Shown here: in pieces, positions 1-49,567 of the stretch
Position numbering within the stretch: position 1 is the stretch's first letter
How the letters are laid out: each line of letters begins with the position of its first letter
Sequence record: MT176427.1
DNA from: Escherichia phage CJ19
Direction: 5' to 3' (one strand)
Length of the DNA: 49,567 nt
Position numbers and translations under genes: made by a program
The notes under the pieces: model-generated
What the model saw: only the letters and a program-made list of their open reading frames with translations
What the model was told of the DNA's origin: nothing
Database searches by the model: none

Positions 1-252
1 AGTCCAGGTAAGTTCATTTATATCTTCTATCTTCTCGCTGCGTCTTTCGTTGCTTGAATGCAGGCCTTGTAGTCAATTTTCACCGGATTTGCCGGAACCC
101 TGATCAGCTTACGTGGCATTTCGTGTATATACGTCATCTTTCCGTTGAAAATGACGCATATATCTTTGATGTCAAAATACTTGGATATAAGCGCAATATC
201 TTCACTTATCCCTGCCTCTTTGCAGTGAGTCCACACTGCCTGTCGTCCAACC

Positions 253-486
253 TCAACAGTTACCATAAATGTCAAAGCTCCCCGACATAGCCTGATAGTC
301 AGCAACTGGCAAGTGACCATAAGCGCCCTTGAGATAAGTCACCGCAATAACCTCGTCCAGACCGCCGTCCTTACCAAGTGCGATCGCGTCCTTTGCGCTA
401 TCGTTAGCCAGGCGAAGCAGGTGCGGAAATAAAACCTTGTTACGGTATGCTGCGTGTTTGTGAGTAACAAAAGGTTGCTTTTTCAT
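253..486 (-). CDS. hypothetical early protein (77 aa)
   Basis: ORF with start 30-40 nt downstream of promoter cassette 517-562 and leader CGCCAACGAAACGAGGAA; no recognisable motif. Confidence 0.4.
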   Translation of the reverse strand: MKKQPFVTHKHAAYRNKVLFPHLLRLANDSAKDAIALGKDGGLDEVIAVTYLKGAYGHLPVADYQAMSGSFDIYGNC

Positions 487-516
487 GTTGATTCCTCGTT
501 TCGTTGGCGTGAAAGA

Positions 517-562
517 AGTATACCCGCACAGCGGCGGGTATGTTTAGCAATTCGTGCTATTC
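517..562 (-). promoter_or_regulatory. early promoter cassette (ATAGCAC box + hairpin + -10 TATACT)
   Basis: Box 543-562; hairpin ACCCGC/GCGGGT; 22-bp spacer; start of 253-486 downstream. Confidence 0.5.
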
Positions 563-796
563 GTGAAAATCCTCAGGGCAATCGCGCTTATAGTCTGCGA
601 GATCTTTTGCTATTGATCTTGACCATGATTCAAATGGAGTGCCTTGGACCTCTTCAAATGACATGTCAAGATTTGAGAATTCCCAAGCATCACCCTTGAA
701 CCCAGCCATTGTAAGAGCCTTGCAAACAAGACCGCGAAATAAAAGGAACTGATCCTGCTCAGTTAAATCAAATTGCAACTTTTCCATCTTAAACAC
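557..796 (-). CDS. hypothetical protein (79 aa)
   Basis: ORF immediately downstream of the methyltransferase gene (8-bp overlap); no motif recognised. Confidence 0.35.
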   Translation of the reverse strand: MFKMEKLQFDLTEQDQFLLFRGLVCKALTMAGFKGDAWEFSNLDMSFEEVQGTPFESWSRSIAKDLADYKRDCPEDFHE

Positions 797-1517
797 TCCG
801 CTTACGTGGTTTCTTTCGGCTTACGCCAGGGCAAATCTCAGAGACGCTAACATACGTCGTTTTCTGTTCCTCACCTTCTTTCAGCTTTCGCATGACGAAG
901 ATGACAGATCCTTTATTGTTTCCATCCACAGGCTTTCCGGTCAGTCCAGCTATGAAAGCTAGTCGTCCTGTTCGGCAGTATTCCTGCTGGTCAATTTCTG
1001 TTATCTCTGCCTCAATCCAGATGATCTCAGCCGCATTGCGTCTCGCCTCAGCGAACCACGCCGTCGAGTTATCGCCAGGCAAGAGCATGTCAATCTGGTT
1101 CCCGTGCTCCATCTGCTCAATCGCTTTCTTAACGAAAGGATCTGGATGTGAGTAAGGAGGGTTAAGCCATATGTGCTTATTTCTGCCCCACCAGATCTTA
1201 AGGCAGTTCAATTGCTCGCTATAGAACTTTTCGCAAACCGCATTGTTAGCGCTGGCGGCGGCGTCGATGTCATACTTTCCATAACGCGACTCCATCCATG
1301 AGATCAGCTCCATGTCGGTGGCCCAAAGATCTCTTACTGCGTCAGGTGTCTTACTTCCGGCGTATCGTTTTCCAGTTACATGATAAAATGTGTCAGGCTT
1401 AACTGCTTGGTAGTGCCCGTTACCAGGAACGAGGGCATTTGCCACGAAGTTTTCACGCTCGATCTGCTCAAAGCTAACGAATGCGTCATGAGTATCCTTG
1501 TCGTTTGAGTCGATCAT
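789..1517 (-). CDS. dam: DNA N6-adenine methyltransferase (Dam-like)
   Basis: 242-aa ORF carrying the N6-MTase catalytic tetrapeptide NPPY (WLNPPYSHP); expected in T1-like early region. Confidence 0.75.
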   Translation of the reverse strand: MIDSNDKDTHDAFVSFEQIERENFVANALVPGNGHYQAVKPDTFYHVTGKRYAGSKTPDAVRDLWATDMELISWMESRYGKYDIDAAASANNAVCEKFYSEQLNCLKIWWGRNKHIWLNPPYSHPDPFVKKAIEQMEHGNQIDMLLPGDNSTAWFAEARRNAAEIIWIEAEITEIDQQEYCRTGRLAFIAGLTGKPVDGNNKGSVIFVMRKLKEGEEQKTTYVSVSEICPGVSRKKPRKRSV

Positions 1518-1518
1518 C

Positions 1519-1791
1519 TTATTTAACCTCGGTAACTTTGCAGTTATTAACAGCGACGAACCCGCCGACGCTAACTTTGACCTGACTTTCAGTCACGTTG
1601 TAAACTGCCTTCCCTAAGAAAGTTTGCAGTTCGTAGTGATCGCCTTCACGCTCAATAACAACGCCCTTGTCTGAAACAATCTGCGACTTGGTTACTGTGA
1701 AGGATTCCTTACCGCAATCGTAAAACTTGGTATCTTCTGCACAACCTGCCATTGCCACAACTGCCAGTAGAGCTATGATTGACTTTTTCAT
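1519..1791 (-). CDS. small lipoprotein (90 aa)
   Basis: N-terminal signal peptide with lipobox (VAMAGC); own promoter cassette 1831-1876 and conserved leader. Confidence 0.6.
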   Translation of the reverse strand: MKKSIIALLAVVAMAGCAEDTKFYDCGKESFTVTKSQIVSDKGVVIEREGDHYELQTFLGKAVYNVTESQVKVSVGGFVAVNNCKVTEVK

Positions 1792-1830
1792 TTTGATTTC
1801 CTTGGTTGGTTACTTCGTTTCGATGAGGTG

Positions 1831-1876
1831 ATAATACACCACCTCACCGCTTCGTCTTTAGCAATTCGTGCTATTC
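1831..1876 (-). promoter_or_regulatory. early promoter cassette (ATAGCAC box + -10 TATTAT)
   Basis: Box 1857-1876; hairpin GAGGTG/CACCTC with -10 in loop; 22-bp spacer; leader TCATCGAAACGAAG. Confidence 0.5.
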
Positions 1877-2286
1877 AGCATATCAGCAACTGCTTTCTTG
1901 TATTCCTCCTGACCGTATGCCACCGCCGCGAACCCGCCACGCTCACGCACGCGCCGGAGGAAATCTTTCTGCTCCTTACTGACTGGTGATGCCTTGCCTT
2001 TCCCGCTCTTATTGACGCGCTTCAATTCTATGGCCCCGAACGGATATTTACCGAACGGGCCTAGAAGGAATACAAAANCACTAACCCCTTTCAATAACCC
2101 GCTCTGAGCATCCTTTAGCGCCGTGTGGATGTGCTTCTTGTTCTCATTAACGGCGTGCCAGAACAGCAAATCAACATGCCTAACCTTAGTCCAAGTCACG
2201 CAGTCTACCTGGTGCTTGCTTTCCGTCCATGTGTCAGATTTGTCTGGAGTGTAATATTCCAGGTAGTCGCCTTTGTCTGTGATCAT
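1858..2286 (-). CDS. VRR-NUC / PD-(D/E)XK-like nuclease (putative)
   Basis: 142-aa ORF with a candidate (D)-x(n)-ELK nuclease motif (GAIELKRV); sits directly upstream of and overlapping the helicase gene; one codon contains an N at 2078. Confidence 0.4.
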   Translation of the reverse strand: MITDKGDYLEYYTPDKSDTWTESKHQVDCVTWTKVRHVDLLFWHAVNENKKHIHTALKDAQSGLLKGVSXFVFLLGPFGKYPFGAIELKRVNKSGKGKASPVSKEQKDFLRRVRERGGFAAVAYGQEEYKKAVADMLNSTNC

Positions 2287-4385
2287 AAGTTACCGTCCAA
2301 TCCAAAATCCTTACGTGAGATAATATCCTCACCCTTTGCATTCTTGCGGTGAGTTACCCGCACCGGATGCGCTATGTGGTGAGCATTGTTTAAAATCATT
2401 TTCGCACTTCTGTAAGCTGCCATTAATTTTGCGATCTTACTGTCATGAACGTGAGGTAATACCCCTTTCTGCTTCCATATCGTGTGGCATACCTGTGCCG
2501 TTGACTGAGGGAAGAACTTCTCATACGCGATGAAGTTAACTCCAACTGAGTCTGTCAGGTCGTACCGATAAAGAATGCCAGTATGATTACGTGTCAGCGT
2601 GACTTCGAAACTGTTAACTGTGCACCAGTCGTTTTTGGTGTAAGCCTTACCAGTCAGGTTATCATTGGGATCTTTCAGGCTCACGTCACAGCAACGGCAT
2701 ATTCTCGCCACTACGTCATTTTCAGCGCCACATCCCTTAACAATCACCTCGCCAGTGCGATCATCAATCTGGTCTTCACATATGCGAGACTTCCAGAAAT
2801 ACTCGCAACGATTTCCGTTTTCATCTCTGTGAATGCAGCGGCGAGCGTAAAAACTGTTCTCAGTTCCGCACAGTTCACATTTTTTCGGCTCTTTCTTACC
2901 ATCAAAGCGGCGCTGGTACTGAGCCTCTTCAAGAATCGGATCAAAGTAAAGCTGACCCAGCTCGTCCATGCAACCCGCAAAATCCCATACCAGGTGATCT
3001 TCCTTCACCATTCCCATCTCTTTTTGCCACGGCTTAAGCAATCTCATACCTCGACCAAGCAACTGGATCAGCAGAGTAAGTGAACCGATTTTGCGAAGGA
3101 TTACCGAAAAATCCCAAAACGGAACGTTAACTCCAGTGGTTAGCGCCATAACCTGAAATATGTATTTTATCTCGCCACGGTTAGCCGCCTCAAGTATTGC
3201 TTGTCGCTTTTTGGTGTTAGTCTTTTCCGTAATGATCTCATAGGTGGAGCCATGTGGAAGATAGCTCGCTGCCTCCTTGCAGTGTCGCTGACCTGCGCAC
3301 GTAATCAGTACGCCATTTCGCTTTTTCGCTTCCTCTACGACCATCCCCATGATTCGCTTTGTCATGCTGGCGTTGTCATGGATTTTATTTTCCATCGCCT
3401 TCATTTCTTTCTGGCTAAAATCCGCAGTTCCGTCCTGGCTTGATGCCTTGAACTCACCAAGATCATAGCCAGCGTCACCAACACTTCCGAATATTGTTGG
3501 AACAACTGAACCGAACTCAATAAGGTAATTAGTGTCGATGTTAGTAACCTGCTCACGCCAGAACCCAGGTAACTTAGGGTTATCGACAACAATCGGAGTT
3601 GTGCCTCTGAACTCAGAACCAGTCATGCCGAAGATGCGTAATTCTTTCCCGTTCTTCTCTTTGCAGCGGCGCATCAATTCAGTGATAATGATCGTGTACT
3701 GGCTTCGCTTGGTGCCGAGAACAGGCTTGCCAGTCTTCCGTCTGATTAGCAATTGCTTATCCATCACCTGAACGCCAACTTCTACGCCGTCAAGGTATCC
3801 ATTGACATAACCTTCGCTGTTTTTCGGGTAGTCAACGAATACACGCTCACCTTTTTCAGTGAGCATCATTTCAATCGTCTCTTCGTTGTCGATGGCGGCG
3901 GCAAGGTCTTCCCAATCCACCTGGTGACATTCATCAATACCCAGCACCATAGGTGTAAAATCACCAAGCGCCTTAAACAGACCGTTTGCAACCGTTCCTT
4001 CCGAACCGACAACGATTGGGAAGTAAGCTGATTTTGTGTTCAAGCCAGCACAGTAAACTGAGTTAGGAACGCCAAAGTTTGAGATCTCCTCACTATCCTG
4101 AGCGACAATATCGCCCTGACGCGCCAGTATCATCATCGACAAGCCCATTTCTTTNACGCGCGATGCGATCATGGCAAAGCCGATCGTCTTACCTGCCGAC
4201 ACTGACGCCTTAACGATGAATGGATGCTTATAGCGAGCAATGCGCTTGCCGATCTCGTCATACATTACGCACTGATACTCATAAGGAACCATGTCGCCAA
4301 ATGTGAATTTATCCTGAATCTCTTTAATCCTCTGCGGCCCGAGGTCTTCTATCTGTTTTTTAATGGATTTAATGCGCATAGCCAT
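2283..4385 (-). CDS. SF2 DNA helicase with C-terminal Cys-rich zinc-finger region
   Basis: Walker A (SAGKTIGFA), DExH box (GIDECHQ), C-terminal CxxC clusters; promoter cassette 4423-4467 upstream; N at 4155. Confidence 0.8.
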   Translation of the reverse strand: MAMRIKSIKKQIEDLGPQRIKEIQDKFTFGDMVPYEYQCVMYDEIGKRIARYKHPFIVKASVSAGKTIGFAMIASRXKEMGLSMMILARQGDIVAQDSEEISNFGVPNSVYCAGLNTKSAYFPIVVGSEGTVANGLFKALGDFTPMVLGIDECHQVDWEDLAAAIDNEETIEMMLTEKGERVFVDYPKNSEGYVNGYLDGVEVGVQVMDKQLLIRRKTGKPVLGTKRSQYTIIITELMRRCKEKNGKELRIFGMTGSEFRGTTPIVVDNPKLPGFWREQVTNIDTNYLIEFGSVVPTIFGSVGDAGYDLGEFKASSQDGTADFSQKEMKAMENKIHDNASMTKRIMGMVVEEAKKRNGVLITCAGQRHCKEAASYLPHGSTYEIITEKTNTKKRQAILEAANRGEIKYIFQVMALTTGVNVPFWDFSVILRKIGSLTLLIQLLGRGMRLLKPWQKEMGMVKEDHLVWDFAGCMDELGQLYFDPILEEAQYQRRFDGKKEPKKCELCGTENSFYARRCIHRDENGNRCEYFWKSRICEDQIDDRTGEVIVKGCGAENDVVARICRCCDVSLKDPNDNLTGKAYTKNDWCTVNSFEVTLTRNHTGILYRYDLTDSVGVNFIAYEKFFPQSTAQVCHTIWKQKGVLPHVHDSKIAKLMAAYRSAKMILNNAHHIAHPVRVTHRKNAKGEDIISRKDFGLDGNL

Positions 4386-4422
4386 AGTATTAAATGCCTT
4401 TCATGTTCGTTCGATTGACGTT

Positions 4423-4467
4423 ATAATAACAGCCATCGAAACCAATGTTTAACAAAAAGTGCTATTG
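4423..4467 (-). promoter_or_regulatory. promoter cassette for helicase operon
   Basis: Box variant ATAGCAC-N3-TTGTTAAA at 4448-4467; -10 TGtTATTAT; leader CAATCGAACGAACATGAAAGG. Confidence 0.45.
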
Positions 4468-4477
4468 AGGTGATGAG

Positions 4478-4951
4478 ATGAATGCAGTCGACAAGCGAAC
4501 CATTAACGGCAACAACGGAACAGTCCGAACTGAAGACAAAAAGCAACGAAAACGACCTTCAGGTTACTACGTTTTAAAAGATGAAGTAAAGGCCGGGCTT
4601 CGGGCGCGACTGGAGATGGTTCTCGACTTCTACGGAACGAAGGCCAATATCGCAAAGCAACTGAAGGTTAGTCGCCAGGCGGTTGAGGAATGGTTCAAGA
4701 GGGGCATGATGTCGGCCCGAGGCGCTCAACTGGCGCACAACCGATACAAGCGAACTGGAGAGGGTTTTCGCGCGACTTTTTGCCGACCGGATCTGCAATT
4801 CGATGGCAACGGAAAGCCGCTGACACTCCGGTGCAAAAAACGTCACATGCTGCGCGTTGTTACTGAGGCTGAATTAGCTACGAAGCCAGAATGTCGATCG
4901 TGGCGCAAGATTAAGGCCGCTAACGAAGCAGCACGAAAAGCTAAAGAGTAA
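4478..4951 (+). CDS. putative HTH DNA-binding protein (Cro/YdaS-like)
   Basis: Segment IAKQLKVSRQAVEEWFKRG resembles a Cro/YdaS-type helix-turn-helix; strong RBS GAGGTGATGAG before ATG; basic protein; terminator 4956-4990 follows. Confidence 0.4.
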   Translation: MNAVDKRTINGNNGTVRTEDKKQRKRPSGYYVLKDEVKAGLRARLEMVLDFYGTKANIAKQLKVSRQAVEEWFKRGMMSARGAQLAHNRYKRTGEGFRATFCRPDLQFDGNGKPLTLRCKKRHMLRVVTEAELATKPECRSWRKIKAANEAARKAKE

Positions 4952-4955
4952 AATT

Positions 4956-4990
4956 AAGGTTGTGCCATAATCGGTGCAACCTTTTTTATT
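4956..4990 (+). terminator. intrinsic terminator
   Basis: Hairpin AAGGTTGTGCC-ATAATC-GGTGCAACCTT followed by TTTTTT. Confidence 0.6.
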
Positions 4991-5008
4991 TGTTAAGAGA
5001 TTATTTAT

Positions 5009-5932
5009 ATGCACTACGATAAGAGAGAGGTTTTACCAAGAATGCGCGGCCTATGGGATAAGGCGCTTATCAATATATGTGGCGCAGATCCTAAGTTTTT
5101 CCAGACCAAAAAACACCAGCCATGCATTTATTGCGGAGGAAGCGATCGCGCGAGATGGACCAACAAAGTTAGCGAAGATGGTGATGGTGGAATTATCTGC
5201 AACCAATGCGGTTCAGGAGATGGTATTATTTGGGTCCAGAAGCTGCGAGGTGAGTCATTTAGTGAATGTATCGATGTTCTCGGTGAGTGGTTAAACCTTA
5301 TCCCTGTAGAAGTGGTTAATAAGGCAAATAAGCAAGCATCAAGGACTCAGCATTACAAAATGGGCGCTCAAGTAGATCATGAAAAAGTTCTTGAAGTCAT
5401 GGAGCGGACTGTAAGAGTTGAATCAAGCCAACTCACAACATATGAGGGTATTTATCTTGATGATGGATTCGATGTTGGTATAGCTAAGGATGGATCAATG
5501 ATTCATGCCGTACCTTGCTCGATGGTTTACGAGGATGGGATTGGTAATGAGTTCTGCAACTTAATGTTTATTGATGGAGATTCAAATGTTAAATTCCTTG
5601 CTGGTGATTACACTCGTGATTCTGTTGCTGTCATTGGTTCTTGGCAGGTTGATGGTTACACTTATGTTGTTGATAATTTTATTGATGGCGTACGTGTTCA
5701 TATTGCTACTGGGGGGCGTGAGGTGTTTGTTGCTTTCTCCTGTTATAACATGGAAATGGTTATTCACCGAGACAAGTCCCGCAGCTTCAGGATTGCTTGT
5801 CGTGATCATGATTTTGATATACTCTCTATTGCTGATGACAGGTCTGTTGGTGTAGTCATCCCAAATGATGGCAAGTCATTTAAAACAGGCATTAGAAAGA
5901 AAGTTTACAAAGCAAACGACTTGCTAAAATAA
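5009..5932 (+). CDS. DNA primase (zinc-binding N-terminus, Toprim-like core)
   Basis: N-terminal CxxC...CxxC (CIYCGG...CNQCG) zinc-binding element followed by acidic D-rich core; location next to helicase; followed by terminator 5933-5955. Confidence 0.55.
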   Translation: MHYDKREVLPRMRGLWDKALINICGADPKFFQTKKHQPCIYCGGSDRARWTNKVSEDGDGGIICNQCGSGDGIIWVQKLRGESFSECIDVLGEWLNLIPVEVVNKANKQASRTQHYKMGAQVDHEKVLEVMERTVRVESSQLTTYEGIYLDDGFDVGIAKDGSMIHAVPCSMVYEDGIGNEFCNLMFIDGDSNVKFLAGDYTRDSVAVIGSWQVDGYTYVVDNFIDGVRVHIATGGREVFVAFSCYNMEMVIHRDKSRSFRIACRDHDFDILSIADDRSVGVVIPNDGKSFKTGIRKKVYKANDLLK

Positions 5933-5955
5933 CCTCCTTCTGGAGGTTTTTTTAT
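5933..5955 (+). terminator. intrinsic terminator after primase
   Basis: Hairpin AACCTCC-TTCT-GGAGGTT followed by TTTTTTT. Confidence 0.6.
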
Positions 5956-5961
5956 GCCTAA

Positions 5962-5998
5962 AGCAATGCTATACTGCACTTTAGCAATTCGTGCTAAA
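5962..5998 (+). promoter_or_regulatory. extended -10 promoter (TGCTATACT) with the palindromic box downstream at operator position
   Basis: TGCTATACT at 5967-5975; perfect palindrome TTTAGCA-ATTCG-TGCTAAA at 5980-5998, 23 nt before tail fibre ATG. Confidence 0.4.
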
Positions 5999-6021
5999 CA
6001 ACAATATAGGAGTTGATTATT

Positions 6022-7941
6022 ATGGCAATTTATGACTTAGGAACAGCATCGCTAGCCGCAAATGGCGAGGTTACTGGCGTCGGGACGACATGGAAAGCAC
6101 CGCTTACACTGATTCGCGTTGGTGCTACCATTGTTTTCAAAACTGAACCAGTACAGATTTACACTATCTCAGAAATTATCAGCGATACGCAGATTAATGT
6201 TTATAACCCTAATTCTGAAACTGTTCCTGCCGGAACTGGTTACGCGATTCTTGCTCACGATGGGATTACCGTTCAGGGCTTAGCTCAGGATGTTGCTGAG
6301 ACGCTTCGTTACTATCAGTCACGTGAAACTGAGGTTGCAGATGCAGTTGATGCATTTAATAACTTTGATGCTAATGACTTTAGCGCGAAGGTTGCGCAGG
6401 TTAACACGCAACACGGAGATATTGTATCAATTGGATTACAAGTATCTACTGACGCCTCCAAAGTATCAGCTGATAAGGATGCGGCTTCGGCCAGCGCACT
6501 AGCAGCCGAAAGCAGCAAGAATTCAGCAGCCACTTCGGCTCAGGAGGCAGAGGATTACGCGGCATCTCTCGATACATCAAGACTTTTAAGAAAAGACATG
6601 GCTTTGTCTGATCTAACTGATAAGCCACTAGCAAGGTTGAACCTTAATGTATACTCTAAGATTGAAACATTAAACTTTAAAAACATATATCCAACTATGA
6701 CTAATCAGGAGATAAGGGCTATCCTTTTATCTGGTGGGGATATTTTTGTTAATAGTGGTCAGTATTATGTTGCATCAGCAACTCAGACATGGGCGCTCGC
6801 TCAAAACACTAGATTGTATTGGTCTGCTGGTGCACTTCTCTCTGCTTCATCAAATAACGTTACTTTACTTAGAATGTCATCGGAAGATGTATCATCTGCA
6901 TTCATTAGGAANTGCAAGGTTTACAATCCTAGACTTTCTACCGTTGGTTTTAACAATTGCATTGGACTTCACGCTTTTAACGCAAGGAATAACTCTGGGG
7001 TTGATGGTTTGTGGCTTGATCTGGGTCTTGGTTCCTCTAATAATGGGGTTATAATTGAAAAGTTTAGCTATGGTTTTAGGTTTAATGACTCTGAGATTTT
7101 AAATGGCGGGGTAGGCTCCATTAGGGTGCTTTTAAGGAATGGCCCAAACTCTGTTCTTATAAACAATCACATAGGTTATAGTGGTGATCATTCAGGTGCG
7201 CTCCCAGATTATGGAATTGTAATATTTAACGGAAGTGATGGTTCATTTAATTTCCCTGAAGACTCCGATCTTTGGCCTACCGCTGCTACAGTAATCAACG
7301 GTGGTTACTCTCAAAATACATCAAAGTACGGCATACTAGATTCTGGTGTTAGCACTTTGGTTAATGGTACTTACCTTGAAAGGAATGGAGTGTCAGATGT
7401 TGCTTTGTCAAGTGGAAGTTATTATTTTACAAGCAACGCCACACATCACAGTCTTAATGTTGGTGAGTCATGTTTCAAAGGTTCTGGCGCAAACCACGCA
7501 ACTATAGGAGCTTTCAATCCAGCAGATAGATCTATTGGCTTGTACAACTTCGCTTCTGGAGTAAACTGTAGGGCAGATGGCTCTAAGATCTGGGGTGGGT
7601 TCCTTAATAAAATTGGCGTTGTTGGAGGATTAATCCTTGATCTTGGAAATAACTCTTTAAAACAATACTCANCATCATCATTGCCAATAAATACAAGAGA
7701 AGGTTATTCATCTTACAGAATTAACGTTACTTCAGGGCTTGATGTTACGACAACAACACCAAGGGATGGTGAGTGTATTAATTTAATTTTAAGGGGGGCA
7801 AACATTCAAAGTCTGTCATTTAATGGAATTGCCCTTGATGTTACTGGGGCTAACACATCCACTACAAAAACTTGCTTAATTACAGCGATTTATTGGTCTG
7901 AAATATCAACTTATATAATAAATCAAAGCACTTGGCGTTGA
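6022..7941 (+). CDS. tail fibre protein (conserved N-terminal anchor, variable beta-helix-like C-terminal part)
   Basis: 640-aa ORF, Ala/Ser-rich coiled region then Asn/Gly/Ser-rich repeats typical of fibre or beta-helix receptor-binding proteins; position between primase and ssb as in T1-like genomes; start moved to ATG 6022 (RBS AGGAG 6008-6012); N at 6912 and 7672. Confidence 0.65.
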   Translation: MAIYDLGTASLAANGEVTGVGTTWKAPLTLIRVGATIVFKTEPVQIYTISEIISDTQINVYNPNSETVPAGTGYAILAHDGITVQGLAQDVAETLRYYQSRETEVADAVDAFNNFDANDFSAKVAQVNTQHGDIVSIGLQVSTDASKVSADKDAASASALAAESSKNSAATSAQEAEDYAASLDTSRLLRKDMALSDLTDKPLARLNLNVYSKIETLNFKNIYPTMTNQEIRAILLSGGDIFVNSGQYYVASATQTWALAQNTRLYWSAGALLSASSNNVTLLRMSSEDVSSAFIRXCKVYNPRLSTVGFNNCIGLHAFNARNNSGVDGLWLDLGLGSSNNGVIIEKFSYGFRFNDSEILNGGVGSIRVLLRNGPNSVLINNHIGYSGDHSGALPDYGIVIFNGSDGSFNFPEDSDLWPTAATVINGGYSQNTSKYGILDSGVSTLVNGTYLERNGVSDVALSSGSYYFTSNATHHSLNVGESCFKGSGANHATIGAFNPADRSIGLYNFASGVNCRADGSKIWGGFLNKIGVVGGLILDLGNNSLKQYSXSSLPINTREGYSSYRINVTSGLDVTTTTPRDGECINLILRGANIQSLSFNGIALDVTGANTSTTKTCLITAIYWSEISTYIINQSTWR

Positions 7942-7948
7942 TGTAAAN

Positions 7949-7977
7949 AATAAAAGCCCCGAAAGGGGCTTTATCTT
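7949..7977. terminator. bidirectional terminator between tail fibre and ssb
   Basis: Hairpin AAAGCCCC-GAAA-GGGGCTTT flanked by A-run and T-run; convergent genes. Confidence 0.6.
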
Positions 7978-8438
7978 TAGAATGGAATGTCGTCGTCGAA
8001 TTGCATTGACTGATTTGGTTGCTGCTGCTGGCGTTGTTGATGCTGTTGCTGAGGCTGATGTTGCTGCTGCCGTTGTTGACCTTGATTCTGCTGCTGCGCT
8101 GGTTCTCGCTGGCTGAATTGCAGTTGAGGTCGGATCATTTCAGCGGTGACGTAAACAGTCCCGTCATTACCCTGTCTAGACGATAAGTGAAGAGTGTCAG
8201 CAGAAATTGAAACAACCTTGCCCTCCTGGAACGCTTCATCATACCACTGCATAACATTTTCTTTTGCGAAGAATGTAGCTCTGTAGTTGCTGTAAACCGT
8301 CTCATCCTCGCCATTATGATTTCGAATCTTCATTCGTTCAGAAAGTTCTACGGCATACATTTTCCATCGCCCGTTATTGTTGCTACCTTCTTTTGTGAAT
8401 GGTTCTTTACGGATCTGACCAGTGATTACGTGTGGCAT
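7977..8438 (-). CDS. ssb: single-stranded DNA-binding protein
   Basis: C-terminus is Q-rich linker followed by the canonical acidic SSB tip DDDIPF. Confidence 0.7.
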   Translation of the reverse strand: MPHVITGQIRKEPFTKEGSNNNGRWKMYAVELSERMKIRNHNGEDETVYSNYRATFFAKENVMQWYDEAFQEGKVVSISADTLHLSSRQGNDGTVYVTAEMIRPQLQFSQREPAQQQNQGQQRQQQHQPQQQHQQRQQQQPNQSMQFDDDIPF

Positions 8439-8476
8439 TTTATTTTCCTTGTTTGATGGGGCCGAAGCCCCGTTAA

Positions 8477-9133
8477 TTAGAATTGTTCGATGGATTCAGA
8501 TTGTACAGGCTCGGAAGGTGCATTGGCAATCTTATCATCAACCTTTTGCGTATCTGCCTTTTTCGCTGGCTGGAAACCGCGAGCGCTACCGATGCTCAAT
8601 TCAGCCTTGCGCTTCTGCAAGTGGTCTTCTGCAATCTTCCATTCCGCCGCGCCGAGTGAACCTTTCGCGCTCTTATAGATCACCTGGAGGTCTTCAAGTT
8701 TTTCGCAGTTGGTGATCAGTTTTTTGTAGTCCGCTGCCGTGCGCTTTGCAATTTCTGCATCGTCATCGCTCTGAGTGATTCCAAGCGCTGCGCACAATGC
8801 GTAACGGCGACCGTATGAAGTTGTTGAGCCGTAAGCCTGGGCGCTAATCTTCTCGATCGGCATATTGTACTGAAAAGCAAGCCACTCGCCGGAACTGTGA
8901 AGGATGAGCGTCTCAATGTGCATTACCTTTTCGGTTGACGTATCCAGATTTGACTGGATAACCATAAGGTCATGCTCTTTTAGTGCTGGCTCTACGGCCT
9001 CCAAAACGTCCGTCAGGTTTGAGTAATTGTTTTTCAGGTGACCGTTAAAGCCTGATTTTCTTGCTATGGCAAACTGCTTTTTAGCTGCAATTAGAGCGGC
9101 TGAAACATTCGAAAACTTATCTGATGTACGCAT
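8477..9133 (-). CDS. Erf-like single-strand annealing protein (putative)
   Basis: 218-aa ORF between ssb and exonuclease; N-terminal region resembles Erf-family pattern; own promoter cassette 9171-9213 with consensus TGCTATAAT. Confidence 0.5.
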   Translation of the reverse strand: MRTSDKFSNVSAALIAAKKQFAIARKSGFNGHLKNNYSNLTDVLEAVEPALKEHDLMVIQSNLDTSTEKVMHIETLILHSSGEWLAFQYNMPIEKISAQAYGSTTSYGRRYALCAALGITQSDDDAEIAKRTAADYKKLITNCEKLEDLQVIYKSAKGSLGAAEWKIAEDHLQKRKAELSIGSARGFQPAKKADTQKVDDKIANAPSEPVQSESIEQF

Positions 9134-9170
9134 TATATATACCTTTATTTACTTCGTTTGATTTACGGTG

Positions 9171-9213
9171 ATTATAGCAAATCACCGCGTTCGTGTTTAG
9201 CAAAAAGTGCTAC
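9171..9213 (-). promoter_or_regulatory. early promoter cassette (ATAGCAC box + TGCTATAAT)
   Basis: Box 9196-9213; hairpin CGGTGAT/ATCACCG; consensus extended -10. Confidence 0.5.
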
Positions 9214-10250
9214 GCTTCCAGGATGTGCTTGAACTGTTTCATTACCCAATCAGGTGTATCCAGTTCGACTTCCGGCTCGCCGTTGTTGTATGAAGGCCAC
9301 ACGTCATTGGCTTCGCACATTGAAAAGGTGTGAATCACGCTCATGTACTGCGCTCGACCAATCTTAAGCTGATCGCTACTCATCCGGTACGCCATCGGCA
9401 AGTAAGGCTCCTTCTTCTCCTGGGCCAGCAATCGCACAACCACAGGTCGCGTTTCCTCAAAGCACTTGACGAACAGGTCACGCTGCAATGCCATCTTGAG
9501 GTAATATCCAAGGTTGAACGCCATGCGCGGGAACTCAGTCGGGTTTGCGCTCATTGTCGTTTTGTAATCAGTGATGACGACAATTTCAGGATGAATCTCA
9601 GGATCGTAACCCATGCGCCGGATGGATTCTGGATCATTAATGATGTCAACATGGTCAAGCCGAACCTTGACTTTAACGCCACAAATTACGCCGAACAACG
9701 AATACTCACGGAATGCCGTCTCGCTATTCATACAGGCGTTATGCTCAGGAATCATTTCAAGAACCTGGCGCATACTTACGCAAGCGTCGTAGTCTTCCGC
9801 CTTAACCAGCTCAACGCCATCGGCCCACGCCTGACACTGTGCGATCATATCAATCAGCCACATGACGTTGAGGTCTTCGCCGCAATCAACCATCATCTTG
9901 ATCAGTTCTGGATATTGCTTACCGCTTGTACCAGTCAGGCCAAATGATTTTAATTTCGTTGCCAATGCTGCCTGGCTAGTGATCACGTTTTCAATCTCGC
10001 TTTCTTTCGGTGCGCGGCGATACTGGCGCTCAAACAGTGCCTTACTCTCGAAATTGGTATGCGACTGCGTACCGAAGACCAGTGCCTTAGTCGTCGAGTT
10101 CATTTCAAACTTCCACGCCGCAGGGCAAGTACTGTGAATCTTGCTGAGTGACGAGCCTGATACATAATCGGCGGTCCACTCATCTTTGCTGTGGTAAAAG
10201 TCGTTACTCATTTCTTCTGACGTGAAGTATTGAAACAGTGGCTTGGTCAT
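9210..10250 (-). CDS. recombination exonuclease (RecE/YqaJ-like, PD-(D/E)XK)
   Basis: 346-aa ORF upstream of annealase gene, acidic nuclease-like core (VVITDYKTT); canonical sigma70-like promoter 10284-10312 upstream. Confidence 0.45.
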   Translation of the reverse strand: MTKPLFQYFTSEEMSNDFYHSKDEWTADYVSGSSLSKIHSTCPAAWKFEMNSTTKALVFGTQSHTNFESKALFERQYRRAPKESEIENVITSQAALATKLKSFGLTGTSGKQYPELIKMMVDCGEDLNVMWLIDMIAQCQAWADGVELVKAEDYDACVSMRQVLEMIPEHNACMNSETAFREYSLFGVICGVKVKVRLDHVDIINDPESIRRMGYDPEIHPEIVVITDYKTTMSANPTEFPRMAFNLGYYLKMALQRDLFVKCFEETRPVVVRLLAQEKKEPYLPMAYRMSSDQLKIGRAQYMSVIHTFSMCEANDVWPSYNNGEPEVELDTPDWVMKQFKHILEA

Positions 10251-10283
10251 CTCTTTAATCCTCGTTCGTTGTTGATGTGGCTA

Positions 10284-10312
10284 ACTATACTCGCTTAGTC
10301 GCATTAGTCAAG
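10284..10312 (-). promoter_or_regulatory. canonical sigma70-like promoter TTGACT-N17-TATAGT
   Basis: -35 at 10307-10312 and -10 at 10284-10289 on the minus strand; leader CATCAACAACGAACGAGGA before exonuclease ATG. Confidence 0.5.
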
Positions 10313-10386
10313 TGGTTACACGTATATAGCTGTAATTCGATGTATACATTGGTGTTAGTTACATAAAAAGGCTATCCGGACCAGCC

Positions 10387-10625
10387 ATAGCTCAATGTAA
10401 ATAGCTTGTATATCGTGTATATCATTTTCAACAGATGGTGCATTGGTGTGCGTGTGACTAAACACTGTATAAATGTACATATTAGAAATTTATAAGCGGA
10501 ACACTCTATAGAAGTAGTTACATGATATACACAGTAATATATATATAATAATAATAAGAGTAAAAGGTTGATATATATAGATATTTTAATGTAACTAATG
10601 CGTAAATTGGCGTAACAGCGCGTAT
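10387..10625. repeat. AT-rich control-region element, copy A
   Basis: Contains ATAGCTCAATGTAA (10387-10400), (AT)5(AAT)3 at 10537-10557, TAAAAGGTTGATATA...GATATTTTAATGTAAC and GCGTAA/GGCGTA repeats; about 80 percent identical over ~90 bp to 41186-41280. Confidence 0.7.
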
Positions 10626-10680
10626 ATCATTTTCCGCGGACGAGATTGCATACACCGAGTTACATCGGTTACGCGTATAC

Positions 10681-10726
10681 AATAGCACGAATAGCTAAAT
10701 ACTCCGTAATCATCCTTTGCTATAGT
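10681..10726 (+). promoter_or_regulatory. promoter cassette (ATAGCAC box + TGCTATAGT)
   Basis: Box 10681-10700; -10 at 10721-10726; leader CCATCGAAACGAAACAC; drives lipoprotein gene. Confidence 0.5.
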
Positions 10727-10766
10727 TACTCCATCGAAACGAAACACACTCACTAAGGAATACAAA

Positions 10767-10997
10767 ATGACTAAATTCATCAAATCGGCAATAATCGCAG
10801 CAGCAGTAATCATGACTGTAGGTTGTTCTTCCGGACCCCGACCTGACGGTTGGTGCGCGACTGAAGTTAACGGCTCATGTGTTGCTAAATGGAAAGGAGG
10901 TGTAGTTGTAGCTTCAGGTGAAACAGATATCCGCTGGGATGGTATCAAAAACCTCTCTGGATCAGTTAAAGATTATGGCACCAAGGAGTGGAAATAA
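10767..10997 (+). CDS. small outer-membrane lipoprotein (Cor-like superinfection-exclusion candidate)
   Basis: 76-aa ORF, signal peptide plus lipobox (MTVGC); promoter cassette 10681-10726 and conserved leader; adjacent to tail-tip gene region. Confidence 0.5.
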
Positions 10998-11959
10998 TGC
11001 CTCAGGGTATCTTGATAGACTTGAATGACGGAAGACCGAGAATGGAGATAACTGCAGGTTTAAGAGCGCCCGCAGTAACAGGAAGCCTTAGCAGTAACTC
11101 CACGTTTGATTCCGCCAATGGCACTAGAGACTTCGGACTAACAATGACTCAAGGATCTGCGGCCTTCATATTGCCGACAAAGGCTATTGACGTTTATGAC
11201 TTCGACTTCATACCTGAGGTTTATTTCATGAATGGATTTTCCAGGGTCAATAACTCAACTGGAAGGATAAGTATAGGGAACTTTAACGGCTCATCAGGAC
11301 ATTTGATTGGATTTGGCGCGCAAGGCTTTGAGGTTCTTGGTGCATCACCAGGCAGCGAGGGGATATTTGTCAGTGATTCGACTAACTTCACTGCAATAAC
11401 ATCAAACAGTAGACTCCTGACTGCTCAGTATGTCGGAACTGTGACTGTGAATGGAAGCTACACACTCCCGGTGACTGGAATACCGTTTGGAAGGTGGAAT
11501 AACCCAAACGTCACCCTTGAGTTTGACGGGGCAAGAATACTATGTAGAAACAATACCTACACAGGAATTGATAATGTCTCAGCATCAGTAACTATCGATC
11601 TTGTTATATTCAACAATACAGCACCAACCGCCGGGCCTGGTTTAACAATGTCAAACGCCTCTGGCCAGATAGTGTTTTCCAGCGTCAAGCGACCTTTTGT
11701 ACTAAGTGGATTCCTCCAGCTTTCCAACTCATACCAATCAATAGGTAATGGGTTTTTCCCAATACTAAGGTGCGGCGCGATGGTTGAGGTTACTGGCGGA
11801 TACAACAACCTTAGATACAAGGGCGTTGCGATGTCAAATGGTCAGGTTAGGGCGCATAAAGGAAGTGTTTATGGTAACTACTCAACGCAGTCTGGCGCGC
11901 AGTTCCCATTCAACACCAACATATCAATGCGGTTACCGTACATACCAAACATGTACTAA
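10988..11959 (+). CDS. hypothetical Asn/Gly/Ser/Thr-rich protein (323 aa), possibly fibre- or receptor-related
   Basis: Translationally coupled to the lipoprotein gene (ATAATG overlap); composition resembles beta-rich fibre domains; followed by hairpin 11962-11986. Confidence 0.4.
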
Positions 11960-11961
11960 AA

Positions 11962-11986
11962 AAGCCCCCAGAAGGGGGCTATATGT
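11962..11986. terminator. hairpin between convergent 323-aa ORF and J
   Basis: Hairpin AGCCCCC-AGAA-GGGGGCT with A-run upstream; weak T-run. Confidence 0.45.
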
Positions 11987-14900
11987 TAACTCCATACTCC
12001 AACTACAACCCTTCCTCCACCTGGCAGGTTAACAGTGATTCCGTTACCGTTAATCTGAACAGTGTTGCTTGTTCCGTTAAACGCGAAGTTACCATTGTTA
12101 GCGTAAAGGCTTCCTCTAACGGTGGCATTACTTAGTTCAGCAAAACCAGATTTATCAATAGCCCACCCATGACTTCCTTGAACGTAGTTGTTAGATTGGA
12201 TCCTGTTACCAATCTTAGCGTTCGTGATTGAACCGTCCTTGATTACGGCGCTCTGTATGAACACCTGGTTGCTCTCAACAACAAAAGGCAATGCCCACTG
12301 ACCGGAACCAGAACCAACCCCATTACTGATCGCGAATCTGTTAGCGTCAAATATGAACTGACTCTTAACACCAGCACCGCTGCCAACAAGTTCCATGCTC
12401 ATCCCTGCGCTATATTCAACCCCATTGTATTTGAGGCCCAATTTAACGCCGTACTGAGCGCCAGCTGATTCAGCATCTACCCATGAGTCAAGTTTTTCAT
12501 TCAGTGCGGCCTGCGTGTCGCCAAGCTGAGCGCTTAAAGCAGTGTCGGCAGTAGTCCTAGCTTCCGTTTCGGTTGCTAGTGCCGTCTGAACTTCAGTTAT
12601 GGAGGCTACGACCTCATCATCAATCTGCGCTTTAAGCTGCGTGAGAGCCTCTACACGAGCCTGAGTTTCATCTGCAATAAGATTCACTGCCTGAACATAT
12701 TCAGCCTTCCTCCTGCCGTTTTCCTTAGTCATTCGACGCACATCCGTGTCGTTTGCAATGGCGTTCTCAAGAATTGATTCCGCTTGCGCCTGAATAGCTC
12801 CGTTTGACTCAATGGCGTTCTGCTGTAGATACTTAAACCCCTCGGAATTCTCGATATCAACCTTAATTTCACCAATGATCGATTCCACGTCATCACTAGC
12901 CATTCCTCGAACAATGTCAGACCAGTCAGATACGTTCCCAATTCTGTCCACTAATCTCGCTCTGTACCAGTTCACATATCCTGCTGGCAGTGTCGAGTGC
13001 CAGTACTCGTACTGTGGGTATGGAATCATTGTTAATAGACTCGCATTCTCCTCACCAGCGTGACCTCCAGCACCATTATCTGGTATCTGCTGCAACTCCG
13101 TGTATGCAGTATCACCAGAGCCTTCAGGGAATCCCCATTTAACCCTAATCCCAAACACCTGATCGTCAGATGCTATTACTACTGTTGGTTTATCTGGTTT
13201 CCCAATCTTACCCGTCAATCCGACGCTGACAACTTCAGACCATGGAGACGTATTTCCACCGCTTGAGATGCTCCTTACGCGTACGTGATAATTGCCTGCG
13301 TAAATCCCTTCAACCTCGACTTCTTTGTTTGCTGTGCGCGGTACGTTCATCCAGTTGCCATTGTCCTTGCGCCACTGCACATCGTACTTGCTCGCGTACT
13401 GCACTTTATCCCATGAGATGACCATAGTTTCTACGCTCATTCCCTGGACAATTCTTGAATATGAAGACACCTTGATATTTTTAGGTGGCTGCATGTTGTC
13501 AGGATCTACAATGCTGGTTGGTCGGTCATCAATATTTACGCCGTAGTCAATCTCGTCGTATTTGTTCGGATCGTATTCAACTGCCGTAATGCTGTACGTG
13601 AACTCATCGTCGCCGTCGCCCTTCGTGATTCCGGTTACAACGTATTGCTGCAAGGCAACATCAGTGCGGTCGATTGCGAATACTGTGTTTGGTTGAACAT
13701 CAAAGCCAAACCCAACGTTAAGCTCAATCGTTTTCCCGTCCGCAGACACTTTTGAAATAGTCCGGCGCACCGGATTACCATCAGCCTTGTTCACGATAAT
13801 GAAATCACCAGCGCGTGCATCTACCTTAAAGTGTGTGAACACTTGCAGGCCAGACACCTCCATCACGCGACCTGATAACGAAAGCGTCAGGTTGCTTGAC
13901 CAGAAGTTATCAGCGATTGCCACCACGTCGCCAATCATCGGAATCATACCCTCAAGGCCAGTTGCAAAACTCACCGTCGTGCTGCGAAGGTTTGTTTTGA
14001 GAACCCAGCGGCCCCGTCGATTCGCTTCACTGCGTCGAGTACATCCGATTGCTGTGATGCTTGTCGGGTTATGACCGAAGCGTAACGAGGCGTTAAGGTC
14101 GAACACACCCTCAATGTCCTGGCTGTACATGTTCTGCTCGTCGTCGAACGTGACGTTGCAGGTTGTGTACATGCTTTTTTCACTTGCGAACGTATAGGCA
14201 AATGAGCCATCAACGACGTTATCGTTAGTGAAAATATAAGACGCCTCTCTCGGTCGGTCGATGACAATTGAAAGGCTCTCTCCGTTCCAGAAACTCATTC
14301 CTCGGAATATTGAGCAAATGTCTCGCACCAGATTGTACGCTTCAACCTGAGACTGAATCACAACATCGCAAAGATAGCGAGGCTCTGTTCCGCCGTGACC
14401 GTCTGGTACTTTCTGATCGCAGTATTGACCAGCGTCATAGAGTGACCACTTATCTACCGCGATCCCTAGTTCTCTTTGGTCGAGTCCGTATCTCTGATTG
14501 GTGATCAAATCATAAAGCACCCACGCCGGATTATTTGACCATGCTTTTTTAAAACTACCATCCCATGTGCCGCTATATTCTCTCAGTACTGGATCGTAGT
14601 TACTAGGAACGTTGATGATCTTCCATTTCTTTTTCGTGCTAATACTTGGGATCTGCGGGAACAACTCGCTGTTAAACTCAACGTAAACAAGACCGGTCAG
14701 AGGGTAACGGAATTTAGCATCAATCACTTCCGCATATGACTGAACGTTTATCGCGTCAACTACACGCGCATCAGTTGAATCAGCCGTAACTCGGCGCACA
14801 CGCAATAGAACCTGACTATTGAACGCTGGGATGTCGATTCGCTTTGTTTTGTCATATCCGCTAATGGTCTTTCCGTCGATGACGTCTGATAAAACTTCCT

Positions 14901-15369
14901 GGTAGTTCCCGCCATCAACCGCCATATCTACGGCCCACTTCACGACCACGCCGACCATATCGCCGTTTTCTTTCGTTGTAACGCCGCGAGGCATCAGGAT
15001 TTTTACGCGGACGGCTGATAGCTGTTTATTCGTTACCGAGATCACGTAAGGCGTCGTTGTTTTCAATTCACGGCCTACAGTGAACTCAGCCGCCGTGTCG
15101 TTGAAGCCTTTGATGTAATCCTGAGTCTGCGTTCCAGGGCGAAACTCAGCCGTTACGCCTTCATAGTTAACCTCGCCGGATGGTGCAATTACAGGAACGT
15201 CATTAAGATATAAGTCCTTTAATGAGAAATTCGCGTCAACCTCGCCATCACTAACAGCGAGCAAAACCTTAATCTTGTTGATTGAGATCAGGTTATCTTC
15301 CATCTCCTGTGGGGTATGCGGCTTGCTGCTGCCACCCTTTCGGCCCGTCACTACACTATTTTTAATCAT
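11986..15369 (-). CDS. tail tip / central tail fibre protein (lambda gpJ-like)
   Basis: 1127-aa ORF at the distal end of a lambda-like M-L-K-I-J gene order. Confidence 0.8.
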   Translation of the reverse strand: MIKNSVVTGRKGGSSKPHTPQEMEDNLISINKIKVLLAVSDGEVDANFSLKDLYLNDVPVIAPSGEVNYEGVTAEFRPGTQTQDYIKGFNDTAAEFTVGRELKTTTPYVISVTNKQLSAVRVKILMPRGVTTKENGDMVGVVVKWAVDMAVDGGNYQEVLSDVIDGKTISGYDKTKRIDIPAFNSQVLLRVRRVTADSTDARVVDAINVQSYAEVIDAKFRYPLTGLVYVEFNSELFPQIPSISTKKKWKIINVPSNYDPVLREYSGTWDGSFKKAWSNNPAWVLYDLITNQRYGLDQRELGIAVDKWSLYDAGQYCDQKVPDGHGGTEPRYLCDVVIQSQVEAYNLVRDICSIFRGMSFWNGESLSIVIDRPREASYIFTNDNVVDGSFAYTFASEKSMYTTCNVTFDDEQNMYSQDIEGVFDLNASLRFGHNPTSITAIGCTRRSEANRRGRWVLKTNLRSTTVSFATGLEGMIPMIGDVVAIADNFWSSNLTLSLSGRVMEVSGLQVFTHFKVDARAGDFIIVNKADGNPVRRTISKVSADGKTIELNVGFGFDVQPNTVFAIDRTDVALQQYVVTGITKGDGDDEFTYSITAVEYDPNKYDEIDYGVNIDDRPTSIVDPDNMQPPKNIKVSSYSRIVQGMSVETMVISWDKVQYASKYDVQWRKDNGNWMNVPRTANKEVEVEGIYAGNYHVRVRSISSGGNTSPWSEVVSVGLTGKIGKPDKPTVVIASDDQVFGIRVKWGFPEGSGDTAYTELQQIPDNGAGGHAGEENASLLTMIPYPQYEYWHSTLPAGYVNWYRARLVDRIGNVSDWSDIVRGMASDDVESIIGEIKVDIENSEGFKYLQQNAIESNGAIQAQAESILENAIANDTDVRRMTKENGRRKAEYVQAVNLIADETQARVEALTQLKAQIDDEVVASITEVQTALATETEARTTADTALSAQLGDTQAALNEKLDSWVDAESAGAQYGVKLGLKYNGVEYSAGMSMELVGSGAGVKSQFIFDANRFAISNGVGSGSGQWALPFVVESNQVFIQSAVIKDGSITNAKIGNRIQSNNYVQGSHGWAIDKSGFAELSNATVRGSLYANNGNFAFNGTSNTVQINGNGITVNLPGGGRVVVGVWS

Positions 15370-15414
15370 GATGTTTAGCCTTTCGTGCGATTTATCGAAG
15401 TTTCATTATACAGG

Positions 15415-15444
15415 CACAAAAAAACCCGCGCAAGGCGGGTTTTA
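15415..15444 (-). terminator. intrinsic terminator between gpI-like and gpJ-like genes
   Basis: On minus strand hairpin AACCCGCC-TTGC-GCGGGTT followed by TTTTTTGTG. Confidence 0.55.
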
Positions 15445-15445
15445 C

Positions 15446-16039
15446 TTATGCCATATCTTCCGCAACGCTGTAGGCTGAGAACGTTGCTCCGCCTACCGTT
15501 CGATACCCGTATGGCACGGGGATCGGGTTTCCTGCTGCTGTCGTGTTTACTGCGCCGCCGAAGGCGTATGATGGTTTGTTCTTGCTGCTTTGAACCTCCA
15601 TCTTTGAGCCGCCTTGCTGTGGTGAAATCATCTGCATTACCCCACCTAGCACCATTGCGCCGCCCATCATAAATGCTGACGTTGCGAACGTACCCATTAG
15701 CGCCAGTGATGCGCCGCCAGTGTAGAATGCTGCGACCATCATCACAGCACCAACAACAATCTGGAACATCCCGCCGTTTTTTGATCCAGTAGGGATCGGA
15801 ATAATGCGGACCTCTTTAGCACAAACGAATGCCGCCTCGTCATGCTGGCCTACATTCTTTCCGTCAACGAATACTGCGAAGTGCATACGTGAGCCGATCT
15901 CACTCTGCATGAACTCCTTAAACCCTTCCACCTGGGATGATAACGCCCGAATCGCTTCCGGGTATGAGTCAACATCATATTTGTGGAAAACGCCGAACCT
16001 GCGCCCCAGCGATCCTGATAGCTTGATTGTCTTTAACAT
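15446..16039 (-). CDS. tail assembly protein (gpI-like)
   Basis: 197-aa ORF with Gly/Ala/Met-rich C-terminal half, positioned between gpK-like and gpJ-like genes. Confidence 0.65.
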   Translation of the reverse strand: MLKTIKLSGSLGRRFGVFHKYDVDSYPEAIRALSSQVEGFKEFMQSEIGSRMHFAVFVDGKNVGQHDEAAFVCAKEVRIIPIPTGSKNGGMFQIVVGAVMMVAAFYTGGASLALMGTFATSAFMMGGAMVLGGVMQMISPQQGGSKMEVQSSKNKPSYAFGGAVNTTAAGNPIPVPYGYRTVGGATFSAYSVAEDMA

Positions 16040-16758
16040 TTTTCTAACTCCTTATGTTTGCAAACCATTACCGTATGTTCCTGGAACCATCCTGAATAGA
16101 CGTCTGTCTTTGACAGTTTGCCAAATGCGTGATGTAGAAGTTGATTATTGCCAAGGTAAATCCCAGCATGATTCCACACCTCAGCTTGTAATTTCATGAT
16201 GATCATATCACCAGGCTCAGGATCTTTTCCGGTTTCAACAAAACCCTCCTTGATGTAGTTGTCCTGGTATAGATTTTCACCATACTCAGGTTTCCACCAC
16301 TCGTAAGGCTTTCTGAAGTCATTCAGTATTACGCCGTGCTCCTTGTGCCATGCCATAACCAGACCCCAGCAATCAAAAGAGCCAAGCGACCAAGGGCGAC
16401 CAATCAGAGGCATGGCTTCAGGATGAACAATTCTCATGTCACCTTCCGGCAGGCTTACAATCACCCAGGGTAACTCCATCTCGTTCAATACGCACAGGTC
16501 GTGAGCGCTTGGTAATGTAGTCGCTCCGTCTCCGGTATGGCTATGAACAATGGCGATCGTGGTTAGGTCGGCGTTATCCTCAATGCAGGCGTATTGCACA
16601 GAGTCAAGCTGGAATCCTTTTTCCGGTTCAGAGTGAACGTTGTCAATTGGCCAGTATTTTTGAACCCGCCCCTTTTGAGTTACCACTCCGCAACATTCAT
16701 TTGGGTATACTGATTTCGCATGTTCGAAGATTGCCATCTTGATTTTACCGTTAATCAT
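16033..16758 (-). CDS. tail assembly protein gpK-like (JAB/MPN + NlpC/P60)
   Basis: JAMM-type motif HSHTGDGATTLPSAHD and downstream Cys/His peptidase signature (DCWGLV). Confidence 0.75.
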   Translation of the reverse strand: MINGKIKMAIFEHAKSVYPNECCGVVTQKGRVQKYWPIDNVHSEPEKGFQLDSVQYACIEDNADLTTIAIVHSHTGDGATTLPSAHDLCVLNEMELPWVIVSLPEGDMRIVHPEAMPLIGRPWSLGSFDCWGLVMAWHKEHGVILNDFRKPYEWWKPEYGENLYQDNYIKEGFVETGKDPEPGDMIIMKLQAEVWNHAGIYLGNNQLLHHAFGKLSKTDVYSGWFQEHTVMVCKHKELEKC

Positions 16759-17501
16759 TGGTTTTTCCTGTCAAGTGATGCGACCGCACAGCCGCCGAAA
16801 TCTAATTCGTTTTCAGCTCCGAATCTCAGTTTGCAGGCCGTTACAGTTCCCGCACAGACGTCCTGAGATGGATCTGATACTGGATTATTGTCTTTATCAA
16901 ACATCCTGCTTCCGTTGTAACCGCAACCGTTGCCGCTTCTGTACCATCCACGCTGCGCCCAAAAGCAAACACTCTGAGTTACTCGCGGCGGGATCATAAT
17001 GCCATCCATATCGTATGGTGATGTCAGGTCGAATCGCGCAAGGTTCTGATCCACAAAGTTCGGTCGCTCAACGTAGTAAACGTATTTTCGGAAGTCGCCA
17101 GCCGCAACGTTGCCTGTACTGCCTAGCATTTCGCGTGAGGTTATCCAGATAGTCACCTTGGCCTGCATCATGCCGTTGTAGGACCGGATAAGCGCCGACA
17201 CGCGGCTATCAAGGTTTGACAAAGATAGCTGAGGCTTTCCGGCCTTGCCGTTACCATTTAGGTCAATGCCAGAGATGCCGAAAGGGCGTGCGCCATATTC
17301 ATTTCCCTGAAAGGTGATTGTTTTTGGCTGAAGGCTCCCGCCTGGCTGTGTAGCTGCTAGTATCTCCTCCGGCGTAAACTGGATGTTCTCATTGTGGAAC
17401 CGGTATACGTCTGCTCCGAACTTCGTGCCGTCAACGTCAATCAGCGTTATAATCTCGCCAGGGAAAAGCCCCTGCAAGACGTTCTCAAACTTAGGTGTCA
17501 T
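16755..17501 (-). CDS. minor tail protein (gpL-like)
   Basis: 248-aa ORF in the L position of lambda-like tail-tip cluster, Cys-containing C-terminus; RBS GGAGG upstream. Confidence 0.65.
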   Translation of the reverse strand: MTPKFENVLQGLFPGEIITLIDVDGTKFGADVYRFHNENIQFTPEEILAATQPGGSLQPKTITFQGNEYGARPFGISGIDLNGNGKAGKPQLSLSNLDSRVSALIRSYNGMMQAKVTIWITSREMLGSTGNVAAGDFRKYVYYVERPNFVDQNLARFDLTSPYDMDGIMIPPRVTQSVCFWAQRGWYRSGNGCGYNGSRMFDKDNNPVSDPSQDVCAGTVTACKLRFGAENELDFGGCAVASLDRKNQ

Positions 17502-17505
17502 GGGA

Positions 17506-17540
17506 TTACCTCCAATAAAAAAGCCCCCGTTAGGAGGCTT
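17506..17540 (-). terminator. terminator-like hairpin between gpM-like and gpL-like genes
   Basis: On minus strand imperfect hairpin AAGCCTCC-TAAC-GGGGGCTT followed by TTTTTTATT, then RBS and L start. Confidence 0.4.
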
Positions 17541-17544
17541 TATT

Positions 17545-17892
17545 CTACACCGCTGTGAAGGCTTCTACAATGGTGCATTTTACGACAAGAAGTCCTCGAC
17601 CGATTGGCTGAGTATTCAGCGTGTCAGGCTTCAATAGGAAGACGCCGATCTTGTCCTCCGGTGGGGTAAAGGCAAAGGCTTTCAGTCTGTGCGATCGCAA
17701 AAATTCGCGCACTTCTTTCCAGTCCTTTCCAACGTAGCTTATTGCGTACTCTCGTCGCTCAGTGTTATAGCCAGAAGATGCAACCTGGCGGAATCCGTTG
17801 CCAAACTGCACCTGCCTGTCATTGTTGGTGACGGTCATTACACCGCCACCATCCTGAACCTGTACGCACCACTTGAAAACGTCTAGGGCCAT
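17545..17892 (-). CDS. minor tail protein (gpM-like)
   Basis: 115-aa ORF immediately downstream of tape measure gene. Confidence 0.6.
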   Translation of the reverse strand: MALDVFKWCVQVQDGGGVMTVTNNDRQVQFGNGFRQVASSGYNTERREYAISYVGKDWKEVREFLRSHRLKAFAFTPPEDKIGVFLLKPDTLNTQPIGRGLLVVKCTIVEAFTAV

Positions 17893-17895
17893 TTA

Positions 17896-20800
17896 TTACG
17901 CTCCTGCTTTTCCTTTGATGTAATTGTAAACTTCGCCACCCTGTGAGCATGATTCCTGAATCATTTGCTTGAAAATCATTTTCACGCCTTGCTCCATACC
18001 CTTCGGATCGCTACCGTTATTGATGCTAACAGGGATGCTACCAATTGTCACGCCGCCAGCCATGATTGCGCCNCCAACGCCACCGCTTGACGTTCCGCCA
18101 ACCATCCCTCCATTCGCATAACCTCGCATCATTCGATAAAGGTTATCTACGCCAATTCGCTTTGTCGCTTCCTTGGTCATGACGAACTCACCCTTGTGTA
18201 CTGTTCCAGCAGGCTCATATTTCCCACCGTCTCCGGTGTACCCGCCAGTAGCGAACCATCCTGAGTTAGCGAAGGAGAATCCCTTACCACCAGCCGAGCC
18301 GCCCATCATGCCGGAGATTGAGTTGAAGATTACCATCTGCGTGATCATCTTAATGATCTGGCTGATAATGCTCTTTGCGAAGTCAGCGAAGTTGGCCTGC
18401 CCCGTCATCAAAAACTCAGTCATCATGTCAGACATTCCGTTTAATGCGCTCGTTGCGATACTGCCAACGTTGGTATACATATCCGTTGCCGCTGCGCCGT
18501 AGTTTTCAAAAGCGTTTTCAGCCCCAGCCAACCAGTCAGCACGCTTCGCATCTTCCGCCGCGTAGTACTTATCTTGCTCATCAAGCATTCTTTTTAGTGC
18601 CGGATCAGCATCTTTCCCGCCCCTGTTCGCCCAATCGGCTTTCATAGCCTCTCTTTCAGCGTAGCGTTTTGCCTCCCTGTCGCCCATCGCTTTGGTATCG
18701 TTGAGCGATCTTGTTGCCGCCAGCGTCTTATTCACGAACTTCTCTGAATCGTCCTGCAACTTATTCAAACGCTCTTGGACAACAATCTGATCCCCCAACA
18801 CCGCTTTCTGTTCCGCAAGGTCTAGAATCTTGGCCTTGTTTAAAAGGATTGATTTCTCTTCCTGCGTCAGCGCTCTCCCTTTCTGATCCGCCGCGATACC
18901 CTCCAGAATCAGTATCCGAGCTTGCTCGTTCCATTGCGTTTTGCGCTGCTGGCTGATGCTGTCGTTGATGGTCTTATGCTCCTGCAGTACTTTTAGCTGA
19001 GACTGCAAGGCGACAATATCCATTTCGTACTGATCGGTGATTTTAATACCCTGTTCGACTGAGTATTTCTTTTCCTTGTTTAATTTTTTTAGAGCCTCTG
19101 CCTCTTTGTCTACAGCTTCTTTTGTTTTTGATGAATAACCGTCTCCTACCTTATCATTCTTTCCCGCTTCAAGGTATCCAGTTTCCCCTTTTCTGATCCT
19201 GGCATCGCGCTCTGCGATGGATTTTAACAACTCCTCGTTTTGTTTTTTGGCTGCGTCAACAATTTTCTGCTGCTCGTCGATCACCGATTGACCGAAAGTG
19301 CCCATGCCAGGAATCCCTTGCATCGCCTTTGTAGCTGAAATGACGAACTCACCAATGTACTGATCTCCATAGTTGAGGATCACCTTGACCTGCTCAACCG
19401 TGCCAGCAACTACATCGGTGATCAGATTTAGCGCCCCTAGCGTCCTGTCGGAAACGGAACCCCACGCGTCGCTAGACCATTTCTTGATATTCCACCACAT
19501 TTTCTCTAGTGGGTTTGCTGATTCCGCAAGCTTTGCAATTCGATCATCCATTACATCGGCGAAAATTTTCGTCGCAGCAGTAACCGCCGCAGTTTGACCT
19601 TCCGTTTTCTTAAGCTTGTTGATGTATGTTAACTGGCCTTTCTCTAGGAAGTTATATGTCTTGTTTAACTCTATCAGTCCGCTAACCGGATCTTTTGCAA
19701 TCTTATCGAACTCCGCAAGGATCTTATCTGCGCTTGTGCTTGTTACTGTCGCCCAATCTGCCGTGGATGCGGTGATGATTTTGATTTGATCGGATGTGTA
19801 CTTGCCAGACTTAGCCATAGATGCAGCGATGTCCTTAACCGCCCCTCCGCTTGCCTTGCTGTTTTCGGTGATCGCATCGGTCAATGTATCCATTTCGGCC
19901 GCTGATTGAACAGCATATCCACCGCTCAGAACGATAGCGCTTTGAAGCTCACTCAGCTCAGAGTATGAGGAGTAAGCCGCATAACCAATAGCAGCAACCG
20001 CCGTGACAATGCCGCCGCCGAAAATCGTTGTCGCACGTCCGAATCTGGTAATCGCATCTTGACCCAAGGTTCTTACATCTGCGAATGCTGATTTAAGCTC
20101 TGTAATGGATGATATATAATCAATCACGCCATCCTTCGCTAACTGCATCGCGTTACCAATTCCGCCGAATGAATCGCTGATCTGTCCGCCCTGCTGGATG
20201 GCAACCATCCATATCGGCATCCCAGTCGCCATTGATGTTACAACATCAGTAATCTGCGCAGGTAGCATCTTCATTGCGTTTCGGTATTGACCCGCTGAGA
20301 TTCCGCTGAGTTTGAATGCTTCCGTTTGCTGATTTAACTTAGAAATCAAAGGAGACGCTTTGTCCGATACGCCCAACTCAGCCGCCCTAAGCTCAAGCAT
20401 TTCTTGCTTCGTCATCGTAGCCGCTTGAGCTTGACGCTCAAGGCTTCGAATGAAGCTATCGGCATCAGCTTTGGCTCTGGCTTTCTGCTTGGAATTTTCC
20501 GCCGCAGCACGCCCCTCTGCTGTCAATATAGAGCGTGACTTGATTAGCGCGTTATTCTGCGCCTCAAGCATTTCACCTAATTCGAAAAACTTTTTATCAG
20601 GTACAACTCCCTTTTGCCACGCCGCATCAAGTTGCTCACTAGCAGTTTTAAGTCGTGCCNTTTTGCTAGCTGTCGGGTCAATGACTCCCTCAAGCTTCTG
20701 GAACTCGGCACGCTGGCGTGCCAATTCAGCCGCAAGCTCTTTTGCCTTCGTCCTTGCCACCTGTTCATTATCGACAAAATCAGAGAGAGAGCCAGTCGCC

Positions 20801-20898
20801 TTATTGTTAGCCTTGGAGAAGTTCTCCAGTGATTTCACCGCCTTATCAACCTGGGAAACGTCAACACCAAGGGATAGCCCTGCAAATTTATCTGTCAT
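17896..20898 (-). CDS. tail tape measure protein
   Basis: ~1000-aa ORF, long coiled-coil-like Ala/Lys/Glu-rich regions, Gly/Met-rich C-terminus; start moved to ATG 20898 with RBS GGGGG; N at 18063 and 20660. Confidence 0.85.
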
Positions 20899-20904
20899 AA
20901 AACC

Positions 20905-20935
20905 CCCAAACAAAAAAAGCGCCCGTAGGCGCTTA
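20905..20935 (-). terminator. terminator-like hairpin between GT and tape measure gene
   Basis: On minus strand hairpin AAGCGCC-TACG-GGCGCTT followed by TTTTTTT directly before tape measure RBS. Confidence 0.5.
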
Positions 20936-21256
20936 TTACTTTTTGTGCATGAGTTGTAGGGATAAGCCCTCCATTACTCGCACATCATTGAGTGCCATTT
21001 CCTCATCGTCTATTTTATAGATTCTGAACAACATCGGCAACACATTATAATCAAGACCGTAAGGGACGCCTCCGGATGATCTCCACTGAGTATTCATTGC
21101 GTTGAATATCTCCCATGACTGATACATTGACTCATCAAAGATTAATATCTCAGGCTCTTCATCCTCNTAATCTTCACGGGTCAATCCGTACGCTTCAAGC
21201 TCTGCATCAGTCGGTGATTTTTGGAACATCAACCGGATCGCCCTTTTTAGTTTTTT
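20936..21256 (-). CDS. tail assembly chaperone T-frame (GT fusion extension via -1 frameshift)
   Basis: ORF in -1 frame relative to G, open from the slippery heptamer; acidic (DEEPEILIFDES); N at 21168. Confidence 0.6.
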   Translation of the reverse strand, partial: KKLKRAIRLMFQKSPTDAELEAYGLTREDXEDEEPEILIFDESMYQSWEIFNAMNTQWRSSGGVPYGLDYNVLPMLFRIYKIDDEEMALNDVRVMEGLSLQLMHKK

Positions 21257-21561
21257 ACTCGCTGACCAACGAGGGCGCCCATGTAGGCTTGAGCCAGCGC
21301 CAGTGCAATGGATGGGAAGAGATCAACAATCGCCTGTGCGTTTTCGGAATTAAACTCATCCTCCAGATCCCAGCCAGTGCAAACCTCGTTGATAAAGGTA
21401 TAATCCTTCGCCTCGCCGTCATATAGCGCTTTGATTTCGCTTGCTTTCTTGTGGCGAACCTTGAATTTAATCTCAGCCTCATCTCCGTTTGGCATGACGA
21501 AAGAAACCGGAAGAATGAAATCAGGCAGTGCGCCCAAAGTTACTTTAAATTTTGCAGCCAT
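21247..21561 (-). CDS. tail assembly chaperone G
   Basis: Small ORF between major tail and tape measure genes ending in slippery sequence; start moved to ATG 21561 (MAAKFKV). Confidence 0.6.
   Translation of the reverse strand: MAAKFKVTLGALPDFILPVSFVMPNGDEAEIKFKVRHKKASEIKALYDGEAKDYTFINEVCTGWDLEDEFNSENAQAIVDLFPSIALALAQAYMGALVGQRVKN
21250..21256 (-). other. -1 programmed ribosomal frameshift slippery heptamer A_AAA_AAC
   Basis: On the coding strand GTA AAA AAC TAA ends the G frame; the -1 frame continues into the T ORF. Confidence 0.6.
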
Positions 21562-21603
21562 TTGAAATGCCCTCTCGTTAATTGAGTATCTATTAAACCA
21601 CAA

Positions 21604-21633
21604 ATAAAAAGAGGGGGCAATAGCCCCCTCGAT
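21604..21633 (-). terminator. intrinsic terminator after major tail protein gene
   Basis: On minus strand hairpin GAGGGGGC-TATT-GCCCCCTC followed by TTTTTATTT. Confidence 0.6.
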
Positions 21634-22308
21634 TTACACCACAAACTCTTTCATGTGAGTATATTTACCATCAAGTGAGATGGTCAGGATGGTCGTTTCA
21701 TCTTCGTTCATCACCGTGTTAGGGATGTCATCGAAAGATGGAGTACCAGAGAAGGTGCGGATCGGATAGCTTGCCTTCGGTACGAACATTCGCATAGCTC
21801 GCGTCTTGCCGTCTTCGTCGTAACCAATCAGAAGCTGAGTGATTGGGTTGGAGTAGTCGAAGTCGAACGTATACGCGATGGACGTCGCAGATTTAAAGGT
21901 CGGGATCTGCTTCTCTCGGTCATCTGAAAGACACTGCTTGGTATAGAACTGCTGCTCTCCGCCAGATTTTGCAATGTCGCTCACGCATGGAATCTCAATC
22001 CAGCTTTCGATCTTAACGAAGGTGGAAGCGCCGCCAGCGGGGAACTTGTTAAGGTCAGCCGTGGAAGTGTTCTTGTCGCCTTCAAGCGTGATTGATGCGT
22101 CCAGGGTTACTTCTTTCACTCGCATTACGCGATTTTTAAATGCAGCCCATACGCTTTCCAGCACCAGGACGTAATCGCCTTTCACAATGCCAGTGGTTGA
22201 CGCAACAGTCGCCACCGGATTTTCCGCGTTACTCACTGCGGTTGCTTCGATTTCGATGGCTGCTCTGGTCTGCTCAATAAAGATTTGGGAACCGTTAGGA
22301 AGTGCCAT
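21634..22308 (-). CDS. major tail protein
   Basis: 224-aa ORF immediately upstream of G/GT, followed by a strong intrinsic terminator (21604-21633). Confidence 0.6.
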   Translation of the reverse strand: MALPNGSQIFIEQTRAAIEIEATAVSNAENPVATVASTTGIVKGDYVLVLESVWAAFKNRVMRVKEVTLDASITLEGDKNTSTADLNKFPAGGASTFVKIESWIEIPCVSDIAKSGGEQQFYTKQCLSDDREKQIPTFKSATSIAYTFDFDYSNPITQLLIGYDEDGKTRAMRMFVPKASYPIRTFSGTPSFDDIPNTVMNEDETTILTISLDGKYTHMKEFVV

Positions 22309-22321
22309 AGTTAATGCTCCT

Positions 22322-22723
22322 TTATTCGTCGTGTTGTACTGTGAAGCGGATTGGAATTAACCAGCCTCGTTGTGATTTCTGCACGGGCTTTTGGCTCGCG
22401 CCTTCAAAAATAAAACCTACAGAAAGGATTTTACCATCTTCGAAGAAATTAGCAATTTCTTTTGCTAGTTTGCGCGCGTCATCCATGCCAGTATCAGGCG
22501 AGAAAACAATGCCAATTTGGACAAGGCCACGAATCCTGATACACTTACGGCTCAATGATTTGTAAGTTTTCTCAGCAGGAATGTAATCGAACTTTAGCCA
22601 CGTTGAGCCATCGTCAGGCTCTTTGAATGGCACGTTCTCAAACATGATCGGAAACCGACCGCCGAACTCAGATGATAGCGCCTTACGCGCCGCGACCGCC
22701 AGGTCGTAATCGTCATAAACCAT
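22322..22723 (-). CDS. tail terminator / tail completion protein (putative)
   Basis: Position directly upstream of major tail protein gene; start moved to Met7. Confidence 0.4.
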   Translation of the reverse strand: MVYDDYDLAVAARKALSSEFGGRFPIMFENVPFKEPDDGSTWLKFDYIPAEKTYKSLSRKCIRIRGLVQIGIVFSPDTGMDDARKLAKEIANFFEDGKILSVGFIFEGASQKPVQKSQRGWLIPIRFTVQHDE

Positions 22724-23156
22724 TTTTGCTCCTTGATTCAATAATTGCTTCAGCCATGTAAGTTCTCAACCGAACAGCCACCAGGCCAAGTACGCCAGCT
22801 GGCGCTTGTTGTGAATGACCATACTCAAGAGCGTTGGCGTATATCAGCATGTTGGAAAAGTATATGGTAGTCACCGCGCCGCCACGGCCTAACGGTAATG
22901 CGTTAGCCGTCCTTATACCTGACGCAATGGTTTTACTACCTGATTTATCGTACTCATTCAGTGCGTACATCGGTATGTGGTTGTAGGTTATCTGCCAGTT
23001 AGCTCTGAAACGACCAGTATCAACTGGTGATCCTTTAACTAAATCAGCGTGAACAGCCTTGACGAACTCACGAATTACGTCATCAAGGCCGGATTTAACC
23101 TGCTTAATCCACTTCTCTATATCGCCCTGGAACTTCCTGACGATGTAGTTAGCCAT
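22713..23156 (-). CDS. head-tail joining / tail completion protein (putative)
   Basis: Position in connector cluster; start moved to internal Met (MANYIV) giving an 8-bp overlap with upstream gene. Confidence 0.4.
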   Translation of the reverse strand: MANYIVRKFQGDIEKWIKQVKSGLDDVIREFVKAVHADLVKGSPVDTGRFRANWQITYNHIPMYALNEYDKSGSKTIASGIRTANALPLGRGGAVTTIYFSNMLIYANALEYGHSQQAPAGVLGLVAVRLRTYMAEAIIESRSKNGL

Positions 23157-23529
23157 GCGTCGCCACCTTGCGAAGTATCGGACGATAAGCGATAACGTGA
23201 GATTGAGTTGGGTTAACTGGTCGACTATCCACGACGCGCCAGTGCTGGCCATCAAGGATGATAACCATCCCGTTTTCAATTGGTGTAACGTTAGAGAAGA
23301 AAGCGCGCTTATCACCCAGCTTGATAGATTCACCATCAATCATGTGGTAACTGATAGCACGAACAGCGCCGAAAACTTTCCCGCGAACTTCAGGAGCCTT
23401 AACTTCCTCGCCATCAATCATCTGAACGCCTCCGCCAGTGATGATGATGTCGAAGCCGATCTCATCGTTTCCAGAGAAGGCATTAATCCCCTGATCGGTA
23501 AGCCTTTGGACTTCGTTATAATCAATCAT
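23149..23529 (-). CDS. head closure / head-tail connector protein (putative)
   Basis: Position in connector cluster; start moved to internal Met (MIDYNEV) overlapping upstream stop. Confidence 0.4.
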   Translation of the reverse strand: MIDYNEVQRLTDQGINAFSGNDEIGFDIIITGGGVQMIDGEEVKAPEVRGKVFGAVRAISYHMIDGESIKLGDKRAFFSNVTPIENGMVIILDGQHWRVVDSRPVNPTQSHVIAYRPILRKVATHG

Positions 23530-23939
23530 CGCACACACCCCCGCGCCCGAATACCAGAGATCATGCCGAAGCCGCCGCCTTTCTTCTTGTTGATAACGTC
23601 GTACATTTTGCCCCATGGGGTTTGTGTAATCTGACGCCCATCAGTGTTCTGAGTTACAGATCCGTAGCCAGTCGAAAATTCACCGCTCAGGGAGAATGAC
23701 GTTACTCGACGTGAGTAGTTCTCAAGACTTTCATTCTCGCCCTTCATTGCACCATCCAAAAACATCAAGTGCATGGTGTACAGGGCCAGTGCTTTGTAAT
23801 AGTCAGCACCGAATTTATTCTTGCACACGAACGATTCAGCCAGCACCATCCAAGCCAGAAAGGTGACGCTATCAACCTTTCGTAATGCTGGTGCCAACTG
23901 GCACATAAACTCGAACGCCTTAATCTGATCTTCATTCAT
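23526..23939 (-). CDS. head-tail adaptor protein (putative)
   Basis: 137-aa ORF first in the connector cluster after the capsid genes. Confidence 0.4.
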   Translation of the reverse strand: MNEDQIKAFEFMCQLAPALRKVDSVTFLAWMVLAESFVCKNKFGADYYKALALYTMHLMFLDGAMKGENESLENYSRRVTSFSLSGEFSTGYGSVTQNTDGRQITQTPWGKMYDVINKKKGGGFGMISGIRARGCVR

Positions 23940-23949
23940 AGTAGCTTCC

Positions 23950-23985
23950 TCATGTTAAAAAAAAGGGACGCATCAGCGCCCCTAT
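23950..23985 (-). terminator. weak terminator-like hairpin
   Basis: On minus strand imperfect hairpin GGGGCGC-TGAT-GCGTCCC followed by T8. Confidence 0.35.
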
Positions 23986-23988
23986 AGG

Positions 23989-24261
23989 TTATTTGTATTC
24001 CTTGCCAGTTTCAAGATCTTCAATATCTTTCACTTCTTTTTCCGGCTTAACCTTCGCGGACTTTTTGATTTCGGCGATGTACTCACGCGTGCGCTTCGGA
24101 TCATCGTCAAATTCAATGTCTTTGCGTAAGAAAAGATATTTAAACGCCTGAGATTTGATTTGTTCTTCCGTCACCTCCAGAGTGTCGTCAGGTTTCAGGT
24201 CTTGCTTTTCGATACGAACCAGACAAGCGCCGATGTTCTTAATGACGTTTTTCTTAGCCAT
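23989..24261 (-). CDS. hypothetical Lys/Glu-rich structural-module protein (90 aa)
   Basis: ORF between capsid terminator and connector genes. Confidence 0.35.
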   Translation of the reverse strand: MAKKNVIKNIGACLVRIEKQDLKPDDTLEVTEEQIKSQAFKYLFLRKDIEFDDDPKRTREYIAEIKKSAKVKPEKEVKDIEDLETGKEYK

Positions 24262-24338
24262 GTTTATTTCCTTTTGATTAGTTTAACGAGTGTATTGCCT
24301 AGACGTTCAATGTAATTGTTTTAATGTTGCATGTCAAT

Positions 24339-24369
24339 AAAAAAAGCCCCTGACGTTAATCAGGGGCTT
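24339..24369 (-). terminator. intrinsic terminator after major capsid gene
   Basis: On minus strand hairpin AGCCCCTGA-TTAA-CGTCAGGGGCT followed by TTTTTTT. Confidence 0.65.
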
Positions 24370-24373
24370 AGTG

Positions 24374-25333
24374 TTAAGCGGTAGCTTTCAGGCCAACAAG
24401 CATGATAATCGTCAGCGGACGATATACGATCAGACCAGTGGTCTTGGAGGTGCACGGAACCTTAAAGTGCAAATCCTTCGCCTGCATCGGGAGCATGTTG
24501 AAAGATTCTGGAATCTCGATGCTCATGTTCATTGGGTCTTTCTCATACGCCAGAACAGCTTTAGTGCCTGCGCCGTCGATGTCTTCCAGTTCAGAGATGG
24601 AAGAGATGGTGATGCCACCGTTCTGAGACTTGAACCAGTCCAGATAACTCATCGTGGTTTCCGGCATACGCTTAGCGAGCAATTTACGCTGTGACGGCGG
24701 GATAACGATGTCGGTGATCTTGTGCTGACCATTGGTCAGGGTTTCCATCTTCTCGATCAGGTCGGTCAGTTCTTCGCTTGCTTTCTCTGCATCGCCCCAC
24801 GCACCAGCAACAGAAGTCACACGGGTGATGTTCGGATGGTCGAAAACAGAGATGATCTTGTGAGGCTTGGACCCTTTGAAGACCAACTGGTTAACCAGAG
24901 TTTCGTGACCTTCGCGTGCCAGAGTCGCTTTACGATCTGACAGGCTTGAACCAAGTGCCGCACCAGTTTTAATCTCGTCGATAGAGATCAGCCACGCGTT
25001 ACCGAGGCGGTGAACTCGACCAGATTCCAGACTGTGAGTAGCGTCAACAGTTGGCAGGTCGTCGGTGTAGTCAGCGATAATCTTCGCCATGGTCACGCCG
25101 TCAAACTTGAGATATTCGAACAGGTTAGCGGTCGGGCTAATCTCAGTAGTGACAGGGAACAGAGCCAGCGCGTAGGTTTCAGGGTAAGCCGCTTCATACT
25201 GGCGCTTAAGCAACTGAGTCATCTGTTTGACAGTCCAGATGCCAAGCTGGTCGGCTTTGTTGCCGCTTACGCCAAGCTGGCGCATACCGTTAGTAATCAT
25301 GTTCTGCTCGAAAGCGTCGAGTTTCATAGTCAT
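24374..25333 (-). CDS. major capsid protein
   Basis: 319-aa ORF downstream of protease/scaffold and decoration genes, followed by strong intrinsic terminator 24339-24369. Confidence 0.6.
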   Translation of the reverse strand: MTMKLDAFEQNMITNGMRQLGVSGNKADQLGIWTVKQMTQLLKRQYEAAYPETYALALFPVTTEISPTANLFEYLKFDGVTMAKIIADYTDDLPTVDATHSLESGRVHRLGNAWLISIDEIKTGAALGSSLSDRKATLAREGHETLVNQLVFKGSKPHKIISVFDHPNITRVTSVAGAWGDAEKASEELTDLIEKMETLTNGQHKITDIVIPPSQRKLLAKRMPETTMSYLDWFKSQNGGITISSISELEDIDGAGTKAVLAYEKDPMNMSIEIPESFNMLPMQAKDLHFKVPCTSKTTGLIVYRPLTIIMLVGLKATA

Positions 25334-25451
25334 AATTTGTTTTCCTTTGTTTGTTAGAAAGCCGTGATTAAGTTCACGGCTCTATAATAGCATTTTTTGT
25401 TAAACGGTCAACAGCTTTTTATGTTAAGCGATTATGTCGCTCTCTGGCAAT

Positions 25452-25473
25452 AAAAAAGGAGCCTTTCGGCTCC
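25452..25473 (-). terminator. intrinsic terminator after decoration-like gene
   Basis: On minus strand hairpin GGAGCC-GAAA-GGCTCC followed by TTTTTT. Confidence 0.6.
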
Positions 25474-25490
25474 CTATTATGGTTCAGATA

Positions 25491-26003
25491 TTAAGCTGCC
25501 GGACTTGCCGGAAGCTGGAATTGAGCTTGAGTAACCTGGATTTTGATAATGTCGAAGTTCTCATCATCAGTCTTTAGCCACTCGCCGGTGGTGGTGTAAA
25601 CAGTGCCAATGCCAGTTGCCGCCACAGTACCCGAAGTGGTCAAGAATACCTGCTTATTGAACTCTTTGTTCACTTCTGGCAGGTCTTTAGCACACAGCAC
25701 CCATGCTCGACCATTTGTCAGTACGTTGATTGCAGAACCTTCGTCATAAGCACCATCCGGAGAGTATGCGTGAGACATGATGGCTACGCCCACCAGGTTC
25801 GGAGTTTCTGCCGAGATGGTGTCAGTTACGACTTTGTGACCATCAACAACCTTTCCGGTAGGGTCGAGGGCGACTACCACGCCAACCTTAATTTCTTTAG
25901 CCGCTGCACAAGCGCCATCAACGTTGTAGAGAGAAGTGTCAGCCAGCAGGCCTGCATATGCTTTTGAACGGTTAACCGTATAAGATGCTTTGATTAGTGC
26001 CAT
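25491..26003 (-). CDS. head decoration / abundant structural protein (putative)
   Basis: 170-aa Gly/Ala/Thr/Val-rich ORF with its own downstream terminator (25452-25473), suggesting high expression. Confidence 0.4.
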   Translation of the reverse strand: MALIKASYTVNRSKAYAGLLADTSLYNVDGACAAAKEIKVGVVVALDPTGKVVDGHKVVTDTISAETPNLVGVAIMSHAYSPDGAYDEGSAINVLTNGRAWVLCAKDLPEVNKEFNKQVFLTTSGTVAATGIGTVYTTTGEWLKTDDENFDIIKIQVTQAQFQLPASPAA

Positions 26004-26056
26004 GATATTTTTCCTTTTTCACTTAGAGATTAAGCGTCCTTTAGACCGCCATTTTA

Positions 26057-27187
26057 TTACTTACGGAAGCGAGCCTGTGGATCAGGAATCGCGTCATTAT
26101 CTTTGTCGCCCTGAGCGCCGTCGGCTTTGTCGCCGTGCACTTTGATGCGTTGAGCCGCCATTTTATCAGAATCGCGAGCGATTTCATAAGACTGATTGAT
26201 GTATGCGTCGGATTTTTCTTTTGCGTCAATGCCGAGAACTTCGTCAATGACTGCCAGCTTAATAGCTTTCTCGTCCAGGCCATCACACTTGATGCCGAGG
26301 CCGGAAGCGAAAGTGAGAACAGCGCCCAGCGCGTCAGCTTTCTCTTTTGCATCTGCCAGAGCGGCTTCAATCTGTGCCGGAATGCCGTCAACCTTTGCTT
26401 GCAGCGCGTCGCGCTCAGCTTGCAGGCCGTCAACTTTAGCACCAGCTTGTTCTGCTGCGTTTTGCAGTTTGCCGATGTGGTCAGCTACGTCTTTGGACAC
26501 TTCCACTTCTGCTGAATCAATTTTGATTTTTACGGTCATGTTACTTTCCTCATTGGTTAATTGAACATGCTCATCATATTTAATTTCTTCTGAGCCGTCA
26601 AGGTTTAATCTGGCAATACCTGCGCGCCCGTGCTTTACCTTGGCAACGTGGTTAGGCACGATGTTCGTTTGCAGTACGTCGAACTCTTCCCATTCGTCAG
26701 TCATGACAGTTCCGTTAGGGAATTGTGCCTCCATCCCTTCCGCGTCATCCTTGAAAACATACTCGCCAGTATTGACGTTTCCCCAACCTTCGCGATGAAT
26801 GTCATTAGTCTTGTAACCAACCGACAATTCTGCGGCGTCGCCACGCTTGGCGGATTCAATGGATTCCTTGTCGTGGATTACGATCGGACACTTTAAGCCG
26901 ATGCCGTCACGGCGACCAGCGCCAGATAGTGAGCCAACAACAATCTTTCGCGCGTTGTCTGTGCTTACTTCCTGGTGGCCCTCTACGATAGGCATACCGC
27001 GAAACAGTTCCATCGCCTCGGCCTTGAACACTTCGTTGGCTGGTCGGAACTCACGCTGCATTGTTCCATCGGCACGCATATATTCCTGAATGCCGATTCG
27101 TGCAATGATTGGCTCATCGTGCATGAATCCGTTTGAGTCAAAGCGCGCTTTCAGTTGCACGCTATCGTATCTTTGCTTGGTTGTCAT
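26057..27187 (-). CDS. prohead protease / scaffolding protein (putative fusion)
   Basis: 376-aa ORF between head morphogenesis and capsid genes; C-terminal half Ala/Lys/Glu/Asp-rich coiled-coil-like. Confidence 0.45.
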   Translation of the reverse strand: MTTKQRYDSVQLKARFDSNGFMHDEPIIARIGIQEYMRADGTMQREFRPANEVFKAEAMELFRGMPIVEGHQEVSTDNARKIVVGSLSGAGRRDGIGLKCPIVIHDKESIESAKRGDAAELSVGYKTNDIHREGWGNVNTGEYVFKDDAEGMEAQFPNGTVMTDEWEEFDVLQTNIVPNHVAKVKHGRAGIARLNLDGSEEIKYDEHVQLTNEESNMTVKIKIDSAEVEVSKDVADHIGKLQNAAEQAGAKVDGLQAERDALQAKVDGIPAQIEAALADAKEKADALGAVLTFASGLGIKCDGLDEKAIKLAVIDEVLGIDAKEKSDAYINQSYEIARDSDKMAAQRIKVHGDKADGAQGDKDNDAIPDPQARFRK

Positions 27188-27666
27188 TTTTTACTCCCGT
27201 GATTTTTATGAAATTCATATACAGACTCTGCAGCCTTTCTTGCAGATATTGCGTCATCTTTTCTATCGTATCTACCAAGGAATTTCTCCTTTTTGTTCAC
27301 CCTTATTGAAGCAAACCATTTCCCCGTTCTCTTACACCAGCTAACCCCGAAAACTCCGCTCTTGTTTGACTTGCTTATGGATACGTTTTTGCAATTCTCT
27401 TGCCTGGTTACGAGTCTTAGGTTCTCTATCCTGTTATCATCTCTGATATGATTTATATGGTCAATTTCAATTCCTTTGGGTATTTCACCGTTATGCATCT
27501 CCCATATTACCCTATGTGCCGGAGTTAGCCTCCCCATGATCCTAACGTAAATATATCCATCTTCATCCATCCAACCAGCAACGTCGCCAGCCTTAACCCT
27601 TCTCGATGTCGGATTTTTCCAGATGAGATCTTTCTCTATATGATAAAAATAATCATTGAAATTCAT
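27184..27666 (-). CDS. HNH homing endonuclease with AP2-like DNA-binding domain
   Basis: HNH core (IDHINHIRDDNRIENLRLV...QEN) followed by AP2-like segment (SGVFGVSW...WFASI...FLGRY); 4-bp overlaps with both neighbours. Confidence 0.7.
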   Translation of the reverse strand: MNFNDYFYHIEKDLIWKNPTSRRVKAGDVAGWMDEDGYIYVRIMGRLTPAHRVIWEMHNGEIPKGIEIDHINHIRDDNRIENLRLVTRQENCKNVSISKSNKSGVFGVSWCKRTGKWFASIRVNKKEKFLGRYDRKDDAISARKAAESVYEFHKNHGSKK

Positions 27667-28433
27667 AGTTGATTCCCACTGCTATCAAATGATGGCACGG
27701 CCCAGCATCGGCAGCCGTAAGGCTCACCAGGGAACGGATGGTCACTTGAGATCTCAATACGTTTACCTTCCCATTTTACGTGCTGCAATCGCTCGCGTTC
27801 GTCCAGTTTACCATGCCAGAAATAGTGAGTTACTCCAGCATCATCAAGTCGCTGGCGCATCAGTACGCTGTTCCATGTGGACACGATTCCACGTGAGCGA
27901 TTAACGGTCCAGCCAGTATACACCTTGTAACGCTGCTTTAAAACTTCATCAATCTGCTGACTGGTTTTATTGCGCACGTTTTCTACGCGTAGGTTTTGCG
28001 ACCAGTCAGAGATAATGTCGTTCGATAGCTTTAGAATACTCGCCTCAGCAGAGCCGCGCCATTGCGATGATTTCTCGCGATACCATGACTCATTACCATT
28101 AGCACCAAGCGCGCCAAGCAAGATCACAGACTGATTCTTTCCGCCACCAGCTTTCTTTGCCACGTTGAGGAATTGCCTTGAGTTGAACTTGTAGATGGTC
28201 AAGGCCAGCGCCGGAAGTGTGGCAACAATTGCTGCGATCAGTCCGGCAGCGTATTCCTCTAGCTCATCCTCTGCATCATTGATTTCTTCGTCCGAAGCGT
28301 CGAATCTCATCCCGCCAGTAAGCGATCTGGCTTTCTTTGCCATCTCGCCTGCGAAGGTTGACAATGAGCGGCTAAGCTGCCGCTCGCTTGCTTCGGGGTA
28401 ACTCCATTGATTTACAATGCCGTTAACCTTCAT
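27663..28433 (-). CDS. head morphogenesis protein (minor head protein, putative)
   Basis: 256-aa ORF directly downstream of portal gene. Confidence 0.45.
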   Translation of the reverse strand: MKVNGIVNQWSYPEASERQLSRSLSTFAGEMAKKARSLTGGMRFDASDEEINDAEDELEEYAAGLIAAIVATLPALALTIYKFNSRQFLNVAKKAGGGKNQSVILLGALGANGNESWYREKSSQWRGSAEASILKLSNDIISDWSQNLRVENVRNKTSQQIDEVLKQRYKVYTGWTVNRSRGIVSTWNSVLMRQRLDDAGVTHYFWHGKLDERERLQHVKWEGKRIEISSDHPFPGEPYGCRCWAVPSFDSSGNQL

Positions 28434-28435
28434 GA

Positions 28436-29713
28436 TTATTCCTCGTTGTTCACCTGCGGGTTAGTTGGTTCGATTTCTTCAAGCTCCGGCGCTGGGCCTT
28501 GGATCTTGATAAAGTCTGCGATTGCCTCAAGTGTATCACGCGCTTCGTCACGGTCAATAACCTGCTCAGCCAACAGCTTTGAAAGCGATTCAACGTTATT
28601 CTTCAACGTCTCGGATTGCTCTTTCTCGCTTGGCATTGATAGCGGCTCAAAGCGGATTGACCATTCCTCCTCCTGAATAAGCATAGGAAGCAACCACTCC
28701 AGAAAATGTCTGTAATACTCGTTACGCTTGCGGTCAATCATCTTATAGAAAGTCTCAAGCGCTGTATTCTGACTCGCTGACACGCCGCCTACGTTCTTAT
28801 TCTTGAGGATAATCTCATGAATGCCAGAGTAGTTCACGATGCGGTCCATTTTCTTATCCAAGAAAGCATCAACGCCGCCAATGTCAGAGTTAAGAACGTC
28901 GTATTCTTCGTCGGTGGCATCAATGCCAATAGTCCTTCCTACGCCGCTGTTATCATCAACCTGCGCAAGTCGAAGCCGTGCTGCGTAACGACCTTCGTCA
29001 TCGTCGCACAAATCCGCCAACCCTTTAGCTTTCCATACGCCCTGCTGCTTACGGCGCAATAGCTGTGTGGCAAGTTCTTCGCAGTAGTTGTAGTCCAAAA
29101 TGGCATCAATCAATCCCTTGCTCAACACCGATGCGCCCCATTCGTTATTTTGCGCACGAATTGAGTTAGGCAATCGCTCGCCGCCGTTAACATAGATTCG
29201 CGTGTAGTGGACGTCGTATTCCGGTATGCTGCCGCCAGGGTTAATGGTGTAAATCTTCGGCATACCATAGCGAGGATTACGTGCGTTCTTCTCGCGGTCC
29301 TTGATGCGGATCTGCTCTTTCTCGTAGACGCGGATTGATTCAAGCTGCGCACCTTCCTTGATTGGTGATGTCAGGAGTCGGTTGTCACGGACGACGGCAA
29401 CGATAGCGGAACCACCATAAAGCCTCTCCCATGAGAACGCCTCGACAATCTGCTTGTTCAGCTTCATGCCATCCCACAAAGATTTGAACGCCTTCTCATC
29501 CTTCACCCCGTCCAGGCCGAACCCAGGGAAAACCATTTCCTCTGGAATAACATCGACAATTTTCTTAGCCATAGGATCATCAATGTAAAACTGCGTCACA
29601 TACATCTGATCGTATAGCGATGCAAGCGCGCCGCCTGCCGTACCTTCACCCTTAAACGTCTTGTTGTAAGAGTCGGTCTTAACGCTTTTTTTACTCATCT
29701 GTTTTTCTCCCAA
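28436..29713 (-). CDS. portal protein
   Basis: 425-aa ORF following terminase large subunit (after an inserted HNH gene). Confidence 0.65.
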   Translation of the reverse strand: MGEKQMSKKSVKTDSYNKTFKGEGTAGGALASLYDQMYVTQFYIDDPMAKKIVDVIPEEMVFPGFGLDGVKDEKAFKSLWDGMKLNKQIVEAFSWERLYGGSAIVAVVRDNRLLTSPIKEGAQLESIRVYEKEQIRIKDREKNARNPRYGMPKIYTINPGGSIPEYDVHYTRIYVNGGERLPNSIRAQNNEWGASVLSKGLIDAILDYNYCEELATQLLRRKQQGVWKAKGLADLCDDDEGRYAARLRLAQVDDNSGVGRTIGIDATDEEYDVLNSDIGGVDAFLDKKMDRIVNYSGIHEIILKNKNVGGVSASQNTALETFYKMIDRKRNEYYRHFLEWLLPMLIQEEEWSIRFEPLSMPSEKEQSETLKNNVESLSKLLAEQVIDRDEARDTLEAIADFIKIQGPAPELEEIEPTNPQVNNEE

Positions 29714-29749
29714 TAAAAAAGGCTANGTTGTTAGCCTAGCCATTATACA

Positions 29750-30274
29750 TTATTTGACTTCCGACTTACCATGATTTTCATGATAGCCCAAAGCGAACTC
29801 CGCAGACTTCCTTGCGCAAACTGCATCGAACCAATCATAGTAGTATCCCAATGACTTCCTCTCTCCTTTCCCTGAGTTACCTATGAAAGCCCACCACTTG
29901 GATCTTGAATCATACCAGTAAACACCTACACACCCGCTTTTATTCCTTACTGACTTCTTTGTGTTTCTACCGTTATCCTTATGGGTAACAACCCTTAAAT
30001 TCTCCCTCCTATTGTCGTTCCTTATGTGATTTTTGTGATCTATCTGCATCCCATCAGGGATATCTCCATTATCGAATTCCCATGCGAATCTGTGAGCAAG
30101 AAGCGATACGCCACCTATCGTTATCCTCACATAACCATCAGCATCAAGTGTTCCCGCTATGTCACCAGGGTAGAATTTACTCTTTTTAATCTTGATCATC
30201 CACCTAACATAAACTCCATCATACGTTAGATAATTCTTGGCTATGTCATAAATATCGCTTCTTGCATTCTGCAT
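29750..30274 (-). CDS. HNH homing endonuclease with AP2-like domain (paralog of 27184-27666)
   Basis: HNH core (IDHKNHIRNDNRRENLRVV...KDN) plus AP2-like segment (SGCVGVYW...WWAFI...SLGYY); wedged between terL and portal. Confidence 0.7.
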   Translation of the reverse strand: MQNARSDIYDIAKNYLTYDGVYVRWMIKIKKSKFYPGDIAGTLDADGYVRITIGGVSLLAHRFAWEFDNGDIPDGMQIDHKNHIRNDNRRENLRVVTHKDNGRNTKKSVRNKSGCVGVYWYDSRSKWWAFIGNSGKGERKSLGYYYDWFDAVCARKSAEFALGYHENHGKSEVK

Positions 30275-31863
30275 TACATCCCCCTACTTAATCCGGCTAA
30301 ACGTTTCATTCTAGACACTGGATCATCCAGCATGTTCATCTCAAAGTTTACAGCATCAAATACGTTATCGCAAATGTCATCATGAGGAGATGAATCATCA
30401 AACGTAAATGACACCAATTCAATCTCCATGTCAGAAAGCATCTCATGAGATTCAGGGAATACACAACGCCCCGCCTTCATGATTGGTGCTGCGTCCATTG
30501 CGCGAGTTACCTTATCCGTATTTCGCTGAACTGGCGTAATGTCAATCGGTAGTTTCTTGTTGATTGACTGGATCAGGCCAGTGCCGCTCGCCTTGTCTTC
30601 AATGTAAACCTTGCGCAGTGAAGTCTTGTTCTCCTTCGCCCACTTGAAGCAGTTGCTGTAAAAATTAAGAGCCATCTTTTCAAGTTCCGGCGCTTCCCAC
30701 TTACCGCGAATGCCGTCTATGAAATATACTCGATCCTTATACTTGCCCCACAAAACAAATACGCTGTAGTCGTGTATTTCCTCTGCTTTCTGCGCTGTAT
30801 CCGCAGTGGTGAACAGGTATTCGAAGCGATCCGGTTTTGGCATATTGGCTTTTTCGCCGTCTCCGTAATACTGGAACCAGTCCGACTTAAACGCGTTACC
30901 GCCAAGCGCGATGGGCTTCTGCTGATACTGAGACTCAAAGGTGTAAAGGTCAGCCTCTCGTAGAGCTAGTAAACTTTGAGCACTTTCCTTTGCTGGCCAG
31001 AATGAATAGTGCTTAATACCATCAATCTCAACAGGCTCGGACGATAAAACATCTCGGTCAAACTCTTCTTTCAACCAGTCAGGAAGCGTGTCTCTGTATT
31101 CCTCGGTTACCAGCGCCGGAATGATTACCTGCTCAAACTTCATGCCACCCATGCCGCCATTCATCAGGAACCATGTGGCATCATTCACATGGAGTCGCTG
31201 CTGCACAACAACGCACGGCGTCTTGTCGTTCATCCTTCGAGATCGAACGGTATTCTTTAATAGCGTGTGACCAGCCTTCCTTTTTACTGCTGAGTATAAA
31301 TCTTTCGGTTTCTCAGGGTCATCAAGCGTCAACATGCCAGTGAATCCATCGTCCATATACCCGCCACGCTTACCAGTTACCTGACCACCTATGGCTCGAG
31401 ATGTTAACGTCAGCCACGCCTTGTCATTACTGTTTAGCGCTGTAATGTCTCCTCCTGAAGCCTTTGCCATCTTACAAGGCCATAATTCCTGGAACTCATC
31501 AGATCCCAATATCTCGCGCGTCCTAATCCCGTTATCCTTAACCAAACTGTCAGAGAATGAAAGGTTTAGATTTCTTATCTTGCCACTGTGAAACATTCCG
31601 TAAACTGGCATGTGTATAGAAAATATCTCAGTTTTACCGGAACCTGGAGTGATATTGAATATGATGTTCTGTATCTCACCCTTAATGATCTGCTCAACCT
31701 TCCAGCAAAGGTAAGTGAAGTGCCAGTTAGATCTAAACTTCTGAGCCTGTATCAGCGCGAACCATATGCGCATAAAGTCACTAAACGACCTTTCGCTCAT
31801 CACCTTTATTACCGCCTTTTCCTTTGGTGTCAGATCTTCCCAAATCAATATCTTGTTAGACAT
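30274..31863 (-). CDS. terminase large subunit
   Basis: 529-aa ORF with Walker A-like PGSGKT and acidic nuclease-like C-terminal half; first large gene of structural block. Confidence 0.8.
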   Translation of the reverse strand: MSNKILIWEDLTPKEKAVIKVMSERSFSDFMRIWFALIQAQKFRSNWHFTYLCWKVEQIIKGEIQNIIFNITPGSGKTEIFSIHMPVYGMFHSGKIRNLNLSFSDSLVKDNGIRTREILGSDEFQELWPCKMAKASGGDITALNSNDKAWLTLTSRAIGGQVTGKRGGYMDDGFTGMLTLDDPEKPKDLYSAVKRKAGHTLLKNTVRSRRMNDKTPCVVVQQRLHVNDATWFLMNGGMGGMKFEQVIIPALVTEEYRDTLPDWLKEEFDRDVLSSEPVEIDGIKHYSFWPAKESAQSLLALREADLYTFESQYQQKPIALGGNAFKSDWFQYYGDGEKANMPKPDRFEYLFTTADTAQKAEEIHDYSVFVLWGKYKDRVYFIDGIRGKWEAPELEKMALNFYSNCFKWAKENKTSLRKVYIEDKASGTGLIQSINKKLPIDITPVQRNTDKVTRAMDAAPIMKAGRCVFPESHEMLSDMEIELVSFTFDDSSPHDDICDNVFDAVNFEMNMLDDPVSRMKRLAGLSRGM

Positions 31864-31865
31864 AG

Positions 31866-31897
31866 CAAAAACCCCTAAACATTAATTGTTAGGGGTT
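31866..31897 (-). terminator. hairpin between terS and terL
   Basis: On minus strand hairpin AACCCCTAACA-ATTAA-TGTTTAGGGGTT followed by TTTTT then terL ATG. Confidence 0.4.
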
Positions 31898-31922
31898 ATT
31901 TTATCCACATAGTCAGATTTTA

Positions 31923-32441
31923 TCAAATCTTATCCAGTACGCTTTTCACGGCATCCTCTATGGTTTGCGTGTCATTCACAACATTACTCACATTGACTTC
32001 TGCCGCCTTGTCGATGCCAATGTCTTTGCCTACAAATCCGGCATTGATGAGGTTGGACGCGGCAAGCTGATATTTCTGTTCGATGATTACTGAGTCTATG
32101 AACTCCATTACCTCAGAGAATCCAGGTGACGCGCGCCAGCTTTGGATCGCACCGGAGGTAACGCCGCAATAAAGCTGGAAACCGTTGAGCGTGAACACTC
32201 GCGGCTTGTGCACTAGGTTCTCAGTGACAACACCATGGAAGCTCGCCGTTTCGATTGCCTTAATTGCCTGGTCCTCGGCCCATGAGAAATATTTAACCGC
32301 AAGGTTGAATACAGTCTCAGGCGTCATTGGGTGACGATGGTTCAGGTTGGCAATGTCGCCATACTTTTTATTGTATAGCTCTTTGAAGTTACCGATTCTA
32401 ACCTTCTCGTTCGCGTGACTGGTGAAATTTTCGTCTTTCAT
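31923..32441 (-). CDS. terminase small subunit (putative)
   Basis: 172-aa ORF immediately upstream of terL, preceded by terminator and extended -10 promoter. Confidence 0.5.
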   Translation of the reverse strand: MKDENFTSHANEKVRIGNFKELYNKKYGDIANLNHRHPMTPETVFNLAVKYFSWAEDQAIKAIETASFHGVVTENLVHKPRVFTLNGFQLYCGVTSGAIQSWRASPGFSEVMEFIDSVIIEQKYQLAASNLINAGFVGKDIGIDKAAEVNVSNVVNDTQTIEDAVKSVLDKI

Positions 32442-32470
32442 AGTTGTTTCCCCTTGTTGAATAGGAATGA

Positions 32471-32479
32471 ATTATACCA
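32471..32479 (-). promoter_or_regulatory. extended -10 element TGGTATAAT upstream of terS (candidate late promoter)
   Basis: Immediately downstream of terminator 32492-32515 and about 30 nt before the terS ATG. Confidence 0.35.
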
Positions 32480-32491
32480 GATTGCAGGCAT

Positions 32492-32515
32492 AAAAAAAGC
32501 ACCCCGAAGGATGCT
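32492..32515 (-). terminator. intrinsic terminator ending the small-gene early operon
   Basis: On minus strand hairpin AGCATCC-TTCG-GGGTGCT followed by TTTTTTT. Confidence 0.6.
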
Positions 32516-32523
32516 TAAATGAA

Positions 32524-32745
32524 TCAGTCAACGTATTTGATGGCCCCAGGCTTCCGCCCCGATCGAATATCGTTAATCTCGTTAAACACTGAGATGAACT
32601 TACCGGATACTCGCCACTGCTTTTTCTTCTCATCGTATCGCGCTTGTGCGAATTGTCCGCGCTTGATTATCTTAGCTACCCAGGCGCAAGATAACGAAAT
32701 GATCAGGACGGAAGCGAAAATAAAACCATAAATAAACGTCAGCAT
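32524..32745 (-). CDS. small membrane protein (73 aa)
   Basis: Single N-terminal transmembrane helix; last gene of early operon before terminator 32492-32515. Confidence 0.35.
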   Translation of the reverse strand: MLTFIYGFIFASVLIISLSCAWVAKIIKRGQFAQARYDEKKKQWRVSGKFISVFNEINDIRSGRKPGAIKYVD

Positions 32746-32936
32746 GAAATACCCCTTACATAATTAACTAAAAATTTATGAGTCGTTGTATCGACTCCGC
32801 TCATTTCCTTCACCTTTGAAACGGCTTCTTCGGCGCTACTGGCCTCAACCTTTGCTTCAAAGTTTTGCTTACAATATGCGCATGCGCGCCCCATTAGCAA
32901 AATAGTTAGCTTGACCTCAAACATATCAAACCTCAT
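32739..32936 (-). CDS. hypothetical protein (65 aa)
   Basis: ORF preceded by long leader from sigma70-like promoter 33086-33114. Confidence 0.3.
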   Translation of the reverse strand: MRFDMFEVKLTILLMGRACAYCKQNFEAKVEASSAEEAVSKVKEMSGVDTTTHKFLVNYVRGISC

Positions 32937-33085
32937 TGTTAGGTCCGGTTACGGAGTCCGGCGGGCTTTCACAATGCCCCGATTTTTTTTGCGACTTACA
33001 CTTTGCTTTTGGCGATGCGCTATTTCAATTTGCGGCTTACGAACCGCTCGTTGCCACTTGGTGGCCTAGTCTGTTTACGAGATTA

Positions 33086-33114
33086 AAGATACCAGTCAGT
33101 GAGATGTCTGTCAA
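33086..33114 (-). promoter_or_regulatory. sigma70-like promoter TTGACA-N17-TATCTT
   Basis: Consensus -35 at 33109-33114, 17-bp spacer, -10 at 33086-33091; followed by ~140-nt untranslated leader. Confidence 0.4.
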
Positions 33115-33305
33115 TCAACTTTTTTAAAAGTTCCATACGTCGGGCAAACAGGGTAGTCGATCGCTACCTTGTTCCCCTCGTCACTGTAGACGTAAACGAA
33201 TCCCTGGGAATCAACTTTTTCCACTGTGTACTCGCAGCCAGTAAAGAACTCATAACCGCGCGCGCCGATGCACTTGATCACGTCACCTTTCTTGATCTTA
33301 CTCAT
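33111..33305 (-). CDS. hypothetical protein
   Basis: ORF-track frame 33111-33377; start moved to internal Met (MSKIKKG) overlapping upstream stop. Confidence 0.3.
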   Translation of the reverse strand: MSKIKKGDVIKCIGARGYEFFTGCEYTVEKVDSQGFVYVYSDEGNKVAIDYPVCPTYGTFKKVD

Positions 33306-33537
33306 AGATACTTTCTCCGTTTTCACGTTTGCCAACCAGACCCTTAAGATAACCAGCAATCCACACAAATTTGTCACGCGATATAATGGTCGCTACTGCC
33401 TCATGGTGCTTGGTAATAATTGAGGCAACCAGCTTATCATCTTTGCGATCTTTCTTGCTTAGGGTGGCATACGCTGCGTTTAATTGCTTGGCCTTGGCCT
33501 TTACTGCGTTCATCTGCGGATCGGTTAATCCAAACAT
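33298..33537 (-). CDS. hypothetical basic protein (79 aa)
   Basis: ORF in early operon; no motif recognised. Confidence 0.35.
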   Translation of the reverse strand: MFGLTDPQMNAVKAKAKQLNAAYATLSKKDRKDDKLVASIITKHHEAVATIISRDKFVWIAGYLKGLVGKRENGESIYE

Positions 33538-33863
33538 TATTCGTAAACCTCATCAATGATTTCGCTGATCTTGTTCATTGTGTCAACCTTGGCGCAATCC
33601 CATTCCGGTGAGCCTGGTTCTTCCCATGGTCCGCCAGGGTCGTGACATGTCATGTTGTCGATAAGTTCTGACACCTCACTTTCCAGAACGTTACGCATGT
33701 GCTCAACCTGCCAGCATTCAACCGAGTCCTCCGATTCGCGGTAAGCCTTGAACTCACCGCCGAGAACTTTCTGTGCCGCTTCGGCTGATTCCTTCGTTTC
33801 GTGAACGGTCCGGTGAATCTCTTTACCGAACTTGCCGACCCCGTATGTGTTAATGTAAATCAT
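33537..33863 (-). CDS. hypothetical acidic protein (108 aa)
   Basis: ORF in early operon with 1-bp overlap to downstream gene. Confidence 0.35.
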   Translation of the reverse strand: MIYINTYGVGKFGKEIHRTVHETKESAEAAQKVLGGEFKAYRESEDSVECWQVEHMRNVLESEVSELIDNMTCHDPGGPWEEPGSPEWDCAKVDTMNKISEIIDEVYE

Positions 33864-34072
33864 TTCTCGATCACCTTATATTCATTTTCGCTAATGCTGA
33901 TTTCGTTGCCAACATGCACGAACTCTGTTTCACGGATAGCTTGGATTGAAAGGTCGCCGTCCTTGTATTTACCTGACACTTCGATTACGTCGCCGACTTT
34001 AAATCCGCAATCTTCCAGGGTAAGGGCGTCGTCATCTGTCACATAGTTAACGTCGATAATTTCAATTTTCAT
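33860..34072 (-). CDS. hypothetical acidic protein (70 aa)
   Basis: First ORF after promoter cassette 34103-34148 with leader CCATCGAAACGAACGAGGAAG. Confidence 0.4.
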   Translation of the reverse strand: MKIEIIDVNYVTDDDALTLEDCGFKVGDVIEVSGKYKDGDLSIQAIRETEFVHVGNEISISENEYKVIEK

Positions 34073-34102
34073 TTCTGCTTCCTCGTTCGTTTCGATGGGG
34101 TA

Positions 34103-34148
34103 ACTATACAGCTACCCCGATTATGAGTTTTAACAAAAAGTGCTATCG
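34103..34148 (-). promoter_or_regulatory. early promoter cassette (ATAGCAC box + TATAGT)
   Basis: Box 34128-34148; -10 at 34103-34108 in hairpin loop; 22-bp spacer. Confidence 0.5.
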
Positions 34149-34541
34149 CTGGTGATTTCGTGCGTTCTTTTTCATTGCCGCGAAGGCGATAAAGCAGAAC
34201 ATCCCAGGCTCAGTAAATCGAAGCTTACCGTACTGGCGGCACATGCGGCGAAATTTACGCTTGTCGTTTAACACGTTAGTTACACGTTTTTCAGTCACTA
34301 CTAAGCGGCGCGGACCTTTTACAAGCACGAAAGTGACGGCTGGGCCACTTGCGAGATTCAGGTTGTACTTGCTTCCTTTCTGGACGGCGTACCATGAAAG
34401 ACCGTTATAACCATCAATGACATCAGCCACGTTCAGGTGACGGTTAGGTCGGCGCTTGGCCTCGTATACTTGACCAACCTGAAAGTAATCATTAAACAGC
34501 ATCGCTAACCCTGGATGTATTTTAACACAACGTAATTTCAT
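34143..34541 (-). CDS. hypothetical basic protein (132 aa)
   Basis: ORF in early operon; Arg/Lys-rich; no motif recognised. Confidence 0.4.
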   Translation of the reverse strand: MKLRCVKIHPGLAMLFNDYFQVGQVYEAKRRPNRHLNVADVIDGYNGLSWYAVQKGSKYNLNLASGPAVTFVLVKGPRRLVVTEKRVTNVLNDKRKFRRMCRQYGKLRFTEPGMFCFIAFAAMKKNARNHQR

Positions 34542-34543
34542 GG

Positions 34544-34702
34544 TTATTCCCCTTCGTTTTCGTCAAATTGTTGATTGTTGATCTGAGTGCGAACCTCTTT
34601 AACCATCTCTGAGAACTCATCGGCTGAGCACTGCATAGTCTGAGTCGCCAGTAGTTGCTTAAGGATTACGGCTTGCTTATCTGACAGGTTGATAGTAATC
34701 AT
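34544..34702 (-). CDS. small hypothetical protein (52 aa)
   Basis: Manually translated ORF (MITINLSDKQAVILKQLL...) with RBS GAGAGGGAAG, directly after promoter cassette 34732-34776; below ORF-track size cutoff. Confidence 0.3.
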   Translation of the reverse strand: MITINLSDKQAVILKQLLATQTMQCSADEFSEMVKEVRTQINNQQFDENEGE

Positions 34703-34731
34703 TTTGCTTCCCTCTCGTTTGGTGTGAAATA

Positions 34732-34776
34732 ACTATAACAAAACCCGCCGGAGCGGGTTTAGCAATTAGTGCTATT
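34732..34776 (-). promoter_or_regulatory. early promoter cassette (ATAGCAC box + TGTTATAGT)
   Basis: Box 34757-34776; hairpin AACCCGC/GCGGGTT in spacer; 22-bp spacer. Confidence 0.5.
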
Positions 34777-35408
34777 TACCAGGGTAATCCATCTTCCCAC
34801 TCGTAAACATCAACCTCTGTAACTGGTGAGCTAATACCGCAAGCCTCAGCCACTGCCATTACACCGCCTTCAATATCACCATTGACCAGATGCACATCAT
34901 GCTCGTTATATTTCTTGTAATCAGGAAAATGCGATTCCTTGATGCGAATGTAATCACGGCTATCGCCAGCGAAAGTCTTGCCATCCATGAACAGGCGGAC
35001 CAGGGTAACATCGTGACCATCTTCAACGAGTCGGATCACTTCGTCGGGGAAGCCGCCATCAGTGCAAACAAAGCAGAAGCCTTCATCACACAGCTGGATA
35101 TGTTCGCTCATCAATTTGCCGAACTGCTGATTGCCAAAAAGCGGCTTGACCACTGTTTCGCTAATCCAGATCATGAACTCACGGCAGGTCTTGCCACCGA
35201 GAAATTTCTGAGGCTGCTCTTTCTGATCGCGGTAGTCGTATGCGGTGATGAACTTTGAGAAAGCTCTGGCACCAAGGATGGATGCCGCAATCTCAAACAT
35301 CGGACGCTTGAAGCTGGTAGGGATGCAGTTGTAATCCGCTGCGAGCGCGTTGCCGATCGTGTCTTTACCAACCGAAGCTGGACCGTTGAGAATGATAATC
35401 TTTGACAT
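34776..35408 (-). CDS. P-loop nucleotide/polynucleotide kinase-like protein
   Basis: N-terminal P-loop GPASVGKDT resembling NMP-kinase Walker A; 210 aa. Confidence 0.5.
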   Translation of the reverse strand: MSKIIILNGPASVGKDTIGNALAADYNCIPTSFKRPMFEIAASILGARAFSKFITAYDYRDQKEQPQKFLGGKTCREFMIWISETVVKPLFGNQQFGKLMSEHIQLCDEGFCFVCTDGGFPDEVIRLVEDGHDVTLVRLFMDGKTFAGDSRDYIRIKESHFPDYKKYNEHDVHLVNGDIEGGVMAVAEACGISSPVTEVDVYEWEDGLPW

Positions 35409-35451
35409 TTTGATATTCCTGAGTAGTGGGCGCGATGTGCGCCCGTTATGG

Positions 35452-35997
35452 TTAGTTTGCTTTCTTGTCTACGCCGTGAGACTTAAGGCCGGAGTGCACG
35501 TTGTCGCCATAGTCACACACCTGATAGGTAGTGATGCCGAGGCTTCGGAAGTGCGCGATAACGCTAGGACTATCATCAAAGGCCGCAGTGATGCGGTGCA
35601 ATCCAATGTAGCGTAAAAATTCTTCCTTTATGATCGTGTCCTTGCGGTTATCATCAGCCTGGCGCATGACCAGAACGTTGTAATTAGCACCAGCATCATG
35701 CAGCCACTGCGTTGATTCCTCGACCACTGCGTCAGATCGACCAGTGAGAACGATAATGAAAGCACCGGAAGCGAACAGGCTATTCATTACGTCAATCGTT
35801 TCCTGGAATGGCTGATCGAACTTGCTCAATGAGTTAAATTCAAGCCATGACTCAGTGAGGTGCAAGTCATTTGTCGGTAGCTTGTGAAGGCGGTGCGAAC
35901 CGTCCGACAGAGTACCATCGAAATCAAATATGTAAACTTTCTTGTTTACTGCTTCCGTTTGAAGGTGATGCTTAATCATTGTGTAAAGCTGGTTCAT
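35452..35997 (-). CDS. HAD-superfamily phosphatase (putative 3-prime phosphatase)
   Basis: HAD motif I DFDGTL near N-terminus, further motifs VLTGRSD and FDDSPS; promoter cassette 36030-36075. Confidence 0.55.
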   Translation of the reverse strand: MNQLYTMIKHHLQTEAVNKKVYIFDFDGTLSDGSHRLHKLPTNDLHLTESWLEFNSLSKFDQPFQETIDVMNSLFASGAFIIVLTGRSDAVVEESTQWLHDAGANYNVLVMRQADDNRKDTIIKEEFLRYIGLHRITAAFDDSPSVIAHFRSLGITTYQVCDYGDNVHSGLKSHGVDKKAN

Positions 35998-36029
35998 TTT
36001 TAACTTCCTTTCGTGTGGTTGATGTGGGG

Positions 36030-36075
36030 ATTATACCAGTCAGGATGAATCCCCCTTTAACAAAACGTGCTATTT
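36030..36075 (-). promoter_or_regulatory. early promoter cassette (ATAGCAC box + TGGTATAAT)
   Basis: Box 36056-36075; 22-bp spacer; leader CATCAACCACACGAAAGGAAG before phosphatase ATG. Confidence 0.5.
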
Positions 36076-36876
36076 GATATAGAACTGAGCCACTACGCCA
36101 CCATCAGGATTTACTATTGCGTATGCGTCACCGAGCGTTGCATTGGCATTCATAACCTTACCAATTCTCTTTGCTTTCCATCGGTAATCGCCTTTTAAAT
36201 CAGAGATGAATGCATCTTGTGCGATATGGATAAGGCGAGGCTCGCAACCTGGCTCGCACTCATCAACTTCATAATCGTACTGGCAACCATTGATAAACGC
36301 ATTGCCGTTAACATGGTAGCAAACTGCCACCTTGCGATCGCGTGCAGATTCGCATTCACCCACCGCCCATACGTTACGATTGACATAACCGTAACCGCCG
36401 CTGCGTGGTTCCATTTTCGCGGTTGACATGGTAAGCGCCTTGCCTTCACCGAAATTGCTACCGAAAGTGAACTTGCCGTTCTTCGTCAATTCATCTGCGA
36501 CGCTGTAGGTGTCATTCTTGACGGTCTTACCTGGGCCAGTCGCAAGCTCATTCACGAACGCATCGACAGTGCTGTGACACGGATCGCCATTGTACTTAGG
36601 CAAATCCTTGAGTAATTGTTCACAGGCTTCGTGCACCAGCTTACCTACAGCTTCTTTGATTGCCTGCTCAACATGGTCAGCGATAATCGAATATGCAGAA
36701 ATTTGATGTTTTTGAGTCGATTCTAACGCCTTTAAACGCGCCTGTAACGACTCAATTTCTTGCTTATGCATATCGTAGGATACCCACCGACCATCGTCGC
36801 AGGCTTGCATTCTGACGCCGTGAATGTTAACGCTGGTTGCTACTGCTACAGGATTAAAACGGTTGATGCTGTTCAT
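36070..36876 (-). CDS. hypothetical Cys-rich protein (268 aa)
   Basis: ORF with C-terminal Cys cluster (CQYDYEVDECEPGCEP); promoter cassette 36918-36963. Confidence 0.4.
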   Translation of the reverse strand: MNSINRFNPVAVATSVNIHGVRMQACDDGRWVSYDMHKQEIESLQARLKALESTQKHQISAYSIIADHVEQAIKEAVGKLVHEACEQLLKDLPKYNGDPCHSTVDAFVNELATGPGKTVKNDTYSVADELTKNGKFTFGSNFGEGKALTMSTAKMEPRSGGYGYVNRNVWAVGECESARDRKVAVCYHVNGNAFINGCQYDYEVDECEPGCEPRLIHIAQDAFISDLKGDYRWKAKRIGKVMNANATLGDAYAIVNPDGGVVAQFYIK

Positions 36877-36917
36877 GTGTGATTCCTCAGTTGATTTGTG
36901 TTCACTTGACAGGAGAC

Positions 36918-36963
36918 ACTATATCTAATGTCTCCGAGCAAGTTTTAACAAAAAGTGCTATTC
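36918..36963 (-). promoter_or_regulatory. early promoter cassette (ATAGCAC box + TATAGT)
   Basis: Box 36943-36963; hairpin GGAGACA/TGTCTCC with -10 in loop. Confidence 0.5.
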
Positions 36964-37176
36964 AATGACTCCGGCGCTAATTGCCGTCTCAAGTGTGACG
37001 TACTGCTTAGCCGTCAGCGATGAGTTATAGGTAAAGATGCCAGCCTGGATGCCCTTTACCAACTGATCCTGCGTGATGCCTGAGATGTTAATAATCCCGT
37101 ATCCGCCACCAGTACGCAGGACGACACCTCCGACCGCGCAAAATTCAATGCCTTTACTGTTAGTGTAGACTTGCAT
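36958..37176 (-). CDS. hypothetical Gly-rich protein (72 aa)
   Basis: ORF in early operon. Confidence 0.3.
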   Translation of the reverse strand: MQVYTNSKGIEFCAVGGVVLRTGGGYGIINISGITQDQLVKGIQAGIFTYNSSLTAKQYVTLETAISAGVIE

Positions 37177-37178
37177 GA

Positions 37179-37358
37179 TTATTGCTCCTTCAACTTTTTG
37201 TAGGCGCCTTTAACCACTCCTAACGCAATGGCAATGGGCCAGATAGCGGCAACGATCACCATGTCGTACCAGTTGTTATCACTATTGCTAACGTCTTTTG
37301 CAATTGCGTAAACAGGAAGTGCGCCCAGGATGTAAAGCACGATGCATAAAATAATCAT
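37179..37358 (-). CDS. small membrane protein
   Basis: Two hydrophobic helices; start moved to internal Met (MIILCIV) overlapping upstream stop. Confidence 0.3.
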   Translation of the reverse strand: MIILCIVLYILGALPVYAIAKDVSNSDNNWYDMVIVAAIWPIAIALGVVKGAYKKLKEQ

Positions 37359-37718
37359 AAGTAACTCTTCCCTACAGTTTCGCCAACTTCTCGTGATGCC
37401 TTTAATTTGTTCCAGTAGTCGAACGGGCCGACTGGCTCCCATGAGTTAGGCTTGCCTGGATCGTTCCACCAACCAAGAACTGCTTCGCTACCGTAACATG
37501 AGTTCATTGGCTTTCCGCTACTGAAATAGCTTTTGAATACTCGATCAAGCTCGTCACCACCAACCTTGATTGAACTATTATTAAATTCAGTGCCATCAAA
37601 GAACCCCCCCCACAACGATCGGATATGATCCGGGATCTCGTGGGTTTGTCTCTTTCTCGTGGAGCTTGGTATAATCAAGGTCTGCGTAAATTGATGGGTT
37701 AAGTAAACGTACTTTCAT
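37355..37718 (-). CDS. hypothetical protein interrupted by frameshift in C8 homopolymer
   Basis: ATG at 37718 with RBS and promoter cassette 37762-37807 opens a frame that stops at about 37596; the ORF-track frame (37355-37678) continues from the poly-C run at 37604-37611; both frames encode Gly-Gly across the run. Confidence 0.35.
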
Positions 37719-37761
37719 TTGTGAATCCTCTGTTATTGGTTGTATCTGCTTCAATAAGGCC

Positions 37762-37807
37762 ACTATATCAAATGGCCTTGCGGAAGGTTTAACGATTAGT
37801 GCTATTT
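37762..37807 (-). promoter_or_regulatory. early promoter cassette (ATAGCAC box + TGATATAGT)
   Basis: Box 37788-37807; hairpin AAGGCCA/TGGCCTT with -10 in loop. Confidence 0.5.
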
Positions 37808-37896
37808 AACCACCACCAGGATAATCATCACCAGGAACAGAAGCACCCAGGATAACCCGAAAAGAAGCAATTGCAGCACGTCAACTAATTTGAACT

Positions 37897-38115
37897 TCAT
37901 AGCACTTCAACCTCATCCTCTGCAAATGGCCAGTCGCCCGGTGCCATTCCTTTTTTGCTGAGCGCCGGAAGGAAGTCAGCGTCAACCATGTAAAATGGTT
38001 CAAGCCCTTCTTCCTGGTATTTCCAGGCCATCGCTACCACTGGCAGCTTGCTTTTATCCACTCCGCTATATGGTGACTTGATAATGCGGATCTTAACCAT
38101 TTCTTCATTGTTCAT
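37897..38115 (-). CDS. hypothetical acidic protein
   Basis: ORF-track frame 37897-38157; start uncertain (Met15 or Met20). Confidence 0.3.
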   Translation of the reverse strand: MNNEEMVKIRIIKSPYSGVDKSKLPVVAMAWKYQEEGLEPFYMVDADFLPALSKKGMAPGDWPFAEDEVEVL

Positions 38116-38329
38116 TGTGGCGCTCCATGTAGTCAGCCATTTTGATAAGGTGTTCACCCATTGCGCGGACTGTTGTCGACTCCCTCATGGGGAACGCTCC
38201 TGATTCGTGTTCAATCACCATCTCGACGGTTACAACTCCCAGCGTCTTTCTCGTGTAAATGCAGCAAGAATCACCATCTGAATCGTTAAATATCTTGCTT
38301 TCTTTCTTAATTTCATAATCGTTAATCAT
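38105..38329 (-). CDS. hypothetical protein (74 aa), possible distant member of the small-paralog family
   Basis: ATGA overlap with upstream paralog; C-terminal helix VRAMGEHLIKMADYME loosely resembles family helix. Confidence 0.35.
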   Translation of the reverse strand: MINDYEIKKESKIFNDSDGDSCCIYTRKTLGVVTVEMVIEHESGAFPMRESTTVRAMGEHLIKMADYMERHNEQ

Positions 38330-38553
38330 ACAATACCCTTATCAGCTCTGTGTGCAGCTTCAATCAGATACGCAGCTAACTGGCGAGCCTGGTCTGGCGT
38401 GTACAGCATGTAACTACTTGGGTATGATTCTTCGTGAGGGTTGAAGTCAAGGCGCACCTTGAAAGTCACCTTGTCATTGCTATGAATCTTCACAGCCTCA
38501 ATTTCGGCCTGCTCGTTGTAGTCGTCTGCGATGCGTACGGCGGTTGTGCTCAT
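38326..38553 (-). CDS. small paralog family member P1 (75 aa)
   Basis: C-terminal motif YTPDQARQLAAYLIEAA shared with 39113-39334 and 39331-39537; promoter cassette 38593-38638. Confidence 0.5.
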   Translation of the reverse strand: MSTTAVRIADDYNEQAEIEAVKIHSNDKVTFKVRLDFNPHEESYPSSYMLYTPDQARQLAAYLIEAAHRADKGIV

Positions 38554-38592
38554 AAATTACCCCTTAGTTGATTGTTTCACTTCAATGAGTGC

Positions 38593-38638
38593 ACTATAGC
38601 AAATGCACTCACGGCAGTTTTAACAAAAAGTGCTATCG
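38593..38638 (-). promoter_or_regulatory. early promoter cassette (ATAGCAC box + TGCTATAGT)
   Basis: Box 38618-38638; hairpin TGAGTGCA/TGCACTCA with -10 in loop; drives paralog P1. Confidence 0.5.
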
Positions 38639-38923
38639 TTCATCTTCTCTGGAGCATCCCTTGCCGCAACCATGGCGACCAACTTCCACGATCCCGACAC
38701 CGCTTAAGCCGATGTATTCCTGACCAGTGTCCTTATCGGTGATGACGTATATCGCTCTGACGTTCTCATATGCCAGTTCATCCCTGAACTCCTGAATCTT
38801 CACAACCTGGACGCGATCGTTGACATTCACTTGCATCTTCTGCCGAGCCTCTGAATCTACACGGGTGCTTCCGAAATCACATCCAGCCAGTGCTAGGGCT
38901 GCAATTAAGATTAACTTTTTCAT
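38633..38923 (-). CDS. small lipoprotein (96 aa)
   Basis: Signal peptide with lipobox (LALAGC); C-terminal Cys pair. Confidence 0.55.
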   Translation of the reverse strand: MKKLILIAALALAGCDFGSTRVDSEARQKMQVNVNDRVQVVKIQEFRDELAYENVRAIYVITDKDTGQEYIGLSGVGIVEVGRHGCGKGCSREDER

Positions 38924-39120
38924 TCTACCACCTTCAATACTTTCTCTTTGCGATGCGGTGCGCCGGACTTATGCAGCCAGTAGCGAGCCTGGGATAACTG
39001 GCTGGTGTGCCCAACCGTAACCAACCAGAACAGGGCTACCCTTTTCTGGATTGCATACCACTTGACCGGATGACAGAAGGCCGTAGTCGTGTCAATCAAT
39101 GCGATCCTGAATTTACTCAT
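38920..39120 (-). CDS. hypothetical protein
   Basis: ORF-track frame 38920-39177; start moved to Met20 (MSKFRIA) just after upstream stop. Confidence 0.3.
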   Translation of the reverse strand: MSKFRIALIDTTTAFCHPVKWYAIQKRVALFWLVTVGHTSQLSQARYWLHKSGAPHRKEKVLKVVE

Positions 39121-39334
39121 CACCTTCTTCTTCCTCCACTTCCTCAGCCGCTTTGATGAGTGCCGCCGCCAGTTCACGAGCCTGCTCTGCTGTGTAGGTC
39201 ATGCCAGCGCCGTCTGCCTGCGAATCTGGCGCGAGGTCCAGGTGCACGCGCTTGCGCATCTTGCCAAATGGAACCTTGATTACTGAGATTTCCGTTTCCT
39301 GATTCCATGATGAATTGACTCGAATATCTCTCAT
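39113..39334 (-). CDS. small paralog family member P2 (73 aa)
   Basis: C-terminal motif YTAEQARELAAALIKAAEE plus poly-acidic tail; ATGA overlap with P3. Confidence 0.5.
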   Translation of the reverse strand: MRDIRVNSSWNQETEISVIKVPFGKMRKRVHLDLAPDSQADGAGMTYTAEQARELAAALIKAAEEVEEEEGDE

Positions 39335-39537
39335 TGCTTTTCAGCCTCTTCTGCTGCCAGGATAAGCGCCGCCGCCAGCTTGCGTGCTTGCTCTGGTGTG
39401 TAGTGCATCATGGTAACGCCCTGATCGTCAGTATCGAAGTCAATGGAGACTACGGCCTTGACTACTCCAGTCCGATTGAGCAGAACGCTAACCTCGGCAT
39501 CATCACCAACCACATCCTCAATGCGTAAAATTTCCAT
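39331..39537 (-). CDS. small paralog family member P3 (68 aa)
   Basis: C-terminal motif YTPEQARKLAAALILAAEEAE. Confidence 0.5.
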   Translation of the reverse strand: MEILRIEDVVGDDAEVSVLLNRTGVVKAVVSIDFDTDDQGVTMMHYTPEQARKLAAALILAAEEAEKQ

Positions 39538-39539
39538 AA

Positions 39540-39754
39540 TTATTTCCCCTCCGCTTCGTCTGCTGCAAGGATTAATGCCGCCGCTAACTTGCGGGCCGCG
39601 TCAGGTGAGTATTGCATCAGCGTTTGACAGTCGGAGTAACCGTCAGGATCGAATTCAAGGTTGACAACATGCCCGCGAACGGTTCCCATCGTGACGCTGA
39701 CCCCTCTGCTTGTTCAAAGTGAACATCGTCAATGCGTACAGTTTACATAATCAT
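39540..39754 (-). pseudogene. decayed fourth copy of the small paralog family (P4)
   Basis: Manual translation: ATG ATT ATG TAA (stop at codon 4), then TVRIDDVHFEQAEG in one frame and VSVTMGTVRGHVVNLEFDPDGYSDCQTLMQYSPDAARKLAAALILAADEAEGK in another; intact promoter cassette 39779-39824 and RBS. Confidence 0.45.
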
Positions 39755-39778
39755 TTCCTCTTCGTTGTTGATAGGGTA

Positions 39779-39824
39779 ATCATAGCTGACTACCCGATTT
39801 GTTGTTTAGCAATTCGTGCTATTC
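39779..39824 (-). promoter_or_regulatory. early promoter cassette (ATAGCAC box + TATGAT)
   Basis: Box 39805-39824; 22-bp spacer; drives decayed P4 and P3-P2 operon. Confidence 0.45.
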
Positions 39825-40373
39825 ACCGTTCAGGAGAGTTTTCGCTTTCCGGTAGAACTGGATGGCCTTCTCCACCTCATCGGCATCATAGCCATGGATG
39901 GTTGGCGGCTTAATCGGCTCAACGTAGTGAGAGCGTGGCGCATCAGATCGGTACTGACTGCACCAGCTGTACACGTCTCGCTCATGCATTCCCGCCAGGG
40001 CTGGATGCACAAATATCTTGTCGCCAATCCGGCAGATGATTCCGGCGTCCTGGAGTGACGGCAGGATGTTATTGCTCAGGTCATTGTATATGCCATCACG
40101 TCCGACGAATGGTATGACCTCTCTGATTTGTCTGTATAGCTGGCTCACACAAACCATTCCGGTATTGCCGCATAAGCGCTTAATCTTATGCACCACGACG
40201 CCGTATTTGTAACTCAGCTTGACGCACGACATCTCTTCGGAGCTTGACCAATATTTGAAGGTGTCGCGATAGCCATTTGCACTGATCGCAACCTTAAGCG
40301 GTGACATGCCGCTTTCACTGGCTTCATTGAATATCTGCTCGCCTGTCATTCTTTCGCTCCCGAAGTAACTCAT
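39819..40373 (-). CDS. hypothetical protein sharing N- and C-terminal modules with the 527-aa ATPase
   Basis: SPLKVAISANGYR and ICRIGDKIFVHPALAG match PPLRVAINANGYR and TCLIGDKIYINPRLLG of 44541-46124. Confidence 0.5.
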   Translation of the reverse strand: MSYFGSERMTGEQIFNEASESGMSPLKVAISANGYRDTFKYWSSSEEMSCVKLSYKYGVVVHKIKRLCGNTGMVCVSQLYRQIREVIPFVGRDGIYNDLSNNILPSLQDAGIICRIGDKIFVHPALAGMHERDVYSWCSQYRSDAPRSHYVEPIKPPTIHGYDADEVEKAIQFYRKAKTLLNGE

Positions 40374-40894
40374 TATTTGGTTTCCTTAATCATTTCATGG
40401 TAGCGAGCCAGGGCAATGAGCGCACCTTCTTTCTGCTCACCTTGCAGGTCGATAACGTTCGGTGTGATCTTGAGCAGCCGAGACTTGAACCTTTCAACGA
40501 TTACCGCCTCCTTTTCCTCGTCACCCTTGCGTCGTGTTCCGGCCTGGATAGCACCATCAACCAGGGTGATGTAAGCACATCGAACATCGACATCATCCCC
40601 GAAGTCGCCATCCTTGATTGACAGCTTGGCCCGAACGTTCGCCGCCTGAATCTCTGGCATCCTGGCAACCGTGTTAGAGACGTACGAGGCTTTCAGCTTT
40701 GCAACGCTGTACTTACCGCCAGCCTCAAGGTCGTCGGCATTGATTCTGCCCATATCATCAGCCGTGAGTCCGTACATCTGGCGAGCTATCAGGTGGATTG
40801 GAACGTGGTAACTTCGGTTCTCGGACTTGAGCGCTTGCTCCGCCATGTAGCGGACGACATCTCCCAGGCTTACGGATTGATTATGATTTGACAT
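40373..40894 (-). CDS. hypothetical protein (173 aa)
   Basis: First leftward gene after the 40895-41612 control region. Confidence 0.4.
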   Translation of the reverse strand: MSNHNQSVSLGDVVRYMAEQALKSENRSYHVPIHLIARQMYGLTADDMGRINADDLEAGGKYSVAKLKASYVSNTVARMPEIQAANVRAKLSIKDGDFGDDVDVRCAYITLVDGAIQAGTRRKGDEEKEAVIVERFKSRLLKITPNVIDLQGEQKEGALIALARYHEMIKETK

Positions 40895-41031
40895 AGATAT
40901 TACTCCTGATTGGTGGTCTTCGTTAAGATGGGTGCAATATTACCAGCATGGTTACATGTTATCAAGTGTTATTGATGCAAATATTCGACTTAGTTACGTT
41001 TTACGACCTCTTGAGCCAGATATAGCTCAAT

Positions 41032-41280
41032 GTAACCACTATGTACAGCTTGTACATCAAATTTCGCGGAGGATTGCCCCATATATGCCTTTTTATTCCT
41101 ACAATGTCATCCCATTCTTACAAGTGTCAGAATATATCATAGAAAGCTATCGCAATATCCAATACCTCTTATCTACATTATCTACATATATATATAATAA
41201 TAATAATAATATAGATAAAAGGTTGTTATATAAGGATATTTTATTGTAACCATAGCGTAACTAGGCGTTATAGGCGTACC
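41032..41280. repeat. AT-rich control-region element, copy B
   Basis: Contains ATAGCTCAATGTAA (41032-41045), (AT)5(AAT)5 at 41186-41210, TAAAAGGTTGTTATA...GATATTTTATTGTAAC and GCGTAA/GGCGTT/GGCGTA repeats. Confidence 0.7.
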
Positions 41281-41527
41281 TGATTCCACGCCGGATGGAT
41301 TTGTCTACAGAGTATAACATGCATAACGCGTATGCGGTGGAAACGTGTGGCGGAAAAATCCTACCAGGCGATCATGGGATCAGATCTCACCCCATCATTC
41401 CCCCCACCAATGAATCATCGCTCAATTCGCAACAATCAAAAACATCATTGCATCGGAAGCAATATTGCTGTATGTGCAATAGTCATGATAATCATTGCAA
41501 TATCTGCAACAATCCATAAATCCAACG

Positions 41528-41574
41528 AATAGCACTTTTTGCTAATGACCGATCAGGTGTGATTCGCTATTATT
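41528..41574 (+). promoter_or_regulatory. promoter cassette (ATAGCAC box + TATTAT)
   Basis: Box 41528-41546; -10 at 41569-41574; leader CCATCGAAACGAG. Confidence 0.5.
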
Positions 41575-41612
41575 ACTCCATCGAAACGAGTGAAGAGAAC
41601 TGGAGAAAATAA

Positions 41613-41816
41613 ATGAGCACTGTAAAAATGTATTGCTACATCGTGATGTCTGAGCCGTGTGATCCGAATTACGATACGACAGTTCACTGCGTATGCCTCA
41701 GTGAACAGATGGCTAAGCAGGTTTGCGAGAAGATGAACATGCGCGATGGTTTCAACAACTATGAATACTACGAAGCGGAGTTGCAGAAATGGAGTTACGC
41801 CAAGAATGTGCACTGA
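41613..41816 (+). CDS. hypothetical Cys-containing small protein (67 aa)
   Basis: Promoter cassette 41528-41574 and leader CCATCGAAACGAG upstream. Confidence 0.4.
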   Translation: MSTVKMYCYIVMSEPCDPNYDTTVHCVCLSEQMAKQVCEKMNMRDGFNNYEYYEAELQKWSYAKNVH

Positions 41817-42015
41817 TTGGCAGCGGTAACGAGTATCTAATCCGTTGCGACAACTAAAGTCCTGAAGTGTTCCGCCTGGTGGGTGAGATGCCAGTACAGG
41901 CAACCGCTATGAATGCTAAGACTATTGAGTGGGCGCTACTTTACGGTGGTGTGGCACGGGTAATCGGCCAGGCCAAAATCACTGTTGATATTTCACTAAT
42001 TTAAGGAATTGACAA

Positions 42016-42447
42016 ATGAGCATTGTTCACGGTGTTATCTATAAGGGAAAAACTGACGGAAAGGTAAGGTTTGTTACGCCATCCGGCAGGGTTTATATGT
42101 GGGCCTACGGAGCCTGGCGCTTCCAGCACCAATTCAATGAGTCGATCTACAATAGCTTGCGATCCTGTATCGGGAATGGCGTTAGCAATATATACCTGGC
42201 ATCAAGTCGCAAGGTGTTCATGGAAAAGCGTGTAGCGCTCGATCCGATTGACTACTTTGCCGTTGAGTTCATGGGGCATCGGTTTAGTAAAAGACGATTG
42301 TTCCGCAAAGGTGAGATTGCAATGGAACAACAAAATGCGGCTGCTGCTTTCGGCAAAGCGGCACGTCAACGCCTGACTGGTTATCATCCATGCTTTCCGC
42401 CAACGCCGTTTTATGCTCACTGTAAACGACCACCAAAAAATCGTTAA
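42016..42447 (+). CDS. hypothetical protein (143 aa)
   Basis: ORF with RBS; no motif recognised. Confidence 0.4.
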   Translation: MSIVHGVIYKGKTDGKVRFVTPSGRVYMWAYGAWRFQHQFNESIYNSLRSCIGNGVSNIYLASSRKVFMEKRVALDPIDYFAVEFMGHRFSKRRLFRKGEIAMEQQNAAAAFGKAARQRLTGYHPCFPPTPFYAHCKRPPKNR

Positions 42448-42491
42448 ATAGCACGAATTGCTAAACTAAGCCTCACGGATTGAGGCATAAT
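42447..42491 (+). promoter_or_regulatory. promoter cassette (ATAGCAC box + CATAAT)
   Basis: Box 42447-42465; hairpin GCCTCA/TGAGGC; leader TCATCGAAACGAAG. Confidence 0.5.
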
Positions 42492-42529
42492 CATTTCATC
42501 GAAACGAAGTACACAAAGAGGAAGTAAAA

Positions 42530-42754
42530 ATGTCAGTTAAAGCTCAGAACGTAGTAGCACACATCGAAGCAAAAGGCCGTGCGATCGTCAAGCTGGACCG
42601 CGCCGCAGGCGTAAGCCAAATCACCATCACGCGCCGTGAGTTCGACCGCTACGTTGTTGGCACACATCCAGGCTCAATCATCCGTAGCCTTACCCGTACT
42701 GAGATGATCAACCTGTTAAATGATAACTCACTTTACATCAATTCCTGGAGCTAA
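42530..42754 (+). CDS. hypothetical protein (74 aa)
   Basis: Promoter cassette 42447-42491 and leader TCATCGAAACGAAG upstream. Confidence 0.4.
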   Translation: MSVKAQNVVAHIEAKGRAIVKLDRAAGVSQITITRREFDRYVVGTHPGSIIRSLTRTEMINLLNDNSLYINSWS

Positions 42755-42756
42755 CA

Positions 42757-42972
42757 GTGCATCAAGATAATTTCTGGAGCCGCCACCGCGCGGCACTTGA
42801 AGCCGGACTCAATGAAGAGTGGGCGCTCAAGGTTGCTTACGGATGCATCGAACTCGATGACGTATTGGGCGTTATGGATATGGATCTGGAAAGCGAAAGC
42901 AACCAGTCAGTAGACGGAATCGGGGATGACTTCGACTACCGCTTAAAATTTGATGACGGAATCCCGTTCTAA
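42757..42972 (+). CDS. small acidic protein ending in SSB-like tail DDGIPF
   Basis: 71-aa ORF, acidic C-terminal third, last residues KFDDGIPF versus phage SSB QFDDDIPF; too short for an OB fold. Confidence 0.45.
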   Translation: MHQDNFWSRHRAALEAGLNEEWALKVAYGCIELDDVLGVMDMDLESESNQSVDGIGDDFDYRLKFDDGIPF

Positions 42973-42981
42973 GGTGAGATC

Positions 42982-43221
42982 ATGAAGGTAAAGTGCACTA
43001 ACGTAATCGCCAGCACAGACAAGAAGGTTTTGACACCATTCGTAAAAGGCTCTGTATACGACGCTGAGCCGCTAATCATTAACGGTAAGACAATCCCGAA
43101 CGAATGGGTTATTAATGGCGCTGAGCGACCGCACAAGCACGATTCTGGCTGGATTGCTATCGCAGGCTGGAAGGTCGGAATGTTTATCCTTGGTATCGCA
43201 ACGTTTGATGAGGTGAAATAA
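42982..43221 (+). CDS. hypothetical protein (79 aa)
   Basis: ORF with RBS AGGTGAGATC; hydrophobic C-terminal segment. Confidence 0.35.
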   Translation: MKVKCTNVIASTDKKVLTPFVKGSVYDAEPLIINGKTIPNEWVINGAERPHKHDSGWIAIAGWKVGMFILGIATFDEVK

Positions 43222-43379
43222 TGCTCAAGCCATCCGATTTGAACTACTACGACAACGACACGATCGCGAAGCTCTCAGGTCAAGGATGGTATCCATGGAG
43301 CACCATCGCTCAGGTTGAAGACTTGCAAAGCAGTTACGAAATCACACAGAAAGCAATTGAGAAGGCTAAGAAGAAATGA
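43221..43379 (+). CDS. small hypothetical protein (52 aa)
   Basis: Manually translated ORF (MLKPSDLNYYDNDTIAKLSGQGWYPW...) with TAATG and ATGA overlaps to neighbours; below ORF-track cutoff. Confidence 0.3.
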   Translation: MLKPSDLNYYDNDTIAKLSGQGWYPWSTIAQVEDLQSSYEITQKAIEKAKKK

Positions 43380-44044
43380 AAAAGGTAATTTACTGCTTGT
43401 TCGACGGTTCTGGTATCGCTGGCCTCCCATGGGCGGAAGATGGTCACACCGTCTACTGCTTCAATGCGGACTCCGGCAATCATGGCGAATACCATATCAA
43501 GATGAAGCATGAGAACATCCACTACGTCAACATGTGGATTGACAAGGATTTCATCACTAAGTGTGAATTGCTCGGCCTGCCTCCGGCGCAAATGGTTATC
43601 GGCTTTCCTGATTGCACGCTGTTCTCTCAGTCTGGATCACAGCATGAGCGCGGGGAAGATGAGCTGGCATACGCCCTGGCTAACGCGAAGCTCGTCGAAG
43701 AAGTCGGCAATCACTTCCAGGCACCATGGATGGTTGAGAATCCGGTAGGCAAGCTGTCAAGCCTGTGGCGTAAGCCTGACTTCTATTTCAATCCTTGCGA
43801 TTATGGCGGTTACGTTGATCACGATGATGTTTATCACCCAAGAATGCCCCCTCGTAATGCTTACAATAAAAAGACTTGCATTTGGTGTGGCAATGGATTT
43901 GTTGAACCTATTAAAAAGCCAGTTGAGAGCATTGGATTCTTCTGGGCCTGGAAATACTGCGGCGGAAAGTCTGCAAAGACAAAGGTACTCCGCTCATTAA
44001 CACCGGAAGGCTTTGCTCGCGCACTATATGAAAGCAACAAATAG
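43376..44044 (+). CDS. DNA methyltransferase-like protein (C5-cytosine-type motif order)
   Basis: Motif I-like FDGSG, motif IV-like GFPDC with Cys, motif VI-like ENPVG in the right order and spacing; short (222 aa). Confidence 0.4.
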   Translation: MKKVIYCLFDGSGIAGLPWAEDGHTVYCFNADSGNHGEYHIKMKHENIHYVNMWIDKDFITKCELLGLPPAQMVIGFPDCTLFSQSGSQHERGEDELAYALANAKLVEEVGNHFQAPWMVENPVGKLSSLWRKPDFYFNPCDYGGYVDHDDVYHPRMPPRNAYNKKTCIWCGNGFVEPIKKPVESIGFFWAWKYCGGKSAKTKVLRSLTPEGFARALYESNK

Positions 44045-44084
44045 CACTAATTGCTAAAGCCCTTCGGGGCTTTTCCTGTATATT
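44040..44084 (+). promoter_or_regulatory. promoter cassette (ATAGCAC box + TGTATATT)
   Basis: Box 44040-44058; hairpin AGCCC/GGGCT; leader TCATCGAAACGAAACAC. Confidence 0.5.
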
Positions 44085-44120
44085 CATCTCATCGAAACGA
44101 AACACGCAAAGGAAATCAAA

Positions 44121-44471
44121 ATGACAGCAACAACTAAAAACTTCATTAGCAACGAAAACGTATTATACAAAGCTCGTGTTAAAGACGGTGTAGAGCAAAT
44201 CAAGAAAGATGGTAAATGGGTTAACCTGGAAGAACGCGGTAAGTACATCAAGACAAAAACTCTTTACTGCACGAAGGTTAATCACAGGTCAGCAGTTAAA
44301 AAAGACTTCAAAGAAGGTAAGCGCTATCAGGTAAATATTCATGCTGGCCTTGGCCAATCTGCCGGTTACATTTACGATGAGGATGGTAATGCTTGGCAGC
44401 TTTACCGAAACGAAGAGGTTGGCTTCATGAGCCTCTGCGGTACGTACAAGTGGCAGGCGGCGTACAAATAA
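44121..44471 (+). CDS. hypothetical Lys-rich protein (116 aa)
   Basis: Promoter cassette 44040-44084 and leader TCATCGAAACGAAACACGCAAAGGAAA upstream. Confidence 0.4.
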   Translation: MTATTKNFISNENVLYKARVKDGVEQIKKDGKWVNLEERGKYIKTKTLYCTKVNHRSAVKKDFKEGKRYQVNIHAGLGQSAGYIYDEDGNAWQLYRNEEVGFMSLCGTYKWQAAYK

Positions 44472-44540
44472 GTAGCATTTTCTGGCAAGCGGATTTACCA
44501 TAGGTGCGTTAACATTAGCGCACCACTAAGGAGTTTTTTA

Positions 44541-46124
44541 ATGTTTGATTTCAACGAAGATAAATTGTCAATCGATCAGGTCATGGCTGTAGCCGCTGCC
44601 GATAACCTGCCACCTTTGCGCGTTGCCATCAATGCGAACGGATACAGGCAGAGCCAATCATTCTGGAAAGCCCCAACAGAAATTGACTCAGGCGGTGACA
44701 AATATCCGGTTATCTCACTTGGTAACGATTATGATGTCGTTGGTAAGCTGTCAAGCAATGCCGCTCGTTCAGTTCAATTCCCCGAGTCGTCCGCTTACAT
44801 GCATTTCCTCGGATGCATATCAGCCGCCATGCTGGGCCGATTTACGGTTGAGTATCACGGAACACAACAGCCGACCGCTCTTTACGTCGTAACCAGTCAG
44901 CCACCATCGACAGGTAAATCAGCCATCAACTCACTTTCGCTGGCCCCGATGATCGCAGAGACTGAGCGACTCAACGAGATCCGAAAGCGCGACCGCAAGA
45001 AGATTATGGCTAAACTATCTGCTCTATCCAAGGAGATGAAGCAGGAAAAATCACCGTCCGACATGGCGGCACTGTTTGAGGAAAAAGAAGAACTGGAAGA
45101 AAAACTGGAACGCCTTTGTGACATCGTATTCCCCGTATCCGACACCACGCCGGAAGGTCTGGCGCGAATCAACAACCGCCAGGGTAACTTCTCTGTGATC
45201 TCGGATGAAGCGACGAGCGTAAACTCACTGTTAGGCATGACCTATGGTGATGGCTCAAAGAAAACGAACAGCGAACTTGTGCTTAAGGCATGGGATGCTG
45301 GTAACGTATCTATCGCCCGTGCGAACGCAGACAACAACATGAGCTTTATTGCGATGGGCTGCATATCTGTAATTGCGCAGGATGAAACAATCAACGCGAT
45401 CATGAATGCTGGCGCGCGTGGTATCGGTGTATCCGAGCGATTCTTGCTTGTGCGTGAGAAGTCATTCCTTGGCGAGCGTGTATTCGTTGACGAAAAAGGC
45501 GAATCAACATACGAGCCGATTGATGGCGGACTCAAGGCGGACTACTTCCGTCTGGTCCATGAGATCATGAGCGAACACGAAGTCAACCTGACAGTGAGCA
45601 CGTCGGCGATGAAATATCTCAACCGTGCGCGTCAGGATATGGAACCTCACCTTGCGGACGGCGGGAAGTATTCACACACAATGCTTCGCGGCGCGCTGGG
45701 TAAGTTCGATAAGCAGGCTATCAGGATCGCGGCTGTTCTTCACACTGTGCGTAACTGGTTTAATCCCAATGGCGGGAGTCCGAAGAAGTCCAGAGAGATT
45801 GAGCTTGACACAATGCAGGAAGCGGTAATTATGTTCCAGGAGCTGAGTAAGACTTATCTGTCATCTGCAAACGCTGCTGGTCATGCTGGCGACCATGCTG
45901 AGATGAATAAGCTGATCGATATTCTGATCAAGCAAGGTAAGAACGGGAAAGGCGTTGTAGGTGTCAGATCCCTATATGAAGCGGCTCGTAAGGTTAAGCC
46001 ATTCGAGGGCCAGGCTGGCGTAATGACTCGAATCAAAGACCATCTGATCCCTATGCTTGATGAGAAAAACTATACGTGCCTGATTGGTGATAAAATTTAC
46101 ATTAATCCGCGACTGCTGGGGTAA
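44541..46124 (+). CDS. P-loop NTPase (putative replication/recombination ATPase)
   Basis: 527-aa ORF with P-loop-like SQPPSTGKSA; N- and C-terminal modules shared with 39819-40373. Confidence 0.5.
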   Translation: MFDFNEDKLSIDQVMAVAAADNLPPLRVAINANGYRQSQSFWKAPTEIDSGGDKYPVISLGNDYDVVGKLSSNAARSVQFPESSAYMHFLGCISAAMLGRFTVEYHGTQQPTALYVVTSQPPSTGKSAINSLSLAPMIAETERLNEIRKRDRKKIMAKLSALSKEMKQEKSPSDMAALFEEKEELEEKLERLCDIVFPVSDTTPEGLARINNRQGNFSVISDEATSVNSLLGMTYGDGSKKTNSELVLKAWDAGNVSIARANADNNMSFIAMGCISVIAQDETINAIMNAGARGIGVSERFLLVREKSFLGERVFVDEKGESTYEPIDGGLKADYFRLVHEIMSEHEVNLTVSTSAMKYLNRARQDMEPHLADGGKYSHTMLRGALGKFDKQAIRIAAVLHTVRNWFNPNGGSPKKSREIELDTMQEAVIMFQELSKTYLSSANAAGHAGDHAEMNKLIDILIKQGKNGKGVVGVRSLYEAARKVKPFEGQAGVMTRIKDHLIPMLDEKNYTCLIGDKIYINPRLLG

Positions 46125-46127
46125 ATT

Positions 46128-46502
46128 ATGTTTCTTCTGGATCTGTACCGTTTTTGCGAAGGCTATGAAAAATTCAACCGTCAGCACATGGCGGTATTCA
46201 TATACAAGCATAGGGAGTGCGAGCGACTGGCGAAGGCTGCCGGAGTTACGCCTCGCTACTTCGCATCATCAGCATCAAAGGAGTTCATCGCAAGATGCAT
46301 GGGCGAAGGATACCTTGACGGCGTGAACAACTGGTACTGGTCCAAAGGGGCGCAAAAAAGGCCATTTGAATTTCATTTCAGGTGCTATTGCGGCGAGAAC
46401 GATCGCTATACATGGGAGATGATGAACATAGAGAAGATGAGCGATGAAGAGTTATTCGGAAAGCCAGGTCGTAATCGACGCGATAATCAGATGCAGTTCT
46501 GA
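46128..46502 (+). CDS. hypothetical Cys/Trp-rich protein (124 aa)
   Basis: ORF 4 bp after ATPase stop. Confidence 0.35.
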   Translation: MFLLDLYRFCEGYEKFNRQHMAVFIYKHRECERLAKAAGVTPRYFASSASKEFIARCMGEGYLDGVNNWYWSKGAQKRPFEFHFRCYCGENDRYTWEMMNIEKMSDEELFGKPGRNRRDNQMQF

Positions 46503-46640
46503 GAATGGCATTAGTGAGGACGGGATTAACCAAGCCCTTATCTCAATGCTTAACTCATCCATGCGCGCCGGACGACGTGATGAGCATACGTTGTGCAATA
46601 ATGAAGGTGAATTGTTGCTACTGGTGCAAAGATTTGGATA

Positions 46641-46676
46641 AAAAAAGGGAGCCTTTCGGCTCCTTTTATTTTTTGC
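46641..46676. terminator. bidirectional terminator between rightward early genes and lysis cassette
   Basis: Hairpin GGAGCC-TTTC-GGCTCC flanked by A7 and T-rich run. Confidence 0.6.
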
Positions 46677-47079
46677 GTCGTTCCAGCCAAATTGAAAGAG
46701 CAATCATCAGGATGCCAATGAACAGGAATACCAGTCCGGCAATCAGATTACCTTTCGAGTCATCGTTCCTGATCTCAATCTTATCAGCGATGATGGTGTC
46801 AGCCTTGATGCTTGAGGTGCTGACAGACTTCCCGTTTGACGTATCAACCTTTCCTACCTTTGAATCTTTGATAGTAGTGTCGTTGTCGTTTGACTTATCC
46901 ACCTTTCCGGTAACGCCTACCGTTTGCTTCACGTTCTCAGCCCCAGCCTGCGCACTGATTTCTGGCTTGCTGCCAATTAAACCAGTCAGCGCAGATGTTG
47001 CCGAACAACCTGATAACACGAACAAGGCCCACACTACGAAGCCGATAACCAAAGCACGCTGTAAATTTAGACAACTCAT
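46666..47079 (-). CDS. unimolecular spanin (u-spanin)
   Basis: N-terminal lipoprotein signal (LSGC) plus C-terminal transmembrane helix ([17 protein letters not shown]); last gene of lysis cassette. Confidence 0.6.
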
Positions 47080-47573
47080 TTCTGTAGCTCCTTAACACAA
47101 TATTGATACTCGAACGCCCGTCGATTCTTAAGCCCCTTTGACCGTTCTTTCTTTCCAGTCTTCGGATTCTTAAAGTAAGTCCAGGCCCATAGCTGATTGC
47201 AAGCCTCAAGTAGTTTACCCTGGTTAGTAAGTCTCAGCATAGTGGAATTACGGTAAGCACCAGTGCCAACGTTGAAAGTGAAGCTGTACATTGCCGCACG
47301 GAAGTTATCCGGAACGTCAACCTTAATCCGCTTATCAACCTCACGCTTGGCGATGTCGATATGCTTATATAGCAATGCGTCGCATTCTCTTTTGGTGTAG
47401 GTCTTGCCGAGAATAACGTCAGGTCCAGTGATGCCAGCGCACACTGTCCAAACTCCGGCAATATCCTTATATGGCTTGTACTCAACGCCTTCAATCTTCT
47501 CAACAAGTGAAGGCGTTAGCGATAAAGCTACACCAAAAGAAATACTAGCAAGCGTCCTGTTTACGCTCATCAT
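47076..47573 (-). CDS. endolysin, lysozyme-like with N-terminal SAR (signal-anchor-release) domain
   Basis: Glu-x8-Asp-x5-Thr-like lysozyme catalytic region ([23 protein letters not shown]) after weakly hydrophobic N-terminus. Confidence 0.7.
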
Positions 47574-47800
47574 TATTTACCCCTTAGTTTAAGAGCCGTC
47601 CGCAAGTCTCCTGAGTCAAGCGCCTGACGAATGGCTTTGCTATCCTGATATTTCCAGTAAGCACCCCAAATGCCAAAACAAACGAACAGGATGAACGTCG
47701 CCCCTGCGATCGCCAGCTGGCCCGTTGCAGCGCCAGCGAAAGATGCCCCGCCAGTACCAGCCGTTACAGTGTTTAATACCTCTTTCATGTGATCCACCAT
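47573..47800 (-). CDS. holin / pinholin
   Basis: 75-aa ORF with Gly/Ala-rich transmembrane segments and charged C-terminus, 1-bp overlap with endolysin. Confidence 0.55.
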
Positions 47801-47865
47801 TTATGTAATTGTCAATATCTCAGTTAGTAAAAAACATAATACATTATCACGGTACAGAAAAGAAT

Positions 47866-47895
47866 CACAAAAAAGGGGAGCCTAAAGGCTCCCCG
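47866..47895 (-). terminator. intrinsic terminator upstream of lysis cassette
   Basis: On minus strand hairpin GGGGAGCC-TTTA-GGCTCCCC followed by TTTTTTGTG. Confidence 0.6.
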
Positions 47896-47920
47896 TTCGT
47901 AACGTTATGTTTTTAATGCG

Positions 47921-48094
47921 CTAGTCAGCAATAATAAATTCAACCAGCGCACCATCAATCGGCGCAAAAATCCACGTCATATCGTCGCCGTAAATCTTGT
48001 AGTTACCGTCACCTTGATACTCGGCGCTGTACGGATTGTTAACAGTGAAAGGCAGGGTTTTAGATGTGTTCTTAACGCAAAATAATTTAACCAT
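47921..48094 (-). CDS. small hypothetical protein (57 aa)
   Basis: Manually translated ORF (MVKLFCVKNTSKTLPFTVNNPYSAEYQGDGNYKIYGDD...) downstream of promoter cassette 48121-48166 with RBS GAGGA; followed by terminator 47866-47895. Confidence 0.3.
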   Translation of the reverse strand: MVKLFCVKNTSKTLPFTVNNPYSAEYQGDGNYKIYGDDMTWIFAPIDGALVEFIIAD

Positions 48095-48120
48095 GATTGA
48101 ATCCTCTGTGAGTGAGACAT

Positions 48121-48166
48121 GAATATAGCGCCTTCCGGAGCTATAGTGTTAGGCAATTCGTGCTAT
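48121..48166 (-). promoter_or_regulatory. promoter cassette (ATAGCAC box variant + TATATT)
   Basis: Box 48148-48166 (TTGCCTAA variant); precedes small ORF 47921-48094. Confidence 0.4.
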
Positions 48167-49308
48167 CAGATGTCGCTCATTTCAGGACGGTAAACAAAGC
48201 GACCGACTTCGCCGAACTCCTTGGAGTAGACAATTACCGCCGCCTGGCGATATGAGCGCCAACCGCCGCGCGCTGCATAGGCATCTTTCGCGCCAAGCTG
48301 ACCGTGAATCTCATCAATACCCAGCGTGCCTTCTGTGATCGTCTGGTGATGCCAGTGTCCTGAGTGAGTGTAGATATATTTGCTCGTACCGAACTCTTCG
48401 CGGAAGTCAGTCGCCATTGCCGCCAGTCGAGTATCAGCTTTCTTCATGGTGTGACCATGAGTGTATCCAAGCAATGTTTTGCCCCACTTTGTACGGTGAA
48501 GAATCATAGGAGACGTATCAACCGTTACGCGCGCCTCATCTTCAAAGTATGCCGCCATTGCAGCGCGGAGCCAAATCATACCCGCCTGATCATGGTTCCC
48601 TTCAATGATCTGGATTTCGACCTCTTCGTGCTTATCCAGCATTAGCGCCACCGCGCGGCGTACGGAACGGATTGCAACGTGAACTATCTTGGCGTATCGA
48701 CTATCCTGATCCAGTACGTGACCGCTTGCAGGCGTTACTGCGTCCAGGCCATCAGAGTGAAGGAAGTCACCGCCGATTAACAGGACTGCTTTCTTAGCCT
48801 TCGGTGATACGCCGACAGAATAATCAAAGAAGTTTTTCAGCACTTTCTCTGAGATGTCGGTGCTGTAGTTCTCACCGCATTCATGCTTGTGGGCCATCGC
48901 GCCAATATGAAGATCGAATACCGGATAGAGCGCCAGGAGATTTTCATCGTAGTGAGGTTCGCCAAGGATAGGCTGAGCCGCCGCGCGTGGTAGTTCATCA
49001 CAGAATGCTTCAATTGCAGCATCCATCATGGCGGCTAACTTTTCCTTGTCCTGATCGGTCTTAACCCAGCGCACAACCTCAGAACCGTCAGCGCGAATCA
49101 TAGTTGATGTACCTTTAACCTGAAAACCCTCTGGTACGTGTACTCTTACGTGTTTATTTCCGTGGAACTCACCGCGCTTTGCCAGGCGGCTTGAGCGCTG
49201 CTCAACAGTTCTAATGTTCATCCCGTATTCCTGGGCGATTTGGCGCAGCGTTTTACCAGCTTCGCGTTCAGCAATGAATTGTTCGTCAGTGATTTTTTGA
49301 ATAGCCAT
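48166..49308 (-). CDS. metallophosphoesterase (calcineurin-like) with N-terminal HTH
   Basis: N-terminal HTH-like TLRQIAQEYGMNIRTV; phosphoesterase motifs FDLHIG, GDFLHSD, GNHD, GHTM, GHWHH. Confidence 0.6.
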   Translation of the reverse strand: MAIQKITDEQFIAEREAGKTLRQIAQEYGMNIRTVEQRSSRLAKRGEFHGNKHVRVHVPEGFQVKGTSTMIRADGSEVVRWVKTDQDKEKLAAMMDAAIEAFCDELPRAAAQPILGEPHYDENLLALYPVFDLHIGAMAHKHECGENYSTDISEKVLKNFFDYSVGVSPKAKKAVLLIGGDFLHSDGLDAVTPASGHVLDQDSRYAKIVHVAIRSVRRAVALMLDKHEEVEIQIIEGNHDQAGMIWLRAAMAAYFEDEARVTVDTSPMILHRTKWGKTLLGYTHGHTMKKADTRLAAMATDFREEFGTSKYIYTHSGHWHHQTITEGTLGIDEIHGQLGAKDAYAARGGWRSYRQAAVIVYSKEFGEVGRFVYRPEMSDI

Positions 49309-49567
49309 TTTTGTAAACCCTTATCGTGTTAGTAAGTAGATGATAATAAAACCAATTAGCGGCGGTAATAATACAGGAATTAAGCAGCGCATCAAATCTT
49401 TTTCAACCATGTTGTTAAAGTATCTGGCTCAATCGCTTCACCTGCACTCTCTGATTCGCTGGGAACCATCATACCAGTTGAAGGGCTAAAATACATCAGG
49501 CGATATCCGCCACCGCGCGAACATGGCACATCTTCGAAGTCAGAAGGCAACCAGTCAGCGAAAGGGA

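Follow-up and report, generated by a model that had tools for sequence, protein, structure and literature searches.

Promoter-like cassettes repeated across a T1-like coliphage genome carry a close match to the Escherichia coli marbox

Enterobacterial promoters activated in the class II manner by MarA, SoxS and Rob or by RamA, among them micF, fumC, rfaY P1 and lpxL P1, are the closest described counterparts of the cassettes analyzed here. In such promoters, the published centre of the activator site lies at about -41 for micF (RamA), at -41 for the forward sites of Salmonella and for rfaY, and at -39 for fumC, and the published mean match to the -35 element is 1.9. We found that the marbox of E. 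coli K-12 micF (GCACTGAATGTCAAA), centred at -41, ends 20 nucleotides before the -10 hexamer TAGAAT. On the phage side, 18 intergenic direct repeats of 21 nucleotides with the consensus aaATAGCACnnnTTGnTAAAA have been reported in TLS, where they are co-oriented with transcription, lie about 76 nucleotides before start codons and fall into A, T and G subgroups set by the middle triplet (German et al., 2024; PMC11447400). The same authors stated that the repeat is also present in T1, Rtp and Rogue1, found no RNA polymerase (RNAP) or sigma gene in TLS, and left the function open after considering a stoperator, an enhancer-binding site and an UP element (PMC11447400).

The window, i.e. the whole stretch of 49,567 nucleotides under analysis, is the genome of a Drexlerviridae (T1-like) coliphage. 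When it was scanned with ATAGCACNNNTTGYTAAA, allowing at most two mismatches, 18 copies of the box ATAGCAC-N3-TTGYTAAA were found against 0.22 expected from shuffles, the largest count in any shuffle being 2. These comprised all 16 boxes listed in a first-pass annotation of this DNA, recovered with a tolerance of 1-2 nucleotides, and two that it had not listed, at 5980-5997 (-) and 25387-25404 (+), both of them orphan and antisense. A further degenerate copy, likewise unlisted, lies at 4928-4945 (+), ahead of the primase gene. At 16 of the 18 copies, the box is on the strand of the downstream gene. Consensus, intergenic position, co-orientation and distance to the start codon are all those of the 21-nucleotide repeat of TLS and T1 (22 copies in the T1 genome), and the two are the same element. 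The repeat itself is therefore already published; what is new is its identity with the E. coli marbox. The TLS paper (PMC11447400) tied the repeat neither to a -10 at fixed distance nor to a marbox, whereas the present analysis does both.

The shared architecture described in the first-pass annotation, in which the box is followed by a spacer, a -10 and a start codon, was present at 16 sites. TTGYTA was separated from the best -10 by 22 bp at eleven of them, by 23 bp at three and by 21 bp at two. The -10 hexamers were TATAGT, TATAAT, TATTAT, TATATT, TATACT, TATGAT or CATAAT, preceded in 7 of the 16 cassettes by a TG at -15/-14 (extended -10). At 15 sites, 24-43 nucleotides separated the -10 from the start codon, 29-43 where a full ORF lies downstream; in the cassette at 48149 the sequence gives about 27. 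A conserved C-A, absent from the first-pass annotation, occupies the sixth and seventh nucleotides after the -10 and is followed by TCGAAACGA. In the window, and likewise in 361 additional instances, the -10 hexamers conformed to TATAnT and the mean match to TTGACA at 17-bp spacing was 1.7 of 6 positions. This bears out the proposals that the box stands in place of a -35 and that, at 21-23 bp from the -10, TTGYTA is too distant for sigma70 region 4; in their geometry, the cassettes correspond to an activator site that overlaps the -35, as expected of an activator-type promoter. A standard -35/-10 pair (16-19 bp) was found at none of the 16 sites and only at the orphan 25387 (17 bp). The hairpin noted in the spacer or around the -10 also held up, as the segment from the end of the box to about +6 gave far more stable folds than shuffled sequence (mean z of -2.8; 95 cassettes from six genomes). 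The box does not conform to a sigma54 promoter (TGGCAC-N5-TTGC, with GG and GC doublets exactly 10 bp apart and a start about 12 nucleotides downstream): it reads TAGCAC-N3-TTGC, with AG for GG and a spacing shorter by 2 bp, and a conserved -10 follows after a further 20 nucleotides.

Judged by its sequence, the phage box is the E. coli marbox consensus in near-optimal form, and its designation as phage-specific was not supported. The sites at 34758 and 44041 are identical at 15 of 15 positions to the published MarA ChIP-seq consensus gcactaattgctaaa, and five more match it at 14 of 15. The published search pattern gcannwwntgnnaaa gave 14 exact sites against 1.0 expected; AYnGCACnnWnnRYYAAAYn gave 8 exact sites against 0.025 expected, and 17 against 0.9 when one mismatch was allowed. 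Across 437 distinct instances, variation within the box was confined to positions 8 (G/T), 9-10 (A/T only), 14 (C/T only) and 19-20, which the marbox consensus gives as n, W, Y and n, respectively. In 16 of the 18 copies, the orientation was forward, GCAC...AAA being read toward the -10 and the gene that follows it. The gap between the end of the core and the -10 was 20 nucleotides at 10 of the 14 exact-pattern sites and 19 at two more; 20 was also the most frequent value in ETEP102, T1, Rtp, Klebsiella phage Trimon and IME542, and among the metagenomic instances it was found in 356 of 437 (19-21 nucleotides in 408 of 437). The box centres fell at -39 to -41 relative to the predicted start. 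Marbox sequence, forward orientation, overlap with the -35 and a canonical -10 without a recognisable -35, all of them features of class II promoters, were found.

With host class II promoters such as micF, fumC, rfaY P1 and lpxL P1, the cassettes share the consensus, the forward orientation, the centre at about -40/-41, the canonical -10 and the lack of a recognisable -35, and with micF also the 20-nucleotide gap. They differ in that the phage sites number 16-22 per 50 kb and stand before most non-structural gene clusters, in that the phage boxes are close to the optimum and hardly vary, in contrast to the degenerate marboxes of the host (e.g. rfaY, fumC), and in that the phage spacer is filled by a sense-strand RNA hairpin or terminator and the start is followed by a conserved leader. 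The same box is found in E. coli phages and in Klebsiella phages, and both hosts share marbox-binding regulators.

At the left end of the window, the cassette 510-560 (-) has its marbox core at 543-557 (GCACGAATTGCTAAA), a terminator-like hairpin in the spacer, the -10 TATACT at 517-522 and a predicted start at about 510, ahead of ORF 253-486. The next, 1824-1874 (-), with marbox 1857-1871, -10 TATTAT at 1831-1836 within a stem and leader ATCGAAACGA, would drive ORF 1519-1791 and the Dam methylase gene 789-1517. The helicase gene (2283-4385) is preceded by cassette 4416-4465 (-) (marbox 4448-4462; TATTAT 4423-4428; gap 19), which lies in a divergent region 13 nucleotides from the start of the pir homologue and has an equivalent in T1. 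The degenerate cassette of the primase gene (5009-5932), at 4928-4978 (+), has GCACGAAAAGCTAAA at 4931-4945 with AG replacing TG, a 20-nucleotide gap and CATAAT at 4966-4971 inside the pir terminator loop; its T1 counterpart is 35978-35995. The orphan 5980-5997 (-), antisense at the 3' end of the primase gene and kept in ETEP102 and T1, had no -10 at the proper distance. Cassette 9164-9213 (-), with marbox 9196-9210 and the extended -10 TGcTATAAT (hexamer 9171-9176; gap 19), precedes the recombinase gene (8477-9133). A TAGCTA variant with one mismatch at 10682-10733 (+), -10 TATAGT at 10721-10726, precedes ORFs 10767-10997 and 10988-11959. The second orphan, 25387-25425 (+), is antisense within the capsid module and reads TTGTTA-N17-TATGTT, a promoter of ordinary spacing; it is also found in T1 (15069-15086, minus strand) and in TLS, as DR7.

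The remaining cassettes lie between 34096 and 48166. Cassette 34096-34146 (-), ahead of ORF 33860-34072, has marbox 34129-34143, -10 TATAGT at 34103-34108 enclosed by the stem GGGGTA/TACCCC, and leader ATCGAAACGA. That at 34725-34775 (-), ahead of ORF 34544-34702 and downstream genes, has the 15/15 marbox GCACTAATTGCTAAA at 34758-34772, a terminator hairpin with a T-run in the spacer and TATAGT at 34732-34737. Cassette 36023-36073 (-) (marbox 36056-36070; TGgTATAAT, hexamer 36030-36035) precedes ORF 35452-35997, whose translation contains the HAD-like motif DFDGT. ORF 36070-36876 follows cassette 36911-36961 (-), with marbox 36944-36958 and TATAGT at 36918-36923 in the stem GGAGACA/TGTCTCC. 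A TCG variant with one mismatch, 37755-37805 (-), has TGaTATAGT (hexamer 37762-37767) before a small ORF with an ATG at about 37718. The cassette of ORF 38326-38553, 38586-38636 (-), has marbox 38619-38633 and TGcTATAGT (hexamer 38593-38598) in the stem GAGTGCA/TGCACTC. Downstream of cassette 39772-39822 (-) (marbox 39805-39819; TATGAT 39779-39784) only ATGATTATGTAA (3 codons) is left, so the gene there appears decayed. On the plus strand, a TAAT variant at 41529-41580, with TATTAT at 41568-41573 and leader ATCGAAACGA, precedes ORF 41613-41816; 42448-42498, with marbox 42451-42465, a GC hairpin in the spacer and CATAAT at 42486-42491, precedes ORF 42530-42754 and downstream genes; and 44041-44091, with the other 15/15 marbox GCACTAATTGCTAAA at 44044-44058, a terminator hairpin in the spacer and TATATT at 44079-44084, precedes ORF 44121-44471 and the gene of a DUF3987 protein (44541-46124). 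The weakest cassette (GCCTAA, two mismatches), at 48115-48166 (-), with TATATT at 48122-48127, precedes ORF 47921-48094 and downstream lysis genes.

From sequence and spacing, the cassettes are probably sigma70 promoters of the class II MarA/SoxS/Rob type with host activators as their readers, and activation would be what selection maintains. The marbox would serve as the asymmetric site for the two helix-turn-helix motifs of the monomeric AraC-family proteins MarA, SoxS and Rob (RamA in Klebsiella). Given its forward orientation and a core ending 20 nucleotides before the -10, the box would span about -47 to -33 and occupy the place of the -35 element. The bound activator could contact sigma70 region 4 and/or the alpha C-terminal domain and thereby recruit host RNAP, which would start at the conserved A seven nucleotides after the -10; no map of transcription starts of any Drexlerviridae phage was found in the literature. 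Rob, being constitutive, would usually be the activator, MarA or SoxS would act under antibiotic, bile or oxidative stress, and the good -10s, often extended, probably add basal activity independent of an activator. If this is true, the phage may tie its promoters to the antibiotic-stress circuitry of the host.

Some observations count against the reading by host activators. MarA and SoxS are scarce in unstressed cells, where Rob has been described as mostly sequestered, and these phages nonetheless grow fast in the laboratory; moreover, the box is far more invariant than host marboxes. The A at box position 3 (100%) is left unexplained by the marbox consensus. When LL5, a TLS-like phage, was screened against the Keio collection, the only hits were receptor/LPS genes, secB and ppiB; rob, marA and soxS were not among them. 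No single activator is thus needed for plaque formation, although the three are redundant.

The first-pass annotation had drawn an analogy with the middle promoters of T4. There, as proposed for the cassettes, a host sigma70 -10 works together with an activator that reads an upstream box in the position of the -35. T4 middle promoters require the phage protein MotA together with the sigma-remodelling AsiA, and their MotA box (tTGCTTtA) has its centre near -30, at a distance of 11-13 bp from the -10. In contrast, the core of the phage box ends 20 nucleotides before the -10 and its centre is at about -40. By Pfam, no AraC-type, MotA, AsiA or sigma domain was detected in 20 non-structural ORFs of at least 85 amino acids, which also counts in favour of host activators as the readers. 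The analogy was not supported.

It is also conceivable, if rather unlikely, that the box is in fact read by a regulator of the phage itself, acting as an activator at the class II position, and that its resemblance to the marbox reflects convergence or coincidence. The prime candidate would be the Cro/CI-type helix-turn-helix regulator at 4478-4951 (+), which might bind TAGCA-N5-TGCTA as a dimer. The centres of the two half-sites, TAGCA and TGCTA, are separated by 10 bp, and the invariant A at position 3 agrees with the palindrome. The protein is the homologue of T1 Orf23/Pir, and Pir homologues are as family-wide as the box (824 phage records and all six compared genomes), with Q67, W72 and R75 invariant in the putative recognition helix. 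T1 Pir raised Pdam, which carries a perfect, rightly placed box, and acted as a repressor of its own promoter Ppir; there, a reversed box overlaps the leader between the region of the transcription start and the Shine-Dalgarno; these effects suggest that a phage factor may act at or beside the box. However, Pir also alters Phol and PrecE, both box-less, and the model's predictions held at only two of five tested promoters. In published reporter assays, T1 fragments with such cassettes were active as promoters in E. coli free of phage: Porf65, a 101-bp fragment that is essentially the cassette alone (perfect box and -10 only), served as a GFP reporter in uninfected cells and was unaffected by Pir, and Pdam, assayed in phage-free cell lysate, was inhibited by cAMP-CRP. 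Box promoters serve the earliest-looking gene clusters, one of them adjoined by pir, so that a strict requirement for Pir would leave nothing to start the programme. The palindrome, which had been put forward as the core of the box, explains 10 of the 18 conserved positions, whereas the asymmetric marbox explains 17; it is imperfect in a third of the instances (T at position 14, where C and T alternate), leaves the invariant C7 and A16-A18 unexplained, and has no mirror-image TTT on its left side. A 15/15 match to an independent host consensus, together with the micF spacing, is very unlikely to be due to chance. Of the two factors proposed in the first-pass annotation, 4478-4951 stands as the homologue of a proven regulator and a candidate modulator, but the Pir-independence of Porf65 and the action of Pir on box-less promoters speak against it as the factor; 48166-49308 is not credible as a transcription factor, being homologous to a T1/Rtp protein annotated as an SbcD-like exonuclease.

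We consider it very improbable that the box has a primary role other than activation, either as a stoperator-like roadblock or repressor site, or as the conserved end of a mobile regulatory cassette, a repeat that promotes recombinational shuffling of early genes. Stoperators of mycobacteriophage L5 are internal to transcription units, where they block elongation and are the binding sites of the phage repressor; they too occur genome-wide in many asymmetric copies with one orientation relative to transcription, whereas the cassettes head transcription units at a fixed distance from a -10 and the phage has no recognised immunity repressor. The promoter-stem-loop (PeSL) cassettes of T4-type phages, said to promote recombinational shuffling of early genes, are likewise short repeated units of promoter and stem-loop that border small early and inserted genes, but they carry ordinary sigma70 early promoters and not an activator-type site. 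Stoperators were proposed by the TLS authors (PMC11447400), and the orphans 5980 and 25387 have no gene to drive. In addition, box, hairpin and leader move together as a unit at gene boundaries, and in Rtp and IME542 cassettes lie ahead of inserted HNH endonuclease genes and of small ORFs within the late region. Nevertheless, it is promoters and not roadblocks that are marked by a gap of constant length (20 nucleotides) before a strong -10, by a conserved C-A at the start and by co-orientation with the downstream gene, which is seen here in 16 of 18 copies. T1 cassette fragments drive reporters, and a role in recombination, although compatible with a promoter, would leave the marbox identity unexplained.

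Least probable is that host RNAP reads the box without a transcription factor, as an UP-element-like alpha-CTD site, an idea put forward by the TLS authors (PMC11447400), or as a displaced -35: TTGYTA is similar to TTGACA, cassettes are active in phage-free cells and the extended -10 of 7 of the 16 promoters could work without a -35, but the box has invariant G4, C5, C7 and G13 and no A/T tract where an UP element is A/T-rich (-40 to -60), its 14 strictly conserved positions and fixed gap are atypical of such elements, and TTGYTA is beyond the workable 16-19 bp from the -10, TTGTTA at 17 bp being found only in the orphan 25387.

The two standard promoters named in the first-pass annotation were confirmed as TTGACT-N17-TATAGT at 10284-10312 and TTGACA-N17-TATCTT at 33086-33114. 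The former, a box-less sigma70 promoter on the minus strand with PrecE as its T1 counterpart, precedes the exonuclease (recE-like) gene 9210-10250 and is followed by a leader of the CATCAACAACGA type.

A megablast search with the first 20 kb of the window as query returned Escherichia phage ETEP102 as the best relative (90.5% identity, with the whole query covered), as well as hundreds of Escherichia and Klebsiella phages of 45-53 kb. The order of the genes agrees with that of ETEP102, T1 and Rtp: those for replication and recombination occupy 0.5-10 kb, and the structural module (12-33 kb), small early ORFs on the minus strand (33-41 kb) and the right arm on the plus strand (41.5-47 kb) come after them. 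From the T1-like matches and this shared order, the window is therefore essentially an entire Drexlerviridae genome. Relatives of T1, itself a member of the seven classic T phages, rank among the most common coliphages and phages of Klebsiella. No tRNA genes were detected by ARAGORN in the whole window. In the minus-strand region 32937-33114, no ORF is present in the roughly 150 nt after a standard promoter (TTGACA-N17-TATCTT); the ETEP102 annotation places a tRNA-Arg at a comparable position, between the early ORFs and the small terminase gene.

The first-pass annotation had described 16 intergenic sites at which a conserved box, followed by a -10 element, takes the place of a -35. A search for ATAGCACNNNTTGYTAAA allowing up to two mismatches found 18 copies in the window against 0.22 expected, and all 16 sites were recovered among them, each directed toward its downstream gene. 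The TTGYTA motif of the box lies 21-23 bp from the best -10 (22 bp at 11 of the 16 sites), whose hexamers are TATAnT-like and preceded by TG at -15/-14 in 7 of 16 cases. A start codon does follow, as had been proposed: a Shine-Dalgarno sequence and an ATG were found 24-43 nt past the -10 at 15 sites, and at the site at 48149 we read a distance of about 27 nt. In most cases the preceding gene ends directly at the box, its stop codon giving T(A/G)A-ATAGCAC. The two standard promoters without a box were confirmed as described. A degenerate box, GCACGAAAAGCTAAA (4931-4945), was found ahead of the primase gene, with a CATAAT -10 exactly 20 nt further on that is situated in the loop of the pir terminator. 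At 39716-39822 (minus strand), a full cassette is followed by just ATGATTATGTAA, that is, three codons; the ETEP102 counterpart is an intact 68-aa ORF in the same place, and the gene seems to have been lost in the window through a nonsense change or deletion.

Since such repeats have already been published for phage TLS, the observation as such is not new. German et al. (2024; PMC11447400) reported 18 intergenic 21-nt direct repeats in TLS, with the consensus aaATAGCACnnnTTGnTAAAA, which are co-oriented with transcription, lie about 76 nt before start codons and fall into A, T and G subgroups according to their middle triplet; similar repeats were stated for T1, Rtp and Rogue1. In that work three sigma70-like promoters only were identified in TLS, no gene for an RNA polymerase or a sigma factor was found, and the function of the repeat was left open, with stoperators, enhancer-binding sites and UP elements as suggested roles (PMC11447400). 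The -10 at a fixed distance from the repeat, to which the first-pass annotation had linked it, is absent from PMC11447400. In T1 we counted 22 copies of the box versus 0.29 expected. Our literature search found no work connecting the T1-family repeats, or phages and Drexlerviridae, with the marbox or MarA, and no transcription start site map for any Drexlerviridae phage. Both the repeat and the promoter class discussed below are known; what is new is that they are equated, on a phage genome and genome-wide.

The box had been considered phage-specific, a view that does not hold, as its sequence fits the host marbox, the site of the E. coli AraC-family activators MarA, SoxS and Rob (RamA in Klebsiella). 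Sites 34758-34772 and 44044-44058 both read GCACTAATTGCTAAA and are identical at 15 of 15 positions to the MarA ChIP-seq consensus of the Grainger laboratory, gcactaattgctaaa (PMC5684230), and five more sites in the window agree at 14 of 15. The marbox search pattern of the same laboratory, gcannwwntgnnaaa (PMC12052159), has 14 exact matches in the window against 1.0 expected, every one of which is a box. The classical consensus is AYnGCACnnWnnRYYAAAY (PMC3709825); as a 20-mer, the marbox consensus occurs 8 times exactly (0.025 expected) and 17 times with one mismatch (0.9 expected). Among 437 distinct boxes collected from 120 IMG/VR stretches, on contigs nearly all of 41-53 kb, the only variable positions were 8 (G/T), 9 and 10 (A/T), 14 (C/T) and 19-20, matching the n, W, Y and n of the marbox consensus in turn; position 3, an invariant A, is the only one that this consensus leaves unexplained. 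The partial palindrome TAGCA-N5-TGCTA noted earlier accounts for ten positions, but is contradicted by C7, A16-A18 and the C/T alternation at position 14. The middle-triplet subtypes (GAA, TTT, TAA) were rejected as regulatory classes, being not conserved between orthologous promoters: the cassette of the Dam operon carries GAA in three genomes (the window, ETEP102 and IME542), TTT in two (T1 and Trimon) and TAA in Rtp.

Class II Mar/Sox/Rob promoters are defined in the literature by a forward marbox that overlaps the -35. In Salmonella, forward sites cluster at -41, and class II promoters have a canonical -10 while matching TTGACA at just 1.9 positions on average (PMC10268841); at micF, RamA binds around -41, on 5'-CACT-7X-AAA (PMC8811837), and listed positions of other sites include -41 for rfaY P1 and -39 for fumC. 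Reading E. coli K-12 micF directly, we found 20 nt between the end of the marbox GCACTGAATGTCAAA and the -10 TAGAAT, with the marbox centre 41 bp from the annotated MicF 5' end. Of the 14 exact-pattern sites in the window, 10 have 20 nt between the box AAA and the -10 and two have 19 nt, the remaining two being orphan boxes without a properly placed -10. A gap of 20 nt was likewise the mode in ETEP102, T1, Rtp, IME542 and the Klebsiella Webervirus Trimon, and in the metagenomic set 356 of 437 instances had 20 nt and 408 had 19-21 nt. Assuming a predicted start 7 nt past the -10, where C is the sixth (75%) and A the seventh nucleotide (89%) in 361 instances, the box centres fall at -39 to -41. 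At the canonical -35 position, matches to TTGACA averaged 1.7, which bears out the claim that the box stands in for the -35. The cassettes thus resembled class II Mar/Sox/Rob promoters in every sequence test, agreeing with all sequence-level features of a class II marbox by their consensus, orientation, spacing and -10 without a -35, and they probably operate as promoters of this type.

The analogy with T4 MotA-dependent promoters had to be abandoned, as the box is at the wrong position for a MotA/AsiA-type promoter and no homologues were detected: Pfam searches covering 20 non-structural ORFs with a length of 85 aa or more revealed no AraC-type, MotA, AsiA or sigma domains. The cassettes also failed the test for a standard sigma70 promoter; composition and spacing ruled out an UP element and a displaced -35, the GCAC/TTGC resemblance to a sigma54 promoter breaks down on the spacing and the GG doublet, and sites of the IHF, Fis, CRP, FNR and LexA types gave no fit in a by-eye comparison with their consensus sequences.

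With regard to the factor that reads the box, T1 Pdam was assayed in a phage-free cell lysate, where it was inhibited by cAMP-CRP; therefore, host factors are enough to run the cassettes as promoters. From the exact consensus, the geometry and the presence of the same box in E. coli and Klebsiella phages, we infer that this host factor would be Rob, MarA or SoxS, and reading by a host activator is the explanation we favour, with some reserve. Several observations count against it. In a Keio screen with the TLS-like phage LL5, rob, marA and soxS were not required (PMC7229145), a result whose force is, however, weakened by the redundancy of these genes; unstressed cells contain little MarA and SoxS, and most of their Rob is described as sequestered (PMC5684230); and the phage boxes vary less than any host marbox.

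A phage factor could instead be the true reader of the box, and the candidate proposed from the sequence, the ORF at 4478-4951, is indeed a homologue (52% identity) of T1 Orf23, with a weak P22_Cro-type HTH. Orf23 was named Pir by Laganenka et al. (2019; PMC6737242), who found that plasmid-expressed Pir activated Phol and Pdam, repressed Ppir and PrecE and left Porf65 unaffected. Pir occurs across the family just as the box does and retains invariant residues in its HTH, which also counts against a host activator; since both are family-wide, the two cannot be told apart by phyletic distribution. We mapped the published primers onto the T1 genome, which gave the box content of each reporter. 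Pdam, activated by Pir, has a perfect box at the class II place, and in Ppir, which is repressed, the box is reversed and lies after the -10, ahead of the Shine-Dalgarno sequence. Phol and PrecE respond to Pir, but have no box, and Porf65 (101 bp), scarcely more than a perfect-box cassette, is Pir-independent. Box reading by Pir would thus predict just two of the five Pir effects, and we regard it as unlikely. Were it true, the exact mimicry of a marbox by the site of a phage factor would itself need explanation. T1 Orf65 acts positively on the box promoter of its own gene and negatively on Ppir (PMC6737242); as no homologue was found in the window, ETEP102 or Rtp, it is unable to explain a family-wide element and was rejected as the reader. 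Direct reading of the box by the polymerase and a role of the box other than in a promoter are both very improbable.

The organisation of transcription in T1-like phages is poorly understood: they have no RNA polymerase or sigma factor of their own and about three standard promoters per genome. Extending the host-activator reading, early and middle transcription in these phages might proceed mostly via MarA, SoxS, Rob or RamA at 16-22 near-optimal marboxes per genome, with development coupled to stress, a proposal that we put forward only tentatively. If true, a lytic phage family would have a promoter set built on a host stress regulon, and phage development would be tied to the antibiotic, bile and oxidative-stress state of the host. 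Multidrug-resistant mar or ramA up-mutants would then drive the phage promoters harder, and the regulators, with polymerase bound to them, could be drawn off the host regulon by the numerous high-affinity sites that replicating phage DNA offers. Clinical multidrug resistance commonly arises through over-expression of MarA and RamA. In the MarA literature, these regulators are also said to increase TolC, which serves TLS-like phages as receptor. Through both MarA/RamA resistance and the TolC receptor, the proposal, if true, would carry practical weight for phage therapy. Once the TLS repeat is seen as a class II marbox, its function, asked outright in 2024, becomes experimentally approachable.

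The hairpin that had been noted in the spacer or around the -10 was substantiated. The folds formed by the 38 nt between the end of the box and about +6 are much more stable than those of shuffled sequences, with a mean of -10.4 kcal/mol vs. -4.5 for the shuffles and a mean z-score of -2.8 (67% below -2) in 95 cassettes from six genomes. Base pairs spanning the -10 were as frequent as in shuffles (66 observed vs. 65.7 expected). Sense RNA was 1.8 kcal/mol more stable than antisense, while shuffles predict the opposite sign (p = 2.5e-10), which points to G-U pairs and hence to a structure used in the sense RNA; this suggests that read-through transcripts from the upstream unit are the relevant RNA. 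A DNA cruciform is disfavoured because sense RNA folds better than antisense.

The hairpins take two forms. In the first (boxes at 543, 34758 and 44041), a GC hairpin within the spacer is followed by a T-run that extends into the -10 (523-542, 34738-34757, 44059-44078); by its sequence, it is a predicted intrinsic terminator of the upstream unit, placed inside the spacer of the next promoter. In the second (1857, 34129, 36944, 37788, 38619 and others), a stem of variable sequence without a T-run encloses the -10, as at 34096-34125, 36911-36940 and 38586-38615. The T1 pir promoter (T1 36409-36589) has a perfect 9-bp inverted repeat, AACGTTTAC ... GTAAACGTT, around its -10; as it lacks a forward box, stems around the -10 are not limited to box promoters. 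The leader at 6-16 nt past the -10 reads C(-1)A(+1) and then TCGAAACGA, for example at 34087-34097, 1815-1825 and 42497-42507. Since the box-less recE promoter has the leader (C)ATCGAAACGA behind it as well (10263-10274), this leader belongs to the phage mRNAs and is independent of the marbox.

The two boxes beyond the 16 sites, at 5980-5997 (minus) and 25387-25404 (plus), are orphans. The former (5980-5998) lies at the 3' end of the primase gene, aimed back into it, with a bidirectional terminator after it; it is kept in ETEP102 and T1, and is near-palindromic, so that the plus strand also gives a one-mismatch marbox. The latter (25387-25425, plus) lies antisense in the interval that separates the genes of the major capsid and decoration proteins, and forms an ordinary-spacing promoter, TTGTTA-N17-TATGTT, directed against the late genes, which could yield an antisense RNA. 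This arrangement is conserved, since T1 has it at 15069-15086 (minus) and TLS as DR7. At 15374-15388 (minus), GCACGAAAGGCTAAA, which resembles a marbox with one mismatch, overlaps the ribosome-binding site of the large tail-tip gene, 4 nt ahead of its start codon, and cannot serve that gene as a class II site; the deviant TLS repeat DR8, listed directly after terminator T49, may be its equivalent.

Cassettes were also found in the late regions of Rtp (6319, 8428 and 16306) and IME542 (20251, 28875 and 32891), where the gene behind the cassette is an inserted HNH endonuclease gene or a small extra ORF; inserted genes seem to bring the cassette with them or to acquire it. Among the IMG/VR matches listed, one contig of 174 kb (L025), the only one far larger than T1, carries the box and a -10, which could be a chance match or mark another phage group with the same cassette.

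Follow-up and report, generated by a model that had tools for sequence, protein, structure and literature searches.

A 21-nt repeat is already known from T1-like phages. In phage TLS it was described as 'DR' aaATAGCACnnnTTGnTAAAA, with 21 copies that are intergenic, run along transcription, and stand about 76 nt before start codons (PMC11447400). Similar repeats were noted in T1, Rtp, and Rogue1 by German, Kropinski and Misra 2024, and the roles offered for the TLS repeat were those of a stoperator, an enhancer site or a UP element (PMC11447400). The T1 genome paper, as cited by the TLS paper, proposed RpoD promoters, perhaps enhancers (PMC11447400).

Another described system close to the present findings is the regulon of the E. 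coli activators MarA, SoxS, and Rob. Their binding site was defined by the Grainger laboratory as 5'-gcannwwntgnnaaa-3' (PMC12052159), and ChIP-seq of MarA from the same laboratory gave the consensus 5'-gcactaattgctaaa-3' (PMC5684230). In a class II promoter a forward marbox overlaps the −35 element, with its centre between −36 and −55 (PMC12052159). The complex of RamA and polymerase at micF, a class II promoter, has been solved; its site, 5'-CACT-7X-AAA, has its centre at about −41 (PMC8811837). The same proteins can also repress, as at E. coli pbpG, where the marbox used by MarA, SoxS, and Rob lies within the spacer of the promoter (PMC12052159).

The window (the whole stretch of DNA analyzed, 49,567 nucleotides of record MT176427.1, Escherichia phage CJ19) is an Rtp/T1-like siphovirus of the Drexlerviridae, Braunvirinae-like. 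Over positions 5000–8000 it shares 99.5% identity with Escherichia phage ETEP102, and 77–89% with Rtp, IME253, and the BASEL Piccard phages. ETEP102 carries between its VRR-NUC and helicase genes an HNH homing endonuclease gene (ETEP102 2790–3287) that is missing at window 2283–2290; the window is therefore from a close relative of ETEP102, a different phage. Coordinates of the features discussed below are collected in Table 1.

Table 1. Promoters, boxes, and genes in the window. For the box promoters the position is that of the box, and the last column gives the distance to the −10 and the −10 hexamer, or another remark.
Feature	Position	Strand	Details
Intrinsic terminator of primase transcript, AACCTCCTTCTGGAGGTT plus T run	5931..5955	+	stem 5931–5948, T run to 5953
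Extended −10 TGCTATACT of lateral tail-fibre gene, without −35	5967..5975	+	sequence and relatives
Predicted tail-fibre mRNA start	5982..5984	+	inferred, 7–8 nt past −10 as in micF
19-bp perfect palindrome	5980..5998	.	marbox 15-mer on minus strand, 5994 to 5980
Shine-Dalgarno AGGAG of tail-fibre gene	6008..6012	+	sequence
Lateral tail-fibre gene, ATG at 6022	6022..7941	+	ETEP102_52 'putative lateral tail fiber protein'
DNA primase gene, upstream neighbour	5009..5932	+	annotation
157-aa Cro-like HTH protein, Rtp rtp52 / T1 gp23 family	4478..4951	+	candidate phage-encoded reader
Major-capsid promoter, TTGACC-16-TGcTATTAT	25384..25411	-	TTGACC 25411–25406; −10 25389–25384
Helicase promoter, forward box	4448..4462	-	reversed relative to divergent HTH gene, adjoins HTH gene SD
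Primase promoter, weaker forward box	4931..4945	+	−10 CATAAT at 4966–4971
Box promoter	543..557	-	20 nt, TATACT
Box promoter	1857..1871	-	20 nt, TATTAT
Box promoter of Erf recombinase gene	9196..9210	-	19 nt, TATAAT
Box promoter	10685..10699	+	21 nt, TATAGT
Box promoter	34129..34143	-	20 nt, TATAGT
Box promoter, box GCACTAATTGCTAAA	34758..34772	-	15/15 MarA consensus
Box promoter	36056..36070	-	20 nt, TATAAT
Box promoter	36944..36958	-	20 nt, TATAGT
Box promoter	37788..37802	-	20 nt, TATAGT
Box promoter	38619..38633	-	20 nt, TATAGT
Box promoter	39805..39819	-	20 nt, TATGAT
Box promoter	41532..41546	+	21 nt, TATTAT
Box promoter	42451..42465	+	20 nt, CATAAT
Box promoter	44044..44058	+	15/15 MarA consensus
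Box promoter, weaker box	48149..48163	-	21 nt, TATATT

A first-pass annotation of this DNA had drawn attention to a tail-fibre gene embedded among early genes, and by annotation the gene is indeed flanked by the primase gene on one side and ssb/recombination genes on the other. The primase transcript ends at a strong intrinsic terminator with a 7-bp stem, four GC pairs and a T tail, which is kept in relatives and is annotated in ETEP102. Reading out the sequence past this terminator confirmed the extended −10 and, four bases further on, the palindrome TTTAGCA-ATTCG-TGCTAAA, with perfect 7-bp arms and a 5-bp spacer. The minus strand of the palindrome carries GCACGAATTGCTAAA, reversed with respect to the tail-fibre gene. 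Relative to the predicted start this box spans about −3 to +12, with its centre at about +5, and the start site implied by the annotation agrees with ours within one base. The geometry thus places the box where it had been claimed to lie, downstream of the −10 and over the predicted start site of the tail-fibre gene.

A half box TTGCTAAAA was also seen at 5921–5929, at the 3' end of the primase coding sequence and just before the terminator. It is kept in Rtp, IME253, and SU57 and is missing in JulesPiccard, TR3, and BEK3; because it is conserved in some relatives only, it is probably a coincidence of the coding sequence.

That the box lies upstream of the −10 at other promoters had been part of the same claim, and this was found at many early promoters, at a fixed and activator-like distance. 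With up to two mismatches allowed, the box family has 8 matches in the window (0.25 expected), a count reached in 0 of 100 shuffles, and 15 of 17 regular-expression matches are followed by a −10 at 19–21 nt. The forward copies number 16–17, all before non-structural genes, and their −10 hexamers are found 19–21 nt downstream, mostly at 20. Their common architecture is aATAGCAC-N3-T-TG-Y-TAAA, a gap of 19–21 nt, a TATAGT-like −10, a leader starting CATCGAAACGAA, an SD, and the ATG, and the canonical box promoters have no −35. Across 82 promoters from five phages (window, T1, TLS, Rogue1, and Motto) the spacing is 20 nt in most and ranges over 19–21. The canonical boxes are oriented with transcription at every site, and those of the window are members of the TLS DR family, sharing its orientation and its distance from the start codon.

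The tail-fibre palindrome can be recognized as the Drexlerviridae 21-nt repeat aaATAGCACnnnTTGnTAAAA in a single, inverted copy. Its minus strand reads ttTAGCACGAATTGCTAAAg, in which the core ATAGCAC...TTGCTAAA is matched except for an A to T change at the first core position. It differs from the TLS DR in being inverted and in ending 24 nt from the ATG instead of about 76 nt. Its score against the position weight matrix is 20, compared with 25–33 for the canonical copies, and relatives have the full AATAGCACGAATTGCTAA. The TLS paper makes no mention of a marbox, of the fixed 20-nt distance to the −10, or of inverted copies (PMC11447400).

Several further features accompany the box promoters. 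An inverted repeat of variable sequence flanks the −10 in most of them, for example ggggtagctgTATAGTtacccc, with minus-strand instances at 34085–34128, 36900–36943, and 38575–38618, and the same is seen in T1, TLS, Rogue1, and Motto. Over the 82 promoters the mean folding energy of the 40 nt past the box is −11.1 kcal/mol (mean z −2.97 against shuffles). The stems vary among promoters, as if compensated, and a few of them (543, 34758, 44044) carry T runs and are true terminators. These hairpins possibly serve in insulation or processing of read-through RNA, or have an effect at the DNA level. The HTH gene, which precedes primase, ends in a terminator hairpin (4956–4983) whose loop contains the primase −10, and TLS has the same layout at its primase promoter, with a canonical box. 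The leader motif CATCGAAACGAA, which begins at about +1 of box promoters, has 11 matches (3.6 expected), among them 494–503, 1813–1822, 33792–33801, 42500–42509, 44093–44102, and 44406–44415, and is also present in T1, TLS, Rogue1, and Motto. A weak forward box before the tail-tip gene (15371–15394, matrix score 15.6) overlaps the SD and may be due to chance.

Other identities for the repeat were considered and rejected. TTGCTA was ruled out as a −35 hexamer, with a spacer of 22 bp to the −10 in all copies. The sigma-54 promoter consensus is TGGCAC-N5-TTGC; the G residues in TAGCACGAATTGC are 9 bp apart, 2 bp short of the 11 bp required, and a sigma-70 −10 follows at a fixed distance. A SlyA/MarR-type site, TTAGC-N2-GCTAA, has the wrong half-site spacing.

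By its sequence the Drexlerviridae repeat is instead a consensus marbox, the asymmetric site of about 20 bp bound by MarA, SoxS, and Rob (RamA in Klebsiella), activators of the AraC family that act as monomers. Two window boxes, so marked in Table 1, match the MarA consensus gcactaattgctaaa at 15 of 15 positions. The commonest box type GCACGAATTGCTAAA, to which the tail-fibre copy belongs, matches at 14 of 15 and agrees with all constrained positions of gcannwwntgnnaaa; GCACTTTTTGTTAAA likewise satisfies every constrained marbox position. With up to two mismatches from the MarA consensus there are 10 sites in the window where 0.14 are expected. In the information profile the phage boxes vary where the marbox is degenerate (N, W, and Y), and their conservation ends at the marbox edges.

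The spacing agrees as well. The chromosomal sequence of E. coli micF reads GCACTGAATGTCAAA-N20-TAGAAT-N7-+1, so that the gap from AAA to the −10 is 20 nt there as it is in the phage box promoters. With their starts predicted, the 16–17 canonical copies have class II geometry; the tail-fibre copy, reversed and downstream of its −10, does not. The phage boxes share with micF, lpxC, lpxL, and rfaY the forward orientation and a −35 that is replaced or overlapped. They differ from E. coli class II sites in belonging to a virulent phage genome with about 17 such promoters per 50 kb, in being far nearer to consensus than most chromosomal sites, and in having, for the most part, a hairpin around the −10. 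Literature searches found no paper linking marboxes or MarA/SoxS/Rob to T1-like phages; the repeat itself was already known, and what appears new is its identification as a marbox and the significance of its inverted copies.

The palindrome had also been taken as an argument for a protein-binding operator, and here the comparison gave no support: the perfect symmetry is a local two-base variant (TT to AA). Among the sequences compared it occurs only in the window phage, in ETEP102, and in one IMG/VR contig with the same leader, whereas relatives have an asymmetric 18-mer TTAGCAATTCGTGCTATT at the tail-fibre site. The TT to AA change sits in the low-information 5' flank of the marbox, and with it the profile score drops from about 30 to 20. 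Outside the palindromic variants only a 5-bp TAGCA/TGCTA dyad is left, which is itself part of the E. coli marbox consensus, and the box family as a whole is asymmetric and oriented, with degenerate positions that track the non-palindromic marbox. The site does share with dimeric operators of the Cro/CI type a 7-5-7 palindrome over the start site and a phage-encoded Cro-like HTH protein. It differs from them in that dyad symmetry, the mark of such operators, is not conserved across the homologous phage sites, and in that the repeat family is asymmetric and oriented.

Comparison with other phages shows the promoter at the tail-fibre site to be real. A TGnTAnnAT or −35/−10 promoter stands at the same place, just past the terminator, in Rtp, IME253, JulesPiccard, TR3, SU57, BEK3, T1, TLS, Rogue1, NJS1, CS01, and GS156. 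TGCTAnAnT is invariant in 7 Braunvirinae, six of which have TGCTAcAAT; T1 has TTGCAA-17-TGaTAAAAT, TLS and GS156 have TTGCAT-17-CATAAT, Rogue1 has TGaTACAAT, and Klebsiella phage NJS1 and Cronobacter phage CS01 have TGCTATTAT. The extended −10 is no chance match, because an activator-independent promoter is found at the same place in all lineages examined. In the T1 annotation a small ORF, ST25 (34791–34934), overlies the tail-fibre promoter, box, and leader; we suggest that it is not a gene, because of the conserved SD and the ATG at 34881.

The reversed box, as the identical 18-mer TTAGCAATTCGTGCTATT, follows the −10 by 5–6 nt in both Rtp-type and T1-type phages, although the intervening bases and the flanks have diverged and are unalignable. 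A scan of IMG/VR found the arrangement of a −10 and a reversed box in 19 contigs, upstream of the tail-fibre gene in 18 of them, and in a Salmonella Tlsvirus a good reversed box stands 13 nt past the −10. At the tail-fibre promoters of TLS, Motto, and Vc1 the box is decayed, and in Rogue1, NJS1, and CS01 there is none. Any delay of the tail-fibre gene is thus not indispensable, since TLS, Rogue1, NJS1, and CS01 have the promoter without an intact box. The reversed box after the tail-fibre −10 is therefore old and recurrent, yet dispensable.

A reversed box was found at two further places. In the promoter of the major capsid gene, GCATTTTTTGTTAAA (plus strand, 25390–25404) fills the spacer and supplies the extended −10. 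The window, T1, and TLS, which represent three subfamilies, share this promoter design; Rogue1 lacks it. The other reversed box stands between the −10 and the SD of the gene for the 157-aa HTH protein, a position that follows from the overlap of the HTH promoter with the divergent box promoter of the helicase gene. These two promoters (4386–4477; helicase on the minus strand, HTH on the plus strand) are divergent, and their −10 hexamers TATAAT and TATTAT overlap at 4422–4428. T1, TLS, Rogue1, NJS1, and CS01 keep this layout, which resembles a switch between two mutually exclusive states.

The tail-fibre and capsid sites share with pbpG-type repression a marbox inside the polymerase footprint of an activator-independent promoter. 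Besides pbpG, rob, purA, and hdeA are also repressed through a marbox overlapping the core promoter. The capsid promoter has its box in the spacer, as pbpG does, whereas the tail-fibre box is downstream of the −10 and over +1, instead of in the spacer or at the −35. Its centre falls within about −35 to +25 of an activator-independent promoter, the range given for repression (PMC12052159).

We tentatively propose, as quite possible though short of probable, that through the inverted marbox the early-gene activator, a host protein of the MarA/SoxS/Rob type, represses the tail-fibre and capsid promoters. At early promoters the AAA end of the box, 20 nt before the −10, would put the box centre near −41, where it would replace the −35; by the class II mechanism the bound activator would touch sigma-70 region 4 and the alpha-CTD and so recruit RNA polymerase. 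The tail-fibre gene has its own activator-independent extended −10, with the reversed box 4–5 bp downstream of it. A protein bound there would overlap the region that polymerase must melt and occupy, which would put the early activator in competition with polymerase for this promoter. The capsid promoter would likewise be blocked by the reversed box in its spacer, and expression of both genes would remain low until the factor became limiting. Forward boxes at −41 would then mark early promoters, and reversed boxes in the polymerase footprint, we infer, mark two late genes whose own promoters are strong.

An operator is the best reading of the tail-fibre box, and it is partly supported, in that geometry and conservation fit it. 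The idea of the first-pass annotation that one factor could activate from the upstream position and repress or delay from the position over the start is supported by the layout. A wider form of the proposal, in which nearly all of the early programme is wired to host MarA/SoxS/Rob by way of consensus class II marboxes and the same protein represses the capsid and tail-fibre promoters, we regard as doubtful. The switch from early to late expression might then come from loss or titration of the host factor, with hundreds of replicated genomes that each carry about 20 high-affinity sites, or alternatively from Lon turnover of MarA and SoxS after host transcription stops. Literature searches found no transcriptome, start-site map, binding or timing data for any Drexlerviridae or T1-like phage.

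The pertinent question is then which protein reads the box. We favour host MarA/SoxS/Rob, since identity with the consensus together with micF spacing would be very unlikely for the site of an unrelated protein, and we regard the phage Cro-like HTH protein as the main and a serious rival. The phage appears to bring no such activator of its own: phmmer with MarA and SoxS sequences found nothing below E = 0.4 among all 483 ORFs, and no Pfam match to an AraC-type protein was found in 55 non-structural ORFs. Rob is constitutively abundant (PMC7216687). It counts against a host reader that unstressed cells contain little MarA and SoxS and that Rob is largely sequestered (PMC7216687). The mutations of classical T1-resistant strains lie in tonA/tonB. 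When the Keio collection was screened with LL5, a T1-like phage, the genes recovered were LPS genes, tolC, ppiB, and secB, and not rob, marA or soxS (PMC7229145). From the screen and the mapping it follows that no single host activator is indispensable. The genetics could still agree with a host reader if the three activators are redundant or the promoters have basal activity. The consensus boxes and the Cro-like regulator are also present in two Drexlerviridae with a GC content of about 45% whose recorded hosts are P. aeruginosa (Motto) and V. cholerae (Vc1); provided that these records are correct, the boxes bear on the identity of the reader and count against a host protein.

The rival keeps the same layout and logic and assigns them to the phage 157-aa protein, which would be made at once from a box-independent sigma-70 promoter, would activate the box promoters from about −41, and would then shut its own divergent promoter and repress the tail-fibre and capsid promoters. 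The protein, the one regulator predicted in this part of the phage genome, has a weak Pfam match to P22_Cro/YdaS and a single Cro-like HTH, and its AF2 model (pLDDT 88.9) has its best fold matches in Xfaso-1 and N15 Cro, so that a Cro-like fold is predicted with confidence. Its first 142 residues are 100% identical to the counterpart in phage GaoY1-9D. The HTH promoter (in T1, TTGAAT-17-TATAAT) is independent of the box and overlaps the helicase box promoter, which suits autoregulation, and the 5-bp dyad TAGCA-N5-TGCTA would offer half-sites one helical turn apart. A phage reader would also account for the negative Keio result and for boxes in phages recorded from Pseudomonas and Vibrio. It would, however, require a chance coincidence with the E. 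coli marbox consensus at 14–15 of 15 positions and with micF spacing. The box is moreover strictly oriented and asymmetric, the G of GCAC being invariant and its dyad partner merely Y, and it is invariant across a family in which the recognition helix varies between subfamilies (VSRQAVEEW in the window, VSNQTVQGW in T1). An early repressor of the capsid promoter would also need a further switch for late expression. On this evidence we consider the phage protein unlikely as the reader. Another possible DNA-binding protein is a 380-aa phosphoesterase/DNA-repair exonuclease homologue (48166–49308, minus strand), with an N-terminal HTH-like segment …GKTLRQIAQEYGMNIRTVEQRSSRLAKRGE… that Pfam does not flag.

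If either protein acts at the tail-fibre copy, that copy has a function; a further explanation denies it one and takes it as the leftover of a duplicated promoter module that moved with its leader by recombination. The same unit of reversed box and SD precedes the HTH gene, the reversed box being followed directly by GAGGTG and ATG there and at the Tlsvirus tail-fibre gene. The palindromic variant accompanies this leader in an IMG/VR contig with a different upstream region, and the box is degenerate or absent in the phages named above (TLS, Motto, Vc1, Rogue1, NJS1, CS01). Loss of role does not sit well with an 18-mer that is identical in T1-type and Rtp-type phages though the 5–6 nt to the −10 and the surroundings have diverged, nor with the parallel reversed box in the capsid promoter spacer of three subfamilies, and we judge this explanation improbable.

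Very little credence is given to a role in RNA, in which a 5'-terminal hairpin would stabilize the tail-fibre transcript or modulate its translation: the palindrome can fold in the predicted leader as a 7-bp stem with a 5-nt loop, but the fold is no better than that of shuffles (z −0.18 in the window, +0.64 in Rtp, +0.29 in T1), relatives retain 5 bp of the stem, the predicted start falls within the 5' arm, and canonical boxes lie upstream of the start and are untranscribed from their own promoters. Equally far-fetched is the box as part of a promoter, be it for minus-strand antisense into primase or with its GTGCTATT end as a second tail-fibre extended −10: the reversed box in the capsid promoter does provide TGCTATTAT and the box end in Rtp-type phages is TGCTATTTT, but there is no minus-strand −10 at 19–21 nt past the AAA end in the window, Rtp or T1, a minus-strand transcript would meet the terminator at once, the putative second −10 is TAAACA in the window and TATTTA in T1 (no T at position 6), and a start from it would leave nearly no leader before the SD.

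Annotators of T1-family phages have been puzzled by the near absence of recognizable sigma-70 promoters, and taking the repeat for a consensus marbox placed as in class II promoters gives a concrete and directly testable model. The inverted copies at the tail-fibre and capsid genes suggest that a phage encoding neither a sigma factor nor an RNA polymerase could keep early and late expression apart by means of one factor. If the wider proposal is true, phage development would be tuned by the stress state of the host (bile, salicylate, oxidants), and the mar/sox/rob regulon would in turn be drained during infection. If the reader is indeed the host factor, phage development would be tied to the main intrinsic antibiotic-resistance regulon of enterobacteria, which would be relevant to combinations of phage and antibiotics, as Drexlerviridae are common therapy candidates against E. 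coli and Klebsiella.

What the first reader, a model, noticed from the sequence alone, without database searches (positions are those of the whole stretch)
10260..10766. Two ~0.5-kb AT-rich divergent control regions share a duplicated ~90-bp element
The two largest non-coding stretches (10260-10766 and 40895-41612) each separate leftward from rightward early genes and contain the same sub-elements in the same order: ATAGCTCAATGTAA...AGCTTGTA(T/C)ATC, then an (AT)5(AAT)3-5 microsatellite, then TAAAAGGTTG(A/T)TATA...GATATTTTA(A/T)TGTAAC, then GCGTAA/GGCGTA repeats (10537-10625 versus 41186-41280, about 80 percent identical). A duplicated AT-rich element with short iterated repeats at both divergent promoter hubs is a candidate pair of replication origins or shared regulatory sites. 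The AAT tract length differs between copies (3 versus 5 units).
Basis: seen in the sequence. Interest (0 to 1): 0.6.

Follow-up and report, generated by a model that had tools for sequence, protein, structure and literature searches.

The report
Paired origin-like DNA cassettes, T1-like phage
This T1-like phage carries two old copies of a roughly 300-base non-coding cassette that looks like a DNA replication start site; the same pair occurs across the phage family, whose replication origins have never been mapped.

Summary
The window is a T1-like phage (Drexlerviridae). The two regions share about 300 bp (10381-10677 and 41016-41333). Local alignment scores 104, against 23±3 for shuffles.

Each copy has short boxes (GTTACA/TAYACA), an (AT)n(AAT)n tract, an IHF-consensus site, a TATAGATATTTT box, TGTAAC, and three GCGTA boxes one helical turn apart.

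The two cores are the least stable duplex DNA in this genome, and also in T1 and Klebsiella phage IME268. The short boxes differ by lineage and lie almost only in these two regions:
- window phage: GTTACAT, 6 of 9 genome copies
- T1: TGTAACA, 6 of 6
- IME268: GTAAGAT, 14 of 16

In IME268 one copy lies between co-directional genes, so the cassette is not tied to divergent promoters. The core has no positionally conserved promoter, no RNA signal, no GATC and no DnaA box.

Best reading, at about 45%: paired origin-like assembly sites made of iterons, an unwinding element and an IHF site. This is unproven.

The main rival is a transcription-control hub. The extra ~190 bp in region 2 holds the T1 and TLS record ends and probably the pac site.

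I found no published description of the pair.

The parts
10381..10677 (.). Region-1 cassette: the conserved non-coding unit of about 300 bp
   Evidence: In Rtp-like relatives, similarity to region 1 begins at position 131 and usually ends at 427 (window 10381-10677). Identity there is 82-90%. The adjacent coding side is only 66-70% identical in most of these phages. The unit was found in 134 phage records, all T1-like, and in no plasmid or E. coli genome.
10387..10414 (+). Left sub-element ATAGCTCAATGTAA..AGCTTGTATATC, containing TGTA-type boxes
   Evidence: (family D11).
10517..10531 (+). Two TAYACA boxes 9 nt apart (GTTACAtgaTATACA), at the left edge of the A/T tract
   Evidence: Equivalent pairs occur in all 20 copies examined.
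10537..10555 (.). (AT)5(AAT)3 microsatellite, the centre of the low-stability tract
   Evidence: The 60-mer 10535-10594 is the second least stable in the genome (z = 5.1).
10561..10573 (-). IHF-consensus core TATCAACCTTTTA (WATCAANNNNTTR)
   Evidence: It is one of only 4 consensus matches in the genome. Among 20 copies, changes fall on two of the four unspecified N positions or turn ATCAA into AACAA.
10574..10587 (+). TATATAGATATTTT box
   Evidence: TATAGA(T/G)(A/T)TTT is also kept in TLS-like region 1 and region 2 and in T1 region 1.
10590..10595 (-). TGTAAC box, the inverted orientation of GTTACA
10600..10624 (+). Three GCGTA boxes with a 10-bp period
   Evidence: Their offsets from the TAAAAGG anchor are +39, +49 and +58/59 in nearly every one of the 20 copies, with no indels.
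10634..10677 (+). Right block CCGCGGACGAGATTGCATACA..GTTACAT..GGTTACGCGTA
   Evidence: It is homologous to CGCCGGATnGATTTGTnnACA in window region 2, in T1 region 1, and in TLS-like region 1 and region 2.
10284..10311 (-). Leftward sigma-70-like promoter TTGACT-16-TATAGT, outside the cassette
10681..10742 (+). Rightward promoter-like module: the 21-nt repeat AATAGCACGAATAGCTAA, then TGcTATAGT, then CATCGAAACGA. It is outside the cassette and is a genome-wide module.
   Evidence: (families D8-D10). The repeat is described for phage TLS with function unknown (PMC11447400).
41016..41333 (.). Region-2 cassette, the paralogous copy
   Evidence: The 60-mer 41185-41244 is the least stable in the genome (z = 5.3).
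41022..41058 (+). Left sub-element ATAGCTCAATGTAA..AGCTTGTACATC
41172..41186 (+). Two TCTACA boxes 9 nt apart
41186..41210 (.). (AT)5(AAT)5 microsatellite
41216..41228 (-). IHF-like core TAACAACCTTTTA, one mismatch to the consensus
41229..41250 (+). TATAAGGATATTTT box followed by TGTAAC
41255..41278 (+). Three GCGTA/GCGTT boxes with a 9-10-bp period
41334..41527 (.). Segment found only in region 2 and absent from region 1. It contains GATC x3 at 41370-41386 and a 52-codon ORF at 41374-41532. It is the probable pac region.
   Evidence: Alignment gap. T1 coordinate 1 maps to about 41450. The TLS record end maps to the equivalent segment.
40937..40965 (-). Leftward sigma-70-like promoter TTGATA-17-TAATAT preceded by TG, outside the cassette
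41528..41589 (+). Rightward promoter-like module: 21-nt repeat, TATTAT, CATCGAAACGA
44541..46124 (+). Candidate trans factor (inferred only): DUF3987 helicase whose last ~65 residues are homologous to a winged-helix domain
   Evidence: The N- and C-terminal parts diverge faster than the core between lineages.
39819..40373 (-). Candidate trans factor (inferred only): a 184-aa paralogue of the helicase N- and C-terminal domains that lacks the ATPase core. It lies two genes left of region 2.

Best explanation
The two regions each hold one copy of an ancient cis-acting cassette of about 300 bp, and both copies are maintained across Drexlerviridae. I think each copy most likely works as an origin-like assembly site for DNA replication.

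**Proposed mechanism**
1. A phage-encoded DNA-binding protein recognises the short lineage-specific boxes on both sides of the A/T tract. In this phage these are GTTACA/TAYACA/TGTAAC and three GCGTA boxes one helical turn apart.
2. Host IHF bends the DNA at TATCAACCTTTTA, immediately next to the tract.
3. The bend folds the box array back onto the (AT)n(AAT)n tract, which is the most easily melted DNA in the genome.
4. The tract opens. In this phage, negative supercoiling from the flanking divergent transcription would help.
5. The phage helicase and primase load, and host polymerase extends.

**Shown here**
- The paralogy of the two copies and its significance.
- The conserved order and rigid spacing of the sub-elements.
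- The extreme duplex instability of the two cores.
- The concentration of lineage-specific boxes in exactly these two regions.
- The IHF-consensus match.
- The lack of coding, RNA-structure and conserved-promoter signals in the core.

**Inferred, not shown**
- All protein binding.
- The identity of the initiator. Candidates are the DUF3987 helicase through its terminal domains, or its 184-aa core-less winged-helix paralogue.
- DNA unwinding.
- Initiation of replication itself.
- Whether both copies fire, or whether one acts as an enhancer as crr does in phage P4.
For: 1. **Real paralogy.** Local score 104 against 23.3±2.7 for shuffles; 47 with A/T runs masked.
2. **Duplex stability.** The cores are the two least stable 40-, 60- and 100-mers in the window (z 4.5-5.3; next best 3.2-3.6). 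The same holds for the equivalent regions in T1 (z 5.8 and 5.5; next 3.75) and in Klebsiella phage IME268 (z 5.9 and 5.3; next 3.6).
3. **Iteron-like boxes confined to the two regions, differing by lineage.**
   - Window: GTTACAT, 6 of 9 genome copies in 2.5% of the genome (p = 2e-8). GTTACA occurs 8 times against 0.9 in shuffles of the regions themselves.
   - T1: TGTAACA, 6 of 6 genome copies.
   - IME268: GTAAGAT, 14 of 16 genome copies, against 0.17 in shuffles.
   - TLS-like genomes have GAACA/TTTTGTTC-type boxes at the homologous places.
4. **Rigid geometry.** In 20 copies from relatives the right half has no indels and the GCGTA boxes sit at +39, +49 and +58/59. Only the microsatellite changes length.
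5. **IHF site.** The consensus core is one of 4 genome matches. Substitutions among copies fall on two of its four unspecified positions or change ATCAA to AACAA.
6. **Conservation.** The cassette is more conserved than the flanking genes: 82-90% against 66-70%.
7. **Independence from divergent promoters.** In IME268 the region-1 equivalent lies between co-directional primase and exonuclease genes.
[quoted passage not shown] The helicase C-terminus is homologous to a winged-helix domain.
9. **Open question in the field.** Published analyses of T1-like phages report that no origin was found (PMC11447400; PMC7718038).
Against: - There is no experimental evidence of any kind. Nothing here shows unwinding, protein binding or initiation.
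- Two copies per genome is not the commonest arrangement for a phage origin.
- The box motifs were chosen after looking at the data. They remain significant after correcting for the number of k-mers, but the window's own enrichment is the weakest of the three genomes.
- The IHF match in region 2 has one mismatch. An exact consensus is missing in TLS-like and T1 cores.
- Short repeats upstream of operons could equally be operator or activator sites. A/T tracts can also serve as UP elements or as binding sites for nucleoid proteins.
- GC skew is uninformative because it follows transcription direction.
- Region-1 copies are 94.5% alike while region-2 copies are only 66% alike, so the two copies may not be functionally equivalent.
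- The winged-helix fold is generic, and some such domains bind proteins rather than DNA.
Confidence: 0.45

Rival explanations
1. The cassette is a transcription-control hub. A phage regulator, for example the 157-aa helix-turn-helix protein at 4478-4951, binds the repeated boxes together with IHF. This switches the operons that start at both regions on or off, much as the Mu early operator region uses repressor sites plus IHF. On this reading the cassette plays no part in replication.
For: - Both copies lie upstream of promoters that drive flanking operons.
- In IME268 the cassette still lies upstream of the exonuclease-recombinase-SSB operon.
- The phage encodes a regulator-like helix-turn-helix protein.
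- Lineage-specific boxes that change in parallel at two loci are what a shared trans-acting regulator would produce.
Against: - The core holds no positionally conserved -35/-10 pair. Promoter-like hits are not enriched: 6 found against 3.1±2.0 and 3.7±2.2 expected. Those that exist depend on the microsatellite, whose length varies.
- The core lies about 90-250 bp from the flanking promoters rather than over them.
- Eleven boxes (ten exact GTAAGAT plus one variant) spread over 400 bp in IME268 are more typical of iterons than of operators.
- This reading does not explain why the cores are the two least stable duplex sites in three genera.
Confidence: 0.25
2. The cassette is part of the packaging signal: a site where terminase is recognised or assembles, comparable to the IHF-assisted pac site of phage P1.
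For: - Region 2 corresponds to the genome ends of the T1 and TLS records.
- Published work says pac lies in that region of T1-like genomes.
- An IHF-like site lies about 140 bp from a GATC x3 cluster.
Against: - The T1 and TLS ends map about 100-120 bp to the right of the cassette, inside the segment that region 1 lacks.
- The shared cassette contains no GATC in either copy.
- Region 1 is internal, about 30 kb away. For TLS only one submolar pac fragment is described.
- In IME268 the region-1 copy holds more boxes than the region-2 copy, 10 against 4.
Confidence: 0.08
3. The cassette encodes a small RNA or a small protein.
For: - Some GenBank records annotate short hypothetical ORFs there.
- A weak terminator-like hairpin lies at 10370-10386 on the minus strand.
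Against: - No Rfam match.
- Folding z-scores are -0.29 and +0.38.
- The AT unit number varies (2-5), which shifts the reading frame.
- The hairpin is not conserved in region 2.
Confidence: 0.03
4. The similarity is a neutral relic or a chance product of low-complexity A/T-rich DNA, with no function.
For: Part of the similarity is microsatellite sequence.
Against: - z = 30 against shuffles, and the score stays above every shuffle with A/T runs masked.
- The cassette is kept in 134 records.
- Its architecture is kept in four lineages, including Klebsiella phages.
- It is more conserved than neighbouring genes.
Confidence: 0.02

Closest known systems
Phage P4 ori plus crr (comparison from my own knowledge, not tested here)
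   Same: P4 has two separated cis regions that carry the same short iterons. They are recognised by the winged-helix C-terminal domain of a phage primase-helicase, and replication does not depend on DnaA. The T1-like phages likewise have their own primase, a helicase with a winged-helix-type C-terminus, and two box-bearing loci.
   Different: - No sequence homology to P4 was found.
- The helicase here is of the DUF3987 type and the primase is a separate protein.
- The two loci are 20-30 kb apart.
- Each has a long A/T microsatellite and, in this lineage, an IHF-consensus site.
- Binding was not tested.
E. coli oriC left half: unwinding element, DnaA box R1, IHF site, DnaA box array (comparison from my own knowledge)
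   Same: The order of parts matches: an easily melted A/T tract, directly followed by an IHF site, then an array of short boxes at helical spacing that the bend could fold back onto the tract.
   Different: There are no DnaA boxes and no GATC sites in the cassette. The boxes are phage-lineage-specific, so the initiator would be phage-encoded.
Lambda ori and iteron-plasmid origins such as pSC101 and R6K gamma (comparison from my own knowledge)
   Same: Iterons lie next to an A/T-rich region. Iteron sequence and initiator specificity vary by lineage. Neighbouring transcription helps activation, and several of the plasmid origins have IHF sites.
   Different: The cassette is intergenic rather than inside the initiator gene. 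It has two copies per genome. Its boxes occur in both orientations on both sides of the tract.
Multiple origins of T7 (primary and secondary) and T4 (oriF, oriG) (comparison from my own knowledge)
   Same: These are virulent phages with more than one origin, each combining a promoter with a downstream A/T-rich unwinding element.
   Different: No promoter was found that reads into the A/T tract; the flanking promoters point away from it. The repeated boxes have no counterpart in the T7 or T4 origins.
Phage Mu early operator region and phage P1 pac site (comparison from my own knowledge)
   Same: Both are IHF-assisted nucleoprotein sites. Mu's lies between divergent promoters. P1 pac combines an IHF site with GATC clusters in a phage that encodes its own Dam methylase.
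   Different: The cassette core lies away from the promoters and holds no GATC. The GATC cluster and the genome ends lie in the region-2-specific segment next to the cassette.
The 21-nt intergenic repeats of TLS, T1 and Rtp (PMC11447400)
   Same: One copy of the repeat lies at the right end of each region (10681-10698 and 41528-41545).
   Different: Those repeats are a separate genome-wide element with at least 10 copies, each upstream of a gene. They are not part of the two-copy cassette.

Membership tests
Iteron-type replication origin | Initiates replication in vivo, or supports replication of a linked replicon when the initiator is supplied | not testable with these tools
   This needs marker-frequency mapping, two-dimensional gels or a plasmid amplification assay.
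Iteron-type replication origin | A cluster of repeated short sites for a specific initiator | tested here: met
   - GTTACAT: 6 of 9 genome copies lie in the two regions.
- T1 TGTAACA: 6 of 6.
- IME268 GTAAGAT: 14 of 16.
- Shuffles of the regions give 0.2-0.9 copies.
- Three GCGTA boxes with a 10-bp period sit at fixed offsets.

Protein binding itself was not tested.
Iteron-type replication origin | An adjacent A/T-rich DNA-unwinding element | tested here: met
   By nearest-neighbour stability the two cores rank first and second in the window, in T1 and in IME268. Actual unwinding was not tested.
Iteron-type replication origin | Sites for host accessory factors (IHF or DnaA) | tested here: inconclusive
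   There is an IHF-consensus match at 10561-10573 and a one-mismatch match at 41216-41228. Exact matches are absent from T1 and TLS-like cores. There is no DnaA box.
Iteron-type replication origin | A cognate initiator encoded by the same genome | tested here: inconclusive
   Primase, a DUF3987 helicase with a winged-helix-type C-terminus, and a core-less paralogue are all present. None is shown to bind the boxes.
Sigma-70 promoter/operator control region | -35/-10 elements conserved in position within the shared element, with regulator sites overlapping them | tested here: not met
   Promoter-like hits in the core are not enriched and are not homologous between the two copies. Their spacing would change with microsatellite length. 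The credible promoters lie outside the cassette.
pac site (P1-like) | Lies at the start of the packaging series | tested here: not met
   The T1 and TLS record ends map to the region-2-specific segment, not to the shared cassette. Region 1 is internal.
pac site (P1-like) | Clustered GATC-containing repeats flanking the cut site | tested here: not met
   There is no GATC in region 1 or in the shared part of region 2. The GATC x3 cluster lies only at 41370-41386, beside the cassette.
Structured non-coding RNA | Match to a known family, or a fold more stable than shuffles | tested here: not met
   No Rfam hit. Folding z-scores are -0.29 and +0.38.

The most novel reading that the evidence does not exclude
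Drexlerviridae may use a two-site origin system comparable to ori plus crr of phage P4. Lineage-specific iterons at two loci 20-30 kb apart would be bound, and perhaps bridged, by the winged-helix ends of the DUF3987 helicase or by its core-less 184-aa paralogue. IHF bending would fold the box array onto an (AT)n(AAT)n unwinding tract. Length polymorphism of that tract would then tune how readily the origin fires. One copy sits beside pac, which would link replication start and packaging start in a single control region.
Probability: 0.15. Interest if true: 0.75.

Novelty: new member of a known kind. Interest (0 to 1): 0.5.

Why it matters
T1 is one of the seven classic T phages, and its relatives are common laboratory and fermentation contaminants as well as phage-therapy candidates. 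No replication origin has been mapped for the family. Two genome papers state that none was found (PMC11447400, PMC7718038).

This analysis gives two precisely bounded candidate sites with a defined internal anatomy, conserved from E. coli phages to Klebsiella phages. That turns an open question into a short list of direct experiments.

It also separates three cis-acting elements that sit side by side:
- the two-copy cassette;
- the genome-wide 21-nt promoter-associated repeat;
- the probable pac segment.

This should help annotation and engineering of these phages. If the cassette turns out to be regulatory instead, it would still identify the main control sites of the operons that flank the two regions.

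Tried and rejected
- **GC skew as an origin indicator.** Rejected. It follows gene orientation, and both regions are points where transcription diverges.
- **DnaA dependence.** No TTWTNCACA box lies in either region.
- **Promoter inside the core.** I examined GTTACA or TATACA as a -35 paired with the microsatellite TATAAT as a -10. The spacing varies with the AT repeat number and the candidate hits are not homologous between the two copies.
- **Small RNA.** No Rfam match and no excess folding stability.
- **Coding potential.** Rejected because of frame-shifting repeat variation.
- **Recent gene conversion between the two copies.** Region 1 against region 2 is 66.9% identical within a genome and 64.4% between genomes.
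- **Borrowed plasmid or host origin, or a satellite carrying the cassette.** No match in the plasmid collection or in E. coli genomes.
- **Fetching region-2 orthologues with the DUF7174 protein.** Only 4 loci were found. I used the helicase gene as the anchor instead.
- **Exact-pattern scan for TAAAAGGTTGNTATATA.** Most hits were chance matches in unrelated A/T-rich contigs.
- **Sequence search of the helicase against solved structures.** Nothing useful was found.
- **Rtp genome paper.** It is not held in the library, and the original T1 genome paper was not seen, so an earlier mention of these regions there cannot be excluded.
- **My own error, corrected.** I first placed the TLS record end to the left of the cassette. 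Direct alignment places it to the right, in the region-2-specific segment.
Full report
**1. What the window is**

The window is the genome of a T1-like siphophage (Drexlerviridae), in the opposite orientation to the T1 reference. Both regions have close DNA matches only in T1-like phages.

- Region 1 (10251-10766) lies between the exonuclease VIII gene (9210-10250, minus strand) and a phage lipoprotein gene (10767-10997, plus strand). It corresponds to T1 29851-30377.
- Region 2 (40895-41612) lies between a DUF7174 gene (minus strand) and small rightward ORFs. It corresponds to the two ends of the T1 record (48675-48836 joined to 1-538), where T1 carries its annotated terminal repeat.
- These are the two largest intergenic gaps in the curated T1 annotation.

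**2. Check of the observation**

- The similarity is far beyond chance. The local alignment scores 104, against 23.3±2.7 for 500 dinucleotide-preserving shuffles. It scores 47, still above every shuffle, after all A/T runs of 8 or more are masked. Region 1 scores no more than 41 against any other part of the genome.
- The shared unit is about 300 bp, not 90 bp. It runs from the ATAGCTCAATGTAA block (10381 / 41016) to the GTTACGCGTA / ATAACGCGTA block (10677 / 41333).
- Region 2 has an extra stretch of about 190 bp (41334-41527) that region 1 lacks.
- The matching right-hand ends of the two regions are a different element. They belong to a genome-wide promoter-like module: a 21-nt repeat, a -10-like hexamer and CATCGAAACGA. 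The 21-nt repeat is already described for phage TLS, with function unknown (PMC11447400).

**3. Anatomy of the cassette**

Reading left to right in the window:

| Element | Region 1 | Region 2 |
|---|---|---|
| TGTA-type boxes in the left block | 10387-10414 | 41022-41058 |
| Two TAYACA boxes 9 nt apart | 10517-10531 | 41172-41186 |
| (AT)n(AAT)n microsatellite | 10537-10555 | 41186-41210 |
| TAAAAGGTTGWTA | 10561-10573 | 41216-41228 |
| TATA(T/A)(A/G)GATATTTT box | 10574-10587 | 41229-41242 |
| TGTAAC | 10590-10595 | 41245-41250 |
| Three GCGTA boxes, 9-10-bp period | 10600-10624 | 41255-41278 |
| CGCCGGAT..TTGT..ACA-like block with further TACA boxes | 10634-10677 | up to 41333 |

- The complement of TAAAAGGTTGATA is TATCAACCTTTTA, which matches the IHF consensus WATCAANNNNTTR. 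The region-1 site is one of only four consensus matches in the genome.
- I compared 20 copies from relatives. The right half has no insertions or deletions, and the GCGTA boxes sit at +39, +49 and +58/59 from the anchor. The microsatellite varies, with AT at 2-5 units and AAT at 3-7 units.
- Substitutions in the IHF-like core fall on two of its four unspecified positions, or change ATCAA to AACAA.
- Region-1 copies are 94.5% alike and region-2 copies 66% alike. Region 1 against region 2 is no more similar within a genome (66.9%) than between genomes (64.4%). The duplication is therefore old and shows no sign of recent gene conversion.
- The region-1 cassette is more conserved (82-90%) than the adjacent coding DNA (66-70%).

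**4. Properties that point to function**

- **Duplex stability.** The two cores are the two least stable duplex stretches in the genome at window sizes of 40, 60 and 100 nt (z 4.5-5.3; next best 3.2-3.6). The equivalent regions rank first and second in T1 and in Klebsiella phage IME268, genus Webervirus.
- **Short boxes.** They are concentrated in these regions and differ by lineage.
  - Window: GTTACAT, 6 of 9 genome copies.
  - T1: TGTAACA, 6 of 6.
  - IME268: GTAAGAT, 14 of 16.
  - TLS-like genomes carry GAACA/TTTTGTTC-type boxes at the homologous positions.
  - Shuffles of the regions themselves give 0.2-0.9 copies.
- **What stays constant.** The framework is kept across lineages: the (AT)n(AAT)n tract, the TATAGA(T/G)(A/T)TTT box (in the window, TLS-like genomes and T1 region 1) and the CGCCGGAT block. 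IME268 region 2 even shares ATATAATAATAATAAGAGTAAAA with window region 1.
- **Meaning of the pattern.** The same framework with a changed box sequence, changed in parallel at both loci of a genome, is what co-evolution with a phage-encoded DNA-binding protein would produce.
- **Not tied to divergent promoters.** In IME268 the region-1 equivalent lies between co-directional primase and exonuclease genes.

**5. What the cassette is not**

- **Not a promoter.** Credible sigma-70-like promoters for the flanking genes lie outside it, at 10311-10284, 40965-40937 and in the right-hand modules. Promoter-like hits inside the core are not enriched, not homologous between the copies, and depend on the variable microsatellite.
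- **Not a structured RNA.** No Rfam hit and no excess folding stability.
- **Not DnaA- or Dam-associated.** It has no DnaA box and no GATC.
- **Not borrowed.** It is absent from plasmids and E. coli genomes.
- **Not informed by GC skew**, which follows transcription direction.

**6. The region-2-specific segment**

- T1 coordinate 1 maps to about 41450 in the window.
- The end of the TLS record was set from restriction mapping of the pac fragment. It maps to the equivalent segment, next to a GATC cluster.
- The window has GATC x3 at 41370-41386, one of only two such triple clusters in the genome.
- pac is therefore most likely in this extra segment, beside the cassette rather than within it. 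This explains why region 2 is longer than region 1.

**7. Candidate trans factors (inference only)**

- The phage encodes a primase and a DUF3987 helicase.
- A 184-aa ORF two genes left of region 2 is homologous to the helicase's first 48 and last 65 residues but lacks the ATPase core.
- The helicase termini diverge faster than its core between lineages.
- A 157-aa helix-turn-helix regulator is also encoded.

**8. Interpretation**

The anatomy is that of an origin-like nucleoprotein site: lineage-specific iterons on both sides of the most meltable DNA in the genome, an IHF site at the edge of that tract, and a phased box array. It fits a phage that brings its own primase and helicase and has no DnaA boxes. 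I put this reading at about 0.45.

The proposed steps (initiator binding, IHF bending, melting of the A/T tract helped by divergent transcription, helicase and primase loading) are inferred, not shown.

The rivals are:
- a transcription-control hub (0.25);
- a packaging role for the shared cassette (0.08), which fits the data poorly;
- an RNA or protein product (0.03);
- chance or neutral relic (0.02).

The readings are not exclusive, because initiators often also regulate neighbouring promoters.

**9. Comparison with known systems**

These comparisons rest on my own knowledge of the systems, apart from the cited papers.

- The closest analogies are P4 ori plus crr, the left half of oriC, lambda and iteron-plasmid origins, and the multiple origins of T7 and T4.
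- No homology to any of them was found.
- The defining property, initiation of replication, cannot be tested here, so membership in the origin class is not established.

**10. Novelty**

The T1-like genome papers I could read do not describe the pair, and two of them report that no origin was found. The Rtp paper was not available and the original T1 genome paper was not seen.

If the origin reading is right, this is a new member of a known kind of element. Its value lies in making the unmapped origins of a classic phage family directly testable.

Noticed in passing
window 541-562, 1855-1876, 4445-4467, 5978-5999, 9194-9215, 15372-15393, 34126-34148, 34756-34777, 36053-36075, 36941-36963, 37785-37807, 38616-38638, 39803-39824, 42447-42465, 44040-44058, 48147-48168: A promoter-like module occurs across the genome. 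It consists of a 21-nt repeat (AATAGCACnnnTTGCTAAA, with inverted half-sites TAGCA-N5-TGCTA), followed at several sites about 20-25 nt downstream by TATAGT/TATTAT and then CATCGAAACGA just before the gene start. The repeat is published for TLS, T1 and Rtp, and its function is unknown. The inverted half-sites suggest a dimeric helix-turn-helix protein binds it.
   Followed up: partly
window 39819-40373 (-): A 184-aa ORF is homologous to the N-terminal 48 and C-terminal 65 residues of the DUF3987 helicase (44541-46124) but lacks the ATPase core. Its model shows a winged helix. It could compete with the helicase or regulate it.
   Followed up: partly
window 41334-41527: This segment occurs only in region 2. 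It holds GATC x3 within 17 nt (41370-41386), one of only two such clusters in the genome. It corresponds to T1 coordinate 1 and to the TLS record end. It is the probable pac region and recalls the GATC-rich, IHF-assisted pac site of phage P1, another phage that encodes its own Dam methylase.
   Followed up: partly
window 41374-41532 (+): A 52-codon ORF with a hydrophobic stretch (MGSDLTPSF...IAVCAIVMIIIAISATI...) lies inside the probable pac segment. One related record, BUCT-XGG-1, lists a 'membrane protein' among the features under the match to region 2. T1 has no gene there.
   Followed up: no
window 38348-39617 (-): Four tandem paralogous small genes share a 62-nt stretch at their starts (repeat family D2).
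   Followed up: no
window 31901-31909 (+): A perfect DnaA box, TTATCCACA, lies in the short gap between the two ORFs that match the T1 terminase subunits in size and position. It is one of only two consensus matches in the genome.
   Followed up: no
window about 41183 and about 10670: GenBank record boundaries coincide with the cassettes. ETEP102 starts at the region-2 microsatellite and Jk06 ends inside the region-1 core. I cannot say whether these are assembly break points at the repeat or real DNA ends.
   Followed up: no
L135 (Klebsiella phage IME268) 34061-34555 and 49250-49552 joined to 1-443: Webervirus has the same pair of elements, with a different iteron (GTAAGAT: 10 and 4 copies, only 2 elsewhere). 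Here the region-1 equivalent sits between the primase and exonuclease genes, which are transcribed in the same direction.
   Followed up: yes
window 7947-7974, 11957-11984, 17516-17543, 32492-32519, 25445-25473, 46635-46663: Families of near-identical GC-rich hairpins followed by T runs (terminator-like) recur between operons (repeat families D7 and D18).
   Followed up: no
window 2078, 4155, 6912, 7672, 7948, 18073, 20660, 21167, 29726: The window sequence contains nine ambiguous bases (N).
   Followed up: no

Follow-up and report, generated by a model that had tools for sequence, protein, structure and literature searches.

The locus at positions 10,727 to 10,766 of Escherichia phage CJ19 (MT176427.1) raises the question of why several genes of one phage genome share nearly the same bases just behind the -10 hexamer. 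The segment extends from the first base past a -10 hexamer (10721-10726) to the base preceding the ATG at 10767, and it lies in the 49,567-nucleotide stretch analyzed here (hereafter the window), a complete or near-complete genome (49.6 kb) of a T1-like phage (Drexlerviridae). The nearest relatives are the Nouzillyvirus phages vB_EcoM_50EP (50EP), P817, and TH21, with approximately 88-92% identity to the window. A reading made from the sequence alone had proposed that the initial transcribed sequence is nearly invariant in most gene cassettes of this DNA, and that such conservation, exceeding the needs of a ribosome-binding site, implies a shared RNA-level function: a processing site, a translational enhancer, or the target of an RNA-binding regulator.

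Copies of the block in the window

The six leaders quoted in the sequence-only reading were all found as written, with the conserved sequence directly downstream of the -10 hexamer as described. The window contains six exact copies of CATCGAAACGA (hereafter the block) and two copies with one mismatch (Table 1), and every one of them sits in an intergenic leader. These eight copies compare with 1.13 expected at this level of similarity, and none of 100 shuffles reached eight. When three mismatches were allowed, 157 matches were found in the window against 148 expected; because this is the chance level, the real signal consists of the near-exact copies. The weaker versions that had been claimed before other genes are also present. 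Besides the copies of the helicase gene (CAATCGAACGA) and of the HTH/primase operon (CATCGAAACCA), both located in Table 1, they include TAAATCAAACG at the Erf-type recombinase gene (9155-9165, minus strand) and CATCAACCACA at 36014-36024 (minus strand).

Anatomy of the cassette

The block is one part of a cassette of approximately 75 nt, of which the window holds 16 complete copies. In order, this cassette comprises the repeat ATAGCAC-N3-TTGYTAA, 21 nt with an RNA hairpin, an extended -10 (G-N-TATAGT), 5 nt, the block, an A-rich unstructured leader, a Shine-Dalgarno sequence (SD), and the ATG. The hexamer is TATAGT or TATAAT, with TAnnnT in all cassettes, and in the window the SD and ATG follow 21-37 nt after +1. 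The upstream repeat (ATAGCAC-N3-T-N-GCTAA) occurs in 19 real copies in the window, compared with 1.1 expected; its family consensus is aATAGCAC-N3-TTGyTAAA, with a palindromic core TAGCA-N5-TGCTA and a predicted position of -50 to -34. Across seven Drexlerviridae genomes from five genera (the window, 50EP, P817, T1, TLS, Rtp, and Klebsiella phage KP36), we identified 128 cassettes, 16-20 per genome, and the distance from repeat to hexamer was 21 nt in 98 of them (range 20-24).

A -35 box is absent from these T1-type cassettes. Given the conserved G two bases before the hexamer, and with 22 bp between the -10 and the TTGCTA of the repeat, a spacing too long for a -35, the cassettes are predicted to be extended -10 promoters without a -35. 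This accounts for the outcome of a canonical -35/-10 scan of 33.5-45 kb, which stayed at chance with 14 matches against 17.4 expected; a terminator scan was also at chance. The cassettes thus escape standard promoter finders. The 2024 re-annotation of phage TLS, as excerpted, gives only three sigma-70-like promoters (PMC11447400), and this count, together with the chance-level scan, suggests that the cassettes are the missing promoters, as candidates.

The cassettes are closely fitted between genes. The stop codon of the upstream gene is the TAG within ATAGCAC in 10 of the 16 window cassettes, and most of the remaining ones are assigned a stop that either abuts the repeat on its upstream side (TAA or TGA) or is the TAA closing it; the copy at 4465 is an exception, with its stop at -40. 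Window cassettes are confined to 0.5-10.8 kb and 34-48.2 kb, the regions of small, variable genes, and no repeat with a correctly spaced -10 was found in the structural module (11-33 kb). Pfam searches of the proteins behind block-bearing cassettes returned two lipoproteins and otherwise no domains, with no common function. That the genes are early is deduced only from gene content and position.

Table 1. Cassettes of the window and their parts
Feature	Coordinates	Strand	Evidence or remarks
Focal cassette: upstream repeat ATAGCACGAATAGCTAA	10682..10698	+	repeat search
Focal cassette: variable 22-nt spacer, weak hairpin (-1.0 kcal/mol)	10699..10720	+	folding; most other cassettes have a stable stem-loop here
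Focal cassette: -10 hexamer TATAGT preceded by TGc (extended -10)	10721..10726	+	
Focal cassette: block CATCGAAACGA, predicted -1..+10 (C = -1, A = +1)	10732..10742	+	
Focal cassette: rest of leader, A/C-rich, unstructured, SD AAGGA	10743..10766	+	
Phage lipoprotein gene behind focal cassette	ATG 10767	+	PF24052 Phage_lipoprotein, E = 2.6e-34
Exact-block cassette	1791..1874	-	block 1815-1825; repeat 1858-1874; -10 1831-1836; start codon 1791
Exact-block cassette	34072..34146	-	block 34087-34097; hairpin GGGGTAGCT/AGTTACCCC ending at -1
Exact-block cassette	41529..41613	+	block 41579-41589; homology break versus phage 50EP at 41588, block end
Exact-block cassette	42448..42530	+	block 42497-42507; terminator-like hairpin GCCTCA/TGAGGC upstream of -10
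Exact-block cassette	44041..44121	+	block 44090-44100; terminator-like hairpin AGCCC/GGGCT then TTTT, upstream of -10
One-mismatch cassette CAACGAAACGA	486..560	-	block 496-506, shifted to 10 nt past -10; CA at standard start = 510-511
One-mismatch copy of CATCGAACCA type (CATCGAAACCA)	4434..4444	+	6 nt past TATAAT, without upstream repeat
Degenerate-block cassette CAATCGAACGA, upstream of helicase gene	4385..4465	-	block 4407-4417
Degenerate-block cassette (..AATCAAACGAAG), between exonuclease and Erf-type recombinase genes	9133..9213	-	block 9155-9165; TGcTATAAT extended -10
Variant-start cassette CACACCAAACGA	34702..34775	-	terminator-like hairpin
Variant-start cassette CATCAACCACACGAAAGG	35997..36073	-	
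Second-leader-class cassette (cTGTCAAGTGAA)	36876..36961	-	hairpin across -10
Second-leader-class cassette (TATTGAAGCAG)	37718..37805	-	hairpin AAGGCCA/TGGCCTT across -10
Second-leader-class cassette (CATTGAAGTGAA)	38553..38636	-	hairpin GAGTGCA/TGCACTC across -10
Variant-start cassette TATCAACAACGA	39743..39822	-	downstream gene has ATG TAA in window
Unrelated-start cassette (CTCACTCACAG)	48094..48166	-	-10 inside hairpin 3' arm

Position and conservation of the block

In the seven genomes, the block lies 5 nt past the -10 hexamer in 35 of 41 copies, and its end is 9-24 nt from the ATG. An unbiased set was obtained by scanning IMG/VR with the repeat and the -10 only, leaving the leader unconstrained, which yielded at least 120 loci and at least 494 unique cassettes. 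Among the matches listed, which comprise 494 unique cassettes, the majority sequence from -1 to +11 is C ATCGAAACGAA. In this listed set, C occurs at -1 in 71% and T in 20% (C/T 91%), A at +1 in 78%, and A at +5 to +7 in 65-69%; further upstream, G at -14 reaches 79% and T at -15 41%, and A at -11 and T at -7 stand at 100% because the cassette-calling filter required them. The block with at most two mismatches was present in 161 of the 494 listed cassettes, compared with 5.6 in shuffles. Its offset from the -10 was 5 nt in 138 of these 161 listed copies, and its distance to the ATG ranged from 8 to 32 nt with modes at 15 and 22. The constant distance to the -10 and the variable distance to the ATG indicate that the promoter, and not the ribosome-binding site, sets the position of the block. 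Likewise, of 82 exact copies in approximately 1.3 Mb of phage DNA, 81 are preceded at 5 nt by an nAnnnT hexamer and, farther upstream, by the repeat.

These counts also show that the earlier attribution of the block to most cassettes was overstated: it is present with at most one mismatch in 7 of the 16 window cassettes, and the listed family figure amounts to approximately one third. The remaining cassettes, approximately two thirds, start with CATCGACAACGA, CACACCAAACGA, or yATTGAAG... instead. With the hexamer at -12 to -7, a start 7 nt after the -10 is at the optimal distance, and a pyrimidine-purine step is preferred there. The block would thus occupy -1 to +10 of the predicted transcript, a start placed by this geometry and by the mapped starts of T7 A1 and A3.

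We further compared mean pairwise divergence across 18 orthologous groups, each consisting of the same downstream gene in different phages. The block diverged by 0.066 and third codon positions by 0.15, with intermediate values for the spacer (0.13), the rest of the leader (0.11), and the discriminator (0.10); the slowest parts were codon positions 1+2 (0.043), the repeat (0.038), and the -10 hexamer (0.034). Because the block diverges at less than half the third-codon rate, it is evidently under purifying selection, less strict than that on the -10. The view that conservation goes past the needs of a ribosome-binding site and is not confined to the SD region therefore holds, the block ending well upstream of the ATG, whereas the further step, that this implies an RNA-level function, is unsupported, because the block is fixed to the -10 and not to the SD or ATG.

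Nouzillyvirus, Rtp, and KP36 all have exact copies, the same optimum recurring across genera and hosts. Lineage-specific homogenization of the block was weak, with 1.92 mismatches within genomes and 2.21 between genomes (p = 0.04), and lineage-specific block variants, whether produced by co-evolution with a phage factor or by gene conversion, were set aside on account of this weak effect. In composition, the region from +1 to +10 is 14% T, and TG at +4 to +6 is depleted 5-10-fold (0.6-1.4% versus approximately 6% expected). Since the only T of the block is at +2, no -10-like hexamer (nAnnnT) of a sigma-dependent pause element fits in +1 to +11. The block does contain two CG steps (+3/+4 and +8/+9), which resemble the Y-G pause motif and count against a reading in which it favors promoter escape.

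The hairpin of the spacer

Nearly all spacers contain a stem-loop (approximately 33 nt from the repeat to +1; mean MFE -9.3 kcal/mol, mean z -2.55), with z < -1.64 in 68% of cassettes. The sense strand is 1.92 kcal/mol more stable than the antisense strand, compared with +0.13 +/- 0.14 in composition-matched shuffles, and the stems contain 115 G-U pairs. The sense-strand excess and the G-U pairs suggest that the structure is selected in sense RNA, that is, in read-through transcripts from the upstream gene. The hairpin overlaps the -10 in 64 of 128 cassettes, its 3' arm ending at -1 in 41 of these 64; in another 34 it precedes the -10 and, with a U-rich tract behind it, resembles a terminator. 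Block copies divide evenly between the two hairpin classes, 12 having the hairpin upstream of the -10 and 13 having it over the -10, indicating that the block is not positioned by the hairpin. For want of a fixed relation between the two, a processing site in read-through RNA, one of the functions suggested earlier, is disfavored.

The block in other phages

To follow the block outside these cassettes, we scanned IMG/VR a second time with TATNNT-N5-CATCGAAACGA, the repeat not being required, and obtained at least 108 matches in new loci. Only 3 of the 108 new-locus matches listed carry the T1-type repeat, and the matches listed collapse to 56 independent non-Drexler contexts. Among these 56 listed contexts, a -35 with at least 5/6 identity to TTGACA at 16-18 bp was present in 45% (null 1.5%), and one with at least 4/6 in 66% (null 11%); G at -14 occurred in 57% of the matches listed for the real block. 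Two composition-matched shuffles that kept C at -1 and A at +1 gave complete IMG/VR counts of only 75 and 50, with no -35 of at least 5/6 and G at -14 in 13-14% across all IMG/VR. Bacterial genomes (596 Gb), scanned with the same pattern as a negative control and not as a reading of E. coli's own promoters, gave taxonomically random matches, 7.8% of which had a good -35; four of these nine were phi80-type prophages.

Named carriers of the exact 11-mer behind canonical sigma-70 promoters are the T4-type phages Vibrio phage KVP40, Aeromonas phage Aeh1, and Citrobacter phage CfP1 (RB16 group). In KVP40, CfP1, and a 174-kb contig, the block stands behind units resembling promoter-early stem-loops (PeSLs), which combine a GC hairpin covering the -35 with a U-tract and TATTAT. 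CfP1 and the 174-kb contig additionally contain T1-type cassettes in full, from the repeat through the 21 nt, the -10, and the 5 nt to the block, and canonical promoters plus the block were found at two further loci (L133 and L163). The exact 11-mer is present as well in a large phi80-type lambdoid family (phi80, CobraSix, and Stx phages), where at least eight different operator-bearing promoters start one conserved, structured leader with the block, a set that was chosen via the block itself and is uninformative on its conservation within that family. This leader has no ATG within 45 nt. Because the flanking -35, spacer, and discriminator are unrelated between families, the module was not simply transferred.

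Near-copies are found at mapped starts of host-polymerase promoters of phage T7. The annotated A1 start, C|ATCGAGAGGG, shares the first six bases of the block, and the annotated A3 start, C|ATGAAACGACAG, matches 10 of 11 bases with a one-base deletion; the A2 start is unrelated. Both A1 and A3 lend support to A as the predicted start.

A proposed role at transcription initiation

Given the directly observed position, copy number, anchoring, purifying selection, and cross-family recurrence of the block, we put at roughly 55% the probability that CATCGAAACGA is the consensus initial transcribed sequence (-1 to +10) of a modular, PeSL-like phage early-promoter cassette that is read by the host sigma-70 RNA polymerase (RNAP), and that it acts at initiation and promoter escape. 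The fixed register to the -10, the conserved -1, the lack of off-promoter copies (81/82), and the occurrence at unrelated sigma-70 promoters, some of them distant from any start codon, make a role at initiation the most economical explanation.

Under this model, the cassette would be a full intergenic adaptor. The stop codon of the upstream gene would lie inside the 17-nt repeat (about -50 to -34), and the 21-nt spacer would form a hairpin in read-through RNA, where it may serve as an attenuator or as a 3'-end stabilizer. The extended -10 without a -35 would then be followed by the block and by the A-rich unstructured leader with its SD and ATG. The block itself would most likely act at the level of DNA and RNAP, setting the start exactly 7 nt past the -10, at the pyrimidine-purine step CA. 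From its composition we also infer an effect on promoter escape: a T-poor, TG-free initial sequence without a -10-like hexamer would favor rapid escape, and the unpaired A-rich 5' end of the mRNA may be a by-product.

Alternative explanations

Several points count against the initiation reading. T-poverty and related features do not require an exact 11-mer, the large screen of initial transcribed sequences discussed below knew of no conserved natural pattern, and two thirds of the cassettes start otherwise and are presumably functional. Because the exact 11-mer goes beyond rules of composition and so many starts differ, a role of the 5'-terminal RNA has to be considered, and sequence analysis alone does not separate such a role from a DNA-level role of +1 to +10. 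In this explanation, which we regard as possible but doubtful, a 5'-terminal element pppAUCGAAACGA would set mRNA fate through RppH, 5'-end-dependent RNase E, or a conserved RNA-binding factor of host or phage that times early-mRNA decay. Such an element would likewise be anchored to the start site; the first 10 nt of the leader are 89% unpaired, the leaders carry less structure than shuffles do (z about +0.8), and exact conservation of 11 nt across genera suggests sequence-specific recognition. However, -1 is also conserved although it is not transcribed, the block is also internal in read-through transcripts (as the sense-RNA hairpins indicate), where a 5'-end role cannot apply, and no known RNA family matches: a search of Rfam 15 gave 0 matches for the window at gathering thresholds, and likewise 0 for the phi80-type locus with E allowed up to 0.1. 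A reader encoded by the phages is unlikely, given that their families are unrelated and that their hosts range over Escherichia, Klebsiella, Citrobacter, Vibrio, and Aeromonas. Among the RNA-level functions put forward from the sequence alone, a 5'-terminal function, or regulator binding there, may possibly survive. The translational enhancer fares worse and is, in our judgment, quite improbable. A block recruiting 30S subunits via protein S1 or rRNA pairing, as an enhancer or ribosome standby site, would suit leaders that are 47% A and unstructured, the unpaired state of the block, and the SD and ATG within 9-39 nt in T1-type and T4-type cassettes. Its distance to the SD and ATG varies, though, while its distance to the -10 is fixed, and pairing with E. 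coli 16S rRNA, expected of an epsilon or downstream-box enhancer, is no better than for shuffles: the longest complementarity is 6 nt (shuffle mode 6) and the best duplex reaches -5.8 kcal/mol versus -8.4 +/- 1.6 for shuffles. Moreover, the block starts phi80-type leaders without a nearby ATG, and in T7 approximately 430 nt (A1) and 175 nt (A3) separate the start from the first annotated CDS downstream, gene 0.3 (record position 925).

Other explanations place the function in the DNA. As has been proposed for the PeSLs of T4-type phages, the block and the repeat might form a microhomology joint for the exchange of small genes within and between phages, the block spreading by transfer and gene conversion and not for its effect on expression. 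We consider this unlikely, although several observations fit it. The anatomy resembles that of PeSLs, for which the source as excerpted maps mini-circle crossovers between the -10 and the ATG (PMC2839356), and T1-type cassettes occur complete in the T4-type CfP1 and in the 174-kb contig. In the window, a replacement relative to 50EP begins at 41588, where the block is ending, and stops 10 nt short of the following cassette, and in the phi80-type family the boundary between variable operators and conserved leader falls at the start site. Breakpoints lie near cassettes in 17 of 98 cases versus 8.4 +/- 2.9 expected, an approximately 2-fold excess that is confounded by the cassettes being intergenic regions. 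Against this, eleven bases offer very little length for homologous exchange, conservation also holds where the block is single-copy and has no intragenomic partner (the phi80-type early promoter and T7 A1/A3), and the lineage-specific homogenization is weak, as described above. The initiation, 5'-RNA, and recombination-joint explanations are not mutually exclusive. There is very little to recommend an operator, at which a phage-encoded regulator would bind the DNA across the start and shut off some early promoters. Presence in only about a third of the cassettes is what a regulon would look like, and the phage has a Cro-like HTH protein (ORF 4478..4951) whose own predicted promoter, the copy at 4434..4444, carries the block back-to-back with the helicase cassette. 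Yet this HTH match falls below the Pfam cut-off, the ST23-like ORF having only a sub-threshold Cro match; dyad symmetry does not extend beyond TCG-AAA-CGA, and variants break it without compensation; and the block recurs in unrelated phage families without common regulators.

Implications for T1-like and other phages

A broader form of the initiation reading can be offered only tentatively. The block may be a sequence-specific, portable initiation element that unrelated gamma-proteobacterial phages converged on or exchanged, and that is read by a conserved host component, either RNA polymerase in scrunching and escape or a 5'-end-sensing RNA enzyme, with an advantage beyond base composition. 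Together with the repeat and the hairpin, it would then form a cross-family system of mobile cassettes that moves genes between T1-like and T4-like phages.

T1-like phages are frequent phage-therapy candidates and laboratory contaminants, and so far they had almost no recognizable promoters. Recognition of the cassette gives 16-20 candidate promoters per genome and a testable model of early transcription for Drexlerviridae. The 11-mer at +1 in T1-like, T4-like, and lambdoid phages, with near-copies at T7 A1/A3, also provides a defined natural sequence for tests of start-site selection and escape, and it is a candidate part for strong synthetic promoters. Initial transcribed sequences (ITSs) have been thought to lack a natural consensus, and an exact 11-mer shared in this way bears on that view.

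Comparison with known systems

The upstream repeat is already known from phage TLS. The TLS paper, as excerpted, describes a 21-nt direct repeat, aaATAGCACnnnTTGnTAAAA, that is co-oriented with the genes and lies approximately 76 nt upstream of start codons, and leaves its role open between a stoperator, an enhancer site, and a UP element (PMC11447400). The T1-type upstream repeat is the same element, and its distance in the window (17+21+6+~32 nt) equals the approximately 76 nt of TLS. The excerpted text draws no link from the repeat to a -10 at fixed spacing, a hairpin, or a conserved transcript start (PMC11447400). No mapped transcription starts or transcriptomes of T1-like phages were found in the literature searched.

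The closest described units are the PeSLs, composite promoter-terminator cassettes of T4-type phages (Arbiol et al. 2010, PMC2839356; Comeau et al. 2014, PMC4122927; both as excerpted). According to these excerpts, PeSLs share with the T1-type cassette the character of repeated intergenic units in gene-plastic regions, as well as the succession of an upstream stop codon, a promoter, an SD, and an ATG, with a stem-loop containing G-T pairs that overlies the -10 or falls between the boxes. In the PeSL-like units of KVP40, CfP1, and the 174-kb contig, the identical 11-mer lies 5 nt behind the -10. Unlike PeSLs, the T1-type cassette has no -35; in its place come an extended -10 and, 21 nt before it, a specific 17-nt repeat. 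Because the -35 box is a defining feature of PeSLs, we regard the T1-type cassette as a variant of the PeSL and not as a member. T1-type cassettes in T4-type genomes extend the idea of mobile PeSL cassettes across phage families. A conserved initial transcribed block is not mentioned in the excerpted texts of the TLS and PeSL papers (PMC11447400, PMC2839356, PMC4122927), and in the searchable literature the 11-mer was printed only in primer lists, in five unrelated papers.

T7 A1 and A3 resemble the T1-type cassettes in starting at an A after a C and in their T-poor initial sequences. They differ from these cassettes in having canonical -35 boxes, in lacking both an upstream repeat and a repeated cassette, and in carrying near-copies only.

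In studies of ITSs, the first ~10 transcribed bases can shift promoter output by orders of magnitude (T5 N25 work, PMC12464699; Heyduk and Heyduk 2018, PMC5961368). In a screen of 262,144 variants, slow-escaping ITSs had 2-3 T in the first ~7 nt and TG near +5/+6, and the authors stated that no conserved natural ITS pattern had previously been identified (PMC5961368). The block avoids both the T-richness and the TG of the slow-escaping sequences. Whereas those studies give rules of composition and pausing, here a specific 11-mer recurs across phage families, and it is this cross-family distribution of a conserved initial transcribed block that is new.

Stop codons and the spacer hairpin

The 17-nt upstream repeat of the cassettes coincides with the ends of preceding genes. 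In 10 of the 16 window cassettes, the TAG within its conserved ATAGCAC is the stop codon of the upstream gene (e.g., 44041-44044, 34143-34146 and 9210-9213), and in most of the remaining cassettes the assigned stop is a TAA or TGA immediately 5' of the repeat or the TAA that ends it, the copy at 4465 being an exception. The repeat thus supplies stops in several frames, as expected of a portable intergenic adaptor.

A hairpin lies in the spacer that separates the repeat from +1 in nearly all cassettes. Its G-U pairs and an antisense strand less stable by 1.9 kcal/mol show selection in the sense RNA. In many cassettes the 3' arm ends exactly at -1, so that the hairpin is present in read-through transcripts only; attenuation, 3'-end protection and insulation are candidate roles.

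Variant arrangements in the window

Features of the window related to the cassettes
Feature	Position	Strand	Context
Inverted repeat copy	25387-25403	+	upstream of capsid-like gene 24374..25333 (-)
Repeat copy TTAGCACGAATTGCTAA without correctly spaced -10	5981-5997	-	between primase and tail-fibre genes
Second leader class	36902-36912, 37746-37756, 38577-38587	-	
Overlapping divergent promoters	4385-4478	- and +	helicase; Cro-like HTH ORF
Spacer hairpins (examples)	34098-34122, 38588-38611, 37757-37780	-	

The leaders of a second class start with yATTGAAG or TGTCAAGTGAA and share an AACCAAT/CAATCAAC stretch that recurs 5' of the Shine-Dalgarno sequence. Because this class is also found in T1 and in the close relative 50EP, at least two promoter sub-classes are suggested.

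At the back-to-back promoters, the helicase side is a full cassette, and the side of the HTH ORF (4478..4951) has the conserved block CATCGAAACCA without the upstream repeat. The initial transcribed region of each promoter lies inside the upstream region of the other. The ORF matched P22_Cro with an E-value of 1e-4, under the Pfam cut-off.

The inverted repeat copy makes up the spacer of a canonical minus-strand promoter, TTGACC-N16-TATTAT, located directly past a terminator and ahead of the capsid-like gene, a layout that recurs in T1 (15086-) and 50EP (1541-). Any protein that recognises the repeat would lie at about -42 in early cassettes versus between -35 and -10 at the capsid-like gene promoter, and this difference in position would suggest that early and late genes are regulated in opposite senses.

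The repeat copy between the primase and tail-fibre genes is followed by a terminator-like hairpin, CCTCCagaaGGAGG, and may be a decayed cassette. Downstream of the cassette at 39806-39822, the first gene begins ATG TAA (39743-39748, minus strand), with a nonsense codon at position 2; in 50EP and in P817, also a close relative, it begins ATG GAA. The window's gene is thus a pseudogene, or else the stop reflects an error in sequencing.

Cassettes and leaders in other phage families

Complete T1-type cassettes were found in two T4-type phages, Citrobacter phage CfP1 (L189) and a 174,436-bp contig (L044). One consists of TTAGCACGAATTGCTAA, 21 nt, TATTGT, acaca and CATCGAAACGA; the other has ATAGCACTTTTTGTTAA and 21 nt with the hairpin GGGGTA..TACCCC. 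Their presence indicates that phage families with no relation to each other have exchanged regulatory cassettes.

In phi80-type lambdoid phages, early promoters of at least eight kinds, each bearing operators, all start one and the same conserved, structured leader of about 45 nt (CATCGAAACGAAACATCGACAGCTGAGCGAAGTTAGCCAGCGGCG...). Loci among the matches listed include L131, L146, L148, L144 and at least about 55 more, with prophages L254, L261, L275 and L336 among them. No ATG lies close by and no Rfam match was found for this leader, a possible element of the nut or put kind.

Follow-up and report, generated by a model that had tools for sequence, protein, structure and literature searches.

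A probable LptD receptor-binding and superinfection-exclusion module beside the gpJ gene of Escherichia phage CJ19

The two genes that lie beside the gpJ-like tail-tip gene of Escherichia phage CJ19 (MT176427.1; the whole 49,567-nt stretch analysed here is referred to as the window) very probably make up the two-gene LptD module known from T1-like phages, in which a tail-tip receptor-binding protein (RBP) acts on LptD and a lipoprotein excludes re-infection. An earlier sequence-only reading of the same DNA had drawn an analogy between the lipoprotein and the Cor and Llp proteins of other phages; the analogy held as regards function, but homology to either protein did not, and the target indicated by the present analysis is LptD and not FhuA.

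The cassette consists of two overlapping ORFs on the plus strand, 10767-10997 (76 aa) and 10988-11959 (323 aa when counted from a GTG), and has the recombination genes on one side and the gpJ tail-tip gene on the other, all of them encoded on the minus strand (Table 1). Since the cassette is on the plus strand and the gpJ-like gene on the minus strand, the two are convergent, and these ORF orientations agree with the transcription toward the gpJ-like gene that had been described before. Both ORFs were considered to be real genes because their scores against the PF24052 and PF20051 profiles were far above the cutoffs. For the second gene, a start at ATG 10997 (320 aa) appeared more likely than a start at GTG 10988 (323 aa), the latter falling inside the AAGGAG Shine-Dalgarno sequence of the RBP gene. 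At the preferred start, the lipoprotein stop codon and the RBP ATG have one base in common (TAATG); the same 1-nt overlap was found in six annotated homologues (TR1, ETEP102, Rtp, Bas02, ESCO41 and EC3a), and the alignment of the solved homologue begins at residue 2 of the 320-aa form. The GTG start was rejected on the basis of the Shine-Dalgarno position, the TAATG overlap and the solved-homologue alignment. Both ORFs of the pair reported in the sequence-only reading were thus retained, with a three-codon correction that shortens the second from 323 to 320 aa. The TAATG overlap would couple the translation of the lipoprotein and RBP genes.

Table 1. Features of the LptD-type cassette and its surroundings in the window.
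Feature	Coordinates	Strand	Basis or remark
Exonuclease VIII-like gene	9210-10250	-	Flanks the cassette on the recombination-gene side
AT-rich non-coding element, ~215 nt	10495-10710		Divergent control region upstream of the cassette; conservation
Candidate extended -10 promoter, TGCTATAGT	10717-10725	+	Five-phage alignment; 41 nt upstream of the lipoprotein ATG
Shine-Dalgarno AAGGA of the lipoprotein gene	10755-10759	+	Sequence; 7 nt before the ATG
Predicted Rtp45-family superinfection-exclusion lipoprotein, 76 aa	10767-10997	+	PF24052, PDB 9RPS match
Shine-Dalgarno AAGGAG of the RBP gene	10983-10988	+	Sequence; 8 nt before ATG 10997, within the end of the lipoprotein gene
Predicted DUF6453 RBP, LptD type (Rtp44/RBP_Oeko family), 320 aa	10997-11959	+	PF20051, PDB 9RPT match
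GC-rich hairpin terminator, 18 nt	11963-11980		Fills the 26-nt gap between the convergent stop codons
Last ~54 gpJ codons, cassette-specific tip of the Phage_Tail_Tip domain	11986-12150	-	Part of the TR1-like mosaic block
gpJ-like central tail-tip protein, 1127 aa	11986-15369	-	Pfam FNIII-A_GpJ, Phage-tail_3, fn3, Phage_Tail_Tip

The 76-aa protein was assigned by homology to the Rtp45 family (PF24052, Phage_lipoprotein), with a score of 117.5 bits against a cutoff of 27 (2.6e-34; residues 1-75 on profile positions 1-80), and it matched Rtp45 itself in PDB 9RPS, a solved complex with LptDE (chain D; E 4.3e-35, residues 1-75). The signal peptide comprises residues 1-19, ending in ...IMTVG, and is followed by Cys20, with a Ser at position +2, and by Cys30 and Cys38; the lipobox MTVGC that had been picked out from the letters was located at this very junction. 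Pairwise identities were 96% with TR1, 74% with ETEP102, 74% with Bas02 and 72% with Rtp45 (74% for the mature part), and the three cysteines were invariant among eight homologues. Lipoproteins of PF24052 were found in 321 phage records. In the original Rtp paper, by Wietzorrek in 2006, Rtp45 is said to confer resistance.

In the Rtp45 structure, the equivalents of Cys30 and Cys38 form a disulfide (PMC12685063). The binding site of Rtp45 is on the periplasmic side of LptD, flanked by LptE and LptM (Dunbar et al., PNAS 2025, PMC12685063), and the Rtp45 hairpin, directed up the LptD lumen, shifts extracellular loop 4 by up to 20 Å, so that RBP binding is precluded (PMC12685063). The CJ19 lipoprotein most likely blocks LptD from inside in the same manner, allowing infected cells to escape re-infection; the proposal that the small lipoprotein blocks the phage's own receptor had already been made, and the 72% identity to a structurally characterised exclusion protein speaks in its favour. 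The lipoprotein would be exported and lipidated at Cys20, and because residue +2 is a Ser, its predicted destination is the inner leaflet of the outer membrane. It would then bind the periplasmic face of LptD between LptE and LptM, and its beta-hairpin would rise through the lumen of the LptD barrel, displacing extracellular loop 4. With the loop out of place, neither an incoming nor a newly released phage could attach through its RBP; the outcome would be superinfection exclusion, which would also save progeny from loss on cell debris.

The partner gene was assigned, on sequence grounds, as encoding a DUF6453 receptor-binding protein of the LptD type. Its product matched Pfam PF20051 (DUF6453) with 467 bits (cutoff 25, 2.7e-140) over profile positions 1-291 of 291, and chain C of PDB 9RPT, 9RPW and 9RQI (RBP_Oeko) with an E of 1.5e-69 and 42.9% identity over residues 2-320. 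RBP_Oeko is the RBP of Oekolampad (Bas18), and its structure on LptDE, like that of Rtp45, was published by Dunbar et al. (PNAS 2025, PMC12685063). The 323-aa partner had previously been left without a clear assignment, and the full-length match to RBP_Oeko (43%) identifies it as a receptor-binding protein; the Asn/Gly/Ser/Thr-rich composition noted at that time was recovered in the large ORF (N+G+S+T = 39.4%). Pairwise identities were 97% with TR1, 75% with ETEP102, 43.4% with Rtp44 and 42.5% with Bas02 (full coverage), and DUF6453 RBPs were found in 364 phage records. The ORF, of 963 bp, lies directly downstream of the gpJ homologue, at the place and with the size published for LptD-RBPs (directly after the gpJ homologue, ORF of about 930-963 bp; Black et al., PMC13035648).

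The N-terminal ~25 residues of the RBP and a C-terminal LPYxPNMY are conserved, while the variable part spans residues ~30-120. Gln298 aligned with Gln299 of RBP_Oeko, a residue that contacts LptD (PMC12685063). Residues 42-121 were only 20-25% identical to RBP_Oeko, and for this reason the contact details may differ from those of RBP_Oeko. A two-beta-sandwich fold with distal loops is a trait listed for the LptD-type RBPs (Rtp44/RBP_Oeko), and in the cryo-EM map of LptDE-bound RBP_Oeko, disorder affects the portion nearest the tail (PMC12685063). In CJ19, the RBP would dock on the C-terminal tip of gpJ, its distal loops would enter the extracellular mouth of the LptDE lipopolysaccharide translocon, and its insertion would make adsorption irreversible and set off the injection of DNA.

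Hosts resistant to Bas01 and Bas02 carry lptD mutations (Maffei et al. 2021), the LptD dependence of OzMSK has been confirmed (Black et al. 2025, PMC13035648), the lptD loop deletions Delta Y658-Y678 and Delta L394-V396 block Bas01, Bas02 and OzMSK, and an ORF of IME542 was modelled as an LptD-RBP (Black et al., PMC13035648); positions 10400-12100 of the window showed 96.2% DNA identity to IME542 and TR1. According to a 2026 preprint, the LptD-, FhuA-, BtuB- and YncD-type RBPs form four mutually unrelated families, and each receptor-specific family is coherent at >30% identity and >99% coverage. The CJ19 RBP displayed more than 30% identity and near-complete coverage against RBP_Oeko, Bas02 and Rtp44, and binding to LptD is the most likely property of this allele.

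The same two Pfam families are present in the rtp45-rtp44 locus of Rtp and in the Bas01, Bas02 and Bas18 loci (the LptD 'bona fide RBP locus'; Maffei 2021, Black 2025, Dunbar 2025). The likeness to these Rtp/BASEL loci extends to the gene order (lipoprotein first, then RBP, with the 1-nt TAATG overlap), the convergent position with respect to gpJ, the LptD-type gpJ tail, and the identities of 72-74% for the lipoprotein and 43% over the full length for the RBP; on every sequence-level criterion tested, the cassette fits the Rtp44/Rtp45 (LptD) module. The CJ19 RBP differs in belonging to a TR1/IME542/phiEB49 branch, which carries four extra residues close to the C-terminus and diverges at residues 30-120. 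Furthermore, the backbone of CJ19 is Nouzillyvirus-like and not of the Braunvirinae, as in the Rtp/BASEL comparison loci, and CJ19 lacks a dcm or anti-repressor gene between the promoter and the lipoprotein gene, whereas Bas02, ESCO41 and EC3a have one.

The neighbouring gpJ-like protein (PDB 9l9p_S, E 0; lambda gpJ 8iyk_J, E 9e-115) was compared with those of LptD-type phages and of two FhuA/Cor-type phages, the Braunvirinae phage Bas03 and T1. Its last 54 aa were 69-98% identical to LptD-type phages, 30% to Bas03 and 19% to T1; for the preceding 146 aa the values were 71-96%, 70% and 60%, respectively. The gpJ tail co-varies with the type of cassette (LptD vs FhuA/Cor), in agreement with the 2026 preprint, in which the gpJ tip was specificity-associated. 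Because of this co-variation, the gpJ tip is presumed to be the docking site of the RBP. The gpJ protein is a scaffold carrying the RBP, and the specificity module takes in just its last ~54 residues.

That the lipoprotein might be a Cor or Llp homologue blocking FhuA, as in T1, phi80 and T5, is scarcely credible, even though its size, genomic position and orientation match cor of T1 and Bas03 and it has a lipoprotein signal peptide. Cor of T1, phi80 and N15 is likewise a lipoprotein of ~75 aa encoded at the same locus on the strand opposite gpJ, and in Bas03, of the Braunvirinae, the conserved intergenic element is again present upstream of it, but the mature domain of Cor is unrelated and the gpJ tail is different, and the tip proteins of the Cor systems are unrelated to DUF6453 and encoded on the gpJ strand. 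The BLASTP alignment of the lipoprotein with T1 Cor was confined to residues 1-25, that is, to the signal peptide, and T1 Cor scored 17.7 bits against PF24052, below the cutoff of 27. The Llp/pb5 pair of T5 shares the functional logic of the CJ19 pair, with a monomeric RBP at the tip of the central fibre and an RBP-adjacent small lipoprotein that binds the periplasmic face of the receptor and stops RBP binding (PMC12685063). However, the T5 receptor is the TonB-dependent transporter FhuA, Llp has no sequence similarity to the CJ19 lipoprotein, and its mechanism is long-range allostery, in contrast to the steric displacement of LptD loop 4 that Rtp45 brings about through the lumen (PMC12685063). 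No Llp chain was among the PDB matches of the lipoprotein at E <= 1 (the Llp-FhuA entry is 8A60), and the lipoprotein is accompanied by a partner gene and a gpJ tip that are both LptD-type. Homology to Cor or Llp was rejected in view of the BLASTP result, the PF24052 score of Cor and the PDB search at E <= 1.

It is also extremely improbable that the 320-aa product is not a virion protein but works in the infected cell as a membrane protein or moron, as would be gathered from the label of phrog_1265 ('membrane protein; moron, auxiliary metabolic gene and host takeover'), from the RefSeq name 'membrane protein' given to Rtp44 and many homologues, and from the direction of the gene, opposite to the tail operon. 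The protein has no hydrophobic or transmembrane segment (maximum Kyte-Doolittle value of 1.04 in a 19-residue window), its mEp021 homologue is annotated as a virion structural protein, and the RBP allele tracks receptor use across phage families (Maffei et al. 2021; 2026 preprint). The PHROG/RefSeq label is misleading and was discarded on the basis of the hydropathy and the solved homologue. There is a slim chance that the cassette is of the same kind, with a diverged allele that uses another outer-membrane protein instead of or besides LptD: the RBP is just 43% identical to the validated LptD binders (just 20-25% in the segment 42-121), and the RBP loci of these phages change receptors through exchange (Maffei et al. 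2021). Moreover, Bas01 requires NupG as well as LptD (2026 preprint), so a second receptor is possible for CJ19. Nevertheless, the exclusion lipoprotein has to match the receptor, and that of CJ19 is 72% identical to LptD-bound Rtp45, with a nearly identical hairpin segment. The four receptor-specific RBP families are unrelated, with within-family identity >30% and no reported exception (2026 preprint), the CJ19 gpJ tip is of the LptD type, and the Bas01 determinant of NupG specificity was located in a domain of gpJ and not in the RBP (2026 preprint). The two-gene module directed at LptD is the reading preferred here.

With its two neighbours encoded on the opposite strand, the cassette must carry a promoter of its own within the 516-nt spacer. 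The separate promoter assumed in the sequence-only reading found backing in the gene orientation and the conservation, but not in a generic sigma-70 promoter scan, which yielded 6 sites vs 4.6 +/- 2.7 in shuffled sequence (no enrichment). The candidate extended -10 was absent from the list produced by that scan and was found through an alignment of five phages (the window, TR1, ETEP102, Rtp and Bas02), all of which keep TGn plus TATAGT/TACTAT while the preceding 20 nt vary. Transcription would begin at this conserved extended -10, about 40 nt upstream of the lipoprotein gene, with a start predicted near 10732, the structural RBP and the exclusion lipoprotein would be co-transcribed, and the transcript would end at the hairpin common to the convergent gpJ gene. 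The stem of this hairpin has 7 bp, six of them GC pairs, with folding energies of -15.1 kcal/mol on the plus strand and -15.7 kcal/mol on the minus strand. On the minus strand (gpJ side) the stem is followed by TTTTTT; on the plus strand no T-run was found after the stem, and an A-run stands before it. Terminators are annotated at positions homologous to the hairpin in ETEP102 and EC3a. Given that the scan was not enriched and that the hairpin lacks a T-run on the plus strand, we infer the two ends of the transcript as candidate positions only.

Other signals were observed around the cassette and elsewhere. A sigma-70 match on the minus strand, TTGACT-16-TATAGT at 10284-10311 (10/12 positions), lies just upstream of the exonuclease gene and probably drives the recombination operon as a divergent promoter. 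The leader includes a 28-nt segment (10721-10748) that is present once in the window and recurs elsewhere in Bas03. Another GC-hairpin terminator, AAAAGCCCCGAAAGGGGCTTT, was located at 7949-7979, adjoining an ambiguous base N at 7948; in ETEP102 this site separates the convergent lateral tail fibre and ssb-side genes, and its 31-nt sequence is that of the gpJ/RBP terminator in ETEP102, Rtp and Bas02.

Judged by its first 25 kb, the backbone of the window was closest to ETEP102 (90.6% identity at 95% coverage), which is related to ESCO41 (genus Nouzillyvirus). In a sliding comparison, positions 10500-12150 were 96-100% identical to TR1, which belongs to the Braunvirinae (Christensenvirus), and 55-87% identical to ETEP102, a relation that was reversed on both flanks, the surrounding backbone being 85-100% ETEP102-like. 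Because a TR1-like block sits inside an ETEP102-like backbone, the region 10500-12150 looks like a recombinational swap of the receptor module. The exchanged block comprises the leader, both genes, the hairpin and the last ~54 gpJ codons, with the crossovers placed within the invariant intergenic element and the gpJ Tail_Tip domain.

The intergenic element, which marks the left edge of the exchanged block, showed close to 100% identity across the window, TR1, ETEP102, Rtp and Bas02. It was found in 134 phage records (66/134 at 95-99% identity) and is near-invariant in Braunvirinae, Rogunavirinae and Nouzillyvirus-like phages, while the adjacent genes are strongly diverged (RBPs 43% identical). 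A 33-nt direct repeat, GTTAC/GTAAC repeats and GCGTATA repeats were detected in it, with a GC content of 26-32%, and two copies of the element were observed in a few genomes. It is also present upstream of the cor operon in Bas03, a FhuA-type cassette, which argues that it is a backbone element and not LptD-specific. The Rfam search of 10200-12100 returned only two sub-threshold chance matches and no known RNA. The element might serve as a divergent promoter or an array of regulatory sites, as an origin of replication, or as a linker for recombination. A more specific proposal, that it is a dedicated cis-element (origin, regulator array or recombination hotspot) which together with the gpJ segment would provide the homology arms for module swaps, was considered doubtful; if true, the window would represent a caught example of an inter-lineage receptor-module swap.

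The space between the element and the lipoprotein gene holds no extra gene in the window. In Bas02, a Dcm-like methyltransferase gene was observed there (locus L004, 3245-3934), and in ESCO41 (locus L005, 3712-4473) and EC3a (locus L006, 2827-3474) Rha/anti-repressor genes were observed. Because the cargo of this slot differs among related phages, the short operon is also an insertion site for accessory genes.

Outside these loci, the same triad was observed at separate loci of KarlSchell Bas89 (PQ850613.1; L007, 2021-4022, and L008, 2468-2749), of the Gordonclarkvirinae/Kuravirus podophages. Bas89 encodes a 322-aa tail-needle protein with a gpJ-type Phage_Tail_Tip domain (SU10 PDB 7Z4B, E 1.7e-187), a 343-aa DUF6453 protein directly after the needle gene (Pfam 2.8e-23; RBP_Oeko 9RPT, 1e-10), and, among its early genes, a 93-aa lipoprotein of the Rtp45 family (PF24052, 1.1e-34; 44% identical, with the cysteine pair kept). 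No link between kuraviruses and LptD was found in the literature searched, and gp19 is nowhere mentioned in the SU10 structure paper. The arrangement suggests that kuraviruses may use LptD as terminal receptor via a needle-tip RBP.

The CJ19 cassette represents an ordinary type of host-recognition and exclusion module that is known from earlier work; GenBank contains near-identical alleles, both protein families include solved members, and the cassette adds nothing new on mechanism. What the window offers is a clean natural example of inter-lineage exchange, in which the leader, exclusion gene, RBP, terminator and gpJ tip appear to have travelled as one block. The terminal receptor of CJ19 is predictable from its sequence as LptD, an essential and conserved outer-membrane protein, and this prediction is relevant to the choice of phages for therapy and to the engineering of phage-resistant production strains.
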